This document shows positions 1 through 64,000 of a DNA stretch of 64,000 bases, one piece after another (within the stretch, counting starts at the first letter, position 1; every line of letters begins with the position of its first letter). Both the position numbers and the translations under genes were made by a program. This DNA is from a virus. The notes under the pieces are model-generated. The model saw only the letters and a list, made by a program, of their open reading frames with translations. It made no database searches and had not been told where the DNA came from. The DNA lies in IMG/VR virus record IMGVR_UViG_3300032242_000550, positions 91,160-155,159 of that record; one strand, given 5' to 3'.

Positions 1-1
1 A

Positions 2-403
2 TTCCAATTACGATTTAACCCACCACAAAACTTTGCGGCTTATCGTCAAAGTGAATTGGATACAGCACGTATTAGTTCTTTTAGTGCTATTGAACAATAT
101 CCATATATAAGTAAGCGTTTTGCTTTAGAAAGATTCTTGGGATTAACTGAAGAAGAAATCAGTAAGAACGAGAAAATGTGGCGTGAAGAAAACGATAAAG
201 AGATTGAGGTTGAGCCACAAGGTAATGATTTACGTAGTATTGGTGTATCAGTGGGTGATATTGAAAGTGATACACAGACTGGTGAGGATATGAATGCCCC
301 TGAACCAGAAGAAGGTTTAGATAATATGGAAGTAGCCGGACCAGTTGGTACTGCTGGAAATACTCCTGGTGGAACGCCTGCCCCGGCTGGCAACGCAATG
401 TGA
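2..403 (+). CDS. gp20: Portal protein (T4 gp20-like), C-terminal fragment; gene begins before the window
   Basis: Frame is open from base 2 (FQLRFNPPQNFAAYRQSELDTARISSF...ISKRFALERFLGLTEEEI), resembling T4-like portal C-termini with an acidic tail; lies upstream of the gp21-gp22-gp23 block. Confidence 0.8.
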   Translation, partial: FQLRFNPPQNFAAYRQSELDTARISSFSAIEQYPYISKRFALERFLGLTEEEISKNEKMWREENDKEIEVEPQGNDLRSIGVSVGDIESDTQTGEDMNAPEPEEGLDNMEVAGPVGTAGNTPGGTPAPAGNAM

Positions 404-427
404 TAAATAACATATAGGAAATAAAAA

Positions 428-652
428 ATGCGACTTATGGAAATGTTCACACCAGCTATTGAAGGTTATCAAGATGTAGAGTCTGATAACAGTAAACCAA
501 AGTGGCGTGAAAGTCGTAAAACTAAATTAACATTACGTCAAATTCGTAAATTACGTAAAATGAATGATGTTAGAAATTATGAAAAGGCTAGTTATCTTAA
601 AAAGATACATGCACAATATAGTCAGCCAAAAGCCGATCAACCACAACTATAA
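428..652 (+). CDS. Small basic head-module protein (possible prohead core component), 74 aa
   Basis: AGGA RBS and GATAAATA at 402-409; basic RKTKLTLRQIRKLRK stretch; position between portal and protease genes. Confidence 0.6.
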   Translation: MRLMEMFTPAIEGYQDVESDNSKPKWRESRKTKLTLRQIRKLRKMNDVRNYEKASYLKKIHAQYSQPKADQPQL

Positions 653-722
653 AATAAAAATCTCTTATTCTAGGCAAAAGTGTAAAAAAACAGCAGTTAA
701 TGTGCTGTTTTTCCATATGTGC

Positions 723-730
723 TATAAATA
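723..730 (+). promoter_or_regulatory. T4-type late promoter TATAAATA
   Basis: Exact T4 late consensus, intergenic, upstream of the core/protease/scaffold/capsid operon. Confidence 0.8.
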
Positions 731-765
731 ACTCTACAAAGCCATTTACTTTAGGAGAATATTCA

Positions 766-1611
766 ATGGATAATAAAAAATTTGAACAACTTATTGATTT
801 GATTATCAATGAGAATGAAGAACAAGCACGTGCATTATTTCACGATATCGTAGTTGAGAAAAGCCGCGAAATCTATGAATCAATGATGGACGAAGATGAC
901 ATGATGAATCAGCCATCTGGTCAAGTAGAAGATTTATTAGATGAAATCGGCAGCGAAGAACAAGGCATGGCTGAAGGCGAAGATGAAGAATTTGATATTG
1001 CTGACATGGATGACGACGGTGAAGAATCTGTTGACATTGATATGGACAGTGAAGAAGGTGGCGAAGAAGGTTTAGAAGACCGTGTTGTTGACCTAGAAGA
1101 TAAATTAGACCAATTAATGGCTGAGTTTGAAGAAATCATGGGTGGTGAAGATCACATGGGCGGCGAAGAAGGCGACATGGATGACATGGACAGCGAAGAA
1201 GGCGACATGGATGACATGGACAGTGAAGATGATGACATGGAAGAAGCAATGATGGAAGCTATCAATTTGAAGCAAGTTCCAGGATTGTATGGTTCTAAAA
1301 TTGGCGGTGACAATGGCGCACAAGCAAAAAGCCCAACATTAGTAAACAGCGGTCAAGCTGGAATGGATTCAAAGCCAGTAAAATTTAGTGGTGCAAGTGA
1401 ATCAGTTCCAACAAGTCCAAAAGGACCAACTAATGCATATGCAAAAGGTGAAACACAAGTTAAAGGTGCAGGATCATTTAAAAATAGTCCAGCACAAACT
1501 AAGCAAGACTTAGAAAAGGCACCAGCCCCAACTAAGACACAAGCTAGTGGTGTAAACACAAAAAGCCCAGTAGCAGAGTCACGTAAGGCTCCTACTAAAA
1601 GACGTATTTAA
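766..1611 (+). CDS. Highly acidic prohead core protein (gp67/gp68-type position)
   Basis: Start reassigned to ATG 766, which follows a TAGGAG RBS; D/E/M-rich middle; directly upstream of the prohead protease. Confidence 0.65.
   Translation: MDNKKFEQLIDLIINENEEQARALFHDIVVEKSREIYESMMDEDDMMNQPSGQVEDLLDEIGSEEQGMAEGEDEEFDIADMDDDGEESVDIDMDSEEGGEEGLEDRVVDLEDKLDQLMAEFEEIMGGEDHMGGEEGDMDDMDSEEGDMDDMDSEDDDMEEAMMEAINLKQVPGLYGSKIGGDNGAQAKSPTLVNSGQAGMDSKPVKFSGASESVPTSPKGPTNAYAKGETQVKGAGSFKNSPAQTKQDLEKAPAPTKTQASGVNTKSPVAESRKAPTKRRI
1165..1224 (+). repeat. 2 x 30-bp tandem repeat coding EEGDMDDMDS
   Basis: GAAGAAGGCGACATGGATGACATGGACAG(C/T) at 1165-1194 and 1195-1224. Confidence 0.9.
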
Positions 1612-1625
1612 GGAATCTGAGAGCA

Positions 1626-2270
1626 ATGGCTTTGTATCTCAAGGAGCATCTGACATTTGACCGAGCCGGTATGGTTGTTGAAAGTGTCAGTGAAGGCGAC
1701 AAGAAGAACCTTTATATGAAGGGTATCTTCATTCAGGGTGGGGTAAAAAACGCAAATGAGCGTGTTTACCCTGTTTCTGAAATTGAAACTGCCGTGCAAA
1801 CTCTAAATGAACAAATCACAGGTGGCTATTCAGTATTAGGTGAAGTAGATCACCCAGATGACTTAAAAATTAACTTAGACCGTGTATCACATATGATTAC
1901 TAGCATGTGGATGGATGGTGCTAATGGCTATGGCAAATTAAAGATTTTACCAACTCCAATGGGTGAATTAGTTAAGACTATGTTGGAGAGTGGTGTGAAA
2001 CTCGGCGTTTCAAGTCGTGGTAGCGGTAACGTGAATGACTTAGACGGTAAGGTCAGTGACTTTGAAATAGTCACTGTGGATATTGTCGCACAACCTAGTG
2101 CACCCAATGCTTATCCTAAAGCAATATATGAAGGCATGATGAATATGCGTCATGGTCATAAATTGTTGGATATCGCAAAAGATGCACAGAGCGACAAGAA
2201 GGTACAGAGATACCTGAAAGATGAAGTGGTTCGTCTTATCAAGGATCTCAAAATTAATAAAGGGGATTAA
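1626..2270 (+). CDS. gp21: Prohead core protease (T4 gp21-like)
   Basis: Motifs KGIFIQ..KNANERVYP, LGEVDHP, LDRVSH, GVSSRGSG and DIVAQPSAPNAY are typical of gp21. Confidence 0.95.
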   Translation: MALYLKEHLTFDRAGMVVESVSEGDKKNLYMKGIFIQGGVKNANERVYPVSEIETAVQTLNEQITGGYSVLGEVDHPDDLKINLDRVSHMITSMWMDGANGYGKLKILPTPMGELVKTMLESGVKLGVSSRGSGNVNDLDGKVSDFEIVTVDIVAQPSAPNAYPKAIYEGMMNMRHGHKLLDIAKDAQSDKKVQRYLKDEVVRLIKDLKINKGD

Positions 2271-2272
2271 GC

Positions 2273-3373
2273 ATGTTAGATGCTATCAAACCATTACTTG
2301 AGAGTGGATTAATCAACGAAGAAACTGGTGTCGCTATAAACGAGGCATGGGAATCTAAATTGAATGAGGCTCGTGAGCAAGTACGTGCAGAATTACGTGA
2401 AGAATTCGCACAACGTTATGAACATGACAGATACGTGATGGTAGAAGCCCTTGATAAAATGGTCAGTGAAGGACTAAAGTCTGAAATTGAAGAATTTCAA
2501 TCTGAACGTCAGGCAATGAACGAAGACCGTGTAGTAGCGCAACAAAAATTGCGTGAAAGTGCTACAAAATTCAATGATTTCATGGTTACTAAACTAGCTG
2601 AAGAAATTAAAGAACTACGTAGTGAGCGTAAATTACAAATGGAAAGTCAGCAAAAACTAGAACAATTTATTGTTCATGCACTTGCACGTGAAATTAAAGA
2701 ATTCACACAAGACAAACAGGCTGTAGTTGAAGCAAAGGTTAAGTTAGTTGCAGAAGGTCGTAAACAACTTGAAGCATTGAAAGCACGTTTTGTTGCTGAA
2801 TCTGCTAAGAGATTGACTACGGTCGTTGCTAGCCAACTCAAAGGTGAATTAGGTCAATTAAAAGAAGATATCAAGATCGCTAGAGAAAATAGCTTTGGTC
2901 GTCGTATCTTTGAAAGCTTTGCAAGTGAATTCAGCGTCACTCACTTAAGTGAGAAAGCAGAAACTCGCAAACTAATGACTCAGCTAGATGAAAAAGATAA
3001 AAAACTAGCCGAATCCATCAATACAATCAATAACGCTAAGAAGTTGATTGAAAGTAAAGAACGTGAAGTTCGTATTATTAAAGAATCTAATCTACGTGAA
3101 AAAACAATGAGCGAATTACTCGCCACATTGAACGAAGAAAAGGCTGTAGTAATGCAGAACTTACTAGAAAGCGTCCAGACACCACGTCTACAAGCCGCTT
3201 TCGATAAGTATCTTCCAGCAGTTCTTAATAACGGTGTTGTTAAACCAGCTACTAAAGCTAAATTAACAGAATCCGTTATCGTAGAAGCAACTGGGGATAA
3301 AGCTGCCAAACAAGAAGTTGATATGGAACAACGTGATAACGTTATAGATATCAAGCGTCTGGCAGGGCTTTAA
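2273..3373 (+). CDS. gp22: Prohead scaffolding protein (T4 gp22-like)
   Basis: Long E/K-rich coiled coil between the protease and capsid genes. Confidence 0.85.
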   Translation: MLDAIKPLLESGLINEETGVAINEAWESKLNEAREQVRAELREEFAQRYEHDRYVMVEALDKMVSEGLKSEIEEFQSERQAMNEDRVVAQQKLRESATKFNDFMVTKLAEEIKELRSERKLQMESQQKLEQFIVHALAREIKEFTQDKQAVVEAKVKLVAEGRKQLEALKARFVAESAKRLTTVVASQLKGELGQLKEDIKIARENSFGRRIFESFASEFSVTHLSEKAETRKLMTQLDEKDKKLAESINTINNAKKLIESKEREVRIIKESNLREKTMSELLATLNEEKAVVMQNLLESVQTPRLQAAFDKYLPAVLNNGVVKPATKAKLTESVIVEATGDKAAKQEVDMEQRDNVIDIKRLAGL

Positions 3374-3402
3374 TTAAAGACATAATTTAGGAGAAATATA
3401 AA

Positions 3403-4599
3403 ATGTCAAAAGTACTCTTAGAAAGCCGTTGGGACGAGACCAAAGAAGCTCTGTTAGAAGGCTTAAAAGGAACTCGCCGTTCAACAATGGGTGTTATTTT
3501 AGAAAACACCAAAAAACAGTTACTAGCTGAAAGTTCAGCCGGTACTACAACAGCTGGTAATATCGCTACACTAAACCGTGTGATTCTTCCAGTTATCCGT
3601 CGTGTCATGCCAACAGTTATCGCTAACGAGTTGGTTGGTGTACAACCAATGACAGGACCAGTTGGTCAGATTCATACATTACGTGTGCGTTATGCTCAAT
3701 CATTAACAGACACAAGTGCTGCTCAAACTAGCGTTACAGCTGGTCAAGAAGCATTGAGTCCATTCTTGATTGCTCAGGCATATTCACGTACTCCATATGG
3801 TACTGATTCTTCAACAAGCTATACTGCTAACGATACTGCTGCCCTAGAAGGCAACGGTGGTAAGCAAATCAGCGTACAAATCTTGCGTCAGGCTGTTGAA
3901 GCTAAGTCACGTAAGTTGCAAGCACGTTGGACATTTGAGGCAGCACAAGATGCACAGTCTCAACATGGTATTGACGTTGAAGCAGAAATCATGGCAGCTC
4001 TTGCACAAGAGATTACTGCTGAGATTGACCAAGAGATTCTATTGTCATTACGTACATTAGCATCTACAGAGTATACATACAACCAAGCTACTGTATCTGG
4101 TACAGCTACTTATGTTGGTGACGAACACGCTGCTTTAGCTGTTCTTATCAACCGTGTCGCTAACTTGATCGCACAACGCACACGTCGTGGTGCTGGTAAC
4201 TGGGCTGTTGTATCTAGTGCTGCATTGACAGTATTGCAATCTGCAACTACTAGTGCTTTCGCACGTACTACAGAAGGTACATTTGAAGCTCCAACTAACA
4301 CTAAGTTCGTTGGTACATTGAATGGCGCTATGCGTGTTTTCGTTGACAGTTATGCTCCTGATACTACACCAGTATTGGTTGGCTATAAAGGTTCTAGTGA
4401 AACTGATGCAGCCGCATTCTATTGCCCATACATTCCATTGATGAGTAGTGGTGTTGTTCTAGATCCATCTAGTTTCGAACCAGTCGTATCATTTATGACA
4501 AGGTATGGCTACATCGAATTAACGAATACGGCCTCAAGTTTCGGGAATGCCGCGGACTACGTTGGGGAAATTGCAGTATCGAACCTTACGTTCCAATAA
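3403..4599 (+). CDS. gp23: Major capsid protein (T4 gp23-like), 398 aa
   Basis: Motifs LVGVQPMTGPVGQI, KSRKLQARWTFEAAQD, AEIDQEIL, TRRGAGN, AAFYCPYIPL, FMTRYG; strongly optimised codons; AGGAG RBS. Confidence 0.97.
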   Translation: MSKVLLESRWDETKEALLEGLKGTRRSTMGVILENTKKQLLAESSAGTTTAGNIATLNRVILPVIRRVMPTVIANELVGVQPMTGPVGQIHTLRVRYAQSLTDTSAAQTSVTAGQEALSPFLIAQAYSRTPYGTDSSTSYTANDTAALEGNGGKQISVQILRQAVEAKSRKLQARWTFEAAQDAQSQHGIDVEAEIMAALAQEITAEIDQEILLSLRTLASTEYTYNQATVSGTATYVGDEHAALAVLINRVANLIAQRTRRGAGNWAVVSSAALTVLQSATTSAFARTTEGTFEAPTNTKFVGTLNGAMRVFVDSYAPDTTPVLVGYKGSSETDAAAFYCPYIPLMSSGVVLDPSSFEPVVSFMTRYGYIELTNTASSFGNAADYVGEIAVSNLTFQ

Positions 4600-4603
4600 A
4601 ATT

Positions 4604-4692
4604 TCACTTTTCAGTGATATATTGAATGTAATTCAAAATCAAAATTGGGCACCTAGGTGCCCTTTTTTGTATCTTAAATCACTGAAAAGTGA
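4604..4692. repeat. 15-bp perfect inverted repeat (TCACTTTTCAGTGAT / ATCACTGAAAAGTGA), each arm itself a TCACT-N4-AGTGA palindrome
   Basis: Arms at 4604-4618 and 4678-4692 enclose the capsid-gene terminator. Confidence 0.85.
4647..4668 (+). terminator. Rho-independent terminator after the major capsid gene
   Basis: GGGCAC-CTAG-GTGCCC followed by a T6 run. Confidence 0.85.
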
Positions 4693-4699
4693 TATTCTG

Positions 4700-4707
4700 T
4701 ATAAATA
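4700..4707 (+). promoter_or_regulatory. Late promoter TATAAATA of the HNH endonuclease gene
   Basis: Exact consensus, 5 nt before ATG 4713. Confidence 0.75.
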
Positions 4708-4712
4708 CTATT

Positions 4713-5489
4713 ATGCTAACAAACAAATATTCTAAAACTTATTTTGCTATAACCTCTAATGCTAGACACCGCATTACTGAGGGCTATACAGAACTACATC
4801 ATATCATACCTCAATCAATGGGCGGCAGTAATGACAAAGAAAATCTAGTAGAACTAACAGCAAGAGAACATTTCATATGTCATTGGTTGTTAATTAAAAT
4901 GACAACAGGTGAAGATAGAAGTAAAATGTTATATGCACTCAATGGAATGAGAGCAGAGAATAGATATCAACAAAGATATCATACAAAAATCACAGCAAGA
5001 GTATATGAGAAGTATAGAATAGAACACGCAGAGAATCATAGTAAAAGAATGAAATCTAAAAACCTTGTGCCATGGAATAAAGGCGGTGGAAAATTAACAG
5101 AAGAACAACTAGAAAATGTTCGATATGCCGCTAGAAATAGAAAAATAGATCCAATCAAACAAGCTGAAGGGCAACAAAAAAGAATAGCAAAGATGGTAGG
5201 ACAAAAAAGAACTGATGAGACTAAAAGATTAATGTCATTGGCATCAAAAGGTAAACCTAAAGGTCCTATGAGTGAAGAACAAAAACAAATACGGTCAGAT
5301 AAACAAAAGGGTGTACCTAAACCGAAAGGCTTTGGGGATAAAGTTGCTGAAAGAATGAAGAAATCATTTTCTGAAAACAATCCTAACAAAAGACCTGACT
5401 TACAAAAGATATGTGAACACTGTGGTAAGACTGTAGGACCAAGTAACTATACAAGATGGCACGGAGACAATTGTAAGCAAAAAGCATAA
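4713..5489 (+). mobile_element. Free-standing HNH homing endonuclease with NUMOD3-like basic repeats
   Basis: ELHHIIPQSMGGSNDKENLVELTAREHFICH HNH core; repeats such as RTDETKRLMS and MSEEQKQIRS; C-terminal CEHC; start placed at ATG 4713. Confidence 0.88.
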
Positions 5490-5524
5490 ATACAATATCT
5501 CAATGGGATGGGAAGAATACAATC

Positions 5525-5548
5525 AAGCACTATTCGTAGTGCTTTTTT
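5525..5548 (+). terminator. Rho-independent terminator with TTCG loop
   Basis: AAGCACTA-TTCG-TAGTGCTT then T run. Confidence 0.85.
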
Positions 5549-5592
5549 GTTATATATACTATTTTGATAAATATATTAAAGGGTAATATATT

Positions 5593-6510
5593 ATGGATTT
5601 TACTGGTGGTATAACAGTTAGTGGTGGATTGAGTGTAACTAGACAACCTCCTCCTACACAAAAAGCTATATTTGGATATGGCTTTGCCGGTGGTAATCAG
5701 TCATTGACCAATTTAGTAAGTGACACCGGTGTAGTTGCTACTGATACTGCAGGTGTGGGCACTGCTAGATACGATCTAGCAGCCACTGGTTATGGAACAG
5801 GTACTGCTATGTTTGGATACGGTCAAAATGTTAATGGTGGATCCAGTTATCTTTCACTGACCAATCTAGTATCAACTACAGGTGTTGTTGCTACTGATAC
5901 TACAGGTGTTGGTACTGCTAGATACTCATTAGCAGGTACAATGTATGGAACCGACAAAGGTATATTTGGATATGGGCGCAATTCAGGTAGTGTATCAATG
6001 ACCAACTTAGTAAGTAATACAGGTGTAGTAGCTACAGATACAACAGGTGTCGGTACTGCTAGAAATTACCTTGCGGCCGCAGGCTATGGTGTTGACAAAG
6101 CTATTTTTGGATATGGAAATGGCGGCAGCGGTGTGACTAATTTGGTATCAAACACCGGTGTAGTTGCTACTGATACAGCACCCGTTGGTACTAATAGATA
6201 TGCATTAGCAGCCGCTGGTTATGGCACTGATAAGGCTATATTTGGATATGGAAATAATTTTTCAAGCGATGTGTCAGTAACCAATAAAGTATCAAATACT
6301 GGTGTAGTTGCTAGTGATACCACAGGTGTAGGAACAGCAAGAAGTTATCTAGCGGCTGCAGGCTATGGATCCGATAAAGCGATTTTTAGCTATGGTAGTG
6401 GTGGAAATAAAACCAATCTAGTAAGTAATACCGGTGTAGTTGCTAGTGATACAACAGGTGTTGGTACTTTTAGGGCTCAGCTGGCAGCTGTAAGCTTTAC
6501 TGGACAATAA
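5593..6510 (+). CDS. Six-bladed Kelch-like beta-propeller protein, family A, copy 1
   Basis: Six ~47-aa repeats AIFGYG-x(n)-TNLVSNTGVVATDTTGVGTAR-xx-LAAAGYGTDK; GATAAATA at 5566-5573. The propeller fold is inferred from repeat length, number and motif spacing. Confidence 0.7.
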   Translation: MDFTGGITVSGGLSVTRQPPPTQKAIFGYGFAGGNQSLTNLVSDTGVVATDTAGVGTARYDLAATGYGTGTAMFGYGQNVNGGSSYLSLTNLVSTTGVVATDTTGVGTARYSLAGTMYGTDKGIFGYGRNSGSVSMTNLVSNTGVVATDTTGVGTARNYLAAAGYGVDKAIFGYGNGGSGVTNLVSNTGVVATDTAPVGTNRYALAAAGYGTDKAIFGYGNNFSSDVSVTNKVSNTGVVASDTTGVGTARSYLAAAGYGSDKAIFSYGSGGNKTNLVSNTGVVASDTTGVGTFRAQLAAVSFTGQ

Positions 6511-6523
6511 TTTCACTCAAAAC

Positions 6524-6547
6524 AAAAGGCTTTACTGAGCCTTTTTT
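6524..6547 (+). terminator. Terminator between propeller cassettes
   Basis: AAAAGGCT-TTACTG-AGCCTTTT-TT; near-identical hairpin at 9456-9479; GATAAATA follows at 6555-6562. Confidence 0.8.
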
Positions 6548-6582
6548 GTTATCTGATAAATATGTTATAGGAATAATATATT

Positions 6583-7521
6583 ATGGCAGACATGACATTT
6601 ACAGGTGGTATAACGTTTACTGGTGGGTTTAGTATAGTCAAACCTCCACCTTCGTATCTTGCATATGCTATTTTTGGATATGGAACCGGAGCATCTGACT
6701 ATTCAATAACCAACCTAGTAAGTAACACAGGTGTAGTTGCCGCAGATACTACAGGGGTTGGTACTGTTAGAAGTCAACTTGCAGCCGCAAATTACGGCAC
6801 AGATAAAGCTATATTTGGGTATGGATACACAACTACCTATGTATCAATGACCAACAAAGTATCAAATACAGGGGTTGTGTCTATAGATACTACAGGGGTA
6901 GGCACTGCTAGAGCAGTTTTAGCAGCCGCTGGGTATGGCACAGATAAAGGTATCTTTGGATATGGGTCCAATGGCGGAGGGCAAACAGCCGTAACCAATC
7001 TAGTATCTAACACAGGAGTAGTAGCCACCGATACTACAGGTGTTGGTACTGCCAGAGAACAACTAGCGGCATCAGGTTATGGAACTGATAAAGCTATTTT
7101 TGGATATGGATACAATGGATCCGCTGGAGTTTCAACGACCAACTTAGTATCAAACACGGGTGTAGTTGCAGCAGATACTACAGGTGTGGGTACTGCTAGA
7201 CTTGGTCTAGCAGCCGCCGGTTATGGTAATTCCGGTCAAGCTATTTTTGGATATGGAAATGGTAATAAATCAATGACCAATTTAGTAAGTAATACAGGAG
7301 TTGTTGCCACAGATACTACCGGAGTTGGTACCGGTAGAAATGGATTAGCAGCCGCAACTTATGGTACAAATAAAGCTATTTTTGGTTATGGATACAATAG
7401 TAGTCTAGGTGTAGTTTCAATAACTAATCTAGTAAGTAATACAGGTGTAGTAGCTACTGATACTACAGGTGTAGGTACTAGTAGATATCTTCTTGCAGCC
7501 GCAAGTTACGGATCCATATGA
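6583..7521 (+). CDS. Kelch-like propeller family A, copy 2
   Basis: Same six-repeat scaffold; N-terminus MADMTFTGGITFTGGFSIVKPPP. Confidence 0.7.
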   Translation: MADMTFTGGITFTGGFSIVKPPPSYLAYAIFGYGTGASDYSITNLVSNTGVVAADTTGVGTVRSQLAAANYGTDKAIFGYGYTTTYVSMTNKVSNTGVVSIDTTGVGTARAVLAAAGYGTDKGIFGYGSNGGGQTAVTNLVSNTGVVATDTTGVGTAREQLAASGYGTDKAIFGYGYNGSAGVSTTNLVSNTGVVAADTTGVGTARLGLAAAGYGNSGQAIFGYGNGNKSMTNLVSNTGVVATDTTGVGTGRNGLAAATYGTNKAIFGYGYNSSLGVVSITNLVSNTGVVATDTTGVGTSRYLLAAASYGSI

Positions 7522-7567
7522 TTTAAAAGATTTAGACATAAATACATTTACTATAAAGGAAAATATC

Positions 7568-7783
7568 ATGATAGATTTAGAGAACATGCCTGCTCCAACA
7601 GAAGAAGAAATTGCACAAGCAAGACTTAATGCATTGAATGCAGATCGTCCAGATTCATGGACATGGGATGAAGCATCAACCTCATATGTTGCGCCAGTAA
7701 GTGTACCAGATGATGGTTATCCATATTTATGGGATGAAGCATCAACTAGTTGGGTACCATTCCCAGATTTCCCTAGAGAATAA
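7568..7783 (+). CDS. Small WDE-motif protein (fibre-assembly-chaperone-like), 71 aa
   Basis: Start reassigned to ATG 7568 after AAGGA; two WDEASTS motifs (18-bp DNA repeat at 7663 and 7729); resembles the C-terminal half of the proteins at 12326 and 36182. Confidence 0.55.
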   Translation: MIDLENMPAPTEEEIAQARLNALNADRPDSWTWDEASTSYVAPVSVPDDGYPYLWDEASTSWVPFPDFPRE

Positions 7784-7788
7784 ATCTA

Positions 7789-8709
7789 ATGGATTTTATT
7801 GGTGGAATAACTGTTAGTGGTGGATTGAGTGTAACAGCGCAACCGCCACCCTCAAGCAAGGCTATATTTGGTTACGGAGGAGGTTATTTATCAATAACCA
7901 ATCTAGTAAGCACATCAGGTATAGTTGCTAATGATACCGCAGGTGTAGGTACTGCTAGAACTGAGTTAGCAGCTGCCGGATACGGTACAGATAAAGCTAT
8001 CTTTGGATATGGTGAAAATAACGGACCACAGTCAATGACAAATAAAGTATCAAATACTGGTGTTGTTGCCACTGATACAACAGGTGTTGGTACTGCTAGA
8101 TGGGCACTTGCAGCCGCAGGATACGGCACTGATAAGGCTATTTTTGGATATGGCTGGAACAATTATGCTACTCAGATGTATGCCTTAACCAACAAAGTAT
8201 CAAATACAGGTGTAGTTGCTACTGACACAGGTGGTGTAGGTACTATCAGAACTGCACTAGCAGCCGCAACTTATGGAACTGATAAAGCTATATTTGGATA
8301 TGGATACAATAACTATTCTTCTACTATATATTCTCTGACTAATTTAGTATCAAACACTGGTGTTGTTGCCACTGATACTAGTGGTGTCGGTACTGCTAGA
8401 TATCAAATTGCGGCGGCTGGTTACGGCAGTGATAAAGCTATATTTGGATATGGAACTACTGGCGCATCAACAGCAATAACCAACAAAGTATCAAATACAG
8501 GAGTTGTTGCGAGTGATACAACAGGTGTCGGTACTGCTAGGCCAGGACTAGCGGCTGCTGGCTATGGGGTTGATACTGCTATATTTGGATATGGTGGTAA
8601 TCCTGGTCCAACTAACTTAGTATCAAATACAGGTGTAGTTGCGACTGATACTACACGTGTTGGTACGTCAAGAACCGGTCTAGCAGCAGCAAGTTACGGG
8701 CTAGCATAA
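7789..8709 (+). CDS. Kelch-like propeller family A, copy 3
   Basis: Six repeats; N-terminus nearly identical to copy 1. Confidence 0.7.
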   Translation: MDFIGGITVSGGLSVTAQPPPSSKAIFGYGGGYLSITNLVSTSGIVANDTAGVGTARTELAAAGYGTDKAIFGYGENNGPQSMTNKVSNTGVVATDTTGVGTARWALAAAGYGTDKAIFGYGWNNYATQMYALTNKVSNTGVVATDTGGVGTIRTALAAATYGTDKAIFGYGYNNYSSTIYSLTNLVSNTGVVATDTSGVGTARYQIAAAGYGSDKAIFGYGTTGASTAITNKVSNTGVVASDTTGVGTARPGLAAAGYGVDTAIFGYGGNPGPTNLVSNTGVVATDTTRVGTSRTGLAAASYGLA

Positions 8710-8769
8710 ATTTTTACTAGTCCTATAAATCTATTAAATATCTCTATACACAACCTATAGAGAGATATT

Positions 8770-9435
8770 ATGGCATCAAATCTAAATTCAGAATTTAACT
8801 ATCGTTACCAAGTTATTGGTTCAACACCCTGGGAAAAAATCAAAACATTACAAGGCTTCTATGTCGGACGTAAACGTGCCGCTGTATTAGAAGAAGTAGC
8901 TGAACTAAAATATCAAGCTAAACTTGAAGAACTAAAACATTTAAAAACAGTTCCAGCATTACCACATATATTGCTTAATTTACAAGCAGAAATCATTGAG
9001 TTAGAATCACATTTAGATGACCAAAAACATGCATTTGAGCTTAATCGTAAAGAGATTAAGATATTAGAAAAACTTATGGCTGAACTATATGCTGAAGTTG
9101 AACCAACACGATTGAAACATCCAGATGGTACACCATATAGTGATGATGAGATGTTTGAAGCCAATGCTAATTATGAATTTACCGTAACAGTTGGTCGTGA
9201 GATACAATCTGAGATTATTGCTATGGGTAGACCTAGTCCAGCCAAGTTATTGAATGCTATGAGTAATCCAGAGACGTTACAATCATTAATGATGATTGGT
9301 CTTATACCACAAGGTACAGTGTTATTAGAGCAGAAAGACATTATGTTAGAGTTAACCAATCAGCAGCCTGTTGTTGAACCTGCAAAAGAGTTAGAAACTT
9401 CCACACCTAAGAAGAAGATAAAAAGAACAAAGTAA
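8770..9435 (+). CDS. Coiled-coil partner protein embedded in the propeller array, function unknown
   Basis: Heptad-rich E/K/L helices; ATTAAATA at 8733-8740; remote similarity to the C-terminal half of ORF 49550. Confidence 0.6.
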   Translation: MASNLNSEFNYRYQVIGSTPWEKIKTLQGFYVGRKRAAVLEEVAELKYQAKLEELKHLKTVPALPHILLNLQAEIIELESHLDDQKHAFELNRKEIKILEKLMAELYAEVEPTRLKHPDGTPYSDDEMFEANANYEFTVTVGREIQSEIIAMGRPSPAKLLNAMSNPETLQSLMMIGLIPQGTVLLEQKDIMLELTNQQPVVEPAKELETSTPKKKIKRTK

Positions 9436-9455
9436 TATCTATATACTTTACATAC

Positions 9456-9479
9456 AAAAGGCTCTACGGAGCCTTTTTT
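9456..9479 (+). terminator. Terminator with C(TACG)G tetraloop
   Basis: AAAAGGCTC-TACG-GAGCCTTTT-TT, immediately followed by CATAAATA at 9480-9487. Confidence 0.85.
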
Positions 9480-9506
9480 CATAAATAGATTAAAGGATAA
9501 CATATT

Positions 9507-10430
9507 ATGGATATTGGTGCAGGAATAACATTTGGTGCTGGGGTTAATATTGTTTATATACCTCCACCAACAAGTAAAGCTATCTTTGGATATGGTGTAA
9601 CTAGTGTTTATGTATCAATGACCAATCTTGTAAGTAACGCAGGTGTAGTTGCTACTGATACAACCGGTGTAGGTACAATAAGATCCACTCTTGCAGCCGC
9701 AACTTATGGTACGGATAAGGCTATATTTGGATATGGGGATGCCGGATCACCGGTATCTGTATCTAACAAGGTATCAAACACGGGTGTAGTTGCTACAGAT
9801 ACTACTGGTGTAGGTACTGCTAGACAATTATTAGCGGCAGCAGGATACGGATCAGATAAGGCTATATTTGGATATGGAGTATTCTACATCCCTTCAACAA
9901 CATATGTATCAATAACTAACCTAGTAAGTAATACAGGCGTAGTTGCATCTGACACTACTGGGGTAGGAACTGCTAGACAAAATCTTGCAGCAGCCGGTTA
10001 CGGAACTGATAAAGCTATATTTGGATATGGAAGTAATGGTTCGGGTTATGTATCAATGACCAATCTAGTATCAAATACAGGAGTAGTTGCTACTGATACA
10101 ACAGGTGTAGGTACTGCTAGGAGCGCACTTGCAGCCGCAACTTATGGTATTGATAAAGCTATATTTGGATACGGAACTACAAAAGTTACTAATTTAGTAA
10201 GTAACACAGGCGTAGTTGCAACTGATACTATCGGTGTAGGTACTACTAGAAATTATATTGCAGCCGCAGGTTATGGAGTTGATACTGCTATATTTGGATA
10301 TGGAACATCTAGTGGAACGGATGTATCAATAACTAATAAAGTATCAAACACCGGTGTAGTTGCAAACGATACTACAGGTGTAGGTACTGCTAGAAATGGT
10401 TTATCAGCGGCAAGTTACGGACTAGCATAA
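9507..10430 (+). CDS. Kelch-like propeller family A, copy 4
   Basis: Six repeats; N-terminus MDIGAGITFGAGVNIVYIPPP. Confidence 0.7.
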   Translation: MDIGAGITFGAGVNIVYIPPPTSKAIFGYGVTSVYVSMTNLVSNAGVVATDTTGVGTIRSTLAAATYGTDKAIFGYGDAGSPVSVSNKVSNTGVVATDTTGVGTARQLLAAAGYGSDKAIFGYGVFYIPSTTYVSITNLVSNTGVVASDTTGVGTARQNLAAAGYGTDKAIFGYGSNGSGYVSMTNLVSNTGVVATDTTGVGTARSALAAATYGIDKAIFGYGTTKVTNLVSNTGVVATDTIGVGTTRNYIAAAGYGVDTAIFGYGTSSGTDVSITNKVSNTGVVANDTTGVGTARNGLSAASYGLA

Positions 10431-11453
10431 AAATAAAAGGATAACATATTATGGATATTGGTGCAGGAATAACATTTGGTCAGGGTGTGAATATTGTTTA
10501 TATACCTCCACCAACAAGTAAAGCTATATTTGGATTTGGATATAGTACTACTTTTACAAATATAACTAATTTAGTCTCAACCACAGGTGTAGTAGCTACT
10601 GATACCACAGGGGTAGGTACTGTTAGACAAGGACTTGCAGCGGCAGGTTACGGAACAGATAAAGCTATTTTTGGATTTGGTGACTACTACTCCTTTGGCA
10701 ACGATTATTTCTCAATAACCAATCTAGTATCAAATACCGGTGTAGTAGCCGCAGACAACGGAACGGTTGGTCTTGCAAGAGGCTGGCTCGCCGCTACAGG
10801 TTACGGTACTGATAAAGCTATTTTTGGATTTGGAGTTAATTACGGCGGTGGGCGTAGTGAAACTAATCTAGTATCAAACACCGGTGTAGTTGCAACTGAT
10901 ACCGCTGGTGTAGGGTTTGCTAGACGATATCTAGCAGCCGCAAGATATGGAACTGATAAAGCTATATTTGGATATGGCGGCGGTGCCTCTTGGTATTCAA
11001 TGACCAATTTAGTATCAAATACTGGTGTAGTTGCTAGTGATACCACTGGTGTAGGTACTGCTAGGATGTACTTAGCAGCCGCAGGGTATGGCAATGATAA
11101 AGCTATATTTGGTTATGGCTCATCTATATCCGGAGTACAATCATTAACAAATTTAGTAAGTAACACCGGTGTTGTTTCTACCGATACAACCGGAGTCGGT
11201 ACTGCTAGAAATGCATTAGCAGCCGCAAGTTATGGTGTTGATACTGCTATTTTTGGTTATGGATCCGGACCAACTGCAATAACCAATTTAGTTTCAAACA
11301 CCGGTGTTGTTTCTACCGATACAACCGGGGTTGGTACTGCTAGAACCGGATTAGCAGCCTCAAATTATTCAACATAAAATCGCAACACAAAATAAAAGGA
11401 TAACATATTATGGATATTGGTGCAGGAATAACATTTGGTCAGGGTGTGAATAT
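10430..11453 (+). repeat. 65-bp exact direct repeat covering the RBS and first 14 codons of two different genes
   Basis: AAAATAAAAGGATAACATATTATGGATATTGGTGCAGGAATAACATTTGGTCAGGGTGTGAATAT at 10430-10494 and 11389-11453; 45 bp of it also at 9492-9536. Confidence 0.95.
10451..11377 (+). CDS. Kelch-like propeller family A, copy 5 (aromatic-rich loops)
   Basis: Six repeats, three of them with FGFG; loops such as DYYSFGNDYF. Confidence 0.7.
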   Translation: MDIGAGITFGQGVNIVYIPPPTSKAIFGFGYSTTFTNITNLVSTTGVVATDTTGVGTVRQGLAAAGYGTDKAIFGFGDYYSFGNDYFSITNLVSNTGVVAADNGTVGLARGWLAATGYGTDKAIFGFGVNYGGGRSETNLVSNTGVVATDTAGVGFARRYLAAARYGTDKAIFGYGGGASWYSMTNLVSNTGVVASDTTGVGTARMYLAAAGYGNDKAIFGYGSSISGVQSLTNLVSNTGVVSTDTTGVGTARNALAAASYGVDTAIFGYGSGPTAITNLVSNTGVVSTDTTGVGTARTGLAASNYST

Positions 11454-12258
11454 AACACCGCAACCACCTTCAATTACATTTCTTATAATAGCAGGTGGAG
11501 GAGGCGGTGGTAGTTACGGCGGTAGCGGTGGCGGCGCAGGTGGTTATATCACTACCACTGCAGCCTATGCGCCAGGGACGGTTTATACGGTTACTGTTGG
11601 CGCAGGTGGGACAGGTGGTACAGCATTTGATAAAGGTACTAGCGGGGCAAATAGTTCCGTTACAGGCTTTACTACTGCAGTGGGAGGTGGTGCTGGATCT
11701 GGCGCATTTAGTGCTGCTTTAAGTGGTGGTTCAGGAGGCGGTGCCGGTTACCCATCAAGTCCAACTGGAGGTTCAGGCATAATAGGACAAGGATTTGCTG
11801 GTGGTTCAAGTGGAGGTCAACTTTACATTGGCTCTGGTGGCGGCGGCTCTAGTGGTGTTGGTATTGACAGTGGTACTTCACCAACATATATTGCAGGAAA
11901 TGGTGGGCCTGCTACTGCATCAATAATTACGGGTGCTTCCGTATATCGAGCCGGTGGCGGTGGCGGTGGCGTTGGCATCACAGCAGGCGGCACCGCCGGT
12001 AGTGGCGGTGGCGGTGGGGCAGGAAACGGTGGCAATCAAAGCGCCGCTCCTACTGCTGGAGCAGTAAACACCGGTAGTGGTGGAGGTGGCTCGGGTAGTG
12101 GTGCCGGTTATACTGGCGCTGCGGGTGGATCAGGTGTGGTTATAATATCAGTACCAAGTACTTCCTACAGCGGTACAACCACCGGTTCACCTACAGTAAT
12201 AACTTCTGGCAGTAATACTATTATGCAATTTAATTCATCGGGAAGTTATACATCGTGA
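11410..12258 (+). CDS. Glycine-rich virion/adhesin protein with the shared N-terminal tag
   Basis: FLIIAGGGGGG..GGGGAGG, YTVTVGAGG and GGSGVVII motifs of phage glycine-rich domains. Confidence 0.7.
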   Translation: MDIGAGITFGQGVNITPQPPSITFLIIAGGGGGGSYGGSGGGAGGYITTTAAYAPGTVYTVTVGAGGTGGTAFDKGTSGANSSVTGFTTAVGGGAGSGAFSAALSGGSGGGAGYPSSPTGGSGIIGQGFAGGSSGGQLYIGSGGGGSSGVGIDSGTSPTYIAGNGGPATASIITGASVYRAGGGGGGVGITAGGTAGSGGGGGAGNGGNQSAAPTAGAVNTGSGGGGSGSGAGYTGAAGGSGVVIISVPSTSYSGTTTGSPTVITSGSNTIMQFNSSGSYTS

Positions 12259-12325
12259 GCTACTTTTTAAAAGATTAAAAGTCATTAGATAAACCAATAA
12301 ATAAATTAATATCAAGGATAAAGAA

Positions 12326-12688
12326 ATGGCACATTTTGCACAAATAGATGAAAACAACATCGTTACCCAAGTTATTGTAATAGAGCAATATGTATTGGAT
12401 ACCGGTCTATTTGGTGATCCAATTAATTGGATTCAAACAAGCTATAACACAATAGGTGGTGTACACAAATTAGGTGGTACACCATTACGTAAAAATTATG
12501 CTGGTATAGGTTATACTTATGATAGTACAAGAGATGCATTTATACCACCTAAACCTTTTAACAGTTGGGTATTAAATGAAACTAGTTGCATATATGAAGC
12601 TCCTACACCTAAACCAGCTGACTACCCGAATATACAGTATGTTTGGGATGAACCAACACTAAGTTGGATAGAATTCACTGATGTGTAA
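12326..12688 (+). CDS. MAHFA-type small protein (putative fibre/adhesin assembly chaperone)
   Basis: MAHFAQIDENNIVTQVIV...WIQTSYN...RKNYAGIGYTYD..DAFIPP; close paralog at 36182. Confidence 0.6.
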   Translation: MAHFAQIDENNIVTQVIVIEQYVLDTGLFGDPINWIQTSYNTIGGVHKLGGTPLRKNYAGIGYTYDSTRDAFIPPKPFNSWVLNETSCIYEAPTPKPADYPNIQYVWDEPTLSWIEFTDV

Positions 12689-12703
12689 TAAAGGTGTTTT
12701 TGC

Positions 12704-13069
12704 CTATAATGTATAATCTGTATCAACTGTAATATCTAAAATACTTTTACTTTTTTCTTTTAACTTCTTTTTATACAATCTACTACAGTTTGCACATAAC
12801 GTTTTTAAATTACTTTTTTCTTTGTTTTTTCTATTACTATCTTTGTAAATAACATCTAGTTGGCATTTATCTTCCGGAATAAATCCACACTTCTCACATC
12901 TGTTCTTTTTATGTAATAGATAGCCGTGTTTTGGATTATATGCGGCTTTACTACACTCAACACAATACTTGTGCCATTTTGTAAACCCATGCTTACTAAT
13001 ACCGTTCGGCTTTGATAACGATATATTACAGTTTTCACATAAAGGTCTTGGCGGTTGTCTGGTTAACAT
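12704..13069 (-). CDS. Zn-binding, degenerate HNH-fold protein
   Basis: Four CxxC pairs; CEKCGF...QLDVIYKDSN...NLKTLCANCS follows HNH spacing but lacks the His residues; TAAATA on the minus strand at 13074-13079. Confidence 0.6.
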   Translation of the reverse strand: MLTRQPPRPLCENCNISLSKPNGISKHGFTKWHKYCVECSKAAYNPKHGYLLHKKNRCEKCGFIPEDKCQLDVIYKDSNRKNKEKSNLKTLCANCSRLYKKKLKEKSKSILDITVDTDYTL

Positions 13070-13170
13070 AACTTATTTAGAAAAAAGATTTATTGGATGC
13101 TTTTTTCCACGGGGCAAATTATATATATCTGATAAATATATAATTAATATAATAATTTTCGGGACACAAT

Positions 13171-16100
13171 ATGGCAGCAGATGATTTCAATTCGTTAGGC
13201 GGGTACTCAATTGGTATACCGCCTGTTCCCGTAATTGATGCTAATGGTAATGTTGTTACAAACGTATTAGCTACAAGTGGAAATGTTGCCGCAGCCAACA
13301 TATATGGTGGTAATTATTTTTATGCAAATGGTAGACCCTTCACAGGAGGGGTAGATCCAGGTGGTCCAAATACTAGTATTCAATATAATAACAACACGTT
13401 TTTTGATGGTAGTACAAATTTTACATTTGACAATACTACAAACTTAGTAACAGTACCAAATTTAAATGTAACCGGCACAAGTAATTTAGGCCCTATAGGT
13501 AATATTACTATTGGTGGCGGTAATTCAGGATATGCATTAACTACAGACGGATCTGGCGGATTATATTGGACACCTCCAGGTAGTGGTACTAGTGGAATTA
13601 GTAAAGGTACTAGTAATTTATTAGTTGTTAGTACTAATGGAAATATTGTTGCCGGTATTGGTGGTGTTCCCAACATATTAACAATTTCTACTAATGGAAT
13701 TAATGTACTTGGTAATGTTGTTGCTAATAGATTCGTTGGAAATATATTTGGTAGTGCAAATACAGTAGTTAACAACGCACAGCCAAACATCACTAGTGTT
13801 GGTAATTTAATATCATTAGATGTTGTTGGAAACATTAATGCAGGTAACGTAATAGCAACAACATTTGTTGGTAATTTAATTGGTAGCGCAAATACAGTAA
13901 CTGATAATGCACAGCCAAATATCACAAGTGTTGGTACATTAATAACATTAGATGTTACTGGTAACGCTAATGTAGGTGCATTACTAACAGATAGTATATT
14001 ATATGCTAATGGCACACCTTATGTGTTTACAACTAATGCCGCAGGAAGTAATACACAAGTACAGTATAATAATAATAATGCGTTTAGTGGTATTGCAAAT
14101 TTCACATTTGATAATACTAGTAATACATTAACAGTTACTAATATCATTGCTAATGGAGCAGGATTAACATCATTAACTGGTGCAAACGTTACTGGTGAAG
14201 TAGCTTATGCTAATATAGCTAATAATGTAGCTGTGGCAAATGTTATAGGTATAGGTAATATTGCCACAACAAACTATGACGGAAATAGTAGTAATGTATT
14301 ACATGGTGACGGTACTTGGAGTGCTGACCAAACTAATTATAGCAATAGTAATGTAGTTTCATTATTAAATGCATTTGGATCAAATAATATAACAACAACT
14401 GGTAATATTTCAGCAGGTAATCTTGCTGGAAACGGTTCTGCTATATCATCAATAACTGGTGCAAATGTTACCGGTCAAGTAAATTATGCTAATATAGCTA
14501 ATAATGTAGCTGGCGCAAATGTCTCAGGTGCAGTAGCTTATGCAACCACAGCTAATAGTGTAGCCGGAGCAAACGTATCTGGTCAAGTAAATTATGCTAA
14601 TGTAGCTAATAATGTAGCTGGTTCTAATGTTTCTGGTCAAGTAAATTATGCCGCGGTTGCTAATTCAGTAGCAGGTGCTAATGTTTCTGGTACTGTTGCC
14701 AATGCAACACATGCAACTGTTTCTGACAGTGCAAATAGTGTAGCTGGTGCTAATGTGTCCGGTGCTGTTGCATTTGCGACAACAGCTAATAGTGTCGCTG
14801 GTTCTAATGTTTCTGGCGCTGTTGCATTTGCGACAACTGCTAATAGTGTTGCTGGTTCTAATGTTTCCGGTCAAGTAGGTAACAGTTTAGTTGCTGGTAC
14901 CGTATATACAAATAGCCAGCCAAATATTACAAGTGTAGGTACATTAACTAGCTTAACAGTATCTGGTAATGCTAATACAGGTAACTTGGGTACAAACAAT
15001 TTTATTGCTACAGGCACAGGTAGTTTTGGTGCTAACATCAACATGAACAATAAGTGGATAAACAATGTTGGTTATCCTAATCTAAACACTGATGTTGCTA
15101 CAAAAGCATATGTTGATACGATGATATCTAGTGGTATCAGCTATCATCAACCAGTACAAGTTGCAACTACAACTACACTAGCAATCGCTACAGGTGGCAC
15201 AACTGCTTATATACAACCAAATGGTGCGGGTAATGGTATAGGTGCATATATCAGTACTACAGGTACTTATTTAAATATTGACGGTGCAAATGTACAAACT
15301 GTTGGCACACGTATTTTAGTTAAAAATGAAGCTAATCAAGCATGGAATGGTGTTTACACATATGCTAATACAACCGCTATTGTACGTTCTACTGATACAG
15401 ATGAATATGGCCCGGATAGTGTACAACAATTAAGTATTAATGACTATTTCTTTGTTCAAGGCGGTATTGTTAATGAAGGTGTTGCTTTCATTGTTAATGC
15501 ACCAAGCGGTACAATTATTTTTGGTACTTCAAACATTACATTTAGTCAGTTTAGTACAAGTCAGGTTTATAATGCTGGTACAGGATTAACATTAGATGGT
15601 ACTATATTTAATATCAGTAATACTACAGTTACTTCAGGAAGTTATGGAAACGGTGATCGTGTTGCAACGTTTACAGTCAATAGTCAGGGTCAATTAACAG
15701 CCGCAAGTAATACAGCAATAACAGCAAATGCCGCTAACTTAACTGGCACAACTCTTGCTAGTTCAGTAGTAAACAGTTCACTAACAAGTGTTGGTACATT
15801 AACTATTCTAACAGTATCAGGTAACATTACCGGTGCTAACATATATGCTAACAGTGGTACAATTGGTGCAAATCTATTAACTGGTACATTAACAACCAAT
15901 GCTCAACCAAATATTACAAGTACTGGCACATTAACTAATTTAGTTGTAACTGGTAATATAATTAGCGGCAATGTATATGCTAATAGTGGTACAATTGGGG
16001 CAAATCTATTAACTGGCACATTAACAACATCAGCACAACCAAATGTAACAAGTGTTGGTACATTAACTAATTTGGTTGTTACCGGTAATACAATTAGTGG

Positions 16101-17892
16101 TAATGTATATGCTAATAGTGGTACGATTGGTGCAAATCTATTAACAGGTACACTAACAACTAATGCTCAACCAAATGTAACAAGTGTAGGATCATTGACT
16201 ACCTTAACTGTTATTGGTAATGCTAATGTAGGTAATTTAGGCACAGCTGGATTAATTACTGCTACTGGGAACGTTTCTGGTGGTAATTTGACTACCGGTG
16301 GTGCAGTTGTAGCTACAGGAAATGGTACGTTTGGTAATATCACTACGACTGGTACTGGTGGCAATATATATGGTGCTAATAATATCAGTGCTAATACGTT
16401 TACCGGAGTACTTACAACTAATGCACAGCCGAATATAACAAGTATTGGTACATTAACTAGTTTAATAGTTTCAGGTAATATTACGAGTGGTAATGTATAT
16501 GCCAATAGTGGTACAATTGGTGCAAGTCTATTAACTGGTACACTAACTACATCAGCTCAACCAAACATAACAAGTACAGGTACACTAACTAGCTTAAGTG
16601 TTACTGGTAATGTTACTAGTGGTAATGTATATGCCAATAGTGGTACGATTGGTGCAAATCTATTAACCGGTACACTAACAACTAATGCTCAGCCAAACAT
16701 AACAAGTACAGGTACGTTAACTAATTTAGTTGTTACCGGTAATGTTACTAGTGGCAATGTATATGCCAATAGTGGTACGATTGGTGCAAGTTTATTGAAT
16801 GGAGTATTGACCACTAGTGCCCAACCAAATATTACCAGTGTTGGTACATTAACTAGTATAACTGTATCCGGTACAAGTAATTTAGGTAGTGTGGGTAATG
16901 TAATAATTACGGGCGGTACTAGTGGTTATTATTTACAGACAAATGGATCAGGTGGGTTAAGTTGGTCATCAGTACCAACTGGTACCGGTATCAGTAATGG
17001 TAATAGTAATGTAAATATCCCGGTTATAAATGGCAATGTTACTATATCTAGTGCAGGTAATGCTAATATTGTAGTAATTACTGGTACAGGTGCAAACATT
17101 AGTGGCACATTAAATGTAACTAGCAATATATATGCTAGTAATTTTATTGCAAGCTCAAGTGGTAGTATTACTGGTGCTAATTTAGTATCAGCAAATTACT
17201 TTACAGGTACATTAACAACAGCGGCACAACCTAATATTACCAGTGTTGGCACATTAACTAGTTTAAGTGTTACTGGTAATATCAGTAGTGGAAATGCTAA
17301 TTTAGGCAATAATGTTAGTGCTAATTATTTTACCGGTGACCTTTACGGAACAGCTAATCTAGCTACATATGCAACAACTGCAAATAGTGTAGCAGGGGCT
17401 AATGTATCTGGACAGGTAAGTAATAGTTTAGTAGCAGGTACAGTATATACAAATAGCCAACCAAACATAACAAGTACTGGTACATTAACTAGTTTAAATG
17501 TATCTGGACCATTAGTAGCAAACACATTCCAAATGGGATATGGTGTATATGCGTTTTATTCAACATCTGTATATTTTGCTACTACAGCAAGTACATCTCC
17601 TAATCAAGTTTTATGGAATTATCCGGCTGCAGACTTGACAGCCATTGATTTTACGATTATTGCAACAAATAGTTCTGGTTTAACTAGACAAAGTTGCAAA
17701 ATTTCAGCCGCTATACTAGGAACTACCGTAGCATATAATGAATATGGTGGTTTACATATAAATGGTGGCGTGGGCAGTTTTAGTGTGGTATATAACGGAA
17801 GTGGACCGACTCCAACATTGGATCTAATAGTCACCCCAGACTCGTCGGACGTAACGGAATATAACATGTTAATTTCAAAATATCTGGTTTGA
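13171..17892 (+). CDS. Long Asn/Gly/Thr-rich tail-fibre-like structural protein 1
   Basis: AQPNITSVGTL and ANSVAGANVSG repeats, a DxATKxYVD fibre motif and a GTRILVK domain; GATAAATA at 13131-13138. Confidence 0.75.
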   Translation: MAADDFNSLGGYSIGIPPVPVIDANGNVVTNVLATSGNVAAANIYGGNYFYANGRPFTGGVDPGGPNTSIQYNNNTFFDGSTNFTFDNTTNLVTVPNLNVTGTSNLGPIGNITIGGGNSGYALTTDGSGGLYWTPPGSGTSGISKGTSNLLVVSTNGNIVAGIGGVPNILTISTNGINVLGNVVANRFVGNIFGSANTVVNNAQPNITSVGNLISLDVVGNINAGNVIATTFVGNLIGSANTVTDNAQPNITSVGTLITLDVTGNANVGALLTDSILYANGTPYVFTTNAAGSNTQVQYNNNNAFSGIANFTFDNTSNTLTVTNIIANGAGLTSLTGANVTGEVAYANIANNVAVANVIGIGNIATTNYDGNSSNVLHGDGTWSADQTNYSNSNVVSLLNAFGSNNITTTGNISAGNLAGNGSAISSITGANVTGQVNYANIANNVAGANVSGAVAYATTANSVAGANVSGQVNYANVANNVAGSNVSGQVNYAAVANSVAGANVSGTVANATHATVSDSANSVAGANVSGAVAFATTANSVAGSNVSGAVAFATTANSVAGSNVSGQVGNSLVAGTVYTNSQPNITSVGTLTSLTVSGNANTGNLGTNNFIATGTGSFGANINMNNKWINNVGYPNLNTDVATKAYVDTMISSGISYHQPVQVATTTTLAIATGGTTAYIQPNGAGNGIGAYISTTGTYLNIDGANVQTVGTRILVKNEANQAWNGVYTYANTTAIVRSTDTDEYGPDSVQQLSINDYFFVQGGIVNEGVAFIVNAPSGTIIFGTSNITFSQFSTSQVYNAGTGLTLDGTIFNISNTTVTSGSYGNGDRVATFTVNSQGQLTAASNTAITANAANLTGTTLASSVVNSSLTSVGTLTILTVSGNITGANIYANSGTIGANLLTGTLTTNAQPNITSTGTLTNLVVTGNIISGNVYANSGTIGANLLTGTLTTSAQPNVTSVGTLTNLVVTGNTISGNVYANSGTIGANLLTGTLTTNAQPNVTSVGSLTTLTVIGNANVGNLGTAGLITATGNVSGGNLTTGGAVVATGNGTFGNITTTGTGGNIYGANNISANTFTGVLTTNAQPNITSIGTLTSLIVSGNITSGNVYANSGTIGASLLTGTLTTSAQPNITSTGTLTSLSVTGNVTSGNVYANSGTIGANLLTGTLTTNAQPNITSTGTLTNLVVTGNVTSGNVYANSGTIGASLLNGVLTTSAQPNITSVGTLTSITVSGTSNLGSVGNVIITGGTSGYYLQTNGSGGLSWSSVPTGTGISNGNSNVNIPVINGNVTISSAGNANIVVITGTGANISGTLNVTSNIYASNFIASSSGSITGANLVSANYFTGTLTTAAQPNITSVGTLTSLSVTGNISSGNANLGNNVSANYFTGDLYGTANLATYATTANSVAGANVSGQVSNSLVAGTVYTNSQPNITSTGTLTSLNVSGPLVANTFQMGYGVYAFYSTSVYFATTASTSPNQVLWNYPAADLTAIDFTIIATNSSGLTRQSCKISAAILGTTVAYNEYGGLHINGGVGSFSVVYNGSGPTPTLDLIVTPDSSDVTEYNMLISKYLV

Positions 17893-17945
17893 TTACCGGT
17901 ACATAATTAAGAAAAAGATAAATACAAGCATAAGGACACAATAAA

Positions 17946-20900
17946 ATGGCAATTAAAGCATTCAACTCAGTAGCTGGTTTTTCCGTAGGTGAAATACCCG
18001 CAAATATTATTCTAGCAAACGGCGATATAACGTCCGGTAATGGCACTTTTACTGCAAATATTACTGCAGGTAATGTCAAAACTGATAATCTGTTATATGC
18101 TAACGGAACACCCTGGGATTTTCAATTACCCGGTGGGTCAAATACATATGTTCAGTTTAATGATAACGGTGATTTTGGCGGTAGTGCTAACTTTATCTTT
18201 AATAAGTCAACTAGTATCCTGACTGTTACTGGTAATATTGCAGCTACGAATATCAATGCTGGAAACTTATTAACTGCTAACTATACAAATGCTGTATTAA
18301 CAACTGCCGCTCAACCAAATATTACTAGTGTTGGTACACTAACTGGTTTAGTTGTAGGTAATAGTACAGCTAATGTAACATTTAATACCAGTGGTAATGG
18401 TAGTTTAACTGCTACAGGTAATATCAGTGCTTCAAACTTCATTGGTAACGTTGTTGGTAATATTTCAGGTAATATTGTTATCCCTGGTTCTAATACAGGT
18501 GTTGTGTTTAATGACCAAGGTAATGCTAATACAAGTACAGCATTCACTTTTGATAAAGTAAGTAATGTAGTCAACATTACAGGTAATGCTAATGTTGGTA
18601 ATTTAACAACTACAGGTACTGTATTTGCCCCAGCAGTAGTTCAAAACGCAAGTACATATGATACACGTGTTACATTAACTAGTAGTTCTGGTATAATTGA
18701 AGCAAATACTAATGGTAATGCTACCCAATTCTTACCAACTGGGGCAATACGTTTACCAGCATCCGGTACGATTCAGGCTAACACATCTGATGGTAGTCAA
18801 ATTGTATTACAGGGTGATGCTTCTATCAAGCAATTACGTGGTGGTAATGTAACAATCCAAACAGGTACAGGTGGTACAACTGCTAATACTTGGACATTTG
18901 CACAGAGTGGTGCATTTATTGCCCCGGGTAATATCACTACAACAGCTAATGCTAACGTTGGTAATTTAAACACAAGTGGCACAGCTAATATTGGTGCTTT
19001 AGTAATTTCAGGAACTACTCAAGGTAATTTAATACCTTCAGTAAGTAATACATATAGTTTGGGTAACTCAACAAACTATTGGAAAGATTTATTCTTGTCT
19101 GGTACAACTATTACTATTGGTAGTCAGACAATTTCTTCAAATGCATCTGGTATAGTTATTTCTAATATACTATACACTTCAACTCTTAATACATCAGCTA
19201 ATGCAAACGTTGGTAATTTAGGTACAAGTGGTTTAATTGTTGCTACTGGTAATATTACCGGCGGTAATTTAATAGGACCGCATGCAAATGGTAATAGTAA
19301 TGTTAATATTGCAACTGCAAATGGTAATATCACATTAACTGCTGTTGGTAATACAACGATGACAGTATCTGGTACAGGTGCAAATATCACAGGTACTGCA
19401 AATGTTACAGGTAATGCTAACGTTGGTAACTTAGGTACAACTAATTTAGTTGCATCAGGTACAGGTAGTTTTGGTGCTAATGTAAACATGAACAATTATT
19501 GGATAAACAACGTTGGTTATCCAAGTCTATCAACTGATGCGGCAACTAAAGCATATGTTGATAATATGGTATCAAGTGGTATTAATTATCACGCTCCAGT
19601 TAATGTCGCAACTACAACTACACTAGCAACAGCTACAGGCGGTACAATATCATACACACAACCAAATGGCGCAGCCAATGGTATTGGTGCATATATTAGC
19701 ACAACTGGTACATTTACAAATATTGACGGTGTTAATATTGCTTCAGCAGGTACACGTATCTTAGTTAAAAATGAAGCTAATTCTGTGTTTAACGGTGTAT
19801 ACAACTACACAAACGCAACTGCTATTACAAGAACTACTGATACTGACGAATACGGCCCAGATAGTGTAGAACAGTTTAGTGTTAACGATTACTTCTTCAC
19901 ACAATCAGGTACAATTAATAAAGGTACATCCTTTGTAGTAAGTGCGCCAACTGGAGTAATTACATTTGGTACTTCAAACATTGAATTTAGTATTTTCAGT
20001 ACTAGCCAAGTTTATAGTGCAGGTACTGGTATTGATATTACCGGTACTACTATCAGCATAGCTAATACTGCAATAACTGCTGGTTCATATGGTAATGGTG
20101 ATCGTGTAGCAACATTCACAGTTAACAATCAAGGTCAACTAACTGCCGCAAGTAACACAGCTATAACAGCAAATGCGGCTAACTTGACAGGCACAACTCT
20201 TGCTGGTACTATCGTTAATAGCTCATTAACAAGTGTTGGCAGTTTAACAGGACTAACTGTAAGCAATGCAACTGGTGTAGTTAACTTTACAACTACATCT
20301 AATGTTACATTGGGTGCAGTAGCTAATTTACATATCTCTGGTGGTACTAGTGGTTATGTATTACAAACAGATGGTTCAGGTAATTTAAGTTGGGTTGGTA
20401 TCAACTCAGCAGGTGTCAGTAATGGTAACAGTAATGTAAGTATCCCAGTAGCAAATGGTAACGTTAATATTAGCGCAGCCGGTAATGCTAATGTATTGGT
20501 AGTTACAGGTACTGGCGCAAACGTTACTGGTAATGCAAACATTACAGGTAACTTAAGTTTAGGTAGTGGGTCAGGTGGTAACTTAACAGGCGCTAATAAC
20601 ATTAGTGCTAACACATTCACTGGTACACTAACAACTAATGCACAACCAAATATTACAAGTGTTGGTACACTAACAAGTTTAGCTGTTACAGGTAATATCA
20701 CTGGTGGTAATGCTAACGTTACTGGTCAATTAATTTCTACAGTCGCTACAGGTACAGCTCCATTAGTAGTTACATCAACTACAACAGTTGCTAACTTGGC
20801 AGCAGCCACAGCAACAACAGCTGGTACAGTTACAACGGCAGCACAGCCAAATATTACAAGTGTTGGTAGTTTAACAGGACTAACAGTAAGCAACGCAACT

Positions 20901-23630
20901 GGTGTAGTTAACTTTACAACTACTGCTAACGTAACATTAGGTGCAGTTGCTAACTTACATATCTCTGGTGGTTCAAGTGGTTATGTACTACAAACAGATG
21001 GTTCTGGTAATCTAAGTTGGGTTGGTATTAGTTCATCTAGTATCAGTAACGGAAATAGTAATGTAAGTATTCCAAGTAGTAATGGTAATGTTAATATTAG
21101 TGCTGTAGGTAATGCAAACGTTGTTGTAGTTACAGGAACTGGTGCAAATATCACTGGTACATTGAATGTTACTGGTAACTTAACAGCAGGTAACGTTGTT
21201 GCAGGTAGCGGTGGTGGTGGTAACATTACTGGTGCTAACTTAGTATCAGCAAACTACTTCACCGGTACATTAACAACTGCGGCACAGCCAAACATTACAA
21301 GTGTTGGTACATTAACAAGTTTAGCTGTAACAGGCAACATTACAGCAGGTAATGCTAATGTAACTGGTCAATTAATTTCTACAGTTGCTACAGGTACTGC
21401 TCCATTCGTAGTTACATCAACTAGCCAAGTTGCTAACTTGAATGTAGCGAATGCAGGTACTGCAGTTGTTGCAGGTACTGTAACTACAGCGGCACAACCA
21501 AATATCACTAGTGTTGGATCATTAACTGGATTGACAGTAAGTAATGCAACTGGTGTGGTTAACTTTACAACTACAGCTAACGTCACATTGGGCGCTGTAG
21601 CTAATTTACATATTTCAGGTGGTACAAGTGGTTACTATCTACAAACAGACGGATCTGGCACATTAACTTGGGCAGCTGTTCCAGTTGGCTCAGGCATTAG
21701 TAACGGTAACAGTAATGTAAATATTCCGGTTGCTAATGGTAATGTTAATATTACTGCAACAGGTAATACTACATTAGTTGTAACAGGAACTGGTGCAAAT
21801 ATCGCTGGTACATTAAACGTTACTGGTAATGCTACAGTTGGTAATCTTACAACTGCTGGTGGTTCAGGTGGTAACATTAGCAATGCTAACGTTATTAGTG
21901 CAAACACATTCACAGCAAGTGGTAACATCACAGCTGGTAATGCTAACGTAACTGGTCAATTAATTTCTACTGTATCAACAGGTACTGCTCCATTAGTAGT
22001 TACATCAACTACACAAGTTGCTAACTTAAACGTAGCAACAGCAGGTACTGCAGGAACAGTAACAACAGCGGCTCAACCAAATATTACAAGTGTTGGTACA
22101 TTAACAAGTTTAGCTGTTACAGGTAACGTTACAGCTGGTAACTTAATAGGTGTATTTGCTAATGGTAATAGTAACGTAAATATACCGGCAGCTAATGGTA
22201 ACGTTAATATCAGTGCTGTTGGTAATGCAAACGTTGTTGTAGTTACAGGTACTGGTGCAAACGTTACTGGTACATTGAATGTTTCAGGTAACGCTACTGT
22301 TGCTAATTTGATATCAAGCGGTGGTTCAGGTGGTACTATCTCTGGTGCTAACTTAGTATCAGCAAATTACTTCACCGGTACATTAACAACTGCGGCTCAG
22401 CCAAATATTACAAGTGTTGGTACATTAACTAGCTTAACAGTATCTGGTACAACTAATTTAGGTGCTGTAGGTAATGTTACAATTACAGGCGGTTCAAGTG
22501 GTTATGTATTAAGTACAAATGGCGCAGGTGGACTAAGTTGGGTTGGTATTAGTTCATCTAGTATCAGCAATGGTAACAGTAATGTAAATATACCAAGTGC
22601 TAACGGTAATGTTAATATCAGTGCAGTTGGTAATGCAAACGTTGTTGTTGTAACTGGTACAGGTGCAAACATCACTGGTACATTGAATGTTACTGGTAAT
22701 GCTACAGTTGGTAACTTAACAACAGGTGGTTCTGGTGGTAACATCTCTGGTGCTAATAACATCAGTGCTAATACATTCACTGGAGTACTAACAACTAATG
22801 CTCAACCAAACATCACAAGTGTTGGTACACTAACAAGTTTAGCTGTAACAGGTAATGTTACTGCAGGTAATGCTAATGTAACAGGTCAATTAATTTCTAC
22901 TGTATCAACAGGTACTGCACCGTTCGTAGTTACATCAACTACAACAGTTGCTAACTTGTCAGTAGCTAGTGCAACAAGTGCTGGATCAGCAACAACTGCT
23001 GGTACTGTAACGACTGCGGCACAGCCAAATATTACAAGTGTTGGTACACTAACTAGTTTAGCTGTAACGGGTAATATTACAACTGGTAACATAATAGGTG
23101 TACATGCAAATGGTAACAGTAATGTAAATATTCCAAGTAGTAATGGTAACGTTACTATTAGTGCTGTAGGTAACGCTAATATAGTAGTTGTTACTGGTAC
23201 AGGTGCAAACATTAATGGTTATGCAAATGTTTCGGGTAATATTAATGTTGGTAATTTAGTTACAACAGGTGTTGCAGTTGCTAATTCGGGCGTACTGATT
23301 GGTAACAGTGCAATTTACTATGGCAATTTAACAACAACAGCGACAACAGCAAATCAAACAATAGCAACAATGACAGTTTCTGGATCATATGTAACAGGAG
23401 TAGAATATTTAGTTAAAGGGGTGGATGCTACCGGTACTAAATACAGTGTAGCTACAGTAGTAGCAGTTACGAATGGAACGACCGCAGATTATTCTACTTT
23501 TGCGACAGTTAATTTAGGAGGATCAACAGGTACCCTATCAGTTAACATTTCGGGAAGTAATATTGCATTGCAAGTAACTCCTGCAAGTAGTAACTCAACT
23601 GTGTGGACTACGCAATATAGGATGATTTAA
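17946..23630 (+). CDS. Long tail-fibre-like structural protein 2
   Basis: Same repeat modules; similar N-terminus (FNSxxGxSxG) and ~95-aa C-terminal domain as ORF 13171; GATAAATA at 17917-17924. Confidence 0.75.
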   Translation: MAIKAFNSVAGFSVGEIPANIILANGDITSGNGTFTANITAGNVKTDNLLYANGTPWDFQLPGGSNTYVQFNDNGDFGGSANFIFNKSTSILTVTGNIAATNINAGNLLTANYTNAVLTTAAQPNITSVGTLTGLVVGNSTANVTFNTSGNGSLTATGNISASNFIGNVVGNISGNIVIPGSNTGVVFNDQGNANTSTAFTFDKVSNVVNITGNANVGNLTTTGTVFAPAVVQNASTYDTRVTLTSSSGIIEANTNGNATQFLPTGAIRLPASGTIQANTSDGSQIVLQGDASIKQLRGGNVTIQTGTGGTTANTWTFAQSGAFIAPGNITTTANANVGNLNTSGTANIGALVISGTTQGNLIPSVSNTYSLGNSTNYWKDLFLSGTTITIGSQTISSNASGIVISNILYTSTLNTSANANVGNLGTSGLIVATGNITGGNLIGPHANGNSNVNIATANGNITLTAVGNTTMTVSGTGANITGTANVTGNANVGNLGTTNLVASGTGSFGANVNMNNYWINNVGYPSLSTDAATKAYVDNMVSSGINYHAPVNVATTTTLATATGGTISYTQPNGAANGIGAYISTTGTFTNIDGVNIASAGTRILVKNEANSVFNGVYNYTNATAITRTTDTDEYGPDSVEQFSVNDYFFTQSGTINKGTSFVVSAPTGVITFGTSNIEFSIFSTSQVYSAGTGIDITGTTISIANTAITAGSYGNGDRVATFTVNNQGQLTAASNTAITANAANLTGTTLAGTIVNSSLTSVGSLTGLTVSNATGVVNFTTTSNVTLGAVANLHISGGTSGYVLQTDGSGNLSWVGINSAGVSNGNSNVSIPVANGNVNISAAGNANVLVVTGTGANVTGNANITGNLSLGSGSGGNLTGANNISANTFTGTLTTNAQPNITSVGTLTSLAVTGNITGGNANVTGQLISTVATGTAPLVVTSTTTVANLAAATATTAGTVTTAAQPNITSVGSLTGLTVSNATGVVNFTTTANVTLGAVANLHISGGSSGYVLQTDGSGNLSWVGISSSSISNGNSNVSIPSSNGNVNISAVGNANVVVVTGTGANITGTLNVTGNLTAGNVVAGSGGGGNITGANLVSANYFTGTLTTAAQPNITSVGTLTSLAVTGNITAGNANVTGQLISTVATGTAPFVVTSTSQVANLNVANAGTAVVAGTVTTAAQPNITSVGSLTGLTVSNATGVVNFTTTANVTLGAVANLHISGGTSGYYLQTDGSGTLTWAAVPVGSGISNGNSNVNIPVANGNVNITATGNTTLVVTGTGANIAGTLNVTGNATVGNLTTAGGSGGNISNANVISANTFTASGNITAGNANVTGQLISTVSTGTAPLVVTSTTQVANLNVATAGTAGTVTTAAQPNITSVGTLTSLAVTGNVTAGNLIGVFANGNSNVNIPAANGNVNISAVGNANVVVVTGTGANVTGTLNVSGNATVANLISSGGSGGTISGANLVSANYFTGTLTTAAQPNITSVGTLTSLTVSGTTNLGAVGNVTITGGSSGYVLSTNGAGGLSWVGISSSSISNGNSNVNIPSANGNVNISAVGNANVVVVTGTGANITGTLNVTGNATVGNLTTGGSGGNISGANNISANTFTGVLTTNAQPNITSVGTLTSLAVTGNVTAGNANVTGQLISTVSTGTAPFVVTSTTTVANLSVASATSAGSATTAGTVTTAAQPNITSVGTLTSLAVTGNITTGNIIGVHANGNSNVNIPSSNGNVTISAVGNANIVVVTGTGANINGYANVSGNINVGNLVTTGVAVANSGVLIGNSAIYYGNLTTTATTANQTIATMTVSGSYVTGVEYLVKGVDATGTKYSVATVVAVTNGTTADYSTFATVNLGGSTGTLSVNISGSNIALQVTPASSNSTVWTTQYRMI

Positions 23631-24880
23631 TGACATTAAAGGCACTCAATTCGGTATACGGATATAGCGTTGGTACGCCCGGTGGCGTGTCCAGCGTTAT
23701 TGATGCTAGCGGAAATCTTTTAAATACTTCTGCCAATACATTGTATGTAGGTAAGAACGGTAATGATAGTAATAACGGTAGTATTAACAATCCATTTTTA
23801 ACTATTAAAGCCGCATTGGCTGCAGCCTCAGCCGGTGGTTATTCAGTACATGTAGCACCCGGTACCTACACCGAAGCAAATCCCATTACGATACCATCAA
23901 ACGTATCATTAATGGGTGATAATTTAAGAAACGTAACAGTAATACCACAAACTCCAGCAAGTGATTTGTTTTATGTAACTAGTGGTTGTTATGTTTGGGG
24001 AATTACAATTAAAAACTATACAGCTAATGGATTTAGTTTTAACCCATCAACTCCTACACAAAACGTATATGTAAGCCCATATATACAGAATTTAACATCT
24101 AGCACTACTACAGGTACCGCAGTATATATTGATGGTAATAATGTAAGTAGTACCAGTACTAAGGCAATGATTGTTGGATTCTTTACCATTATTAATCAAG
24201 GTGGACAAGGTATACATGTTTTAAATTCAGGATACACTCAATTAGTTAACATATATACCATTGCATGTGATATTGGTATACATGTAGAGTCCGGTGGATT
24301 TTGTACATTAAATGGTAGTGATTGTTCAATTGGTAATTATGGTTTAGTAGCTGAAGGTTATGGACCACTACAAACATCTGGTTCATTAGTATCACAAACA
24401 AATGGTGTATTTATAATAGATACTTTAACTAATGGTCAACCACATGTAAATACTATTATGATTATTGATGGGGATTCTACGTATTATACGATTGATACTA
24501 TACTACCTAATCAGCCTAGTGCTGGAAAATCAACAGTTGTGATACAACAGATATATACTAAAACACCTTCTGCCGGAACAACAGTTTCATTTTATACTAG
24601 AAGTTCAATTATAGCCAGTGCTCATACGTTTGAATATGTTGGTGCAGGAACTAATCCAGCTACTGCATTACCGCAATATGGCGGTATACCAATTGAAGCT
24701 AATGAAGTTACAGCTACTGGTGGCGGGGTAATAACATTTACAAGCACAGATCAAAAGGGAAATTTTAAAGTTGGCCAAGGGTTTACTATCAATCAAGCTA
24801 CAGGAACTATTACCGGTAATGACTTTTATGAAAGTTTATTTGCCCAAATGACTCCGTTTATATTAGCACTGGGTTATTAA
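23630..24880 (+). CDS. Right-handed beta-helix (pectin-lyase-like) virion protein
   Basis: LYVGKNGNDSNNGSINNPFLTIKAAL...VHVAPGTYTE...GDNLR; start overlaps the upstream stop (TAATG). Confidence 0.7.
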   Translation: MTLKALNSVYGYSVGTPGGVSSVIDASGNLLNTSANTLYVGKNGNDSNNGSINNPFLTIKAALAAASAGGYSVHVAPGTYTEANPITIPSNVSLMGDNLRNVTVIPQTPASDLFYVTSGCYVWGITIKNYTANGFSFNPSTPTQNVYVSPYIQNLTSSTTTGTAVYIDGNNVSSTSTKAMIVGFFTIINQGGQGIHVLNSGYTQLVNIYTIACDIGIHVESGGFCTLNGSDCSIGNYGLVAEGYGPLQTSGSLVSQTNGVFIIDTLTNGQPHVNTIMIIDGDSTYYTIDTILPNQPSAGKSTVVIQQIYTKTPSAGTTVSFYTRSSIIASAHTFEYVGAGTNPATALPQYGGIPIEANEVTATGGGVITFTSTDQKGNFKVGQGFTINQATGTITGNDFYESLFAQMTPFILALGY

Positions 24881-24899
24881 GAAGAAATAAAGGAAAATC

Positions 24900-25235
24900 A
24901 TGCCAGCAGCATTAAATAATTTTAAAACAACATTAGCAAATATAACAACTACAACTGCTAATGTTTATACTCCACCTGTGGGATATGCCACAGTAGTTTT
25001 AATGGCGCAGGTAAGTAACAAAGGTTCGGGCACTATTCAAATAACTGCCAACGTGTATAGAAGTGGAGCTACCACATCATTAATTAATCAAGCGAGTATA
25101 CCGGTTAATGATGCTATTAGTGTATTGACAGGGAGATTGATTTTAAATTACGGAGATACGCTACAATTTGTTAGTAGTGATAATACTAGCGCACAACTAG
25201 TTTTAAGTTATTTAGAAACATTGATAACAGGATAA
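24900..25235 (+). CDS. Small beta-rich structural protein, 111 aa
   Basis: VYTPP..ATVV..QVSN...IPVNDA..LILNYGDTL; resembles ORF 30037; AAGGA RBS. Confidence 0.6.
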   Translation: MPAALNNFKTTLANITTTTANVYTPPVGYATVVLMAQVSNKGSGTIQITANVYRSGATTSLINQASIPVNDAISVLTGRLILNYGDTLQFVSSDNTSAQLVLSYLETLITG

Positions 25236-25236
25236 T

Positions 25237-28200
25237 ATGGCAAATCCACCTAAATTACTAAGTGGTCGTGTACCGGTTACGCCATACAGTAATCTATCAA
25301 GCGACCGATATCAATTCTTAAATCTCTCAGATGCAGAGCCAAGTCTTAGTTCCGGCACAGCTAATTCAGTACTAACATTAGGCACTAGCAATGCTAGGGT
25401 ATGGAGTAGTTCGGTTAATCTAACTTCAGCTAATATATCTGGTAATATAACATCTGGTAACGCTAATCTAGGTAACGTAGTAATTGCTAATTATTTTTCT
25501 GGTAATGGTAGTTTACTAACAGGAATTACAGTAAGTGCTGGTAATAGCATTGTAAATGGCAATAGTAATGTTTCAGTTGTTGCTAATAGTAATGTTAACA
25601 TCAGTGCTGTAGGCAATGCTAACGTAGTTGTAATTACTGGTACTGGGTTAGTAGTTAATGGAACAGCCAATATAAGTGGTAACTTATCTTCTGGTAATGC
25701 TAATTTAGGTAATGTTGCTAGAGCCAATTATTTTATTGGTAGTGGCAATAATTTAAGTAACATTCAAGGAGCTAATGTCTCTGGTGCAGTTAGTTATGCA
25801 ACAACTGCTAATAGTGTAGCTGGTGCTAATGTAAGTGGTACTGTAGCTAATGCAACATATGCAACTACATCAGGATATGCTACATCTGCAGGTAGTGCAA
25901 CAAATGCAACTACAGCAGGATATGCTACAACTGCAGGTAGTGCGTCATCAGCAGACACCGCATTGACGGCAGCAACAGTTACTACTAATGCACAACCCAA
26001 TATCACTAGTACCGGTACACTAACATCATTAAGTGTATCCGGTAATGCTAATACAGGTAATCTAGGTACAAATAACTTTATCGCTACTGGTACAGGTAGT
26101 TTTGGTGCTAATGTTAACATGAACAGTAACTGGATAAACAATGTTGGTTATCCAAGTTCAAACACAGATGTAGCAACAAAACTATATGTTGATACAATGA
26201 TATCAAGCGGTATTAGTTATCATCAACCAGTATTAGCCGCTACTACAACTACATTGGCAACTGCTACAGGTGGTACAACAGCATATAACTCACCAAATGG
26301 TGCAGCAAATGGTATTGGTGCTTACATTAGTACAACCGGTACATTCAACTTAATTGACACAGCAAATGTACAAACTGTGGGTACACGTATCTTAGTTAAG
26401 GATGAAGCTAATGCAGCTTGGAACGGTATCTATACATATGCTAATACAACTGCTATTGTTCGTTCTACTGATACAGACGAATATGGACCAGACAGTGTAG
26501 AACAACTAAGTATCAATGATTATTTCTTTGTTCAAAGTGGTGTGGTTAATAAAGGTGTGGCATATGTTGTTAGCTCACCGGCAGGTATTATCACATTTGG
26601 TACTAGTAATATTGTATTTGCTCAATTTAGTACAAGTCAAGTTTATAGTGCTGGTACTGGATTAACATTAACAGGAACCACATTTAGTGTAAATGCAAGT
26701 CAAACACAAATTACAAGTGTTGGTACATTAGGTAGTTTAGCCGTAACTGGAAATATAACATCAGGTAATGCTAACTTAGGTAATAATGTAACTGCTAATT
26801 ACTTTACTGGTAACGGTGTATACTTAACTGGTATCACTACATCCGGTATATCAAATGGTAATAGTAACGTAAACATTCCAAGTAGTAACGGAAATGTTAA
26901 TATTAGTAGTGCAGGTAACGCTAATATTGTAGTTGTTACTGGAACTGGCGCAAACATCAACGGTACATTGAATGTTACCGGTACAGCTACTGTTGGTAAC
27001 TTAGTTGCCGGTGGCTCTGGTGGTAATATCAGTAATGCAAACGTTATTAGTGCAAATACATTTATAGCTACTGGCAATATTACAGCCGGTAATGCTAATT
27101 TGGGTAATAGTGTAACAGCAAATTATTTCATTGGTAATTTTTATGGTACAGCTAATATTGCTACCACTGCAGGAACAGTAACAACGGCAGCTCAGCCAAA
27201 TATAACAAGTGTTGGTACATTAACTGGATTAACAAGTACGGGTACTATTAACTTAACTAGTGCAAGTAATGTAGCATTAGGACCAGTAGCCAATGTACAT
27301 ATTACAGGTGGTAGTTTAGGACAATATTTACAAACAGATGGTTCTGGTACACTAAGTTGGGTAAGCATAAGTTCAAGTTCTACACTAGCTAATGGTAATA
27401 GTAATGTAAATATTCCAGCAGCAAATGGCAATGTTAATATATCTAGTGCAGGTAATGCTAATATTGTAGTAGTTACTGGTACAGGTGCGAACATCACTGG
27501 TACATTAAATGTTACGGGCAATGCTACAGTTGGTAATATTATTACAGGTGCAGGATCAGGTGGTAACATCACTGGTGCTAATGTTATATCAGCTAATACA
27601 TTGAGTATTAGTGGTAACATAACATCCGGCAATGCTAATTTAGGTAATGCAGCCATAGCTAACTATTTCATTGGTAGCGGTGCTAATTTAACAAATATAC
27701 CTGGTGGAAATGTTGCTGGTCAAGTATCTAATTCATTAATTGCAAGCACTGTATATACTAACGCACAACCAAATATAACAAGTACTGGAACATTAGTTAA
27801 TCTAATTGTTTCTGGTAATGTTGCCTTTAGTGGCGCTAACGTAAGTTTAGGTAGTGTTTCTAATCTACATATTACTGGTGGTAGTGCTAATTATATTTTA
27901 CAAACAGATGGCGCCGGTACTCTATCTTGGGCAGCTGCCGCTAGTGGTAGTAACATCAGTAATGGTAATAGTAACGTAAACATTCCATCAGCTAACGGCA
28001 ATGTTAATATATCTAGTGCAGGTAACGCTAATATTGTAGTAGTTACTGGTACAGGTGCAAATATCAGTGGTACATTAAATGTTTCAGGTAACGCTACTGT
28101 TGGTAATATTATTACAGGTGCAGGATCAGGTGGTAACATTAGTGGAGCCAATAACGTTAGTGCTAATACGTTCACCGGTACACTAACAACAGCCGCACAA

Positions 28201-30027
28201 CCAAATATAACAAGTGTTGGTACACTAACTAGTTTAAGTGTAACAGGTAATATTACTAGTGGTAATGCTAATTTAGGTAACAATGTAAGTGCTAACTTCT
28301 TTACTGGTAATGGTGTATACTTAACCGGTATTACAACATCAGGCTTATCAAATGGCAATAGTAATGTAAATATACCGGCTGCAAATGGCAATATAAACTT
28401 AACCGCAGTGGGTAATACTACATTAGTTGTTACTGGCACTGGTATAAATGTAGCCGGTACACTAAATGTTACCGGTACTGCTACAGTTGGTAATTTGGTA
28501 ACAAGTGGATCAGGTGGCACACTATCTAACATTAATGTAGTATCGGCAAATACATTTACTGCAAGTGGTAATATTACAGCTGGTAATGCTAATTTGGGTA
28601 ATAGTGTAACTGCTAATTACTTTACTGGTAATTTTTATGGAACAGCCAATACAGCTACAACGGCAGGCACTGTAACAACAGCGGCTCAACCAAACATAAC
28701 AAGTGTTGGTACACTAACAAGTTTAGGTGTTAATGGTACAGTAACAGCAGTAGCATTTACAGCCAACACTGGTGTATTTACAGGTAATGGTAACGGATTA
28801 AGTTCAATAGTTGGTGCTAACGTAACAGGTCAAGTAGGCAACGCATTGGTTGCTGGTACAGTATATACTAATGCTCAACCAAACATAACCTCAGTTGGTA
28901 CATTAACTGGATTGACTGCAACAGGTAATATCACTGGTGGCAACTTAGTTGTTTCTGGAAATGGATATTTAGATGTAACCGGTCCAACTGCACAAGCTTA
29001 TACAGTAAGAATTAGAGGTAATACAGGCGGAGCACAATTTGCTATTGCTACTTCTAATACTGCTAGTTTTGGTATTGCTAATGATTCATTAACTGCCGCA
29101 GGAACAGATTATGCTAATTTAACTTATAGTGCTAATACTATTGTTTTTAAAACAGGAAACACTTCTACTTTAGCAAACAGAGTCACAATTGATTCTGTTG
29201 GTGCTGTTACAGTTGTAGGTAATTTAACTACTGGAAATTTAATTGGGCCACATGCAAATGGTAATAGTAACGTAAATATACCAAGTAGTAACGGTAATGT
29301 TAATATAAGTGCAGTAGGTGTTGCTAATGTATTAGTTATAACTGGTACAGGGGCAAACATTGCAGGTACATTACAGGTAAGTGGTCAAAGTAATTTAGGT
29401 GCTGTGGGCAACGTAGTTATTACCGGCGGTACAAATGGTTATGTACTAAGCACAAATGGATCTGGTGTATTAAGTTGGGTAGCACAATCAGGTGGCGGTG
29501 GTTCATCTATTAGTAATGGTAATAGTAATGTAAGTATTGCTACTGCAAATGGTAATATCACAATGAGTGCTGTTGGTAATGCTAATATTGTTACTGTTAC
29601 TGGTACTGGAGTTAACGTAGCAGGTACATTAAATGTCACTGGTCAAAGTAATTTGGGTGCAGTTGGTAATGTTAAAATAACCGGTGGTTCAAACACTTAT
29701 GTGTTGAGTACGGACGGTACGGGTAATTTAAGTTGGGCAGCACCGACAGCGGCAAACGTAGTAGTAGATAATTTTACTGGTAATGGAGTACAAACAGTAT
29801 TTACTTTAAGCACCACTCCAATTGGCATAAATCAAACTAGTATTAACTATAACGGTGCAACAGTACTACGTTCAGATTATACATTAGCCAATGCTAATAT
29901 TACATTTAGTAGTGCTCCGGCAAATGGAAGTTTGATAGAAGTAACAACTATAAATCTCACATCTGGTGGTAGCGGTGGCATAACGGCACAAGATTTATTA
30001 AGCCCGTTCTTGTTAATGGGAGCATAA
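25237..30027 (+). CDS. Long tail-fibre-like structural protein 3
   Basis: NGNSNV repeat modules, third copy of the GTRILVK domain, C-terminal FTGNGVQTVFTL...FSSAPANGS domain. Confidence 0.75.
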   Translation: MANPPKLLSGRVPVTPYSNLSSDRYQFLNLSDAEPSLSSGTANSVLTLGTSNARVWSSSVNLTSANISGNITSGNANLGNVVIANYFSGNGSLLTGITVSAGNSIVNGNSNVSVVANSNVNISAVGNANVVVITGTGLVVNGTANISGNLSSGNANLGNVARANYFIGSGNNLSNIQGANVSGAVSYATTANSVAGANVSGTVANATYATTSGYATSAGSATNATTAGYATTAGSASSADTALTAATVTTNAQPNITSTGTLTSLSVSGNANTGNLGTNNFIATGTGSFGANVNMNSNWINNVGYPSSNTDVATKLYVDTMISSGISYHQPVLAATTTTLATATGGTTAYNSPNGAANGIGAYISTTGTFNLIDTANVQTVGTRILVKDEANAAWNGIYTYANTTAIVRSTDTDEYGPDSVEQLSINDYFFVQSGVVNKGVAYVVSSPAGIITFGTSNIVFAQFSTSQVYSAGTGLTLTGTTFSVNASQTQITSVGTLGSLAVTGNITSGNANLGNNVTANYFTGNGVYLTGITTSGISNGNSNVNIPSSNGNVNISSAGNANIVVVTGTGANINGTLNVTGTATVGNLVAGGSGGNISNANVISANTFIATGNITAGNANLGNSVTANYFIGNFYGTANIATTAGTVTTAAQPNITSVGTLTGLTSTGTINLTSASNVALGPVANVHITGGSLGQYLQTDGSGTLSWVSISSSSTLANGNSNVNIPAANGNVNISSAGNANIVVVTGTGANITGTLNVTGNATVGNIITGAGSGGNITGANVISANTLSISGNITSGNANLGNAAIANYFIGSGANLTNIPGGNVAGQVSNSLIASTVYTNAQPNITSTGTLVNLIVSGNVAFSGANVSLGSVSNLHITGGSANYILQTDGAGTLSWAAAASGSNISNGNSNVNIPSANGNVNISSAGNANIVVVTGTGANISGTLNVSGNATVGNIITGAGSGGNISGANNVSANTFTGTLTTAAQPNITSVGTLTSLSVTGNITSGNANLGNNVSANFFTGNGVYLTGITTSGLSNGNSNVNIPAANGNINLTAVGNTTLVVTGTGINVAGTLNVTGTATVGNLVTSGSGGTLSNINVVSANTFTASGNITAGNANLGNSVTANYFTGNFYGTANTATTAGTVTTAAQPNITSVGTLTSLGVNGTVTAVAFTANTGVFTGNGNGLSSIVGANVTGQVGNALVAGTVYTNAQPNITSVGTLTGLTATGNITGGNLVVSGNGYLDVTGPTAQAYTVRIRGNTGGAQFAIATSNTASFGIANDSLTAAGTDYANLTYSANTIVFKTGNTSTLANRVTIDSVGAVTVVGNLTTGNLIGPHANGNSNVNIPSSNGNVNISAVGVANVLVITGTGANIAGTLQVSGQSNLGAVGNVVITGGTNGYVLSTNGSGVLSWVAQSGGGGSSISNGNSNVSIATANGNITMSAVGNANIVTVTGTGVNVAGTLNVTGQSNLGAVGNVKITGGSNTYVLSTDGTGNLSWAAPTAANVVVDNFTGNGVQTVFTLSTTPIGINQTSINYNGATVLRSDYTLANANITFSSAPANGSLIEVTTINLTSGGSGGITAQDLLSPFLLMGA

Positions 30028-30036
30028 GGAAATAAC

Positions 30037-30366
30037 ATGGCAATCACATATAAAGTTTTAGGACAAAGTAATCCAGCAGCAAATACAAATACAACATTGT
30101 ATACGGTACCATCAGCAACATCTGCAGTTTGTAGTACACTGGTAATATGTAACCAGGCAGCGAGTGCGGCAACATTTCGTGTTGCGATACGCCCAGCTGG
30201 TGCAGCAATAGCAACACAACATTATACTTCATATGATACTAATATAAATGCTAATGACAGTATTACATTAACAATAGGTATAACACTAGCTACAACTGAT
30301 GTAGTTACAGTAAGAGCTAACACAACAACAGTTAGTTTTAATTTATTTGGATCAGAACTAACATGA
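30037..30366 (+). CDS. Small beta-rich structural protein, 109 aa
   Basis: MAITYKVLGQSNPAA..TTLYTVP...GITLATTDVVTV...FGSE; overlaps the next start (ATGA). Confidence 0.65.
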   Translation: MAITYKVLGQSNPAANTNTTLYTVPSATSAVCSTLVICNQAASAATFRVAIRPAGAAIATQHYTSYDTNINANDSITLTIGITLATTDVVTVRANTTTVSFNLFGSELT

Positions 30367-33300
30367 GTATAAGCTCAGTAACTAATGACCTTACAACTAG
30401 AGTAAGTGTTATCAATGCATTAAAACCTTTACCTCCAACTATATCAGGTTATAGTGTGGCTGGTAAAGATGACTTAGCATTAGATCCTGCAGGTGGACAG
30501 ACAGTACAAATTAATGGCACTGGATTTTTAGTAGGAGCAACAATTACATTTGATGGTAGTGCAGTAGCGATAGTTACATTTGTCAATGCAAATCAGTTGA
30601 CATTTACCAGCCCTGCAAAAAGTGCAGGCACATATACAATATATGTAGTAAATCCAGATGGCGGTACTGCGATTTATGTACCTGGCATTGTCTATAGTTT
30701 ATTACCAACTTGGTCAACAAGTGCAGGAAGTTTGGGTAGTTATTATGAGACAACAAGTATCTCTAATACTGTTGTAGCAACCGGTGATGCACCAATAACT
30801 TATTCATTATTTTCTGGTAGTTTACCAACTGGCGCTACATTATCTTCGGGCGGTGTAATTTCAGGTACAGCTCCAGTTGATAGCGGTAGTACAACATATT
30901 CATTTACGATACAAGCAAGTGATGCTCAATTGCAAGATAGTACAAGAAGTTTTAGTTTAACGATTAATACTGATGTTGTTACTTGGGTTAGTCCAGCAAA
31001 TAATACAACATATAGTAGTGCCGCAAATGCTGCTATAGCTAATGTAACATTAAGTGCGACTGATGCCGCTGGTTATAGTGTTAGTTATAGTGCAAATGCA
31101 TTGCCAACTGGGTTAAGCTTAAGTGGTGCAAACATATCAGGTACACCAACTGTGGTTGCTGATAGTAGTACATTATTAACTGCTACGGCTGCAACAACAA
31201 ATCGTACTAGTACAAGAACTATCAATTGGAGTATTACTGTAGCTAATGATACTTATTGGAAATATAATACATTATTGATACCCGGTGCAAGTACAACTTT
31301 TGTAGATGATGCTAGTACAAACAACTTTGGGTTGACCATTAACGGTGACACAAGACCTTACAATTTCAATCCTTACACACCAGGTTATTATAGCAATTAC
31401 TTCAACGGATCCAGTGCTATATCTATACCAACCACACAAATTACCACAGGATCATTTACTACTGAATGTTGGTTTTATCGTACAACGGATCCTGCAAATT
31501 ATAATATTATATTCGGCGGTGAGAATGTTGGTGCAGGCGGGACTATCAACACACAACTCTATGTCAAACCCACAGGTGCAGTTGGTTTTGTAATAAATGC
31601 GGCTAACGCAACTTCCGAGAGTTCTGCTGGTGTAGTTCCTACTGGGCAATGGTCACATGTTGTATGGGTAAGATCAGGCACAACTTGTGCAATATTTGTA
31701 AATGGTACCAGAGTAACGGCTGGCACTAGTAGCGGCACACTTAATATTAAAATGATAGGAGCCGGCGGCGATGGCGCCGGCGGCGCATTTGGAGCAGGAT
31801 ATAATAGTATTGGGTATATTTCTAATGCTAGAATAACAACTACTGCGGTGTATGATCCTACACTGACAACGCTTGCTGTACCTACTGCACCATTAACTGC
31901 AATCACAGGCACAACAATTCTCACTTGTCAAAGTAATCGTTTTGTTGATAACAGTACAAATGCATATGCATTGACAATAATTGGTTCACCTCAGGTACAA
32001 TCATTCCAACCCTTCACGCCAAACAATAGTTATAGTACTTATGGTAGTGGATACTTTGATGGTAGTGGGGATAGTCTGTCGTTGAGTCAGCAAACTGCAT
32101 TATCTTTTGGAACAGGAGATTTTACAGTTGAATCATGGGTATATCCTACTGCTAATCCAGTGTCTTATTGGTCAATTATAGATGCAAGAGGATCAGCCAC
32201 TGCTGTTCCGTGGGCAGCCGGCCTACGATTAATATCTAGCAATTTGAAATTAGAGTTTTATAATGGCACACAAATACAAGGTTCTATTACTGTTCCCTTA
32301 AACACTTGGACGCATATTGCATACACACGATCTGGTACTACATTTAAGGGGTTTGTAAATGGGGTCGTAGATATTAACACTACAATGTCTACAAATCTTA
32401 ATATTGCCGCAGGAACACAATATATTGGTGCAATAGTAGACCCAACCTACAATACAGGTTACATATCCGATGTACGAATAGTCAAAGGCACAGCAGTCTA
32501 TACCTCAGCATTTACCCCACCTACAGCACCACTAACCGCAATCACTAACACTCAATTATTAACATTACAAAACAATCAATCAGTAAACAATAACATATTC
32601 TTAGATAACAGTAGTAATAACTTTTTAGTAACAAGATATGGTAATACTACTCAAGGTACATTTAGTCCTTATGGTGGTAACTGGAGTAACTACTTTAATG
32701 GTAGCAGTTACTTAAGTGCAGGAACAACTGCTTCTAATTTTCTTTGTACTGGATCAGCTACCGGAATCACTGCAACATTTGAAGCGTGGGTATATCCAAC
32801 AGCATATAGCACAGGTGCATCTGCTTGGATGTTTTCCCCAATACATGCCAAAGGAGCAACATACTTTAATTTTGGTGTTCGTAATGGTGCGGTGCGCTTT
32901 TATTGGTATGACGGAACCTATAAAAATGTAGACTCTACCTCTACTAGTGATGTTCCACTTAATACGTGGACTCATATTGCACTAACAATTAGTGCTAGCA
33001 CAATTAAAATTTATGTTAACGGCGTATTGAATGTAACTTCTGCAACTTATACTGGTGTAGCTGCTGCTGGTGCCAACCAAACAGAACAAATTGGTTTTGA
33101 AGGTAACCAACCAACATATTTTTCTGGATATATTTCTAACTATCGTTTAAATAGTACAGTAGTTTATTCAGCGGCATTCACCCCGAGTACTACACCGTTA
33201 ACTGCCATATCAGGTACAAGCTTATTAACTTGTCAATCAAATAGTTTCATATATAATAACACAATTCCTTTAACTGTGACAGGCACGCCGACAGTACAGC

Positions 33301-35147
33301 GTTTTAGTCCATTCCATCCATCATCAGTAACATCCACAAGTTATAGTGGTTATTTTGATGGCAGTGGGGATTATTTAACTCTACCTGATAATACGGCTTT
33401 AGAACCGAGTTCAAGTAATTTAACTTGGGAAATGTGGATTAATACTATTAACTCAACTCAATATGCTACTTTATACAGTAGAACACCGGCTGCGTTTGCC
33501 ACAGGTATGTGGTCTTTCATGATGAATTGGTCTTCATCTACTGCCGGCGATGTTGCGGTATACTTTGCTGATTATAGTCTGTCATCACCTCTTGTGACTA
33601 CCACCGGTGTAAGTATTCGTGATGGCGCATGGCACCATATTGCACTTGTTAGAAATGGCAGTGCTTGGACTATTTATATAGACGGTACCTCTAGAGGAAC
33701 CGGAACTTGGGCAGGTACAATAGCAGATATAGCGTATGGTCCATATATAGGTGCAGATCAAAATTACGGAAGAGCATACCTAGGTTACATATCAAATTTA
33801 CGTATAGTAAAAGGAACTGCAGTATATACAAGTAACTTTACACCAAGTACTACACCATTAACCGCGATTGCAAATACAAGTTTGTTAACATTACAATCAA
33901 CTACATTTATTGATAACAGCACAAACAACTTTACGATTACTGCTGTTGGTGATAGTAAACCGTCAATACAAAATCCGTTTGGTTACACTAGTGCTCTAAC
34001 AACTGGTTATAGTACTAGTACAATAGGTGGCAGTGGATACTTTGATGGCTCTGGGGATTATTTAACTGTACCTAGTAGTTCTATATTTCAAATAACTGGT
34101 AACGTTACGATAGAAGCGTATGTTTATGCAACAGCTATCAATACATATCAAAACATATTATCACAATATCTAAATAGTACAAATGCATTTGCTTGTGGTT
34201 ATAACTCCGCATCTGGTTGGTATTTTAACTATCGTAACAACGCCGCAGAAGTTACCAATTACCGAGCTGGCACCTCTCCGTTAAATGCCTGGACTCATGT
34301 TGCATTTGTAAAATCTAGCACAACAATGACAGTATATATCAACGGAACAGCACTAGCTTCTACTATCACAGTTCCTGATTTACCACAATTTGCGGCTTCA
34401 CTGTATGTTGGCTTGTGGGCTGGTGCAAGTGACTCACCTTGGGTTGGTTATATATCTGATTTACGAATGATTAAAGGTGCAGTCTACACTAGTAACTTTG
34501 TACCACCCTCAGCTCCACTAACCGCAATACAAAATAGTAGTCTGTTACTCAATATGGTTGGAGCTGGCGTCTACGATGCCGCAATGATGAATAACATGGA
34601 AACTGTTGGTGATGCAAAACTAAGTACAGCAGTAAGTAAGTTTGGCGGAAGTAGTATGGCGTTTGATGGTACTGGCGATTGGTTATTACTACCTGCTAGT
34701 ACAACGCTAGCATTGGGTTCTGGTGATTTCACTGTAGAAATGTGGATGTATCCAAATCTAACATATGGTTCAACCTATGCTGGTTTATTAGATTCCAGAA
34801 CAAGCGGAGATGGCGCCGGATTAGTTTATTTTGGCTATACGGGAACTGCAAACCAAATTGGTTGGAAAGACAATACAACAAATGTGGTTACCGGAACTGT
34901 TACTCAAAGTACTTGGAATCACGTAGCAGTTGTAAGGTCAAGTGGTACAATGAAATTGTATATAAACGGGACATCAGTTAGTACTGGATCTAATTCTACA
35001 AATTATACAGTTTCTTTCAAATATATTGCTACTTCTTTTGATCCATTCTCATTCAACGGTTACATAGACGACCTAAGAATAACAAAAGGTTATGCACGAT
35101 ACACGGCTAACTTCACACCACCAACAAGTGCATTTCTGATATATTAA
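30363..35147 (+). CDS. Multi-domain adhesin: IPT/TIG and Ig-like domains followed by several LamG/ConA-like domains
   Basis: GGQTVQINGTGF...YVVNPDGG (IPT); GSLPTGATL/LPTGLSL (Ig-like); repeated FTVE.W...W.H(I/V)A..R...GYIS..RI.KG.A.YT..FTP (LamG). Confidence 0.8.
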   Translation: MSISSVTNDLTTRVSVINALKPLPPTISGYSVAGKDDLALDPAGGQTVQINGTGFLVGATITFDGSAVAIVTFVNANQLTFTSPAKSAGTYTIYVVNPDGGTAIYVPGIVYSLLPTWSTSAGSLGSYYETTSISNTVVATGDAPITYSLFSGSLPTGATLSSGGVISGTAPVDSGSTTYSFTIQASDAQLQDSTRSFSLTINTDVVTWVSPANNTTYSSAANAAIANVTLSATDAAGYSVSYSANALPTGLSLSGANISGTPTVVADSSTLLTATAATTNRTSTRTINWSITVANDTYWKYNTLLIPGASTTFVDDASTNNFGLTINGDTRPYNFNPYTPGYYSNYFNGSSAISIPTTQITTGSFTTECWFYRTTDPANYNIIFGGENVGAGGTINTQLYVKPTGAVGFVINAANATSESSAGVVPTGQWSHVVWVRSGTTCAIFVNGTRVTAGTSSGTLNIKMIGAGGDGAGGAFGAGYNSIGYISNARITTTAVYDPTLTTLAVPTAPLTAITGTTILTCQSNRFVDNSTNAYALTIIGSPQVQSFQPFTPNNSYSTYGSGYFDGSGDSLSLSQQTALSFGTGDFTVESWVYPTANPVSYWSIIDARGSATAVPWAAGLRLISSNLKLEFYNGTQIQGSITVPLNTWTHIAYTRSGTTFKGFVNGVVDINTTMSTNLNIAAGTQYIGAIVDPTYNTGYISDVRIVKGTAVYTSAFTPPTAPLTAITNTQLLTLQNNQSVNNNIFLDNSSNNFLVTRYGNTTQGTFSPYGGNWSNYFNGSSYLSAGTTASNFLCTGSATGITATFEAWVYPTAYSTGASAWMFSPIHAKGATYFNFGVRNGAVRFYWYDGTYKNVDSTSTSDVPLNTWTHIALTISASTIKIYVNGVLNVTSATYTGVAAAGANQTEQIGFEGNQPTYFSGYISNYRLNSTVVYSAAFTPSTTPLTAISGTSLLTCQSNSFIYNNTIPLTVTGTPTVQRFSPFHPSSVTSTSYSGYFDGSGDYLTLPDNTALEPSSSNLTWEMWINTINSTQYATLYSRTPAAFATGMWSFMMNWSSSTAGDVAVYFADYSLSSPLVTTTGVSIRDGAWHHIALVRNGSAWTIYIDGTSRGTGTWAGTIADIAYGPYIGADQNYGRAYLGYISNLRIVKGTAVYTSNFTPSTTPLTAIANTSLLTLQSTTFIDNSTNNFTITAVGDSKPSIQNPFGYTSALTTGYSTSTIGGSGYFDGSGDYLTVPSSSIFQITGNVTIEAYVYATAINTYQNILSQYLNSTNAFACGYNSASGWYFNYRNNAAEVTNYRAGTSPLNAWTHVAFVKSSTTMTVYINGTALASTITVPDLPQFAASLYVGLWAGASDSPWVGYISDLRMIKGAVYTSNFVPPSAPLTAIQNSSLLLNMVGAGVYDAAMMNNMETVGDAKLSTAVSKFGGSSMAFDGTGDWLLLPASTTLALGSGDFTVEMWMYPNLTYGSTYAGLLDSRTSGDGAGLVYFGYTGTANQIGWKDNTTNVVTGTVTQSTWNHVAVVRSSGTMKLYINGTSVSTGSNSTNYTVSFKYIATSFDPFSFNGYIDDLRITKGYARYTANFTPPTSAFLIY

Positions 35148-35221
35148 TGTAATATGTGTTATGGTTACGCTACTAAATAGAATACAGGATTACAAATGGC
35201 ATTAACATTTTAAGGAAAATT

Positions 35222-36163
35222 ATGGCAATATTAAGTGGATTAACAATATCAGGCGGTGGGATAACTATTCAAGGCGCCAGTGGCGGTGGAGGAGGTGGTA
35301 CACAAAAAGCTATCTTTGGATATGGATCTACTGCTGGAGGATATCAATCCATAACCAATCTAGTGAGCAACACTGGTGTTGTTGCCGCAGATACCACAGG
35401 TGTTGGCACTATCAGATCCTCTTTGGCAGCCGCCGGCTATGGCGGTGACAAAGCTATATTTGGTTATGGCACCGGTGCCGGAGGTTCAAAATCAGTGACC
35501 AATTTGGTATCAAACACTGGTGTAGTGGCCACAGATACCGCCGGTGTTGGCACGGCTAGACCTTATCTAGCAGCCGCCGGATACGGCACTGATAAAGCCA
35601 TATTTGGTTATGGATTGGCAGCAGGCGCGTCAGCATTAACCAACTTAGCATCAAATACAGGTGTAGTTGCCACAGATACAGCAGGTGTGGGTACTGCGAG
35701 ATATGGATTAGCAGCCGCTGGTTATGGCACAGACAAAGCCATATTTGGATATGGAACTAGTAGTAGTGATACATCAATAACCAATCTAGTAAGTAACACA
35801 GGGGTCGTAGCCACAGATACAACTGGTGTTGGCACCGCTAGGTCCTTTCTAGCAGCCACAGGCTATGGAGGTGACAAAGCCATATTTGGTTATGGAGTTA
35901 CTACTCCGATACTTTCAATGACCAATCTAGTATCAAACACAGGTGTAGTAGCCACAAATACCACCGGTGTAGGAACTGCTAGATATAATCTTGCAGCCGC
36001 TGTTTATGGAGGTGATAAAGCCATATTTGGATATGGAAATGATGGTTCACCGTATTCAGCAGTAACTAACTTAGTGAGTAATACAGGTGTTGTAGCCACA
36101 GATACCGCCGGTGTTGGCACTGCTAGACAGGCAGTAGCAGCCGCAGGGTATTCACTAAATTAA
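35222..36163 (+). CDS. Kelch-like propeller family A, copy 6 (orphan, outside the array)
   Basis: Six identical-scaffold repeats; Gly linker instead of PPP; visibly more GGC/GCC codons than copies 1-5. Confidence 0.7.
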   Translation: MAILSGLTISGGGITIQGASGGGGGGTQKAIFGYGSTAGGYQSITNLVSNTGVVAADTTGVGTIRSSLAAAGYGGDKAIFGYGTGAGGSKSVTNLVSNTGVVATDTAGVGTARPYLAAAGYGTDKAIFGYGLAAGASALTNLASNTGVVATDTAGVGTARYGLAAAGYGTDKAIFGYGTSSSDTSITNLVSNTGVVATDTTGVGTARSFLAATGYGGDKAIFGYGVTTPILSMTNLVSNTGVVATNTTGVGTARYNLAAAVYGGDKAIFGYGNDGSPYSAVTNLVSNTGVVATDTAGVGTARQAVAAAGYSLN

Positions 36164-36181
36164 ATTAAAGGAAAATAAACA

Positions 36182-36538
36182 ATGAGTCATTTTGCACAAA
36201 TAGATGAAAATAACATAGTAACACAAGTTATTGTGGTAGAACAAGATGTATTAGATACAGGATTGTTTGGTGATCCAAATTCATGGATTCAAACTAGCTA
36301 TAATACAAGCGGAGGTGTACATCGCTTAGGTGGCACACCATTACGTAAAAACTATGCTGGTATTGGCTATACTTATGATAGTACTAAAGATGCATTTATA
36401 CCACCAAAACCATATAATTCATGGATATTAAATGAAGATACTTGCTTGTATGAAGCACCTACAGTAATGCCAGATGATGGTAAACAATATACATGGGATG
36501 AAGATACAACATCTTGGGTAGAAATAGTATTACCATAG
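36182..36538 (+). CDS. MSHFA-type putative assembly chaperone, paralog of ORF 12326
   Basis: Near-identical over most of its length to ORF 12326. Confidence 0.6.
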   Translation: MSHFAQIDENNIVTQVIVVEQDVLDTGLFGDPNSWIQTSYNTSGGVHRLGGTPLRKNYAGIGYTYDSTKDAFIPPKPYNSWILNEDTCLYEAPTVMPDDGKQYTWDEDTTSWVEIVLP

Positions 36539-36620
36539 TAACTCATAGCGTTCAAATTGGATTAAATACATATGTGTGATTAAAAATTTAATCTGGGCAC
36601 AATAATAAGAGAATCAATAC

Positions 36621-39600
36621 ATGGCAATTACAAAGTTACAACCGTTCAATTTAGATGCAACCGCTAATTATACCTTTGCCAATGTAACCGCAGGTAATGT
36701 TAATGGTGCTAATTTGGTCAGTGCCAACTATGTTACAGGTACATTAACAACAGCTACACAGCCTAATATTACTAGCACAGGTACATTAGTCAATCTAACT
36801 GTTTCTGGCAATACAGCCTTTAGTGGAGCTAATGTAACTTTAGGTAGTGTTTCTAATCTACATATTACAGGCGGATCTAGCGGATATGTACTACAAACAG
36901 ATGGTACGGGAAATCTAACTTGGGCAGCATCAACCGGTGGTGGTAGTAATATCAGTAACGGAAATAGTAATGTTAGTATTCCTGCAGCCAATGGAAATAT
37001 AAATTTAACCAGTACGGGTAATACTACAATGATAGTAACTGGTACTGGTGTTAATGTATCTGGTACAATGAATGTTACAGGTACTGCTACAGTTGGTAAT
37101 TTGGTTACTAGTGGTTCTGGTGGCACACTATCTAATATCAACGTTGTTTCTGCCAATACATTCACCGCAAGTGGTAACATAACTGCAGGTAATGCTAATT
37201 TAGGTAACAGTGTAACTGCTAATTACTTTACTGGTAACTTCTATGGAACTGCTAACTTGGCTACATATGCAACTACAGCTAATAGTGTTGCTGGTGCTAA
37301 TGTTTCTGGACAAGTAAGTAATAGTTTAATTGCAGGTACTGTATATACTGCGGCACAGCCAAACATAACTAGTGTAGGTACATTAAGTTCACTTGCAGTA
37401 ACAGCTAATATTACAGCTGGTAATGCTAATTTAGGTAATAATGTAACTGCTAATTACTTTACTGGTAATGGTGTATATTTAACTGGTATTACAACATCGG
37501 GATTATCAAATGGCAATAGTAATGTAAGTATCCCAAGTGCTAATGGAAACGTAAACATCAGCGCAGTGGGTAATGCTAATATATTAGTAGTTACTGGTAC
37601 AGGTGCAAATATTACGGGTACATTAAATGTTTCAGGTACAGCTACTGTTGGTAATTTAGTTGCAGGTGGTTCTGGTGGTAATATCAGTAATGCAAACGTT
37701 ATAAGTGCAAATACATTTATAGCTACTGGCAATATCACAGCTGGTAACTTTGTAACAAGTGGTTCAGGCGGTAATATTAGCGGCGGTAATGTTATTAGTG
37801 CTAATACATTTACTGCAACAGGTAACATCACTGCAGGTAATGCTAATTTGGGTAATAGCGTAACTGCTAATTACTTTACTGGCAACTTCTATGGAACGGC
37901 TAATACAGCTACAACTGCAGGTACAGTAACAACAGCCGCACAGCCTAATATTACAAGTGTTGGTACATTAACTGGATTAACAAGTACAGGTATTGCTAAT
38001 TTAATTGGTGCAAGTAATGTAGCATTAGGTCCTGTTGCTAACGTACATATTACAGGTGGTACTAGTGGTCAATATCTATCTACTGATGGATCAGGAACTC
38101 TATCATGGTCTACTGTAGCCGGTGGTGGCGGAAGTAATATTAGTAATGGAAATAGTAACGTAAATATACCAAGTGCTAATGGTAATGTTAACATCAGCGC
38201 AGTTGGTAATGCTAATGTATTGGTTGTTACTGGTACTGGAGCTAATATTACCGGTACTGCTAATATCACTGGTAATGTTATTGCTAATAACTTTATTGCA
38301 GGTTCAGGATCTGGTGGTAACATCAGTAATGCAAACGTTATAAGTGCAAATACATTTACTGCCAGTGGTAATATCACAGCTGGCAACTTATTGGGTCCAT
38401 TAGCTAATGGTAATAGTAACGTAAATATTCCATCAGCTAATGGTAATATTAATTTAACAAGTGTTGGAAATACAACATTAGTTGTAACTGGAACAGGTAT
38501 AAATGTGTCCGGTACATTAAATGCTACTGGTAATGCTAATGCAGGTAATATAGGTGCTACGGGTGGCTATTTCACAACAATAGCCGGCACATTAACTACT
38601 AATGCTCAACCAAATATAACTAGTACAGGTACATTAACAAGTATAACAGTGTCTGGTACAAGTAATTTAGGTGCAGTGGGTAATATTACAATAACCGGCG
38701 GATCTAGTGGTCAATATCTATCTACAAACGGTGCAGGTGGACTAAGTTGGGCTACATCAGCTGGTGGTGGTAGTAATATTAGTAATGGTAATAGTAATGT
38801 AAATATACCGGCTGCGAACGGTAACGTAAACATTAGTGCAGTGGGTAATGCAAACGTTGTTGTGGTAACTGGTACAGGTGTTAACATTGCAGGTACATTA
38901 AATGCTACAGGTAACGCAGTTGTAGGTAACTTAGTAAGTACTGGATCTGGTGGTAATATTACCAACGTTAACGTAGTATCAGCTAATACATTTACCGCAT
39001 CCGGTAACATCACTGCAAATAATATTGCTACAACTGGATCTGGTGGTAATATCAGTAATGCAAACGTTATAAGTGCAAATACATTTATTGCTAGTGCTAA
39101 CATTACTGCAGCCAATTTAATTGGACCTCTAGCAAATGGTAATAGTAATGTTAACATCGCTACAGCTAATGGAAATGTAACTATAACTAGTGTTGGTAAT
39201 ACTACAATGACAATCACTGGTACTGGTGCAAACATCAGTGGTACAGCTAACATCACTGGAAACCTAATAGCAGCCAATCTAATTGGACCACACGCAAATG
39301 GTAATAGTAACGTAAATATTCCATCAGCTAATGGTAACATAAACTTAACCGCTGTTGGCAATACAACATTAGTAATTACAGGTACTGGTGCAAACATCAC
39401 AGGTACTGCAAATATTACAGGTAATTTGGTTGCCGCTAATGCTAATTTAGGTAATTTAGTTACTGCAAACTTCTTTAGTGGTAACGGCAGTTTATTAACC
39501 GGACTATCTACATCCGGACTAGCAAATGGTAATAGTAATATCAGTATTCCGAGTAGTAACGGTAATGTTAATATATCTAGTGCAGGTAATGCCAATATTA

Positions 39601-41084
39601 TAGTTGTTACTGGAACTGGTGCAAATATCACTGGTACATTAAATGTATCAGGTAATGCTACTGTTGGTAACTTAATCACTTCTGGTTCAGGTGGTAATGT
39701 AAGTAACGTTAACGTTATATCAGCTAATACATTTATAGCCAGTGGTAACATAACTGCTGTAAACGTTAATACAACTGGTTCTGGTGGTAATATTGGTAAT
39801 GCCAACGTTATATCAGCAAATACATTTATAGCTACTGGTAATATCACTGGTGGTAACTTAATTGGACCGCATGCAAATGGTAATAGTAATGTTAACATAC
39901 CAACTGCTAATGGCAATATCAATTTAACAAGTGCTGGTAATACAACATTAGTTATTACAGGTACTGGTGCAAATATCACCGGTACTGCAAATATATCCGG
40001 AAACGCAAACGTAGGTAACATTGGTGCAGCCGCAGGTGTATTTACTACAGTAGCCGGTTCATTAACAACTGCATCACAGCCAAACATCACAAGTACAGGT
40101 ACATTAACAAGTATTACTACTTCAGGAAATTTAACATTTACAGGAAGTGCTACTAAAATTCGCGGAGATTTTGGTAATGCCAATACTGCAGCAAGAACTG
40201 TTTTCCAAACAACTGGCACTAATGAAAATACAGCAATAATTGCTCTACCTAATGGCACAGCAGTTTCTTCGGCTTTAAGGGCTTATAACAGTAGTGATAT
40301 TGGAAATGCTGCTATTAGCGATCTTACAATTGATGGTGCTAACACTTACCTTAGATCATTTACGAGTGGTACTGGAACTTATTTACCAATCGCCATACAA
40401 ACTGGAGGTGCTACCCGTGTGTTTGCAGATATTAACGGTAATGTAGGAATAGCAAATACTTCTCCAACACATACTCTATCTGTTACTGGTACAACTAATA
40501 TTAGCGGTAATATAACAGCCGGTAATGCCAACTTAGGTAATTTAGTTACTGCAAACTTCTTTAGTGGTAATGGTAGTTTATTAACTGGAATAGCTACATC
40601 CGGTGTATCAAATGGAAATAGTAATGTAAGTATACCAAGTGCCAATGGTAATGTTAATATTACTGCAACAGGTAATACTACATTAGTTGTTACTGGCACA
40701 GGTGCAAATATCACTGGTACATTGAATGTTACAGGTACTACTACAGTTGGCAATTTAGTTGCAGCTGGTTCGGGTGGTAACATTAGTAATGCTAATGTTA
40801 TTAGTGCAAATACAATAATAGCGATTGGTAATATCACAGCTGGCAACTTTGTAACAAGCGGTTCAGGTGGTAATATTAGTGGTGGTAATGTTATTAGTGC
40901 TAATACGTTTACCGCAACTGGCAATATCACTGGTGGTAACTTAATTACTACTGGTGTAGCTAATATAACAGGCAATGTTAATATAGGTAATGCAAATGCA
41001 GTAACTTGGGCCAATGCATCAGGTGTAAGAGCATATGTTTATTATAACAACTCTGCTAGCAGTTTAGATACGGTGTTCATATAA
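36621..41084 (+). CDS. Long tail-fibre-like structural protein 4
   Basis: About ten NGNSN(V/I) modules, ANFFSGNGSLLTG repeats and a GNVGIANTSPTHTLSVTG fibre motif. Confidence 0.75.
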   Translation: MAITKLQPFNLDATANYTFANVTAGNVNGANLVSANYVTGTLTTATQPNITSTGTLVNLTVSGNTAFSGANVTLGSVSNLHITGGSSGYVLQTDGTGNLTWAASTGGGSNISNGNSNVSIPAANGNINLTSTGNTTMIVTGTGVNVSGTMNVTGTATVGNLVTSGSGGTLSNINVVSANTFTASGNITAGNANLGNSVTANYFTGNFYGTANLATYATTANSVAGANVSGQVSNSLIAGTVYTAAQPNITSVGTLSSLAVTANITAGNANLGNNVTANYFTGNGVYLTGITTSGLSNGNSNVSIPSANGNVNISAVGNANILVVTGTGANITGTLNVSGTATVGNLVAGGSGGNISNANVISANTFIATGNITAGNFVTSGSGGNISGGNVISANTFTATGNITAGNANLGNSVTANYFTGNFYGTANTATTAGTVTTAAQPNITSVGTLTGLTSTGIANLIGASNVALGPVANVHITGGTSGQYLSTDGSGTLSWSTVAGGGGSNISNGNSNVNIPSANGNVNISAVGNANVLVVTGTGANITGTANITGNVIANNFIAGSGSGGNISNANVISANTFTASGNITAGNLLGPLANGNSNVNIPSANGNINLTSVGNTTLVVTGTGINVSGTLNATGNANAGNIGATGGYFTTIAGTLTTNAQPNITSTGTLTSITVSGTSNLGAVGNITITGGSSGQYLSTNGAGGLSWATSAGGGSNISNGNSNVNIPAANGNVNISAVGNANVVVVTGTGVNIAGTLNATGNAVVGNLVSTGSGGNITNVNVVSANTFTASGNITANNIATTGSGGNISNANVISANTFIASANITAANLIGPLANGNSNVNIATANGNVTITSVGNTTMTITGTGANISGTANITGNLIAANLIGPHANGNSNVNIPSANGNINLTAVGNTTLVITGTGANITGTANITGNLVAANANLGNLVTANFFSGNGSLLTGLSTSGLANGNSNISIPSSNGNVNISSAGNANIIVVTGTGANITGTLNVSGNATVGNLITSGSGGNVSNVNVISANTFIASGNITAVNVNTTGSGGNIGNANVISANTFIATGNITGGNLIGPHANGNSNVNIPTANGNINLTSAGNTTLVITGTGANITGTANISGNANVGNIGAAAGVFTTVAGSLTTASQPNITSTGTLTSITTSGNLTFTGSATKIRGDFGNANTAARTVFQTTGTNENTAIIALPNGTAVSSALRAYNSSDIGNAAISDLTIDGANTYLRSFTSGTGTYLPIAIQTGGATRVFADINGNVGIANTSPTHTLSVTGTTNISGNITAGNANLGNLVTANFFSGNGSLLTGIATSGVSNGNSNVSIPSANGNVNITATGNTTLVVTGTGANITGTLNVTGTTTVGNLVAAGSGGNISNANVISANTIIAIGNITAGNFVTSGSGGNISGGNVISANTFTATGNITGGNLITTGVANITGNVNIGNANAVTWANASGVRAYVYYNNSASSLDTVFI

Positions 41085-41085
41085 A

Positions 41086-41964
41086 ATGCCAATAGCAACT
41101 AGACTCACCAATTCTGGAACATTATTGGTCAACGGTACGTTTGATGAAAATACCAGTATTTCCCCGTCTAAATTTCGCACAACATCAACTACAGTTTATG
41201 CTGGATCACTTGATGAAGTTACAATTAGTGGTGGTAGTGTAGCAAAACGTGAAGTTAGTGATGGTACATTACAAGTTAAAAATATATTTGATGAGTTTAC
41301 TGGCGCACCTGTTGTAGATTCAAGTTTACAACTTTGGTTAGATGCTGGGCAAAGTGCAAGTTATAGTGGTTCAGGATCAACTTGGACCGATTTAAGTGGT
41401 AATGGTAAAAATGGTACATTATCAAATAGTCCAACTTACAGTAGTGTAACTGGTGGCGGAGTATTGACATTTAACGGTTCTAATCAATATGTCACAATGG
41501 CAGGATTAGCATCTTCTGCTTTTACCAGTGTAACATTAAATATATGGGTAAAAGCTAGTAGTATTGCTAGTGCTGGTAGTTTAATAAGCAAAGATTTATG
41601 TTACAAATATAGAATAAACAGTGATGGAACTATTGGATTATTACTTAGTAGTAATGGAACATCTTATACTATTAATACTACCTTTACTAGTTATACCTAT
41701 ACAGTTGGAACTTGGGTTAATATTGCATTATCTGTTAGTAGTACAAATGTGCTCGGTTATATAAATGGAGTACAAAAATTCTCAAATGGTAGTGGAATAA
41801 CATTAGGTTCAAATAGTAATGCATTTATGATTGCCTCATACGGTTCTGCAACTAGTGAATTTTTAACAGGTGTTGTAGGTGCTGCAATGGTATATAATCG
41901 TGCATTAACTGCTGATGAGATTACCACTAATTTTAATGCCTTGCGTGGAAGATATGGCGTTTAA
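41086..41964 (+). CDS. LamG/ConA-like lectin-fold protein
   Basis: LQLWLDAG..SYSGSGSTWTDLSGNG.NGTL...TFNGSNQY...YNRALTADEI..NFNALRGRYGV. Confidence 0.8.
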   Translation: MPIATRLTNSGTLLVNGTFDENTSISPSKFRTTSTTVYAGSLDEVTISGGSVAKREVSDGTLQVKNIFDEFTGAPVVDSSLQLWLDAGQSASYSGSGSTWTDLSGNGKNGTLSNSPTYSSVTGGGVLTFNGSNQYVTMAGLASSAFTSVTLNIWVKASSIASAGSLISKDLCYKYRINSDGTIGLLLSSNGTSYTINTTFTSYTYTVGTWVNIALSVSSTNVLGYINGVQKFSNGSGITLGSNSNAFMIASYGSATSEFLTGVVGAAMVYNRALTADEITTNFNALRGRYGV

Positions 41965-41984
41965 AGAAAGATAAATACAATACT

Positions 41985-44900
41985 ATGGCAAAACTAAATT
42001 CAGGAACACGAATATACGGCACAGCAACGATTGACTCTGCCTTATCACTTGGAGGAACACTTAATACCTTGACCATAGGTTTAGGTGGTGGTAGTGCTTC
42101 AACAAATACTGCACTTGGTGTTAGTGCTTTAAATGCTAATACAACAGGAATACAAAATACTGGTATTGGCTATCAAGCATTGATTCTTGGTACAGGTGAT
42201 GCTAATACAGGTGTAGGTTCGTCTGCACTAGCCGCTACTACATCCGGTTCTAATAACACGGCACTTGGAGCAAGGGCACTGTACACAAATTCAACCGGCG
42301 CTCAGAACACTGCAGTTGGTCGTTTGTCAATGTATCTAAGTACTACAGGTCAAGACAACACAGCTATTGGTTACTACTCGTTGGGCGCAAACACAACTGG
42401 TTCATACAACACTGCATTAGGTGACTCTGCTCTTTACAGCAACACTACCGCCTCTAACAATACGGCAGTAGGCTATCAAGCAGGTTACAGCAACACCACA
42501 TCATCAAGCATTACAGCAATCGGCTACAGCGCACTGTATAACAATACAACAGCAAATAATACTGCGGTTGGACATCAAGCTCTGTACACAAATGCAGGTG
42601 GTCAAAGCAATGTGGGTATGGGTGTTAATACCCTTTACGCCAATACTTCCGGCTCTTACAACACCGCAATTGGCGATACTGCATTACGATTTAATACTAC
42701 AGCATCAAACAACACTGCAGTTGGCTATCAGGCTGGATACACAAATACAACCGGTGCGTCTAGCGTGTTTGTTGGCACCGGTGCAGGTTATACGTTTAAT
42801 AACGCATTAACAAACTACGGTGATTTGTATATTGGTTTTCATGCTGGATACAACACATCTACTGGTCACGACAATGCATTTGTTGGGGGAAACTCAGGTG
42901 CGGCAAATACAACTGGTTCTTACAACGCTTCAGTAGGTGCCGGTTCACTCTTTAGTAATACAACCGGCTCATACCTTGTTGCTATGGGTTACTTAGCGGC
43001 TTCCGGTAATACTACTGGAACAGACAACATTGCAATTGGCCGTCAAACATTACAAAGTGTTGGTTCAGGAAGTAGCAACGTAGGTATTGGTACTTATGCA
43101 CTTCAAGCTAATACAGCATCCAACAACACTGCTGTAGGTTATCAGGCGGGGTATAGCAACACGACTGGCGGCATTGTTGCTTTAGGCTACCAAGCTCTGT
43201 ACAGCAATACAACTGGTGCAAACAACGTTGGTTTGGGCTATGCGCCTTTGTATAACAATTCAACAGGTGGCAATAATACTGCTATTGGCTTTTACGCCCT
43301 ATTAAACAACACCACAGCATCTAACAACACGGCTGTAGGATATCAAACGCTTTATACAAATACTGGCGGCAATTCCACAGCCGTTGGTTACCAAGCATTA
43401 AAAGCAAACACTTCGGGTGGTTCAGACGCTTTTGGTTATCAAGCACTTACTGCTAACACAACAGGTGTATCCAACAATGCTTTTGGATTGTTAACTTTGG
43501 CATCCAACACAACAGGTTCGTACAACACTGCTTTTGGTCAACAGGCGCTTATCAATAACACCACAGCATCTAACAACACCGCTGTAGGTTATCAGGCGGG
43601 GTATAGCAACACTACTGGTGCAAGCGGTACATTTATTGGTTATCAGGCCGGATACCAAACAACTGGAGGTGGCAATACTTTCTTTGGTGTTTCCTCTGGT
43701 TACAACGTAACATCAGGCGGCTCAAATACATATATTGGAAATTCTGCTGGCCCAAATAGTGGCAACGCATCAACAGGAAATTACAACACTGGGATTGGGA
43801 CTGGCGCTCTGACCTCTAACACTACAGCATCAGGAAATACTGCCGTAGGTAGAGAGGCGGCATACAGCAACACAACTGGCGTTTATTTGGTTGCAATGGG
43901 CTATCAGGCGGCTCGTTCAAACACTACAGGTAACGGAACAACCGCATTTGGTTATGGCGCTTTGTATGCCAACACAACTGCTAACGACAACAGTGCTTTT
44001 GGTATTAATGCTTTAACAGCCAGTACAGGCGCTCAAAACACTGGTATTGGAAGCAGTGCTTTAACTTCAAACACCACAGGTTCTAATAACACTGCATTAG
44101 GTCGTTCGGCTGGATCAGGAATTACTACTGGTGATAGAAACACCACTCTCGGTACAAGAACTGCACTTGGAACTCTTACAGGTGTTGACAACGTAGCGGT
44201 TGGATTTGAGGCATTGTCAAACGACACTAGTGGTAGTTGGAACGTAGCTGTTGGTTCTGGTATATCAGGATCAACAGCTTCCGCTCTTGGTAACAATACA
44301 TCTGGTTCATATAACACTGCGCTTGGAACATCGGCACTTGCAAATAACTCAACATCCTCATACAGCACAGCGGTTGGTCACAGGGCTTTGAATTCTAGTA
44401 ATGCTCGCAACACGTCTTATGGCGCATTTTCTGGATACCAAACCACATCTGGTTCAAACAATACGTTTATTGGTGATTCAACAGCCACAGACAATACGAC
44501 TGGTTCATACAACACGGCTGTTGGCGACTCTGCTTTAAACAAAAACACCACAGCATCTAACAACACTGCTGTAGGTTATCAGGCACTTTATAGCCAAACA
44601 ACGGGTGCTTCATATTCGCGAAATGTTGCTGTTGGTTATAAAGCAGGATATTCAAATAACGCTGATTTTGGAACATTTGTTGGTTTTGGTGCGGGCCAAA
44701 ACACAACTGGTAGTGCAAATACGCTTGTTGGTTATGCCGCAGGAATTTCATTAACAACTGGGTACAACAATACATTTATTGGAGCAAGAGCAGACTCTAC
44801 TGGGGCGGGTGATGTTGTAACTACTGGTTCAAAAAACACTATCATTGGCCCATTCAATGGCAACTCAGGTGGCCTAGACATTCGCACAGCAAGCAATTAC

Positions 44901-45236
44901 ACCGTATTGAGTGACGGTGATGGTCAAATAAATGTTGCGTATCAAACTGTTTACAACTCAAACGTTGGTCCAACTACACTGACAATTACTATCCCATCCG
45001 GAACAGCGGGAGTACTACACATTACTGCTGTTCAAGGCGGTGTCGGAACTTCATATACACAAGTTCCTTTTGCAAAATCTTCTGGTGGTACAATTACTAT
45101 TGGCACCGCAATAAGCACCGTAGTGACTGCTAACCCAATTGGAGCAATTTCAACTTCTAGTGGAAATATCACAATAGTTATAACTTATGCAAACACAAAT
45201 GCGGATACATATTTGCAATTCTTCCCAGTATATTAA
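41985..45236 (+). CDS. Beta-solenoid fibre/adhesin with ~14-aa NTAVGYQAL repeats (YadA-head-like)
   Basis: Dozens of N-T-A-(V/I/L)-G-x-x-A-(L/G)-x-x-N-T-T repeats; GATAAATA at 41970-41977. Confidence 0.75.
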   Translation: MAKLNSGTRIYGTATIDSALSLGGTLNTLTIGLGGGSASTNTALGVSALNANTTGIQNTGIGYQALILGTGDANTGVGSSALAATTSGSNNTALGARALYTNSTGAQNTAVGRLSMYLSTTGQDNTAIGYYSLGANTTGSYNTALGDSALYSNTTASNNTAVGYQAGYSNTTSSSITAIGYSALYNNTTANNTAVGHQALYTNAGGQSNVGMGVNTLYANTSGSYNTAIGDTALRFNTTASNNTAVGYQAGYTNTTGASSVFVGTGAGYTFNNALTNYGDLYIGFHAGYNTSTGHDNAFVGGNSGAANTTGSYNASVGAGSLFSNTTGSYLVAMGYLAASGNTTGTDNIAIGRQTLQSVGSGSSNVGIGTYALQANTASNNTAVGYQAGYSNTTGGIVALGYQALYSNTTGANNVGLGYAPLYNNSTGGNNTAIGFYALLNNTTASNNTAVGYQTLYTNTGGNSTAVGYQALKANTSGGSDAFGYQALTANTTGVSNNAFGLLTLASNTTGSYNTAFGQQALINNTTASNNTAVGYQAGYSNTTGASGTFIGYQAGYQTTGGGNTFFGVSSGYNVTSGGSNTYIGNSAGPNSGNASTGNYNTGIGTGALTSNTTASGNTAVGREAAYSNTTGVYLVAMGYQAARSNTTGNGTTAFGYGALYANTTANDNSAFGINALTASTGAQNTGIGSSALTSNTTGSNNTALGRSAGSGITTGDRNTTLGTRTALGTLTGVDNVAVGFEALSNDTSGSWNVAVGSGISGSTASALGNNTSGSYNTALGTSALANNSTSSYSTAVGHRALNSSNARNTSYGAFSGYQTTSGSNNTFIGDSTATDNTTGSYNTAVGDSALNKNTTASNNTAVGYQALYSQTTGASYSRNVAVGYKAGYSNNADFGTFVGFGAGQNTTGSANTLVGYAAGISLTTGYNNTFIGARADSTGAGDVVTTGSKNTIIGPFNGNSGGLDIRTASNYTVLSDGDGQINVAYQTVYNSNVGPTTLTITIPSGTAGVLHITAVQGGVGTSYTQVPFAKSSGGTITIGTAISTVVTANPIGAISTSSGNITIVITYANTNADTYLQFFPVY

Positions 45237-45327
45237 TCATGACAACCAAACAAATCTACTCTATTATTGCTATACTTTTTATAACATTTTGGGGTAGCAT
45301 TTTTCACTCACTTTATAAAGGAAAATT

Positions 45328-45642
45328 ATGACAACTTTTACAACAACTATCACACGAATGTACACAGTCCCAAACCCAACCGGTTACGTGGTTAACGTAA
45401 TCTATAAGGTAATAGGAGTTGATGGTACTTATACTGCAGAAATTGACGGTAATACTCAATTCACCCCAACTGAAGGTGAAACTGGATATACACCATACGA
45501 TGAATTGCAACCTGAACAGGTTATCTCTTGGATCCCTGAATCACAAATTGCAAGCGCACAGGCCTGTGTACAAGGACAAATTGACAGCATGATTACACCA
45601 CCGGTCAGTCCACAAAATACACCACTACCTTGGAATAACTAA
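45328..45642 (+). CDS. Small fibre-associated protein ending in PLPW (putative chaperone)
   Basis: AAGGA RBS; TPYDEL..EQVISW...PLPW; directly follows the solenoid fibre gene. Confidence 0.55.
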   Translation: MTTFTTTITRMYTVPNPTGYVVNVIYKVIGVDGTYTAEIDGNTQFTPTEGETGYTPYDELQPEQVISWIPESQIASAQACVQGQIDSMITPPVSPQNTPLPWNN

Positions 45643-45705
45643 AATAACATTTTTTTGAACAATACTATTGTACAATAAATATTGACTATATAAAGGAAAA
45701 ATCTT

Positions 45706-45873
45706 ATGGAAATTACATTAAAACTATCTATTGATGAAGTTAACTTCATTACTGGTGTATTGGGCGATCTGCCTTCTAAAAGTGGTTCTTGGCCTTTAAT
45801 CGTTAAGATTAAAGAACAAGGCGATCCACAATTTTTAGCAAATCAACAATCAAATCAACCACCAGCAAATTAA
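45706..45873 (+). CDS. Small hypothetical protein, 55 aa (not in ORF track)
   Basis: AATAAATA at 45674-45681, AAAGGA RBS; reads MEITLKLSIDEVNFITGVLGDLPSKSGSWPLIVKIKEQ... Confidence 0.6.
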   Translation: MEITLKLSIDEVNFITGVLGDLPSKSGSWPLIVKIKEQGDPQFLANQQSNQPPAN

Positions 45874-45911
45874 TATTTTTGACATAGAGGTATCTATCAC
45901 TAAATATCTCT

Positions 45912-46568
45912 ATGTCAATATTAATAGGAATGCCATGCTATGGCGGAATAGTCTCAGATAAAACAACTAACAGCCTATTTAAACTAGGTAAACAGTTCGT
46001 TAGAAACAATATAGATCACGGTATACTTACATTATCAAACGAAAGTTTAATAAGTCGTGGACGTAGCCGTATCGCTAACTTCTTCATCAACAATACCGAT
46101 TTTGAATATCTATTCTTCTTAGATAGCGATGTTGGATTTGAAGCCGATGATGTACTAAAACTTCTCACTTACAACAAAGAAATGGTATGTGGTGCATACC
46201 CAATGAAAACAATCCCACTAAAATGGAACTTCACAATCACCGAACCAAAACAACGTGAAGGTGATTTGATTGCTATAGATAAAATTGGTATTGGATTCAG
46301 TCTTATACATCGTAACGTGTTTATGCGTATAGCAAAACAATACCCAGAACTTAAATATATACCAACAAACGAAAGCACAACACATAACCCAACTGAAGCT
46401 GAATATAATAACAGCTATCACTACTTCCATGAAATGCGTCAAGGTGAGATATATCTACCAGAAGATTTAAGCTTCTTCACTAGGGCACGTAGTATTGGAA
46501 TGCAAGCTTGGATGGATACTAGTATTAATCTATGTCACGTTGGTAGTCATGTCTTTCAGGAACTATAA
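45912..46568 (+). CDS. Glycosyltransferase, GT-A fold (GT2-like)
   Basis: GMPCYGG, ESLISRGR, YLFFLDSD (DxD), GIGFSLIHR, PEDLSF, LCHVG. Confidence 0.8.
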   Translation: MSILIGMPCYGGIVSDKTTNSLFKLGKQFVRNNIDHGILTLSNESLISRGRSRIANFFINNTDFEYLFFLDSDVGFEADDVLKLLTYNKEMVCGAYPMKTIPLKWNFTITEPKQREGDLIAIDKIGIGFSLIHRNVFMRIAKQYPELKYIPTNESTTHNPTEAEYNNSYHYFHEMRQGEIYLPEDLSFFTRARSIGMQAWMDTSINLCHVGSHVFQEL

Positions 46569-47182
46569 TGAAAACTAATATAGTAATTATTGATGACTTC
46601 TTAGAAGATCCATATCAAATGCGATTAAATGGATTAAATGCTAATTATCCAGAACCAAAAGAACATACCTATCCTGGTAAAAACTCTGATAAATCTTACT
46701 TCACAGAAGAAATGCTAGAAAAGGTTCAAAATCGTTGGGGTGAATATTTAATACCAGCATCTGGTAGCAGTTGCGGATACTTTAGAATCAGTCTAGCTAC
46801 CGATACATTTGAACAAAATATACATATTGATCCAGGTTGGGATGTTGGCGGTGTACTATATCTCAATACACCAAATCAATGTCGTCCAGAATCTGGTACA
46901 CACTTTTACTATCACAACAGATTAGGTATAGAACGTGCACCGGCTACGCCAGAAGAAGGTAAGTTCTTAGGATTTACACAATATGAAGAAATACGTAAAA
47001 ATATAATTTATGGTGATGGTCTTGATAAAAGTTTGTGGACACGTTATGCTTCTAGCCCAATGAAATATAATCGTTTAGTATTATTTGACCCACTATTATG
47101 GCACAGTCACGGTGATAACTTTGGTAACTGTTTAGATAATGGTAGATTGGTTATGTTATTCTTTTTTAATAAAGCAAAATGA
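46568..47182 (+). CDS. 2OG-Fe(II) oxygenase-like protein (DUF6445-like)
   Basis: IIDDFLEDP, YPG, HID (HxD), GVLYLN, GTHFY, YNRLVLF..WHS, distal Arg. Confidence 0.7.
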   Translation: MKTNIVIIDDFLEDPYQMRLNGLNANYPEPKEHTYPGKNSDKSYFTEEMLEKVQNRWGEYLIPASGSSCGYFRISLATDTFEQNIHIDPGWDVGGVLYLNTPNQCRPESGTHFYYHNRLGIERAPATPEEGKFLGFTQYEEIRKNIIYGDGLDKSLWTRYASSPMKYNRLVLFDPLLWHSHGDNFGNCLDNGRLVMLFFFNKAK

Positions 47183-47673
47183 AACAGGCTTATTTTGTAC
47201 CAAACTTCCCTATAAATCGTATCACACAACCAGGTGAAGATGGTTGGTGTCATATGCCAAATCACCCAAGAATGCGTTATGATTATTTGGGCGCAATACT
47301 GGAACATATGGATAATAGTAAACGCATTGATCCAATACAAATCACCATACATGATGAAAATCAAATACATGCAGGACCAAGTGGTGTATCCAGATTGTTT
47401 GCATTAACATACAAAAGGAACTATACTCATATACCATGTATTGTTAATAGTAATATACAATATGAATGGTTTGGTGAAGATGTAGTTAGTATTGTATCAA
47501 TACCACAACTATTAAGTTATTTTGATCCTAATTATCTACCTAAAACTTATAGTTTAGATAACGGTGCATACTGGCATAATGGTACTTGGAGCTATGAAGA
47601 ATTAGAACGTACTATGAATGTATCAATGGAAACAAAACTACGCATGAAACAAATGATGACAGAAACAAACTAA
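47179..47673 (+). CDS. Hypothetical protein, possible ParB/sulfiredoxin-like N-terminal domain
   Basis: RIDPIQI...SGVSRLFAL...HIPCIV resembles the ParB/Srx G-x-x-R motif spacing. Confidence 0.4.
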   Translation: MKQAYFVPNFPINRITQPGEDGWCHMPNHPRMRYDYLGAILEHMDNSKRIDPIQITIHDENQIHAGPSGVSRLFALTYKRNYTHIPCIVNSNIQYEWFGEDVVSIVSIPQLLSYFDPNYLPKTYSLDNGAYWHNGTWSYEELERTMNVSMETKLRMKQMMTETN

Positions 47674-47674
47674 A

Positions 47675-48520
47675 ATGAAACAAGAATTCTTTTTTTATAG
47701 TGGATTACCAAGAGCTGGCGGAACAATGTTAGCTTCAGTAATGAACCAACATACAGATTTATATGTTAGTCCATTAAGCCCTACAGTAGAATTATTATAT
47801 TATACAGAAAGATATTTTGATGAAAGTAGTGAGGCATATAGTGCAAATCCACAACCAGTGGCTAAACAAAGTGTACTAGAATCATTACCAAGAGAATATT
47901 ATAAAAATATACCTAAAAAGTATATTATGGATAACAATCGTGCATGGCCTAATAATACTGATAGAATTATTAAATTTATCACTAACAAACCAAAGATTGT
48001 ATGTATAGTTAGAGATGTACCATCTATATTAGCTAGTTTTATTGATTTAGTGAATCGTAGTAATAATCCAGGAAATAACTTTATTGACCGTTGGTTATTA
48101 GATAATCGTATGGAATTGAATACTAGAAATAGATGTTATTATTTGATGCAGCCAATTGGTATTGTAAATCAAAGTTTATGGAGTATGTATCAGGGTTACA
48201 GTAATCCAAGTGTAAAAGCTTGTATGCATATGGTAGAGTATGATGATTTGATTAGTAATCCTGAAGAAACAATGAGTGATATTGTTGATTTCTTAGATAT
48301 ACCAAAATATAAGTTTATGTTTAACGATATTAAGAATGTAACACCCGTAGATGATGTAACATATAATTTAGAAGGTATGCATAGTGTAAGACCTAAGTTA
48401 GCCAGTAGAAATTTAGATCCAGTAGAAATATTAGGATCTGATTTAGTTAGTCAGTATTCTGGTTTAGAGTACTGGAGAGAAGTTAGTAAACCAAGTAAAA
48501 TCAAGTTGTTTAGTATATAA
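47675..48520 (+). CDS. PAPS-dependent sulfotransferase
   Basis: SGLPRAGGTML (5'-PSB loop), IVRD..SILAS (3'-PB), VEYDDLISNPEETM. Confidence 0.85.
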   Translation: MKQEFFFYSGLPRAGGTMLASVMNQHTDLYVSPLSPTVELLYYTERYFDESSEAYSANPQPVAKQSVLESLPREYYKNIPKKYIMDNNRAWPNNTDRIIKFITNKPKIVCIVRDVPSILASFIDLVNRSNNPGNNFIDRWLLDNRMELNTRNRCYYLMQPIGIVNQSLWSMYQGYSNPSVKACMHMVEYDDLISNPEETMSDIVDFLDIPKYKFMFNDIKNVTPVDDVTYNLEGMHSVRPKLASRNLDPVEILGSDLVSQYSGLEYWREVSKPSKIKLFSI

Positions 48521-48552
48521 TATTTGATAAATATACTAAAGAGAGAGATTTT

Positions 48553-49542
48553 ATGCCAGTAACAATAACAGGTGGAGTATCATTTTCAGGGGGAGGTGTC
48601 TCAATGGTAGGGGCTCCTCCTACAGTAGCCACAGCAGGATGGTATGGTGGTGGTAACGGACCAGTATCTACTATAGATCGCATAACATTTGCTACAGATA
48701 CTGCAACTGCGACTGCACGTGGACCATTAAGTTCTGCAACTTATAATTTAGGAGCAAGTGGTAATCTTACATACGGATGGTGGGCAGGTGGTGTCAATCC
48801 CGGTGTTGCTCCATTTTATTCACTTTCCACTGTACAACGAATCACATATGCTACAGATACTGCTACTGCTTCAGTAAGAGGCTCTTTAGCTGCCACTAAT
48901 AGGACTGGTGCAGGTTCCGGTAATACATCAGATGGGTGGTTCGGTGGGGGGTATAATGGACCGGGCGCCGCTGTTAATATATTATCACTTGTTAGTAGAA
49001 TAACATATGCCACAGACACTAATACTGCATCACAACGAGGTCCGTTAAGTTTAGCAAGAACAAAAATTGCTTCAGCTTCAGATAATAGTGCTTATAGCTG
49101 GTTTGCAGGTGGTAATTTACTTCCTGGTCCCCTTTCTACCGTAGATCGCATAACATATGCAACCGATACAGCAACAGCAAGTGTACGCGGTCCATTAACT
49201 GCTGCAAAATATAATTTATCTGCAATGGGTAATTCAGCATATGGTTGGTTTTGTAGTGGGTATGTATTTGGAGTGTCGGCATACAGTTCGTCTGTAATCA
49301 GAATAGATTATGCAAATGATACAACAACTCCGAGTATACGCGGTCCATTAAGTTCAGCAAGACGTTTAGTAGGCGCAGCCGGTAATGACACTGATGGTTG
49401 GGTAAGCGCCGGCGGAAGCTCACCTGGTCCCCTCTCTACCGTAGATCGCATAACATATGCAACCGATACTAATACTGCAAGTGTACGCGGACCGTTGACT
49501 TCTGCTAGATATGGATTAGCTGGCGCAGCCGGACTACAATAA
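48553..49542 (+). CDS. Six-bladed Kelch-like propeller family B, copy 1
   Basis: Six repeats GWFGGG-x(n)-STVDRITYATDTATASVRGPL; Kelch-type GG; GATAAATA at 48526-48533. Confidence 0.7.
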   Translation: MPVTITGGVSFSGGGVSMVGAPPTVATAGWYGGGNGPVSTIDRITFATDTATATARGPLSSATYNLGASGNLTYGWWAGGVNPGVAPFYSLSTVQRITYATDTATASVRGSLAATNRTGAGSGNTSDGWFGGGYNGPGAAVNILSLVSRITYATDTNTASQRGPLSLARTKIASASDNSAYSWFAGGNLLPGPLSTVDRITYATDTATASVRGPLTAAKYNLSAMGNSAYGWFCSGYVFGVSAYSSSVIRIDYANDTTTPSIRGPLSSARRLVGAAGNDTDGWVSAGGSSPGPLSTVDRITYATDTNTASVRGPLTSARYGLAGAAGLQ

Positions 49543-49549
49543 ACAACAA

Positions 49550-51370
49550 ATGATCTCCGGCGCTACCCAATCTGGGTTTCACTTTCTACAAGAACATATC
49601 AACTTCCCAAGTGATACCTCAGTAGATTATGACCCACATAAACTAATCAATAGCAATAAACAAATAAAGATACTGTGGGCACACTATGCACATGATCAAC
49701 CAATCTTCTTAAACGTAGATTGGACTAAAATAACACATATTGTATGTGTAAGCAATTGGCAAAAATCTCAGTTTATCAAATATCTCAACATACCAAAAGA
49801 TAAAATAAGTGTAATACGTAATGGTGGTGCAGACTATTTTACATATAAACAAAAAACAAACAAAACTCTTATATACGCTAGTACACCATTTCGTGGATTA
49901 AAATATCTACCCTATATCTTTAAACAGGTACTAAAACGTCATCCTGACGCTATATTAAAAGTATTCTCTGGTATGAAGTTATATGGTGCTAGTGATACAC
50001 AAGAGTTCAAAAAAATATACGAAGAATTAAAAAACACACCAAACACAATTTATAGTGAACCAATCAATCATCAAGAACTTGCAGTAGAGTTTAGCAATGC
50101 GTCATTATTGGTTTATCCAAATATCTGGGAAGAAACAAGTTGTGTTACATTGATTGAAGCGATGCGTTCAGGTTGTTATCCAATATGTAGTGATATAGGT
50201 GCATTGCCCGAAACAAGCAATGGATATGGAACTATTGTACCATTAGAAGCGAAATATCATGCAAGTGGTTGGATACCAAGTAAAAGGTTTTTAGATGATT
50301 TTGCTGATAATATTTGCCAAGCATTATCACTTACTAAATATACTCATACTAAAGAGCAGGCTGATTGGGCTTGTGAATACTATAGCTGGAACACTATTGC
50401 TAGTGAATGGCAAACCTTACTAAACAAACTATCAACAAAAGGATCACAAATGAAAAAGAAAATGGAAATATCTAATCTTGCCGCACATACAGGTGATAAG
50501 ATTGTACATGATGAAAAAGTACTATCACAAGTATTTGATGAAATATTCCGTTGGGAAGAAGCAGATAAAGAACATGCTCAAGGGCGTAGTAATTTTCAAA
50601 TTGAAAAGTTTATTGCATTAGATAACTATACAATTCCAAGTGCTTTTAATGCCATGTTAAAGAATCGTAGAATTATGGCAGAAGGTTTATTTAGTAAGAT
50701 TACCGAGATGAAAGAACATCAACGTGAGTTTGATTACAAATGGAATAAGAAAGATAAAGAACAACCAATTCAATGGCCAACTAAAGATGGTGGCACTAAG
50801 TTATGTTGGTATGATTTGGATTATTTAAATCTACAGAATTTCTTAAAAAGTAGTGAGTTAGAGATACGTGATCGTGTACAGCAGATTGCTACGTTTGATA
50901 AGATTTTAGATAGATTAGTTGAACAGAATGGTGGTCCAATCACACGTGAACAGTTTGAAAATGAGGATCATGTATATTGGGAACGTCGCCTAGCTAACCA
51001 AGCTATGGATGAAATGATTAGTCGTAATACTGGTATTGGTGTTGGTAACATTCACAGTATGCGTAGAGCCAGTGCACCTACATTGATTTCTGATGATGTA
51101 AATCGTGTTAAGAATGATTTCCCTGATTTAGGTAAAGCATTAAGCGGTGGAGAAAATAGTATAGAATTTTTATTAGAATTACAGAAAAAAGTTGTTGCTG
51201 GTATTGAAGAAGTTACCAGTAGTGATATCTTAGAATTAGCTAACGAAAAGGTTACTGAACGTATTGGTATTACCGAGCGTTTAGATAGGATGCATGAAAA
51301 ACCACGTACACAAGCTAGACCAGAAGTATCACCAAAGAGTTTATTTAATGACAAATGGAACACTAAATGA
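49550..51370 (+). CDS. GT-B (GT4-like) glycosyltransferase fused to a coiled-coil partner domain
   Basis: LIYASTPFRGL and YPNIWEETSCVTLIEAM..G...SDIGALPE (EX7E motif); residues 301-606 form a separate helical domain. Confidence 0.8.
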   Translation: MISGATQSGFHFLQEHINFPSDTSVDYDPHKLINSNKQIKILWAHYAHDQPIFLNVDWTKITHIVCVSNWQKSQFIKYLNIPKDKISVIRNGGADYFTYKQKTNKTLIYASTPFRGLKYLPYIFKQVLKRHPDAILKVFSGMKLYGASDTQEFKKIYEELKNTPNTIYSEPINHQELAVEFSNASLLVYPNIWEETSCVTLIEAMRSGCYPICSDIGALPETSNGYGTIVPLEAKYHASGWIPSKRFLDDFADNICQALSLTKYTHTKEQADWACEYYSWNTIASEWQTLLNKLSTKGSQMKKKMEISNLAAHTGDKIVHDEKVLSQVFDEIFRWEEADKEHAQGRSNFQIEKFIALDNYTIPSAFNAMLKNRRIMAEGLFSKITEMKEHQREFDYKWNKKDKEQPIQWPTKDGGTKLCWYDLDYLNLQNFLKSSELEIRDRVQQIATFDKILDRLVEQNGGPITREQFENEDHVYWERRLANQAMDEMISRNTGIGVGNIHSMRRASAPTLISDDVNRVKNDFPDLGKALSGGENSIEFLLELQKKVVAGIEEVTSSDILELANEKVTERIGITERLDRMHEKPRTQARPEVSPKSLFNDKWNTK

Positions 51371-52071
51371 AAAACAATCTATTAACTAACATATTGATTG
51401 TTCCTAATGTAATTTCTAAAGAGGGAATAGCTTTCATTATGGATCATGCTAAAAAACAGAAACATGAAGATTTATCTGTGTTTGATCCAGAACAAAGTAA
51501 TAAGACTAGTAGTACTAAGTTTAGTGTAGACAAAAGTGTTAGAGATACACAGATGCTTGATTTAGAAGGTATTGCTAATGAGATAATTATGTTATATAAA
51601 AATACTGTAACTAATGTTATCAATCCATTTTATGAGTTTGAGATTAAAGATTCTGAGTTACCACAATTGTTACATTATGGCATTGATGGGCATTATATGC
51701 CACATTGTGATGGAGAATCGTTATGGAAACCACCAGGAAATGAGCCATTGATTTGGCGTAAAAGTACTGATAGAGATTTAAGTACGGTATTTTTTTTGAA
51801 TGATGATTTTGAAGGTGGTGATTTTGTATTCCCTGAATTAAAAATTAGAGTTCGTCCAGAGCCAGGCATGTTAGTTTGTTTCCCTTCCACACATGAATAT
51901 TTACATGGTGTTGAACCAGTAACTAGTGGTACTAGATACAGTATGGTTAATTGGATGACAGTTAAAGGATTTCCTAGTATGGAAGAAGAAACTGCTATGA
52001 TTAATCATAAATACAATATAGGTAACAAGAATGTTGCTGATAAAAAGGAAAAAACATGGCTAAGTACATAA
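51367..52071 (+). CDS. 2OG-Fe(II) oxygenase, prolyl-4-hydroxylase-like
   Basis: QLLHY..GHYMPHCD (HxD), FLNDDFEGG, FPS..YLHGVEPVTSGTRYS. Confidence 0.85.
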   Translation: MKNNLLTNILIVPNVISKEGIAFIMDHAKKQKHEDLSVFDPEQSNKTSSTKFSVDKSVRDTQMLDLEGIANEIIMLYKNTVTNVINPFYEFEIKDSELPQLLHYGIDGHYMPHCDGESLWKPPGNEPLIWRKSTDRDLSTVFFLNDDFEGGDFVFPELKIRVRPEPGMLVCFPSTHEYLHGVEPVTSGTRYSMVNWMTVKGFPSMEEETAMINHKYNIGNKNVADKKEKTWLST

Positions 52072-52469
52072 AGCATTATTACGTAGATGGTGAGAATTTA
52101 GTAGAGTTCTTTACAGATAAGAACATGGGACCTAACGGTAAGACACATCCAAGAATTGACGGTTTAGATGTTAAGTTTTGGTTTGTAGACGATAATGGTA
52201 TTGATTATTGTATGAGTGTAGTTCCAGATGAGACAGAGATTGTTCCAGTAAATGGCATGGGTGAAGGCACATATGAACAGTGGTCCAATGAAATATCTGG
52301 TCAATTTGATATACAGAAAGCAAGTGTAGCTAATAATAGTGATTTATTGACTAGATTGGGTAAAACTGAAGCTGAAGTATTAGCTATGAGTTTTGACAAT
52401 ACCAGTGTTGAGTCAATGTTAGCTAGTTTTGCTCAATTTGCACCTATTCCGGAAGTTTTAGGTAGTTAA
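52056..52469 (+). CDS. Hypothetical protein, 137 aa
   Basis: AAGGA RBS; lies between the oxygenase and family B propellers. Confidence 0.6.
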   Translation: MAKYIKHYYVDGENLVEFFTDKNMGPNGKTHPRIDGLDVKFWFVDDNGIDYCMSVVPDETEIVPVNGMGEGTYEQWSNEISGQFDIQKASVANNSDLLTRLGKTEAEVLAMSFDNTSVESMLASFAQFAPIPEVLGS

Positions 52470-52534
52470 TATATAGTAAGCCATAACAGTAGATGTAAAT
52501 AGTGTGATAAATACACTATATTAAAGGGAAATAT

Positions 52535-53509
52535 ATGGCACTAGTAATAGAAGGTGGTTGGACATTTGGTGGTGGAATATCAATAACTCCACCGCCGCCG
52601 TCTACTGCAACAGCAGGATGGGTTAGCGGAGGACAAACAACTCCTAGTCCGGCAGTATCTGTTGTAGATCGTATAACATTTGCAACAGATACTGCCACAG
52701 CAAGCGTTCGCGGTCCACTAAGTTTAGTAAGGCATTCTGGGTCAGCAGCCGGCACACTCAATTACGGATGGGTAATTGCTGGTTATTCACCTAACTCAGC
52801 ACAATCATTAGTAGATAGAATAACATATGTTACGGATACTGCTACTGCAAGTGTACGTGGCCCAACAAGTATTGCTGCATATTCTATTAGTGCAACAAGC
52901 GACAGTACTACTTATGGTTGGTTTGGCGGAGGAATCTCAGCCAGTGTTCTAAGTACAATTCAACGTATTACATTTGCAACCGATACTGACACAGCAAGTA
53001 TACGTGGCCCGTTAAGTTTAGCACGATCTCAAATGGCTGCTACTGGGTCTAGTAGTTATGGTTGGTATATGGGCGGACTGGGCCCGGGATCAACCGTAGA
53101 TCGTATCACTTATGCTTCAGATACTGCTACTGCAACTGCTAGAGGTCCCCTAGCTTTAATAGTTTATGCTTCAGCGGGAGCAGTAACTGATAATACAACA
53201 TACGGATGGTATGCCGGCGGTAATGTACCTGCTCCTGATTATACCACATCTACTGTGCAACGTATTACATATGCAACAGATACTGCAACAGCTGGTGTTC
53301 GCGGACCATTAGTAGCTAACAGAGTTTCAAGTACGGCAGCTGTTAGTGATACTACATACGGTTGGTTTGGTGGAGGATATGTTAGCGGTGTACCTACTTC
53401 ATTAATTACTCGCATTACATTTGCAACAGATACAGCAACGTCAGTTAATCGTGGACTTTTGAGTGTAGGACGAATAAATTTACTCGGCGGATCATCCGGA
53501 CTACAATAA
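52535..53509 (+). CDS. Kelch-like propeller family B, copy 2
   Basis: Six repeats; N-terminus MALVIEGGWTFGGGISITPPPP; GATAAATA at 52506-52513. Confidence 0.7.
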   Translation: MALVIEGGWTFGGGISITPPPPSTATAGWVSGGQTTPSPAVSVVDRITFATDTATASVRGPLSLVRHSGSAAGTLNYGWVIAGYSPNSAQSLVDRITYVTDTATASVRGPTSIAAYSISATSDSTTYGWFGGGISASVLSTIQRITFATDTDTASIRGPLSLARSQMAATGSSSYGWYMGGLGPGSTVDRITYASDTATATARGPLALIVYASAGAVTDNTTYGWYAGGNVPAPDYTTSTVQRITYATDTATAGVRGPLVANRVSSTAAVSDTTYGWFGGGYVSGVPTSLITRITFATDTATSVNRGLLSVGRINLLGGSSGLQ

Positions 53510-53520
53510 AAGGATAAGTA

Positions 53521-54438
53521 ATGTCAATAACAATAACTGGTGGATTTTCAATGGCAGGCGGCGGCTTCACTGTTATACCTCCACCACCAGCAACACAAAC
53601 TGCGGGTTGGTGGGCAGGTGGACGAGCAAATGCAAGCGTAGTGTCTATTGTTGATCGCCTTACATATGCAACAGATACTGCAACTACAAGTGTTCGTGGT
53701 CCACTAAGTGGAAGCTACTATTATATTGCGTCAGCAGGAACGTTCACTGCTGGTTGGTTTACAACTGGTGAGGGTAGCCGTACTATAACTCGTATTACAT
53801 ATGCAACAGATACTGATATTTCAAGCAATCGTGGGTTGTTTTTTGCGGCAACAGCACGAGGGGTGTCTGCGTCATCAAATGGTACTACGTATGGATGGTT
53901 CACTCCAATTGGTAACTATTTTAACCGTCTTTCATATGCAAGCGATACTACAGAGCCAGTACTACGTGCAACTCCAGCTAGTACTTTCTTTATGGCTGCA
54001 ACAGGAACCAGTAGTTATGGTTGGTTTGGTGGAGGTTATGTATCATCAACAATCGTATCTACTGTACAACGTCTTGATTATAGCAATGATGGTTCTACCC
54101 CTACTATACGAGGACCATTAAGTGCAGCCGTAAGATATCACGCAGGAACCGGGGATGGCACTACTTACGGATATTATGTTGCTGGTAACTCAAGTTCAAC
54201 GGTACAACGTATCACCTATGCAACAGATACTAATACTGCAAGTATACGTGGTCCGTTTACTTTGTCAATTAATAAATTAGCGGGGGCCGGAAACGATACA
54301 TATAGCTGGCTTAGTGGGGCATATAATAATACTAGTATAGGACGTATAACCTATTCAACAGATACTAATACTGCAAGCACTAGAGGATCATTAAGTGCTG
54401 GTAGATATGCATTGGGAGCTACTTCAGGCATACAATAA
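53521..54438 (+). CDS. Kelch-like propeller family B, copy 3
   Basis: Six more divergent repeats; N-terminus MSITITGGFSMAGGGFTVIPPPP. Confidence 0.7.
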   Translation: MSITITGGFSMAGGGFTVIPPPPATQTAGWWAGGRANASVVSIVDRLTYATDTATTSVRGPLSGSYYYIASAGTFTAGWFTTGEGSRTITRITYATDTDISSNRGLFFAATARGVSASSNGTTYGWFTPIGNYFNRLSYASDTTEPVLRATPASTFFMAATGTSSYGWFGGGYVSSTIVSTVQRLDYSNDGSTPTIRGPLSAAVRYHAGTGDGTTYGYYVAGNSSSTVQRITYATDTNTASIRGPFTLSINKLAGAGNDTYSWLSGAYNNTSIGRITYSTDTNTASTRGSLSAGRYALGATSGIQ

Positions 54439-54462
54439 AATAAACGGGTAAGATATCTCTAC

Positions 54463-54470
54463 TATAAATA
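54463..54470 (+). promoter_or_regulatory. Late promoter TATAAATA
   Basis: Exact consensus upstream of the AGGAG RBS of ORF 54492. Confidence 0.75.
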
Positions 54471-54491
54471 TTTTTATATCAGGAGATTATC

Positions 54492-55283
54492 ATGGCACAA
54501 CGTATTCTTATTATGGGCTTACCAGGCTCAGGCAAAACATATCTGGCACAACACTTATTAGGACATCTACAAACAGCAAACAAACGTGTAGCTTGGCTTA
54601 ACGCTGACGATGTTCGTAAACAATATAACGACTGGGACTTCAGCAAAGAAGGTCGCATTCGTCAAAGTCTACGTATGCGTGAACTAGCAGATAATATGAC
54701 AGATATGGACTATGTTATCTGTGACTTTGTTGCACCATTAGTTGAAATGCGTAATAACTTTAAAGCTGATTGGACTATCTGGGTAGATACAATCAGTGAA
54801 GGTAGATATGAAGATACTAATAAAGCATTCATACCACCAGAAGTATATGATTTCCGTATCACAGAACAAAATAGTGAAAAATGGAGTGAGTTCATCTTTG
54901 CACATATACATGATAATAAACGTAGACCAACATTCAATTGGCAAAAAGAAACGGTACAATTATTAGGAAGGTGGCAACCATGGCATGATGGTCATCGTGC
55001 ATTGTTTGAACGTGCTATCGCTAAAACAGGACAAGTAGTTATTCAAATACGTGATTGTCAGGGCTGGCAAGGTAGTAACCCATTTGAAATAGAAAAAGTC
55101 AAATCATTCATTAAACGTGATTTGGATATGATATATCAAGGTCAATATGAAATACAAGTTGTACCTAATATCACAAATATAACATATGGTCGTGATGTTG
55201 GTTATAAGATTGAACAAGAAACTTTTGACGAAAAAACTCATGCTATTAGTGCTACAAGTATACGTAAAATGCTAGGTCTATAA
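54492..55283 (+). CDS. Adenylylsulfate-kinase-like P-loop domain fused to an HxGH nucleotidyltransferase domain
   Basis: GLPGSGKT, LNADDVR, DFSKEGRIRQ, FIPP (CysC-like); then LLGRWQPWHDGH and ISATSIR. Confidence 0.75.
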   Translation: MAQRILIMGLPGSGKTYLAQHLLGHLQTANKRVAWLNADDVRKQYNDWDFSKEGRIRQSLRMRELADNMTDMDYVICDFVAPLVEMRNNFKADWTIWVDTISEGRYEDTNKAFIPPEVYDFRITEQNSEKWSEFIFAHIHDNKRRPTFNWQKETVQLLGRWQPWHDGHRALFERAIAKTGQVVIQIRDCQGWQGSNPFEIEKVKSFIKRDLDMIYQGQYEIQVVPNITNITYGRDVGYKIEQETFDEKTHAISATSIRKMLGL

Positions 55284-55291
55284 GTACTACC

Positions 55292-55516
55292 ATGAACAAA
55301 TATCATATTAGATTTAATACTAAGCACAATGGCAGTGAATTAGTATGGCGTATATTTGAAAATGGTGTTGAACATCTAGCCAAAGATGTTCGTCTTATGG
55401 GAGAAACTTTTACCGAATGTACACATGAACATGGTGAAACAAAATGGAACATTGCATGTTATGGCAGATTAGTATGGCATGATAAGGTAGCAGTTATTGT
55501 TACAAACAAAGATTAA
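55292..55516 (+). CDS. Small hypothetical protein, 74 aa
   Basis: TATAAGTA at 55279-55286; coherent beta-rich ORF. Confidence 0.55.
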   Translation: MNKYHIRFNTKHNGSELVWRIFENGVEHLAKDVRLMGETFTECTHEHGETKWNIACYGRLVWHDKVAVIVTNKD

Positions 55517-55569
55517 TTGAAATAGAACTAACTTTTAATTACTTTTTAAATTAGATAAGTAGTTATCTA

Positions 55570-56007
55570 ATGAATACATTTCAATCATCTTATGACAACA
55601 GATTACAATCTTGGTATAACTTACGCAACCAAATCAAAAATCTTGATTTATCTCAAAAATGTGTAGAAATTGACAAATGGTGGCAACGTGCGCCATTAGT
55701 CAACCACTATCTACACCCAATTGATTTACCCACTTGGCCTGGTCCTTGGGAGCTTTTGGTAGAAAACACCTACTGTACGCTTGCAAGAGGCTTAGGAATG
55801 TGCTATACTCTACTATTAATGAATATTACTGATATAGAGTTTGTGTTAGCAACTGATGTTCAAGGAAATGATACATCATTAGTCTTGGTTGACAACGCAA
55901 AATATCTGCTTAATTACTGGCCAAACACCGTGATAAGTAATAATCTACAAGATTTTAAAATCGTACAAAAATTAGATATAACAATAATTAATAATAAGAT
56001 AGGGTAA
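55570..56007 (+). CDS. Hypothetical protein, possible transglutaminase/cysteine-protease-like fold
   Basis: WPGPWELL..NTYCTLARGLGMCYTL loosely resembles transglutaminase-like Cys motifs; weak. Confidence 0.4.
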   Translation: MNTFQSSYDNRLQSWYNLRNQIKNLDLSQKCVEIDKWWQRAPLVNHYLHPIDLPTWPGPWELLVENTYCTLARGLGMCYTLLLMNITDIEFVLATDVQGNDTSLVLVDNAKYLLNYWPNTVISNNLQDFKIVQKLDITIINNKIG

Positions 56008-56009
56008 AA

Positions 56010-58328
56010 ATGAAAATATACGTCACTAAAAGAAATGGGACAAAAGAGCCATTAATGTTAGAAAAATGGCAAGCGCAGGTGGCAAAAATATGTGTAGGGA
56101 TAGCAGATGTTAGCCCTTCAATGGTAGAAATAAAAAGTCAACTACACTTTTATGATGGTATTACAACACAACAAATTGATGAAATTACATTACGTGCAGT
56201 GGTTGATCTAATTGACGTAGAAAATAATCCTGATGTAGGACATACAAACTATCAATATGTAGCAGGTAAACAACGTATATCAATGTTGCGTAAAGATGTA
56301 TATGGCTCATATAGTGTTCCACATCTCTACGAAATTGTAAAGAAAAATGTAGCAACAGGTCTTTATACTAGTGAACTATTAGAATGGTATACTGAAGAAG
56401 ATTGGAACAAAATGAATGATATGCTAGATCATTCTAAGGATGAGCAATATAGTTATGCCGCCATTGAACAATTAATTGAAAAGTACTTGGTTAAGAACCG
56501 TAGTACTAAACAAACATATGAAACACCACAAATTAGATACATGGTTGCAGCCGCTACAGTCTTTCATAAGGAAGAACCTAATTCAGCGAGGATGCGATAT
56601 ATTAAAGAATACTACAATGCCGCAAGTGATGGCTTATTTACTCTTGCTACTCCTGTATTGGCTGGTCTCGGCACTCCTACTAAACAGTTTAGTAGTTGCG
56701 TCCTTATTCGCAGCGACGATGATCTTGATAGTATTTTTGCCAGCGGAGAAATGATGGCAAAGTATGCTAGCAAACGTGCTGGCATTGGCTTAGAGATTGG
56801 TAGATTACGCCCGCTTGGATCACCTATTCGTGGTGGCGAAATCATGCATACCGGTATGATTCCTTTCTTAAAGAAATGGTTTGGTGATCTACGTAGTTGT
56901 AGTCAAGGTGGCATTCGTAATGCAAGTGCTACTGTATTCTACCCAATCTGGCATCATCAGTTTGACGACCTAATTGTATTAAAGAACAATCAAGGTACAG
57001 ATGAAACACGTGTTCGCTTTATGGACTATGGTGTTGTACTAAGTGCTTTCTTCTGGAGACGTTTTAAGAACAAAGAAAATATTACATTCTTTGATCCCAA
57101 TGAAGTACCTGATTTATATGAAGCATTTTATTCAAACACAGAATTGTTTGAAGAACTATATGTGAAATATGAAAAGCGTAAAGACTTACGCAAGAAGTCA
57201 ATGAATGCCGAAGATGTATTTAAAGGTGGCATTCTTAAAGAACGTACAGATACAGGTCGTATCTATTTAGTTTTTGTTGACAACGTTATGAAACAAGGAC
57301 CATTTGATCCTGAATATCATACAATTTACCAGAGTAACTTATGCTGTGAGATTCTACTTCCTACTAAATCTTTTAAGCGCCTTGATGATGATAACGGTCG
57401 TATCGCACTATGTACGCTCGGATCTATTAACTTGGGTGCGTTCCGTAATCCTGAAGATATGCGCCGCGCTTGTCGTATTCTACATCGTAGCCTCAATAAT
57501 ATATTGGACTATCAAGACTTTTTGAGTATCCAATCTAAGTTGTCTAATGATGAGATTCGCCCATTGGGTATTGGTGTAACTAACTTAGCATACTGGCATG
57601 CAAAGCGTGGACTTAAGTATGGTGAGAAAGACGCACTACAAGAAGTTAAATCATGGATGGAACATCTATCATACTATCTTACTGAAGCAAGTGTAGAACT
57701 AGCACAAGAACGTGGTCGTTGCGCCCATAGTGATAAGACACGTTATGGTCAAGGTATATTCCCTTGGGAACTACGTGCTAAGGGTGTTAATGAATTAGCT
57801 AACTTTGAACCAGAACTAAACTGGGAAGGATTACGTGCTATGATGCGTAGTTATGGTGTACGTAATGCTACACAAATGGCTGTAGCTCCTGTAGAATCAA
57901 GTAGTGTAGTAATTAATTCTACAAATGGTATTGAAATGCCAATGAGTTTGATTAGTGTAAAAGAAAGTAAAGCAGGAAGTTTCGTACAAGTTGTTCCGGA
58001 ATATCATAAATTGAAAAACAAATATCAGTTGATGTGGGAACAAAAAGACTGTGATGGCTATTTAAAGACAGCGGCAGTGATTGCGGCTTATGTTGACCAA
58101 AGCATAAGTACTAATACATTCTACAATCCTGCACATTTCCCTGAACGTAAAGTACCAACAACATTGATTGCTAAGAACTTGATGCAAGCACATTATTATG
58201 GTCTTAAGACTTTCTATTACTCACTTATAAATAAAGCAGGTAGTAAAAGCCAAGATGAAACTGTATTAGATTTGCCAAGTGGCTTTAATGATATGGATGA
58301 AGAAGATTGCGAAAATTGTAAATTATAA
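56010..58328 (+). CDS. nrdA: Ribonucleotide reductase class Ia alpha subunit with N-terminal ATP cone
   Basis: YVTKRNG, ATPVLAG, FSSCVL, CSQGGIR, SNLCCEI, APVESSS, KTFYY, C-terminal CENC. Confidence 0.97.
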   Translation: MKIYVTKRNGTKEPLMLEKWQAQVAKICVGIADVSPSMVEIKSQLHFYDGITTQQIDEITLRAVVDLIDVENNPDVGHTNYQYVAGKQRISMLRKDVYGSYSVPHLYEIVKKNVATGLYTSELLEWYTEEDWNKMNDMLDHSKDEQYSYAAIEQLIEKYLVKNRSTKQTYETPQIRYMVAAATVFHKEEPNSARMRYIKEYYNAASDGLFTLATPVLAGLGTPTKQFSSCVLIRSDDDLDSIFASGEMMAKYASKRAGIGLEIGRLRPLGSPIRGGEIMHTGMIPFLKKWFGDLRSCSQGGIRNASATVFYPIWHHQFDDLIVLKNNQGTDETRVRFMDYGVVLSAFFWRRFKNKENITFFDPNEVPDLYEAFYSNTELFEELYVKYEKRKDLRKKSMNAEDVFKGGILKERTDTGRIYLVFVDNVMKQGPFDPEYHTIYQSNLCCEILLPTKSFKRLDDDNGRIALCTLGSINLGAFRNPEDMRRACRILHRSLNNILDYQDFLSIQSKLSNDEIRPLGIGVTNLAYWHAKRGLKYGEKDALQEVKSWMEHLSYYLTEASVELAQERGRCAHSDKTRYGQGIFPWELRAKGVNELANFEPELNWEGLRAMMRSYGVRNATQMAVAPVESSSVVINSTNGIEMPMSLISVKESKAGSFVQVVPEYHKLKNKYQLMWEQKDCDGYLKTAAVIAAYVDQSISTNTFYNPAHFPERKVPTTLIAKNLMQAHYYGLKTFYYSLINKAGSKSQDETVLDLPSGFNDMDEEDCENCKL

Positions 58329-58978
58329 TGTTAGAAACAATATGTGATATTATGGTTGACGCTTATAAGCGTAATTGGATTACCAGTCGTGATGGCAATG
58401 TAAGTATTCGTCACCACGACCGTGACCACTTTTACATTACACCTTCAGGTGTACGTAAGCAAACATTACAACCCGATCAGTTCAAAAAAATTAAACTAAT
58501 AGATAAAATTAATACAGTTCCGCCGTTTTTAACAAAATCCTGGTGTGAAGAATTTTATACAGACATTAGTGCTAATTTAAAACCAAGTGGTGAGATCCCA
58601 CTACATTTTGGATTACAAAAGAATATGGGACAGCATAGCGGTGATGTTCGTGTAGTTGTACATGTACACCCTACATATTGTATTGCTGCCATGCATGCCG
58701 GTATTGATCTAAGTAACATTAGTAATGCCTTCCCAGAACTTAATCGTTATACAAAGGTAGCACCTAACGTAGGAGATGTCCCTCCTATTAGTCAAGAACT
58801 TGCAGACCGTTGCCATGAGAATCTACAATTAGATGATTACGGAAATATTGCCTATGATATTGTAGGCATCAAAGGACATGGAGTAGTAGCTATTGATACT
58901 AGTCCATGGCGAGCCTATGAACATATAGAACGCCTCGAACATATTTGCAAGATAGTACTTGCTTCAGGAAATTATTAA
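58328..58978 (+). CDS. Class II aldolase/adducin family protein
   Basis: DGNVSIR, ITPSG, PSGEIPLH, VVHVHP, KGHGVV. Confidence 0.9.
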   Translation: MLETICDIMVDAYKRNWITSRDGNVSIRHHDRDHFYITPSGVRKQTLQPDQFKKIKLIDKINTVPPFLTKSWCEEFYTDISANLKPSGEIPLHFGLQKNMGQHSGDVRVVVHVHPTYCIAAMHAGIDLSNISNAFPELNRYTKVAPNVGDVPPISQELADRCHENLQLDDYGNIAYDIVGIKGHGVVAIDTSPWRAYEHIERLEHICKIVLASGNY

Positions 58979-58979
58979 A

Positions 58980-60080
58980 ATGTCAAAACAACAATACAAC
59001 CTACACACTAAGACAGATTATTTGAATAGAAAAATGTTTTTGGACCCGGAAGGTCCCGTAACCATTCAAAGATTTGAAGAAGTAAAATACAAAAAGATTG
59101 CAGACTTTGAAACAACAGCACGTGGATTCTTTTGGGTACCAGAAGAAGTATCATTAACTAAAGATGCTAATGATTTTAAAGAAGCCAGCGATGCAGTAAA
59201 ACATATCTTTACTAGTAACCTATTACGACAAACAGCATTAGATAGTCTACAAGGTCGCGGCCCTAGTCAAGTGTTTGCTCCTGTTATTAGTTTACCTGAA
59301 CTAGAAGCATTAGTATATAACTGGACATTCTTTGAAACAAATATTCATAGTCGTAGTTACAGTCACATCATTCGTAACATCTATAATGTACCTAAAGAGG
59401 TATTCAATACTATACATGATACAAAAGAAATTGTAGACATGGCAAGTAGTGTTGGAAGATATTATGATGAACTACATAAAGTTAATTGTCGTAAAGAGTT
59501 AGGTGAAACTATTAATGAAAAAGAACATATCAAAGCTATCTACATGGCTTTACATGCTAGTTATGCATTAGAAGCGTTTAGATTTATGGTAAGTTTTGCT
59601 ACAAGTTTAGCAATGGTTGAGAACAAAATCTTTATTGGTAATGGAAACATTATCAGTTTGATTTTACAAGATGAGTTATTACATAAAGGCTGGACTGGTT
59701 ATATTATTAATCAAGTAGTAAAAGAAGATAGCCGTTTTGCACAAGTTAAATCTGAGTGTGAGGCTGAAGTCTATCAGCTTTATATGGATGTTATCCGTGA
59801 AGAAAAAGAATGGGCAGACTATCTTTTTAAGATGGGTCCAGTCATTGGATTAAATGCCACAGTATTAAAAGACTTTGTAGATTACACAGCTAATGATGCA
59901 TTGAAAGCTATTGGAATCAGATATAATAATCCTGCACCAAAGACTACACCTATTCCGTGGTTTAACAAGCATAGCGATACAAGTAAGAAGCAAACGGCCT
60001 TGCAGGAAAATGAATCAACTAATTATGTTATCGGTGTTATGTCTGATAATATTGATTACGAAGAACTACCAAACATTTAA
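58980..60080 (+). CDS. nrdB: Ribonucleotide reductase class Ia beta subunit
   Basis: Start at ATG 58980; FWVPEEV, LDSLQG, ETNIHSRSY, LEAFRF, DELLH, QENESTNY. Confidence 0.96.
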   Translation: MSKQQYNLHTKTDYLNRKMFLDPEGPVTIQRFEEVKYKKIADFETTARGFFWVPEEVSLTKDANDFKEASDAVKHIFTSNLLRQTALDSLQGRGPSQVFAPVISLPELEALVYNWTFFETNIHSRSYSHIIRNIYNVPKEVFNTIHDTKEIVDMASSVGRYYDELHKVNCRKELGETINEKEHIKAIYMALHASYALEAFRFMVSFATSLAMVENKIFIGNGNIISLILQDELLHKGWTGYIINQVVKEDSRFAQVKSECEAEVYQLYMDVIREEKEWADYLFKMGPVIGLNATVLKDFVDYTANDALKAIGIRYNNPAPKTTPIPWFNKHSDTSKKQTALQENESTNYVIGVMSDNIDYEELPNI

Positions 60081-60093
60081 AAGGAGAATAAAA

Positions 60094-60324
60094 ATGAAAG
60101 CAACCGTATGGAGTAAATATCATTGCCCTTATTGCGATCAAGCAAAATCATTACTAACACAAAAGGGTATAGAGTTTGAAGAAAAGAAAATCGGAGATGG
60201 GTATACAAGGGAAGACTTATTAGAAGCTATACCCACAGCACGTACAGTACCACAAATCTTTTTAGATGATGAATTGATTGGTGGATTTACAGAATTAAAA
60301 GCAAAACTAACAGAAAGTAACTAA
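60094..60324 (+). CDS. Glutaredoxin
   Basis: Start at ATG 60094 after AGGAG; CPYC, TVPQIF, IGGF. Confidence 0.93.
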   Translation: MKATVWSKYHCPYCDQAKSLLTQKGIEFEEKKIGDGYTREDLLEAIPTARTVPQIFLDDELIGGFTELKAKLTESN

Positions 60325-60629
60325 TGCAACTAGTATTAACAAAAAACACAGTATATACATTTAAGCTTAATTCCGGAGAGGAATTAATTGCTAAAGTAAT
60401 TCAATCGGGCGGGGAGTTTATTGAAATTGAAGAACCGGTATCTATTGCCCCTTCACAACAGGGTATGCAAATGATCCCAAGTATCTTTACCGCAAATCCT
60501 AAGGGTGAATTTAGACTAAATAGTAATAGTGTTGTAATGTATGCAGAAACTGATGACAACATTAAAGACAAGTACCTAGAAGCAACAACTGGCATTAAGG
60601 TACCTAGTAAGAAAATCGTATTGGGATAA
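60324..60629 (+). CDS. Conserved phage protein with probable Sm-like fold
   Basis: TFKLNSGEELIAKV...Y..ATTGIKVP pattern seen in T4-like phages. Confidence 0.55.
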   Translation: MQLVLTKNTVYTFKLNSGEELIAKVIQSGGEFIEIEEPVSIAPSQQGMQMIPSIFTANPKGEFRLNSNSVVMYAETDDNIKDKYLEATTGIKVPSKKIVLG

Positions 60630-60630
60630 A

Positions 60631-60918
60631 ATGGCAAAACTAAGTCGTGTGGGTGATACTAATCAAGAGGGCGGTGCTATTATGCACGGAGCCAATACAG
60701 TATTTGCCAATGGTATAAAAGTTGGACTACATGTTAGTCAGATTACACCACACGCGCCATGGAGAAAACATAGAACACATGCCCCACATCAGGCGGCAAC
60801 AACTACAGATGGTAGTCCTACTGTTTTTTGTGAAGGTGTACCAGTACTTAGAGTAGGATCAGGAAACACTTGCGGTCATAGTATTGTTCAAGGTAGTCCT
60901 GATATATTTGTACCATGA
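60631..60918 (+). CDS. PAAR-domain spike tip protein (T4 gp5.4-like)
   Basis: RVGD, TVFANG, ITPH, GSPTVFCEG.PV.RVG...CGH...GSPDIFV. Confidence 0.9.
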   Translation: MAKLSRVGDTNQEGGAIMHGANTVFANGIKVGLHVSQITPHAPWRKHRTHAPHQAATTTDGSPTVFCEGVPVLRVGSGNTCGHSIVQGSPDIFVP

Positions 60919-62000
60919 GTAGCACGGGAAAACAAAGTCCATTAGGTGTTAACGCATTAAGTTCATTATTGCAAAATATTGGATTTAATATTAACCCTAC
61001 TATGGTTAATTATTTTGGTAGTAGTACAAGCAATACGTCATATACATTGGGCACTATTGTTAGTAGTAATAGTTTATTTTGGCTGACATATGCTATCAAT
61101 GATGCATATACTAGAGGACATGTTGATAGTACAACTTATAACAATTTAATAAAAATTGGTTCTACAACTATTCCTGCATTAGGTAATAGTCCTCCATCAA
61201 CATATAATTATAGTGGATATCCTAATTGGGCTAGTAACTATACATATACTAATCCAGTAACACAATGGGGATATATTAGATTATTTGCATTACAGGGATA
61301 CAACGAATTTAATTATAATAGTGGTCTATCAGCCGATAGTGGTGCTTATAAAGATTTCTTAACTAGTTTTATGACAGCATACAGTTTCATTGAATATAGT
61401 AATGAAAATATTTTGTCGGTAAAGAATTCAGAAACTTTCTTAGATGGTACATATAGTAATATGGATGATCTAATTACAGCCGATGTTACTGGTGTAAGTG
61501 TAGCAACTAATATATTTGGACAAGATTTAATTACTAGTGGTAAGGCAGTAAATTTACAAAATATTGCAACGTTTGGTTTACCTAGTAATTTATTATCAAC
61601 ATTACAGAAAAATAATGCAATTACTAAATCAGTAAGTTTAGCATTGATCGCTAGTGGTATATCAGTATCAGAATTAAATGATATATTAGGTAGTACAGTA
61701 GCAGTAACTAAAGAACAAGAACGTAAGATATACGGAGCTTTTGGTATTATCTTAGGACAAGACTTAAAAGATATATTAATATCACTTAACTGTAAAACAG
61801 TGGGATTAGAATCATTAGCTGATTTATTAAATCCAATCAAACTATTCCCTAACAGTTATCAATCATTGACAGTACCAATATATAATACAGTGGGTGGAAA
61901 TGCTAATAGTAAAATATATTATCCTATATATAGTAATGATGGACTGAATAGTCAATTAAGAACTCCTACTGTAGTACAACAAACCGGGGTAGTATCATAA
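60915..62000 (+). CDS. Hypothetical structural protein (baseplate/tail region)
   Basis: Translationally coupled to PAAR (ATGA); no recognisable motif. Confidence 0.5.
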   Translation: MSSTGKQSPLGVNALSSLLQNIGFNINPTMVNYFGSSTSNTSYTLGTIVSSNSLFWLTYAINDAYTRGHVDSTTYNNLIKIGSTTIPALGNSPPSTYNYSGYPNWASNYTYTNPVTQWGYIRLFALQGYNEFNYNSGLSADSGAYKDFLTSFMTAYSFIEYSNENILSVKNSETFLDGTYSNMDDLITADVTGVSVATNIFGQDLITSGKAVNLQNIATFGLPSNLLSTLQKNNAITKSVSLALIASGISVSELNDILGSTVAVTKEQERKIYGAFGIILGQDLKDILISLNCKTVGLESLADLLNPIKLFPNSYQSLTVPIYNTVGGNANSKIYYPIYSNDGLNSQLRTPTVVQQTGVVS

Positions 62001-63550
62001 TGGCAGGCTTCTTTGACAATTTTAGATTAAGTTCTGTTGAACAAAACACATCTGACGATAATGGTTCTGCACCAAGTGCGGCATATGCAACTGCTAATAA
62101 TAGTATACCTAATGTAACACCTAGTACTGAACCAATACCAGCTCAAGGTGCTCAAACAAATACAGTTACAATACAAGCTATACCTGAAGGATTTGGTTCA
62201 TATTTAGATGGTATATTACCTCCTGATATTGCTAAAGCAGCCGGCGCATTTAGTGTAGCAATGCAACAGATTAAAAACATTTCAAATATACCTGTTGAAA
62301 AGTTTGCACAAGTAGCTACTAATTTAGAAACAACTAAAGGATTAAACGTTAACGGTTCTAGTGTTCCTACAGATACATCATTAGCAAGTCAAGGATTAGC
62401 ACTAATTGCATTGGGTAATGGACCATATGGTACATATACAATGAGTAACTTTTTAGGATGTATGAGCGGATTACCTTATGTTGGTATAAATCTTGCATCA
62501 CTTATTCAACAAGTAGAGACTACTACATTATCTGATATTTACAAAAATTTATATCTAGCAGTAACTTGGGAACAAGCAACCGCTACATTTGATGGTTCAA
62601 CATTCACTTATACTAATAGAGGTGGTGGTTATGGTAGAGGGTCAACATTACCTACAGTAACTGTAGATGGAAATCCAGCAGTTGTTTCAATAGGAACGGA
62701 TCCTACTAATATAACTACTTTTGGAAGAATTATAGCTATAATCTATACTGGTTCAGCAGGTAGTGTTGTAATAGATAGTCCACCTGGCGCAGGATGGCTC
62801 GGCATGAATACAGTTATACAAAGTTATATAGATGCAGCCAATATAGAAATACTATCAATACAAAATTCTAAACCTGAATTAGTGCAACAATTGAATACCA
62901 ATTGGAATGATACAGGTGTATTTCTAGCAACAGAACAACGTGCAATAGGTTTAGGGTTAACCGTTGGCGTACCTACTAGTTCTCCGGATCATGAAAGAGA
63001 ACCTGCTATTGCGTCATACCCTACAACACAGTATTCATTTATTGATAGTATTCCTCGCTATGCAATGTTTACTCAACCACACATGTATTCACAAACACTA
63101 GAAGCAATTGCAAACTATGATACTGTTGGTGGTAGAAGTATTGTAGCAATGTTACGTCAAGAACGTAATCAAAATAGATTGCAAGAAGCAGGTATCCCAT
63201 TAGATAACAATATAGATAGTACATTAACTAAACAACAAGAAACAGAATTAATTGCTAACGGTGTATTGGGTGGTAGTGTGCCAGCAACACTAGTAACAGC
63301 TATAGGATCACCTAACTCAGCTGGATATTATAATCCAACAGATGATCGTTACTATAGTAATGGTGTAGCAATAGATAATGGTCAAGCAGATGAGCCAGGC
63401 AGTTTTGCTGGTTCAAGATATCAGAATTTAATAAGCCCTCAACTTTCAGTAGTATATACAAGTGATGTGTTACTACCAGCAACATATTCTATACCAGAAG
63501 CAATTAACGAAGTAATTCGTTGTAATTGTGACTGTTGGGCTAATATTTAG
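62000..63550 (+). CDS. Hypothetical structural protein (baseplate/tail region)
   Basis: TAATG coupling; contains a NRGGGYG...PTVTV motif and C-terminal CNCDCW. Confidence 0.5.
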   Translation: MAGFFDNFRLSSVEQNTSDDNGSAPSAAYATANNSIPNVTPSTEPIPAQGAQTNTVTIQAIPEGFGSYLDGILPPDIAKAAGAFSVAMQQIKNISNIPVEKFAQVATNLETTKGLNVNGSSVPTDTSLASQGLALIALGNGPYGTYTMSNFLGCMSGLPYVGINLASLIQQVETTTLSDIYKNLYLAVTWEQATATFDGSTFTYTNRGGGYGRGSTLPTVTVDGNPAVVSIGTDPTNITTFGRIIAIIYTGSAGSVVIDSPPGAGWLGMNTVIQSYIDAANIEILSIQNSKPELVQQLNTNWNDTGVFLATEQRAIGLGLTVGVPTSSPDHEREPAIASYPTTQYSFIDSIPRYAMFTQPHMYSQTLEAIANYDTVGGRSIVAMLRQERNQNRLQEAGIPLDNNIDSTLTKQQETELIANGVLGGSVPATLVTAIGSPNSAGYYNPTDDRYYSNGVAIDNGQADEPGSFAGSRYQNLISPQLSVVYTSDVLLPATYSIPEAINEVIRCNCDCWANI

Positions 63551-63562
63551 TATTCACATACT

Positions 63563-64000
63563 ATGAATATAATCCAACCTATTAAAGTTATTACCTCATT
63601 TGTATTTTTGTTATTGGTTATGTTTATATCAGATACATCTATAATAGAAACAAAAAATGATGTACCTGAACAGAAAGTTGCAAAAACTGTAGATCCTAAA
63701 CAACTAAAATGTTTAGCAATGAATATATTTTATGAAGCGGGTAATGAATCATTAAATGGACAAGCGGCAGTGGCACGTGTAGTAATGAATCGTATTGCAT
63801 ATGGGTTTGGTAATAATCCCTGTGCTGTAGTATATCAAACAACACAGGTAGATAAAATAGTAGATGATGAGTTACAGAAAGTAAAACAATGTCAGTTTAG
63901 TTGGGTTTGTGAGGGTAAGGGTGATCCTAACAAAAACAATATAAAATATAAACAAGCTGAACAAATAGCATATGATGTGTTAGCATATGACTCATATAAT
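63563..64000 (+). CDS. SleB/Hydrolase_2-like cell wall hydrolase with N-terminal hydrophobic segment; truncated by the window end (not in ORF track)
   Basis: LKCLAMNIFYEAGNESLNGQAAVARVVMNR...CAVVYQ...CQFSWVC. Confidence 0.88.
   Translation, partial: MNIIQPIKVITSFVFLLLVMFISDTSIIETKNDVPEQKVAKTVDPKQLKCLAMNIFYEAGNESLNGQAAVARVVMNRIAYGFGNNPCAVVYQTTQVDKIVDDELQKVKQCQFSWVCEGKGDPNKNNIKYKQAEQIAYDVLAYDSYN

Follow-up and report, generated by a model that had tools for sequence, protein, structure and literature searches.

A 64,000-nucleotide stretch of DNA (the window) from an uncultured giant T4-like lake phage appears to encode an enlarged family of accessory host-binding proteins (adhesins), expressed late. 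Each protein would consist of a clade-specific N-terminal peptide (the tag, roughly 16–20 residues), a short hinge of prolines (in one case glycines) and a ligand-binding head. We give a probability of about 0.5 to the reading that the tag is a docking peptide, specific to this phage clade, for accessory receptor-binding heads with recombination-driven turnover. The 155-kb contig of the phage carries at least 11 tagged genes, ten of them in the window and one outside it (Table 1). Their sites are the interval from gp23 to the fibres, the interval between giant fibre genes, and the region behind the latter. Genes are referred to here by their first position.

Table 1. Tagged genes, neighboring genes and promoter-like boxes (window positions, unless stated otherwise)
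Positions	Strand	Feature	Hinge	Remarks
5567..5573	+	ATAAATA late-promoter-like box		26 nt upstream of 5593
5593..6510	+	tagged family A gene, 305 aa	PPP	tag MDFTGGITVSGGLSV; six Kelch-like blades
6556-6562, 9481-9487, 48527-48533, 52507-52513	+	further ATAAATA boxes		same motif
6583..7521	+	tagged family A gene, 312 aa	PPP	modelled protein
7568..7783	+	small accessory ORF, 71 aa		W-D-E-x-T-S-W motif; phrog_7759 C-motif, E 3e-4
7789..8709	+	tagged family A gene, 306 aa	PPP	tag
8770..9435	+	accessory protein, 221 aa		predicted long antiparallel helical hairpin and small helical domain (AF2)
9507..10430	+	tagged family A gene, 307 aa	PPP	tag MDIGAGITFG
10451..11377	+	tagged family A gene, 308 aa	PPP	tag
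11410..12258	+	tagged gene with Gly_rich_2 head, 282 aa	PP	PF21722; phrog_2295
12326..12688	+	phrog_7759 small protein, 120 aa		immediately 3' of tagged gene
35222..36163	+	tagged family A gene, 313 aa	GGGGGG	flanked by two giant fibre genes
36182..36538	+	phrog_7759 paralogue, 118 aa		3' homology boundary of swapped cassette
47675..48520	+	sulfotransferase, first gene of family B island		PF13469 and PF00685
48553..49542	+	tagged family B gene, 329 aa	PP	phrog_19111
49550..51370	+	glycosyltransferase (GT1/GT4) fused to C-terminal module of ~300 aa		Pfam, PHROG
51367..52071	+	2OG-Fe(II) oxygenase, prolyl-hydroxylase-like		PF13640
52056..52469	+	conserved 137-aa protein of family B island		88% identical in G001
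52535..53509	+	tagged family B gene, 324 aa	PPPP
53521..54438	+	tagged family B gene, 305 aa	PPPP
24726-25667 (genome)	-	eleventh tagged gene, family A		outside window

The N-terminal tag and the late promoters

The ten genes listed in an earlier, sequence-only reading of the window are all present, and all of them open with the tag. The tag is a strictly N-terminal, 20-residue peptide with the pattern h-T-h-x-G-G-h-T-h-x-G-G-h-x-h, found in these ten genes and in the eleventh. Read gene by gene, the hinges agree with the linkers described earlier, with two to four prolines in nine genes and a poly-Gly hinge in gene 35222 alone.

An HMM of the family A tags alone was run on the six-frame translation of the genome (133,064 residues). 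It picks up the Gly-rich gene with E 4e-9 and, with E about 1e-3, two of the three family B genes. The next match is noise (E 0.4), and no further tag-carrying ORF is found in the genome by this search. Retrieval across families therefore works, and the likeness of the tags is, judging by sequence, beyond chance.

The tag lies at the start of the protein in 111 of 112 database proteins and in 176 of 180 locus hits. As protein, it is conserved over many divergent DNA sequences and over its subtypes (MSITITGG, MDIGAGITFG and MAIEIGPGW). A DNA pattern search with MSITITGG, blind to the heads, finds 20 family A, 10 family B and 4 Gly-rich heads. A complete relative of the source phage is available (G001, 349 kb, with gp23 97% identical), and 69 of 70 tag-pattern loci hold other genes homologous to the source phage or to G001, at a mean amino acid identity of 82%. 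As far as these loci can tell, only this phage clade has the tag, whereas the heads range beyond it, a pattern typical of anchor domains.

Most units had been credited with a late promoter of their own. The exact ATAAATA box precedes five of the ten genes, 26–28 nt before the ATG, and TAAATA precedes six; the rest closely trail a box-bearing gene. Of the 49 ATAAATA occurrences in the contig, 25 are found at most 60 nt upstream of a gene start, for the most part at −25 to −34 and in front of structural genes. There is no enrichment of the canonical TATAAATA. With their positions and these boxes, the tagged genes fit structural genes in location and in presumed expression.

The heads and their exchange

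The six family A, three family B and one Gly-rich heads described in the sequence-only reading are recovered. Families A and B are not independent types, however, as family B is a distant homologue of family A over the full length, including the tag (hhalign 94.9%, E 4.5e-8). Their tag is inherited from a common ancestor, so modularity has to be argued from the other heads.

The AF2 model of a family A protein (6583) is a six-bladed Kelch-like propeller (pLDDT 65, pTM 0.61), with TM scores of 0.73–0.77 to KLHL/Keap1 Kelch domains in Foldseek. The tag in this monomer has pLDDT values of 71–76 and no assigned secondary structure. More than 2400 metagenomic homologues of the 6583 protein are found, and a tblastn search of cultured phages with family A gives no match. 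Elsewhere, the family A head is found behind Mtd_N, Laminin_G_3 and fn3 and behind long fibre-like N-terminal domains, and at one locus (L170) a propeller is set among SU10_adaptor and Peptidase_S74 fibre genes. The head of 11410 matches Gly_rich_2 in Pfam (PF21722) with 70 bits (cut-off 24), and its homologues ride on long fibre-type N-termini. In other phages, these heads are thus tail-fibre tips, on ordinary fibre N-termini.

The proposed association of the tag with varied heads extends to related viral contigs, in which the same tag is followed by an RCC1 propeller, by fn3 with Gly_rich_2, by another Gly-rich variant or by four LamG domains. These combinations support tag, hinge and head as separable modules.

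The array is not invariant among close relatives, as gene count and head mix differ in L001 and in G001. In the latter, the tagged genes number about 15 and differ in composition (10 family B, 1 family A, Gly_rich_2, fn3 and four LamG). In the G001 slot orthologous to 35222, the tag DNA is alike (46 of 48 nt) and the heads are unrelated, the tag being joined to four LamG domains rather than to a propeller. The junctions of this swap lie in the tag on one side and at the next RBS on the other. Within the window, genes 10451 and 11410 share 65 identical nucleotides (21 upstream and 44 coding) across the RBS and the tag, diverge just ahead of the proline hinge, and have unrelated bodies. Gene 9507 has an identical 5' end of 45 nt in common with both. 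Between the window and G001, the identity is about 51% for tagged genes and has a median of 89% for shared non-tagged genes.

No match to RVT_1 or a reverse transcriptase is found in the genome of the source phage or of G001. Together with the shared 5' DNA before unrelated heads, this bears out the earlier suggestion of renewal by recombination rather than by a DGR. The evolution of the tagged genes is, on these comparisons, fast and cassette-like. The repertoire changes by tandem duplication and homologous recombination, as the comparisons show, with one junction in the tag and RBS and the other at the start of the following gene.

The tag DNA is co-inherited with the RBS, and therefore its conservation could partly reflect constraints on translation initiation or recombination. 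Moreover, some tagged genes of G001 lie dispersed beyond the structural modules, such as close to the DNA polymerase. Both observations would suit soluble, non-virion late proteins that act as lectins or decoys inside or near the infected cell (they might, for instance, bind host envelope or EPS, block superinfection or mask receptors on debris). The tag would then only be an N-terminal element that comes along with the 5' end and helps stability or expression. However, the peptide is conserved as protein over divergent DNA and subtypes and not as DNA alone, the heads elsewhere tip true fibre proteins, and the promoters and positions are like those of structural genes. We consider soluble proteins of this kind unlikely.

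The tag is also legible as three short, beta-strand-like h-p-h-p-G-G hexads, and in other phages the same heads ride on fibre shafts of a usually trimeric kind. The tag could accordingly be an oligomerisation element, folded as a short beta-meander or as roughly a single beta-helix turn, three copies of which, alike or different, would form a docking stub. This would make the proteins mini-fibres that are trimers, perhaps mixed ones, docked by the stub rather than by a single peptide. We regard this as rather improbable, as Kelch-like propellers and RCC1 domains are usually monomeric and sixteen residues are very short for both trimerising and docking.

Companion proteins and the family B island

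The 8770 protein is modelled by AF2 with high confidence (pLDDT 92), and no structural neighbor of the model is found in the PDB. The sequence-only reading had proposed that it is homologous to the C-terminal half of 49550. This homology is not detected by BLASTP (E 0.4), by jackhmmer (no cross-hits), or by hhalign of the two profiles (45 and 14 sequences, probability 0.7%), and the two have no PHROG in common. The 8770 family comprises 111 representative clusters and always has a propeller or tagged gene immediately adjacent, including in unrelated phages. In some cases it is fused to a 2OG oxygenase (2OG-FeII_Oxy_5, in P0365 and P0379), and in L168 a 2OG-FeII_Oxy_3 gene comes next to it on the downstream side.

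ORFs 7568, 12326 and 36182, the small accessory genes, have the C-terminal motif of phrog_7759 in common and are real paralogues. The 7568 protein is 51% identical to a small ORF of L170 that is sited between the propeller and an 8770 homologue. The L170 propeller has an N-terminus different from the tag, and the companions are nevertheless kept. The proposed linkage of companions to the array is supported, but they follow the head and not the tag. The 8770-family hairpin and the W-D-E-x-T-S-W protein, encoded by small downstream genes, travel with propeller heads, probably as helpers in folding, assembly or modification.

In the window, and likewise in the unrelated cyanophage S-SKS1, the family B genes have genes for a sulfotransferase, a glycosyltransferase and an oxygenase of prolyl-hydroxylase-like type around them. 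In the latter, a homologue of sulfotransferase 47675 adjoins the family B genes, and the C-terminal module of 49550 is a stand-alone gene between them. This module also recurs beside propeller genes in unrelated phages. The best PDB sequence matches of oxygenase 51367 are prolyl 3- and 4-hydroxylases. The 52056 protein has no family match and is found together with the glycosyltransferase and the oxygenase in 16 loci. The location of the family B genes amid tailoring enzymes suggests that these enzymes may act on the hinge or on the heads, which would give the N-terminal region an additional or different role.

In one form of this idea, the tag and the PP–PPPP hinge would be mainly a recognition and modification site, where the oxygenase hydroxylates the hinge, the glycosyltransferase and sulfotransferase then extend it, and the 8770 family and the 49550 C-terminal module recruit substrates for these enzymes. 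The oxygenase matches, the recurrence of the enzyme set in the window, G001, the 16 loci and S-SKS1, and the fusions of the 8770 family and of 49550 itself favor it; it is nonetheless very doubtful, as enzymes of this kind are missing from the surroundings of most tagged genes (among them the family A array, those of L001 and the dispersed ones of G001), one paralogue has a glycine hinge, and the enzymes and companions track the propeller head and not the tag, being kept by the propellers of S-SKS1 and L170 that have neither tag nor PPP hinge.

Relation to known phage host-binding systems

T4 Hoc is encoded by a single gene and has Ig-like domains and a C-terminal capsid-binding domain. It resembles what is proposed for the tagged proteins, being a dispensable protein for display that has an attachment part and outward binding domains and whose gene comes shortly downstream of the region with the major capsid gene. 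No sequence or fold relation of the tagged proteins to Hoc was found in this analysis.

The Kelch-like proteins of jumbo phage CBB (CBB_550, 552 and 554) are likewise six-bladed, about 300 residues long and encoded by a giant phage, and CBB_552 was found in virions by mass spectrometry (PMC5259590). Kelch-like neighbors in BFVD come from BcepSaruman, RP12, S-TIM5 and Noxifer; those of S-TIM5 and Noxifer are annotated as virion structural proteins. The relation of all these proteins to family A is one of fold only (TM 0.56–0.77). In contrast to the tagged genes, no shared N-terminal tag has been described for these CBB-type or BFVD proteins.

The multi-tailspike and multi-fibre adsorption complexes of Ackermannviridae and RaK2-like jumbo phages (PMC11414711, PMC10253068) also have many receptor-binding protein genes per genome, which turn over by recombination; the N-terminal modules for attachment are conserved and the C-terminal domains for specificity vary. 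Their N-terminal modules are folded and have at least 100 residues (XD, gp10-like), compared to a peptide of about 20 residues here, and their heads are beta-helical enzymes, whereas those here have lectin-type or protein-binding-looking folds.

By analogy, the closest precedent for the tag is the "conserved peptide" of KP32. In KP32, K11 and KP34, podophages of Klebsiella, a short N-terminal peptide is common to otherwise unrelated heads (PMC13352976, PMC6872550), and the first 29 residues of KP32 RBP2 are necessary and sufficient for docking foreign heads on the virion (PMC13352976). The KP32-type peptide is a portable docking element whose heads are exchanged horizontally; for the tag, docking is a putative role. 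KP32 has one secondary receptor-binding protein per phage, with a trimeric depolymerase head, whereas there are 11–15 tagged genes per genome here, and their heads are small propeller, Gly-rich or LamG domains in a T4-like jumbo myophage. The socket in KP32 is a known gp10-like branching domain; Pfam finds no such domain, a candidate socket, in any of the window's fibre proteins.

Phage receptor-binding proteins are already known to combine a conserved N-terminal anchor with a head that can be exchanged, and the description of the tagged genes as a candidate new system was therefore overstated. Display on the virion, a shared socket and an "antibody-like library" are putative, and we infer attachment to the virion and ligand binding for the tagged proteins. 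The tag would plug any head into one common socket of the virion, more likely in the fibre or baseplate network and possibly on the capsid. The tagged genes are most likely an enlarged form of the known plug-in system for phage host-binding proteins.

The N-terminal tag and its heads

All ten tagged genes named by the sequence-only reading are present as described (genes are named by their start positions in the window), and their N-termini fit one pattern: Met, 0–3 residues, h-T-h-x-G-G-h-T-h-x-(G)-G-G-h-x-h, 2–3 further residues, and a hinge of PP to PPPP, which in 35222 is GGGGGG. An HMM built from the tags of the family A propeller genes alone was run against the six-frame translation of the contig. 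It recovers the Gly-rich gene 11410 (E = 4e-9) and two family B propeller genes (E about 1e-3), and the next match is noise (E = 0.4). The reciprocal HMM of the family B tags picks up the A gene 6583 at 2.5e-4. An eleventh tagged gene lies outside the window (see the table), and no tagged ORFs beyond these eleven were found in the 155 kb. The eleventh gene is isolated, distant from the arrays, and adjoins a gene with a signal-peptide-like N-terminus.

Listing the heads attached to the tag across viral loci, a check proposed earlier, shows that it precedes varied heads. Among 75 loci fetched with the B head, the tag HMM finds 108 B heads, 63 A heads and 9 others, which include an RCC1 propeller (E = 1e-65), fn3 plus Gly_rich_2, and a Gly-rich variant (phrog_4474). 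A DNA pattern for MSITITGG, blind to the head, returns 34 unique complete proteins from IMG/VR (20 A, 10 B and 4 Gly-rich). The tag is located at the extreme N-terminus throughout (176 of 180 locus matches and 111 of 112 database proteins).

The heads are found much more widely. Database homologues number more than 2400 for the A head and more than 900 for the B head. Many of them begin with the tag, and others have Mtd_N, Laminin_G_3, fn3 or long fibre-like domains at their N-termini. Two alternative short N-termini, of the MFSAAxGGFIYGVP and WPTSFYV types, each occur on both A and B heads, and homologues of Gly_rich_2 are nearly all on long fibre-type N-termini. On the other hand, 69 of the 70 loci with the tag pattern hold other genes homologous to this phage or to its complete 349-kb relative G001 (mean amino acid identity of 82%), and the tag is therefore limited to a single clade, in contrast to its widespread heads. 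Phage receptor-binding proteins show this pattern in their anchors, at the N-terminus, and their specificity domains, at the C-terminus.

A Kelch-type six-bladed propeller is defined by six tandem repeats of 45–50 residues, four-stranded blades and a closed ring. Six repeats are present in all A and B genes, and those of family A are about 48 residues long. The AF2 model of family A, from a 38-sequence alignment, is all-beta with six blades and about four strands per repeat (pLDDT 65, pTM 0.61), and its best PDB neighbours in Foldseek are the Kelch domains of KLHL12, KLHL17 and Keap1 (TM 0.73–0.77). By its predicted fold, family A is a Kelch-type six-bladed beta-propeller. No Pfam family matches the A or B proteins at E values up to 0.1, and one homologue has a sub-threshold match to Kelch_KLHDC2 (E = 0.02). 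The heads are thus Kelch-like by fold, outside the Kelch sequence families. The homology of family B (phrog_19111) with family A extends across the tag and five blades (hhalign 94.9%, E = 4.5e-8). As it includes the tag, the tag is common to the two families by descent. We infer a propeller fold for family B from the hhalign match to A and from the homologue in cyanophage S-SKS1 among the BFVD neighbours.

The third head type is that of 11410, in which the tag is followed by Pfam Gly_rich_2 (PF21722; 70.3 bits against a cut-off of 24.3, model positions 15–224 of 226). A BFVD protein of 853 residues from an uncultured Caudovirales phage (A0A6J5PIS4), annotated as glycine-rich-domain-containing, also contains a family A propeller (48% identity, TM 0.80), and Gly-rich and propeller heads can therefore share one chain. 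Among cultured phages, megablast and tblastn find no match for the array or for family A; family B matches S-SKS1 and one single-cell virus only.

Two other roles were considered for the tag. The motif for T4 gp21-type cleavage contains Glu. The tags have no Glu by eye and hence no such motif, and a capsid-targeting or protease-processed leader was dropped. A closing (Velcro) strand of the propeller was rejected, as the ring in the AF2 model is closed by the C-terminal strand together with the first three strands, and the tag is also found on non-propeller heads.

Features located in the window, elsewhere on its contig (G000) and in the viral loci compared
Feature	Location	Strand	Remarks
Endonuclease-like gene (HNH-type by eye)	window 4689-5489		between gp23 and the array
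Cys-rich 121-aa gene	window 12704-13069	minus	weak matches to HNH-endonuclease PHROGs
N-terminal motif of three fibre genes	window 13171-13260, 17946-18035, 23630-23720		(F/L)-N-S-h-x-G-(Y/F)-S-(I/V)-G
Gene directly after the B island	window 54492-55283		begins with P-loop motif GLPGSGKT
Eleventh tagged gene, family A	G000:C1:24726-25667	minus	outside the window; 75% identical to 6583
8770-2OG-FeII_Oxy_5 fusion, directly followed by 2OG-FeII_Oxy_3 gene	L168:193-1491 and 1502-2059
Propeller, small protein and 8770 homologue	L170:2660-4872
8770-family gene beside transposon gene	L171:71-2354		IS605 OrfB/TnpB-like (Cas12f1-like_TNB) gene

Exchange at the tag among relatives

The window is the final 64 kb of a 155-kb contig with a CheckV completeness of 45%, and the sequence is present in metagenome samples, one of which bears a freshwater label. 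The gene order is T4-like, with portal, prohead protease, scaffold and gp23 followed by the tagged region and then the giant fibre genes. The best cultured matches of gp23 are only 66% identical and come from jumbo myophages of 285–470 kb. In G001 (IMGVR_UViG_3300023174_000038; 348,701 bp, CheckV 100%), gp23 is 97% identical to that of the window.

The proposal of modular renewal by recombination is supported by identity at the tag junctions, by a head exchange and by differences between the arrays. Genes 10451 and 11410 do not differ over 65 nucleotides (21 upstream and 44 coding) and diverge just 5′ of the hinge, and 45 nucleotides of 9507 are identical to both. At the 35222 slot, the window and G001 have in common 14 upstream nucleotides and the tag, in which 46 of 48 nucleotides are identical. 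After the tag, the window continues into an A propeller and G001 into a 926-residue protein with four LamG domains; homology returns at the ribosome-binding site of the next gene.

Invariance of the array among close relatives, named in advance as an observation against the proposal, is not seen, as gene counts and head mix differ in G001 and in the related locus L001. The slot after gp23 holds five A genes, 8770, a small ORF and the Gly-rich gene in the window, four A genes in L001, and one tag-Gly_rich_2 gene in G001. The B island has 1+2 B genes in the window and 2+4 in G001. The B genes are about 50% identical between the two, compared to 82–92% for the interleaved enzymes, and the median amino acid identity is 51% for tagged genes and 89% for all shared non-tagged genes. 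The tagged genes of G001 number about 15 in total (10 B, 1 A, two Gly_rich_2, one fn3 and one LamG).

Diversification by a retroelement of the Mtd type needs a reverse transcriptase together with a genomic template repeat. In agreement with the sequence-only reading, which favoured recombination over such an element, RVT_1 has no match in the contig or in complete G001, and the control genomes are positive.

The borders of the slot after gp23 differ from each other. In the window, L001 and G001 alike, the right border holds the Cys-rich gene (conserved at 83%), which marks a fixed limit of the variable slot. At the left border, L001 and G001 have a different 325-residue gene in place of the endonuclease-like gene, and because of this difference the border is itself a mobile-element slot. 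Logan contigs from four metagenome runs were compared with window positions 3300–13300. For the source run, coverage of the array is exact. Contig depth in the other runs sums to 80–700 over gp23 and to about 0.4–20 over the array, and many joints connect paralogues (5515 with 9457, for instance). As the comparison used contigs, placed over repeats at 85% likeness, it can neither rank genes nor prove variants; it is only compatible with a variable island.

Most units were also described as having their own TAAATA late promoter. The working motif, ATAAATA, is found at 49 places on the contig. Of these, 25 precede a gene start by no more than 60 nt, mostly at positions −25 to −34 and ahead of structural genes. 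The exact T4 late box, TATAAATA, is not enriched (6 matches against 14 expected). Five tagged genes have an ATAAATA box of their own; the rest are packed behind a gene having one.

Companion genes and enzymes

Gene 8770 and the C-terminal half of 49550, a glycosyltransferase fusion, had been described as homologous. No homology was detected: BLASTP, jackhmmer, hhalign (thin and then 45-sequence profiles), PHROG cross-matches and ESM Atlas look-ups were each negative or uninformative. Each of the two is, however, a repeated neighbour of propeller genes.

The 8770 family comprises 111 representative clusters. The AF2 model of 8770 is a long helical hairpin (pLDDT 92), for which Foldseek finds only generic coiled coils in the PDB (E above 0.5). 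This fold search gives no support for a likeness to the peptide-binding domain of collagen prolyl hydroxylase. Where the neighbours of a family member are known, a tagged or propeller gene always lies at a distance of 16–69 nt or, in the podovirus-like contig L170, of two genes, a placement like that of chaperone genes immediately downstream of the adhesin served. No Pfam or PHROG family matches 8770, and neither these searches nor Foldseek show a likeness to the chaperone families Tfa, gp38 and gp57A.

In G001, a homologue (90.6% identical) at another genomic site is flanked by an A gene and a B gene, and in the locus L068 one follows a tag-fn3-Gly_rich gene. Loci fetched solely with 8770 homologues have the same layout, such as L172, with a propeller and then the homologue. 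L170, which has SU10_adaptor and Peptidase_S74 fibre genes, carries a trio of a propeller, a small W-D-E-x-T-S-W protein (51% identical to 7568) and an 8770 homologue (45% identity), and the tag of this propeller is replaced by an N-terminus of the MALNPSGPISLGG type. One further family member, in L171, adjoins an IS605 OrfB/TnpB-like gene.

Two members of the 8770 family carry a fused 2OG-FeII_Oxy_5 domain, with a 2OG-FeII_Oxy_3 gene after them. The C-terminal module of 49550 is found as a standalone gene between B-family genes in S-SKS1, with a homologous sulfotransferase next to it and a 2OG oxygenase nearby. In the window, the oxygenase 51367 has prolyl 3- and 4-hydroxylases as its best matches. 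Since the tagless propellers of L170 and S-SKS1 keep their companions, the companions track the propeller head and not the tag. Judged from gene neighbourhoods, they may be folding, assembly or modification helpers.

A proposed plug-in family of host-binding proteins

The observation of the tagged genes is largely right, and the principle of an anchor with exchangeable heads is already known, so that the family is not a categorically new system. A short N-terminal peptide on otherwise unrelated proteins also defines the branched receptor-binding proteins of the KP32 type. The conserved peptide of KP32 RBP2, with 29 residues, is the closest known case (PMC13352976). The eight fibre-region proteins of the window have no Pfam match to a gp10-like branching domain. 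Kelch-like proteins are known from other jumbo phages, one having been detected in virions (PMC5259590), and such proteins are also among the BFVD structural neighbours. T4 Hoc has Ig-like domains and a capsid-binding domain. Pfam and PHROG give no match to Hoc for the tagged genes, whose position downstream of gp23 is the sole likeness.

The motif at the start of the three giant fibre genes is also borne by fibres of G001, and looks like a second family of N-terminal plugs.

The best-supported reading, from sequence comparison, is that the tagged genes make up an expanded set of plug-in proteins for accessory host binding. The tag would then serve for docking in this clade and would be the site of recombination. 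Display of these proteins on the virion is plausible. A more elaborate scheme, which we consider improbable, takes the tag as a universal plug by which a single giant virion bears a mixed, rapidly reshuffled set of 11–15 different lectin-like heads, at numerous equivalent positions on fibres or capsid. The hinge would be hydroxylated and glycosylated by phage enzymes recruited through 8770 and the 49550 C-terminal module. The tailoring enzymes would be the prolyl-hydroxylase-like protein, the glycosyltransferase and the sulfotransferase, giving a combinatorial adhesin display with its own post-translational modification.

The interest of the tagged family is in its scale, the small size of the plug, and the unexplained linkage to companions and enzymes. 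Propellers are repeatedly linked to the helical-hairpin family and, in the B island, also to prolyl-hydroxylase-like, glycosyltransferase and sulfotransferase genes, which points to an unstudied pathway for the maturation or modification of phage adhesins. If the docking reading is true, each genome would use a plug of about 20 residues for 11–15 heads, drawn from six or more fold types. It would provide a simple annotation rule for thousands of so far unannotated metagenomic proteins (the >2400 A and >900 B matches) and, for the engineering of phage host range, a natural connector of very small size. If the tag docks, an abundant clade of lake jumbo phages would show the anchor-plus-exchangeable-head arrangement at an unusual scale.

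What the first reader, a model, noticed from the sequence alone, without database searches (positions are those of the whole stretch)
5593..11377. Family A propellers: constant scaffold with two hypervariable, CDR-like positions per blade
Seen: 36 blades (30 here, 6 at 35222) keep AIFGYG...TN(L/K)VSNTGVVA(T/S)DTTGVGTAR..LAAAGYGTDK almost invariant. Two sites vary: the loop after FGYG, which differs in length and sequence in essentially every blade (e.g. QNVNGGSSY, WNNYATQMY, DYYSFGNDYF, GNPG), and the two residues after the conserved Arg (YD, YS, NY, SQ, WA, GW, RY, MY...). The loops are rich in Tyr/Ser/Gly/Asn. Established: in Kelch propellers such as Keap1 the loop after the di-Gly and the loop around the conserved Arg form the same ligand-binding face. 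Inference: diversifying selection on a single binding surface.
Basis: partly seen in the sequence, partly recalled or inferred. Interest (0 to 1): 0.82.

Follow-up and report, generated by a model that had tools for sequence, protein, structure and literature searches.

The report
Phage propeller heads with hypervariable face
A large uncultured freshwater-type phage carries at least seven copies of a small six-bladed propeller protein whose framework is almost frozen while one face varies in every blade, and these most likely act as interchangeable binding heads on its tail fibres, though that role is untested.

Summary
Six genes in the window, plus a seventh elsewhere in the 155-kb record, each encode a ~25-aa N-terminal tag, a Pro or Gly linker and six ~47-aa repeats.

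- **Blades:** across the 36 blades the scaffold is 84.5% identical in protein. All 36 loops after FGYG differ, and there are 33 distinct post-Arg dipeptides.
- **Fold:** AlphaFold2 with Foldseek and VIA-align gives a six-bladed Kelch-type propeller (Z 34, rmsd 2.2 Å to KLHL17/Keap1). The two variable sites are the B-C hairpin tip and the D-A connection, which lie on the face Keap1 uses for binding.
- **Scaffold:** it is held by purifying selection, not recent copying (dS ~0.95, dN ~0.13).
- **Selection at the variable sites:** in 15 independent unsaturated homolog pairs, post-Arg dN over scaffold dS is ~1.5 (bootstrap 0.92-2.1). The loops give ~1.0 and the scaffold ~0.2. Diversifying selection is therefore suggested but not proven.
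- **Context:** the neighbours are tail-fibre genes that share a late-type promoter box. Other phages fuse the propeller to the C-terminus of Laminin_G_3, collagen or Mtd_N fibre proteins.

The family has thousands of metagenomic members, almost all viral, and none is characterised. First-stage notes had flagged it in at least five other genomes, without follow-up.

The parts
5593..6510 (+). Family A paralog A1: N-terminal tag, PPP linker, six blades
   Evidence: ORF and blade split; GATAAATA box at 5566-5573 and terminator-like hairpin at 5525-5544 upstream
6583..7521 (+). Family A paralog A2, the protein that was modelled
   Evidence: AF2 pLDDT 78, pTM 0.74; Kelch domains are the top hits, Z 34; GATAAATA at 6555-6562 and hairpin at 6524-6545
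7789..8709 (+). Family A paralog A3
   Evidence: its tag is nearly the same as A1's
9507..10430 (+). Family A paralog A4
   Evidence: 45 bp of 5' end identical to A5 and to the Gly-rich gene
10451..11377 (+). Family A paralog A5
   Evidence: 65 bp (ribosome-binding site plus 14 codons) identical to the 5' end of gene 11410
35222..36163 (+). Family A paralog A6, with a Gly linker instead of PPP, directly downstream of the Laminin_G_3 fibre gene
   Evidence: Relatives such as P0138 carry the same Laminin_G_3 array fused to a C-terminal propeller, and that array is 37% identical over 889 aa to the window's 30363 protein
30363..35147 (+). 1594-aa protein with six Laminin_G_3 domains, the likely carrier of A6 (split form of a fused architecture)
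   Evidence: Pfam; BLASTP to fused relative P0138, E 1e-116
11410..12258 (+). Gly_rich_2 head carrying the same N-terminal tag as A4 and A5
   Evidence: Pfam PF21722; identical 5' DNA; a Gly-rich plus propeller fusion exists in BFVD
48553..49542 (+). Family B repeat protein B1, with the same kind of tag and PP linker
   Evidence: hhalign against family A gives probability 55%, E 1e-4; fold not resolved
52535..54438 (+). Family B repeat proteins B2 (52535-53509) and B3 (53521-54438)
13171..30027 (+). Long fibre genes next to the propeller cluster (13171, 17946, 23630, 25237)
   Evidence: PHROG tail-fibre and baseplate hits; GATAAATA boxes at 13131 and 17917, shared with A1, A2, B1 and B2

Best explanation
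Each family A gene encodes a late-expressed head. It consists of a ~20-aa N-terminal tag, a Pro or Gly linker and a six-bladed Kelch-type beta-propeller closed by its C-terminal strand.

The blade framework is held nearly invariant by purifying selection. One face is built from six protruding B-C hairpin tips and a ring of six post-Arg dipeptides at the start of the innermost strands. That face differs in every blade and every paralog and is the specificity-determining binding surface.

The heads most likely sit on the virion, attached to or beside the tail fibres through the shared tag. They would bind host-surface ligands, probably glycans, so that seven or more paralogs give a multi-specific adsorption repertoire.

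New variants arise in three ways: substitutions at the post-Arg ring, replacement and indels of loops, and blade-sized gene conversion between paralogs (seen in related phages).

Shown: genes, repeats, fold, location of the variability, purifying selection on the scaffold, genomic context, fused architectures. Inferred: virion location, docking by the tag, ligand binding, host-range role.
For: - **Fold:** AF2 model pLDDT 78; the ESM Atlas model of the same sequence has pLDDT 0.89. Foldseek probability is 1.0 with TM 0.74-0.82 to KLHL17, KLHL12 and Keap1. VIA-align gives Z 34 and rmsd 2.2-2.3 Å over ~275 residues.
- **Same face:** in the model's DSSP, FGYG ends strand B. The variable stretch spans the hairpin turn into strand C, and R-xx immediately precedes strand A. 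In Keap1 the D-A and B-C loops form the substrate face.
- **Selection on the scaffold:** scaffold dS 0.95 and dN 0.13 among the 36 blades; nucleotide identity is only 76%.
- **Rates at the variable sites:** post-Arg pN/pS(scaffold) is 1.5, the loops ~1.0 and the scaffold 0.21.
- **Composition:** Tyr 18% and Lys 0.1% at the post-Arg sites.
- **Context:** the cluster lies between the major capsid gene and the tail-fibre genes. A GATAAATA box sits 8-33 nt upstream of A1, A2, B1, B2 and of fibre genes 13171, 17946 and 41985; 7 of the 8 plus-strand hits precede a start codon.
- **Fused relatives:** the propeller sits at the extreme C-terminus of Laminin_G_3, collagen, Mtd_N, fn3 and SBBP proteins that match virion-structural, baseplate and tail-fibre PHROGs.
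- **Split versus fused:** A6 directly follows a Laminin_G_3 gene that is 37% identical to the Laminin_G_3 part of a fused relative.
- **Accessory nature:** most phages with 79-97% identical capsid protein lack propellers at this position.
- **Blade conversion:** exact tracts of 70-123 nt link otherwise diverged genes at different blade positions.
Against: - There is no virion proteomics, binding data or cultured host, and no cultured phage in the INPHARED set has a close homolog.
- The excess of dN over dS at the post-Arg sites is borderline and heterogeneous: 8 pairs above scaffold dS, 5 below, 2 tied.
- The loops evolve at about the neutral rate. Their synonymous sites also exceed the scaffold's (0.35 against 0.26), so misalignment or segment replacement contributes.
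The same-face claim rests on strand topology and on the global Kelch superposition, not on measured residue positions.
- The near-invariance of many polar scaffold residues (TN.VSNTG, DTTGVGT) could itself mark a conserved functional site.
- No blade conversion longer than 36 nt is seen in this genome.
Confidence: 0.55

Rival explanations
1. Multivalent lectin with conserved sites. As in PLL, AAL or RSL-type propeller lectins, the invariant scaffold residues (Arg, Asp/Thr, Asn) form six equivalent sugar pockets. The variable loops are merely tolerated surface, so all paralogs bind the same ligand.
For: The scaffold is extraordinarily conserved, including its polar residues, despite saturated synonymous sites. 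A family profile weakly matches the Photorhabdus PLL2 lectin (E 0.013, in register over several blades). Some relatives carry PF26607 Beta-prop_PLL. PLL lectins bind sugars between blades. Loop omega is ~1.
Against: The Trp residues that PLL sites use for CH-pi stacking have no conserved counterpart here. There are six blades, not seven. A single conserved specificity does not explain seven or more paralogs with wholly different loops, the Tyr enrichment and Lys exclusion at the post-Arg sites, or post-Arg dN at or above dS.
Confidence: 0.2
2. Intracellular Kelch-like adaptors. The propellers act inside the infected cell, binding diverse host proteins for take-over or counter-defence, as eukaryotic and poxviral Kelch proteins bind substrates.
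For: The fold and binding face match substrate-adaptor Kelch domains. Kelch-like proteins are annotated in cultured jumbo phages.
Against: There is no BTB or other adaptor domain. Fusion partners are fibre-type or extracellular-type domains: Laminin_G_3, collagen, Mtd_N, fn3. The genes share a late-type promoter box with fibre genes and are embedded among them.
Confidence: 0.1
3. Structural decoration without specific binding. The heads only coat the capsid or fibres, for stability or shielding, and the variable sites drift neutrally.
For: The cluster lies directly after the major capsid gene. Loop omega is ~1. No ligand is known.
Against: Composition at the fastest sites is strongly non-random. 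The post-Arg rate tends to exceed the synonymous rate. The propeller is terminal in fused fibres. Close relatives lack the cluster entirely, which is atypical for a structural necessity.
Confidence: 0.1

Closest known systems
Kelch-repeat beta-propellers (Keap1, KLHL12, KLHL17; designed symmetric SAKe proteins)
   Same: Six four-stranded blades of ~47 aa, closed by the C-terminal strand. An Arg followed by two variable residues precedes strand A, and hydrophobic residues plus Gly end strand B. The long B-C and D-A loops make one binding face. Z 34, rmsd 2.2 Å.
   Different: No Pfam Kelch_1 match at E <= 1. The strand-B end is G-Y-G rather than GG. The Kelch Tyr and Trp of strands C and D are absent. 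Blades are ~85% identical to one another, a near-symmetry that among the solved-structure hits recalls the designed symmetric SAKe propellers. There is no BTB/BACK partner, and the setting is a phage fibre module.
Fungal HNWD (het-d/het-e) WD40 repeat family (PMC1805685)
   Same: A multigene family of propellers with highly conserved repeats and a few hypervariable residues per repeat on the interaction face. Repeats are exchanged within and between paralogs. Positive selection is reported there and suggested here.
   Different: That family is WD40 with a variable repeat number, intracellular, and homogenised at the DNA level by concerted evolution. In this genome the blades are only 76% identical in DNA, with saturated synonymous sites, a fixed count of six blades and a length-variable loop.
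PLL/PHL seven-bladed propeller lectins of Photorhabdus (PF26607 Beta-prop_PLL)
   Same: Tandem ~47-aa blades with a shared GTD-x-A motif and very similar repeats. There is weak profile similarity, and the Pfam family is found on some relatives.
   Different: Seven blades there, with Trp-lined pockets between the blades. Here there are six blades and no conserved Trp. The closest structural matches here are Kelch domains.
Phage receptor-binding proteins with modular heads (five-bladed propeller platform of phi11-type RBPs; DGR-diversified Mtd)
   Same: A distal C-terminal binding domain on fibre proteins. A propeller with receptor sites is known in siphophage RBPs (PMC12917162). Some relatives start with the Mtd_N domain.
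   Different: A different propeller type. The heads are free-standing, with a short tag instead of a long anchor domain. No reverse transcriptase was found in the record, and the variation includes indels, so it is not DGR mutagenesis.

Membership tests
Kelch-type six-bladed beta-propeller (structural class) | Six four-stranded antiparallel blades forming a closed propeller | tested here: met
   AF2 model; Foldseek probability 1.0; VIA-align Z 34, rmsd 2.2 Å, ~275 residues aligned to Kelch domains
Kelch-type six-bladed beta-propeller (structural class) | Closure by a C-terminal strand completing blade 1 | tested here: met
   The model starts with strand B (residues 27-35) and ends with a strand A-type segment (305-310) after the last Arg
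Pfam Kelch_1 (PF01344) sequence family | Match to the family HMM above its cut-off | tested here: not met
   No Pfam hit at E <= 0.1 for any paralog; no Kelch_1 match at E <= 1 in the whole record
Pfam Kelch_1 (PF01344) sequence family | Gly-Gly doublet plus conserved Tyr and Trp in strands C and D | tested here: not met
   The repeat reads F-G-Y-G ... T-N-L-V-S-N-T-G-V-V, with no conserved Tyr or Trp at those strands. The Kelch motif itself is from my own knowledge.
PLL-like propeller lectins (PF26607) | Match to the PF26607 HMM | not testable with these tools
   The family is absent from the local Pfam copy. Precomputed hits exist on some relatives. A profile against the PDB gives PLL2 at E 0.013.
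PLL-like propeller lectins (PF26607) | Seven blades with Trp-lined sugar pockets between blades | tested here: not met
   Six blades; no conserved Trp in the repeat; PLL features from PMC6943638
DGR target proteins | Reverse transcriptase and a template/variable repeat pair with adenine-specific changes | tested here: inconclusive
   No RVT_1 match in the 155-kb record, which is only ~45% complete. The variable sites differ in length and at all bases.
Highly internally conserved repeat receptors (fungal HNWD type) | Near-identical repeats with hypervariable residues on the binding face | tested here: met
   84.5% scaffold identity against 14-18% at the variable columns; B-C and D-A positions
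Highly internally conserved repeat receptors (fungal HNWD type) | DNA-level concerted evolution of repeats | tested here: not met
   In this genome scaffold pS is 0.54 and nucleotide identity 76%, and the longest out-of-register exact match is 36 nt. Blade-sized identical tracts do occur in other phages.
Highly internally conserved repeat receptors (fungal HNWD type) | Positive selection at the hypervariable sites | tested here: inconclusive
   Post-Arg ratio 1.5, 95% interval 0.92-2.1; loops 1.0
Phage receptor-binding or adhesin head | Distal (C-terminal) domain of fibre proteins, encoded within the fibre module | tested here: met
   The propeller is C-terminal in fused relatives. The neighbours are fibre and baseplate genes. 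There is a split/fused pair with the Laminin_G_3 protein.
Phage receptor-binding or adhesin head | Presence in the virion and binding to a host receptor | not testable with these tools
   Uncultured phage; no proteomic or binding data

The most novel reading that the evidence does not exclude
These phages run a plug-in repertoire of propeller binders. A universal short N-terminal tag would let unrelated heads (propeller A, repeat family B, Gly-rich domain) dock on common sockets of the fibres. The propeller's twelve variable segments would form a paratope-like face that diversifies under positive selection and by blade-cassette conversion among many paralogs. The virion would thereby gain combinatorial, rapidly evolvable host recognition without a DGR.
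Probability: 0.3. Interest if true: 0.8.

Novelty: new variant of a known kind. Interest (0 to 1): 0.62.

Why it matters
If the heads are virion adhesins, this is a large, uncharacterised class of phage recognition modules. There are more than 2,400 significant matches among the candidates scored, about 700 clusters at 50% identity, and copies are dispersed across a 524-kb megaphage contig. Its architecture is unusually clean: a frozen six-fold framework with a defined variable face. That would help in reading host range from metagenomic phage genomes. It would add a phage example of repeat-based repertoire evolution, known so far mainly from fungal immune receptors. It would also offer a naturally symmetric, loop-tolerant scaffold of the kind protein designers build by hand (the SAKe proteins).

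Tried and rejected
- **Cultured phages:** tblastn of A2 against 50,697 phage records found nothing.
- **Pfam and PHROGs:** neither gave a hit on the propellers.
- **Close variants of the window's own genes:** an exact look-up of the six proteins found none in the 15-billion-protein collection. An exact 29-nt tag pattern found no other viral contig. Microdiversity of this phage itself could therefore not be read.
- **Orthologs in close relatives:** 80 loci with 79-97% identical capsid protein held only two propeller genes after the capsid gene. An ortholog-based site test was not possible.
- **dN/dS among the 36 blades:** saturated and uninformative at the variable sites.
- **Polymorphism in near-identical populations:** only about four events (two nonsynonymous changes at post-Arg sites, one synonymous change and one indel in loops, none in the scaffold), too few to test.
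- **Recent gene conversion as the cause of the constant scaffold in this genome:** rejected, because the longest out-of-register exact match is 36 nt and synonymous sites are saturated.
- **DGR:** rejected as unsupported.
- **Family B structure:** pLDDT 41 from a three-sequence alignment, unusable.
- **PF26607:** could not be scanned locally.
- **Prokaryote genomes:** only six hits, all metagenome-assembled genomes of unrelated phyla and several on short contigs, probably mis-binned phage DNA. This gives no host clue.
- **Literature:** searches found no paper on this family; two 'Kelch' hits were an author's name.


Full report
**Setting**

The window is bases 91160-155159 of a 155-kb IMG/VR virus record that CheckV rates 45% complete. 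Its major capsid protein (3403-4599) is T4-like. It is 66% identical to those of jumbo phages such as PA5oct and Vibrio phage 2.275.O. All large genes lie on the plus strand and GC is about 38%.

**The observation**

Five ORFs between 5593 and 11377, and one at 35222-36163, encode proteins of 305-313 aa with six repeats each, 36 blades in all.

- A MAFFT alignment of the 36 blades shows variation almost only in the stretch between FGYG and TN and in the two residues after the conserved Arg.
- Mean entropy is 2.2 and 3.3 bit at those sites, against 0.46 bit for the scaffold.
- Scaffold identity is 84.5%, against 14-18% at the variable columns.
- All 36 loops are distinct (4-12 residues), and there are 33 distinct post-Arg dipeptides.
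- A seventh paralog lies upstream of the window.
- The same pattern appears in a 40-sequence family alignment and in 863 blade segments cut from 165 propeller ORFs of related viral contigs.

**Fold and position of the variable sites**

AlphaFold2 on A2, using the family alignment, gives pLDDT 78 and pTM 0.74. The ESM Atlas holds a model of the same sequence at pLDDT 0.89. Foldseek against the PDB returns only Kelch domains at the top: KLHL17, KLHL12, Keap1 and the designed symmetric SAKe propellers, with probability 1.0 and TM 0.74-0.82. VIA-align gives Z 34 and rmsd 2.2-2.3 Å over about 275 residues.

In the model each repeat reads as follows:
- strand A is LAAAGY;
- a turn is GTDK;
- strand B is AIFGYG;
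- a hairpin holds the variable stretch;
- strand C is S-x-TNLVS;
- an irregular outer segment, NTGVVATDTTGVGTAR, follows;
- the two variable residues come next, then the following strand A.

The chain begins with strand B and ends with a strand A. This is the closure that, from my own knowledge, is typical of Kelch propellers.

The variable sites are therefore the B-C hairpin tip and the D-A connection. In a four-stranded up-down blade these lie on the same face. In Keap1 they are the long loops that form the substrate pocket, while the A-B and C-D loops face the other side (PMC10087726). Because strand A lines the central channel, the six post-Arg pairs should ring the channel mouth, with the hairpin tips around them.

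**Why the scaffold is constant**

Nei-Gojobori counts over all blade pairs give scaffold pS 0.54 (dS about 0.95) with dN 0.13. Blades at the same index in different genes are no closer than blades at different indices. Scaffold DNA identity averages 76%, with a maximum of 87%. The longest out-of-register exact match among the paralogs is 36 nt. The framework is therefore kept by purifying selection on the protein, not by recent amplification or homogenisation in this genome. That degree of inter-blade identity under saturated synonymous divergence is the most unusual feature of the family.

**Is the variation selected?**

Within the window, dN and dS at the variable sites are both saturated.

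I collected 126 unique propeller domains from 300-odd related viral loci and compared all pairs. Most pairs are either near-identical or saturated. Fifteen independent pairs have scaffold pS below 0.36.

| Site class | pN / scaffold pS | Bootstrap 95% interval |
|---|---|---|
| Post-Arg pair | 1.51 | 0.92-2.10, P(<=1) = 0.047 |
| Loops | 0.99 | 0.55-1.32 |
| Scaffold | 0.21 | 0.14-0.29 |

(Figures.) In the eight mid-divergence pairs the post-Arg excess over scaffold synonymous change has a Fisher p of 0.004. Those sites' own pS (0.21) is not inflated, so segment replacement does not explain the excess. Loop pS (0.35) does exceed scaffold pS (0.26), which points to loop replacement or misalignment.

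Composition at the post-Arg sites across 79 unique genes is far from mutational expectation in an AT-rich genome. Tyr is 18%, Gly 14% and Ser 14%, while Lys is 0.1% and Pro 0.3%. Fast change combined with a strict residue filter fits diversifying selection better than relaxed selection. Even so, the formal test is borderline.

**How variants arise**

In other phages, exact tracts of 70-123 nt, up to most of a blade including its loop, link genes whose scaffolds are otherwise at pS 0.38-0.46. These tracts often join different blade positions, and some join blades within one gene. This is blade-scale gene conversion. At about 76% background identity such tracts cannot be chance. No reverse transcriptase is present in the record.

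**What the proteins are for**

The family is large and almost entirely viral:
- more than 2,400 significant matches among 8,000 scored candidates;
- 696 representatives at 50% identity;
- Atlas clusters that are 100% viral;
- only six hits in 185,579 prokaryote genomes, all metagenome-assembled genomes of unrelated phyla.

In longer relatives the propeller is at the extreme C-terminus. It follows one to four Laminin_G_3 domains, collagen repeats, an Mtd_N domain, fn3 or SBBP repeats. These partners match PHROGs annotated as virion structural protein, baseplate wedge or tail fibre.

In the window, A6 directly follows a 1594-aa protein with six Laminin_G_3 domains. That protein is 37% identical over 889 aa to the Laminin_G_3 part of a fused relative. 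This split/fused pair argues that the two proteins work together.

A1-A5 lie between the capsid gene and long fibre genes. A GATAAATA box resembles the T4 late promoter TATAAATA (the T4 consensus is from my own knowledge). It lies 8-33 nt upstream of A1, A2, B1 and B2 and of fibre genes 13171, 17946 and 41985. Seven of the eight plus-strand occurrences in 64 kb precede a start codon. A1 and A2 are also preceded by terminator-like hairpins.

Among 80 related viral loci whose capsid protein is 79-97% identical, only two carry a propeller gene after the capsid gene. In the loci I read, the slot held nothing, one propeller plus a Gly-rich head, or other tagged proteins, so the cluster is accessory.

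BFVD shows more distant Kelch-like proteins in cultured jumbo phages. Some are annotated as virion structural proteins, and there is one Gly-rich plus propeller fusion.

**The tag**

All family A proteins, the Gly_rich_2 protein (11410) and three family B repeat proteins begin with a ~20-aa motif of the type G-G-I-T-x-x-G-G, followed by PPP, or by a Gly run in A6. A5 and the Gly-rich gene share 65 identical base pairs covering the ribosome-binding site and 14 codons. Tags fall into subtypes shared by two or three heads: A1/A3, A2/A7 and A4/A5/Gly-rich. I read the tag as a common docking peptide. This is inference only.

**Comparison with known families**

- **Kelch:** structurally this is a Kelch-type propeller, but it fails the Kelch_1 HMM and lacks the Kelch Tyr and Trp.
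- **PLL lectins:** a profile weakly matches the seven-bladed PLL2 lectin (E 0.013), and some relatives carry PF26607. However, there are six blades and no Trp pockets.
- **Fungal HNWD WD40 family:** this is the closest conceptual parallel. It has near-identical repeats, four hypervariable surface residues per repeat and repeat exchange among ten paralogs (PMC1805685). There, unlike in this genome, the conservation is at the DNA level.
- **Phage RBPs:** propeller-bearing phage receptor-binding proteins are known, for example a five-bladed platform (PMC12917162).

**Verdict**

The adaptive reading is plausible but only partly shown. The functional assignment as fibre-associated binding heads rests on context and domain fusions. 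First-stage readers had noted the same family in several other genomes, without follow-up.

Noticed in passing
window 48553-49542, 52535-53509, 53521-54438: A second repeat family (B) has the same kind of N-terminal tag and PP linker and six ~50-aa repeats (G-W ... RITYATDT ... RGPL). hhalign against family A gives only 55% probability, and the AF2 model was unusable (pLDDT 41).
   Followed up: partly
window 45912-52071: Family B genes sit among a sulfotransferase (47675), a glycosyltransferase (49550), a 2OG-Fe(II) oxygenase (51367) and DUF6445 (46568). These might modify virion proteins, for example the Pro-rich linkers. That idea is pure speculation.
   Followed up: no
window 10430-10494 and 11389-11453: A 65-bp exact repeat covers the ribosome-binding site and the first 14 codons of a propeller gene and of the unrelated Gly_rich_2 gene. 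A4 shares 45 bp of it. Tag subtypes pair up: A1/A3, A2/A7 and A4/A5/Gly-rich.
   Followed up: yes
window 12326-12688 and 7493-7783: Small ORFs matching phrog_7759 (strongly for 12326, weakly for 7493) end in a W-D-E-x-S/T-x-S-W type motif. Each lies just after a head gene. They are possible assembly factors.
   Followed up: partly
window 4689-5489: An HNH homing endonuclease (phrog_655, E 7e-50) is inserted between the major capsid gene and the first propeller gene. One relative (L092) has a similar insertion.
   Followed up: partly
window 13171, 17946, 23630 (gene starts): The long fibre proteins begin with a shared motif (F-N-S-x-G-G-Y/F-S-V/I-G-x-P-P). In style it resembles the head tags: Gly pair, alternating hydrophobic residues, then prolines.
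   Followed up: no
L003, L241, L244, L270, L272 (contig IMGVR_UViG_3300027749_002876, 524,565 bp): A 524-kb megaphage contig carries family A propeller genes at four or more widely separated places.
   Followed up: no
L191 (ORF at offset 1692), L233 vs L041, L070 vs L233: Exact 86-123-nt tracts, each spanning a whole loop plus flanking scaffold, are shared between blades of one gene or between diverged paralogs at different blade positions. This is blade-scale gene conversion.
   Followed up: partly
L082 5050-6877; L091 and L094 after 11194: In phages with 94-96% identical capsid protein, the slot between the capsid and fibre genes holds nothing, or one propeller plus one Gly-rich head. It is a plastic accessory hot-spot.
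   Followed up: partly
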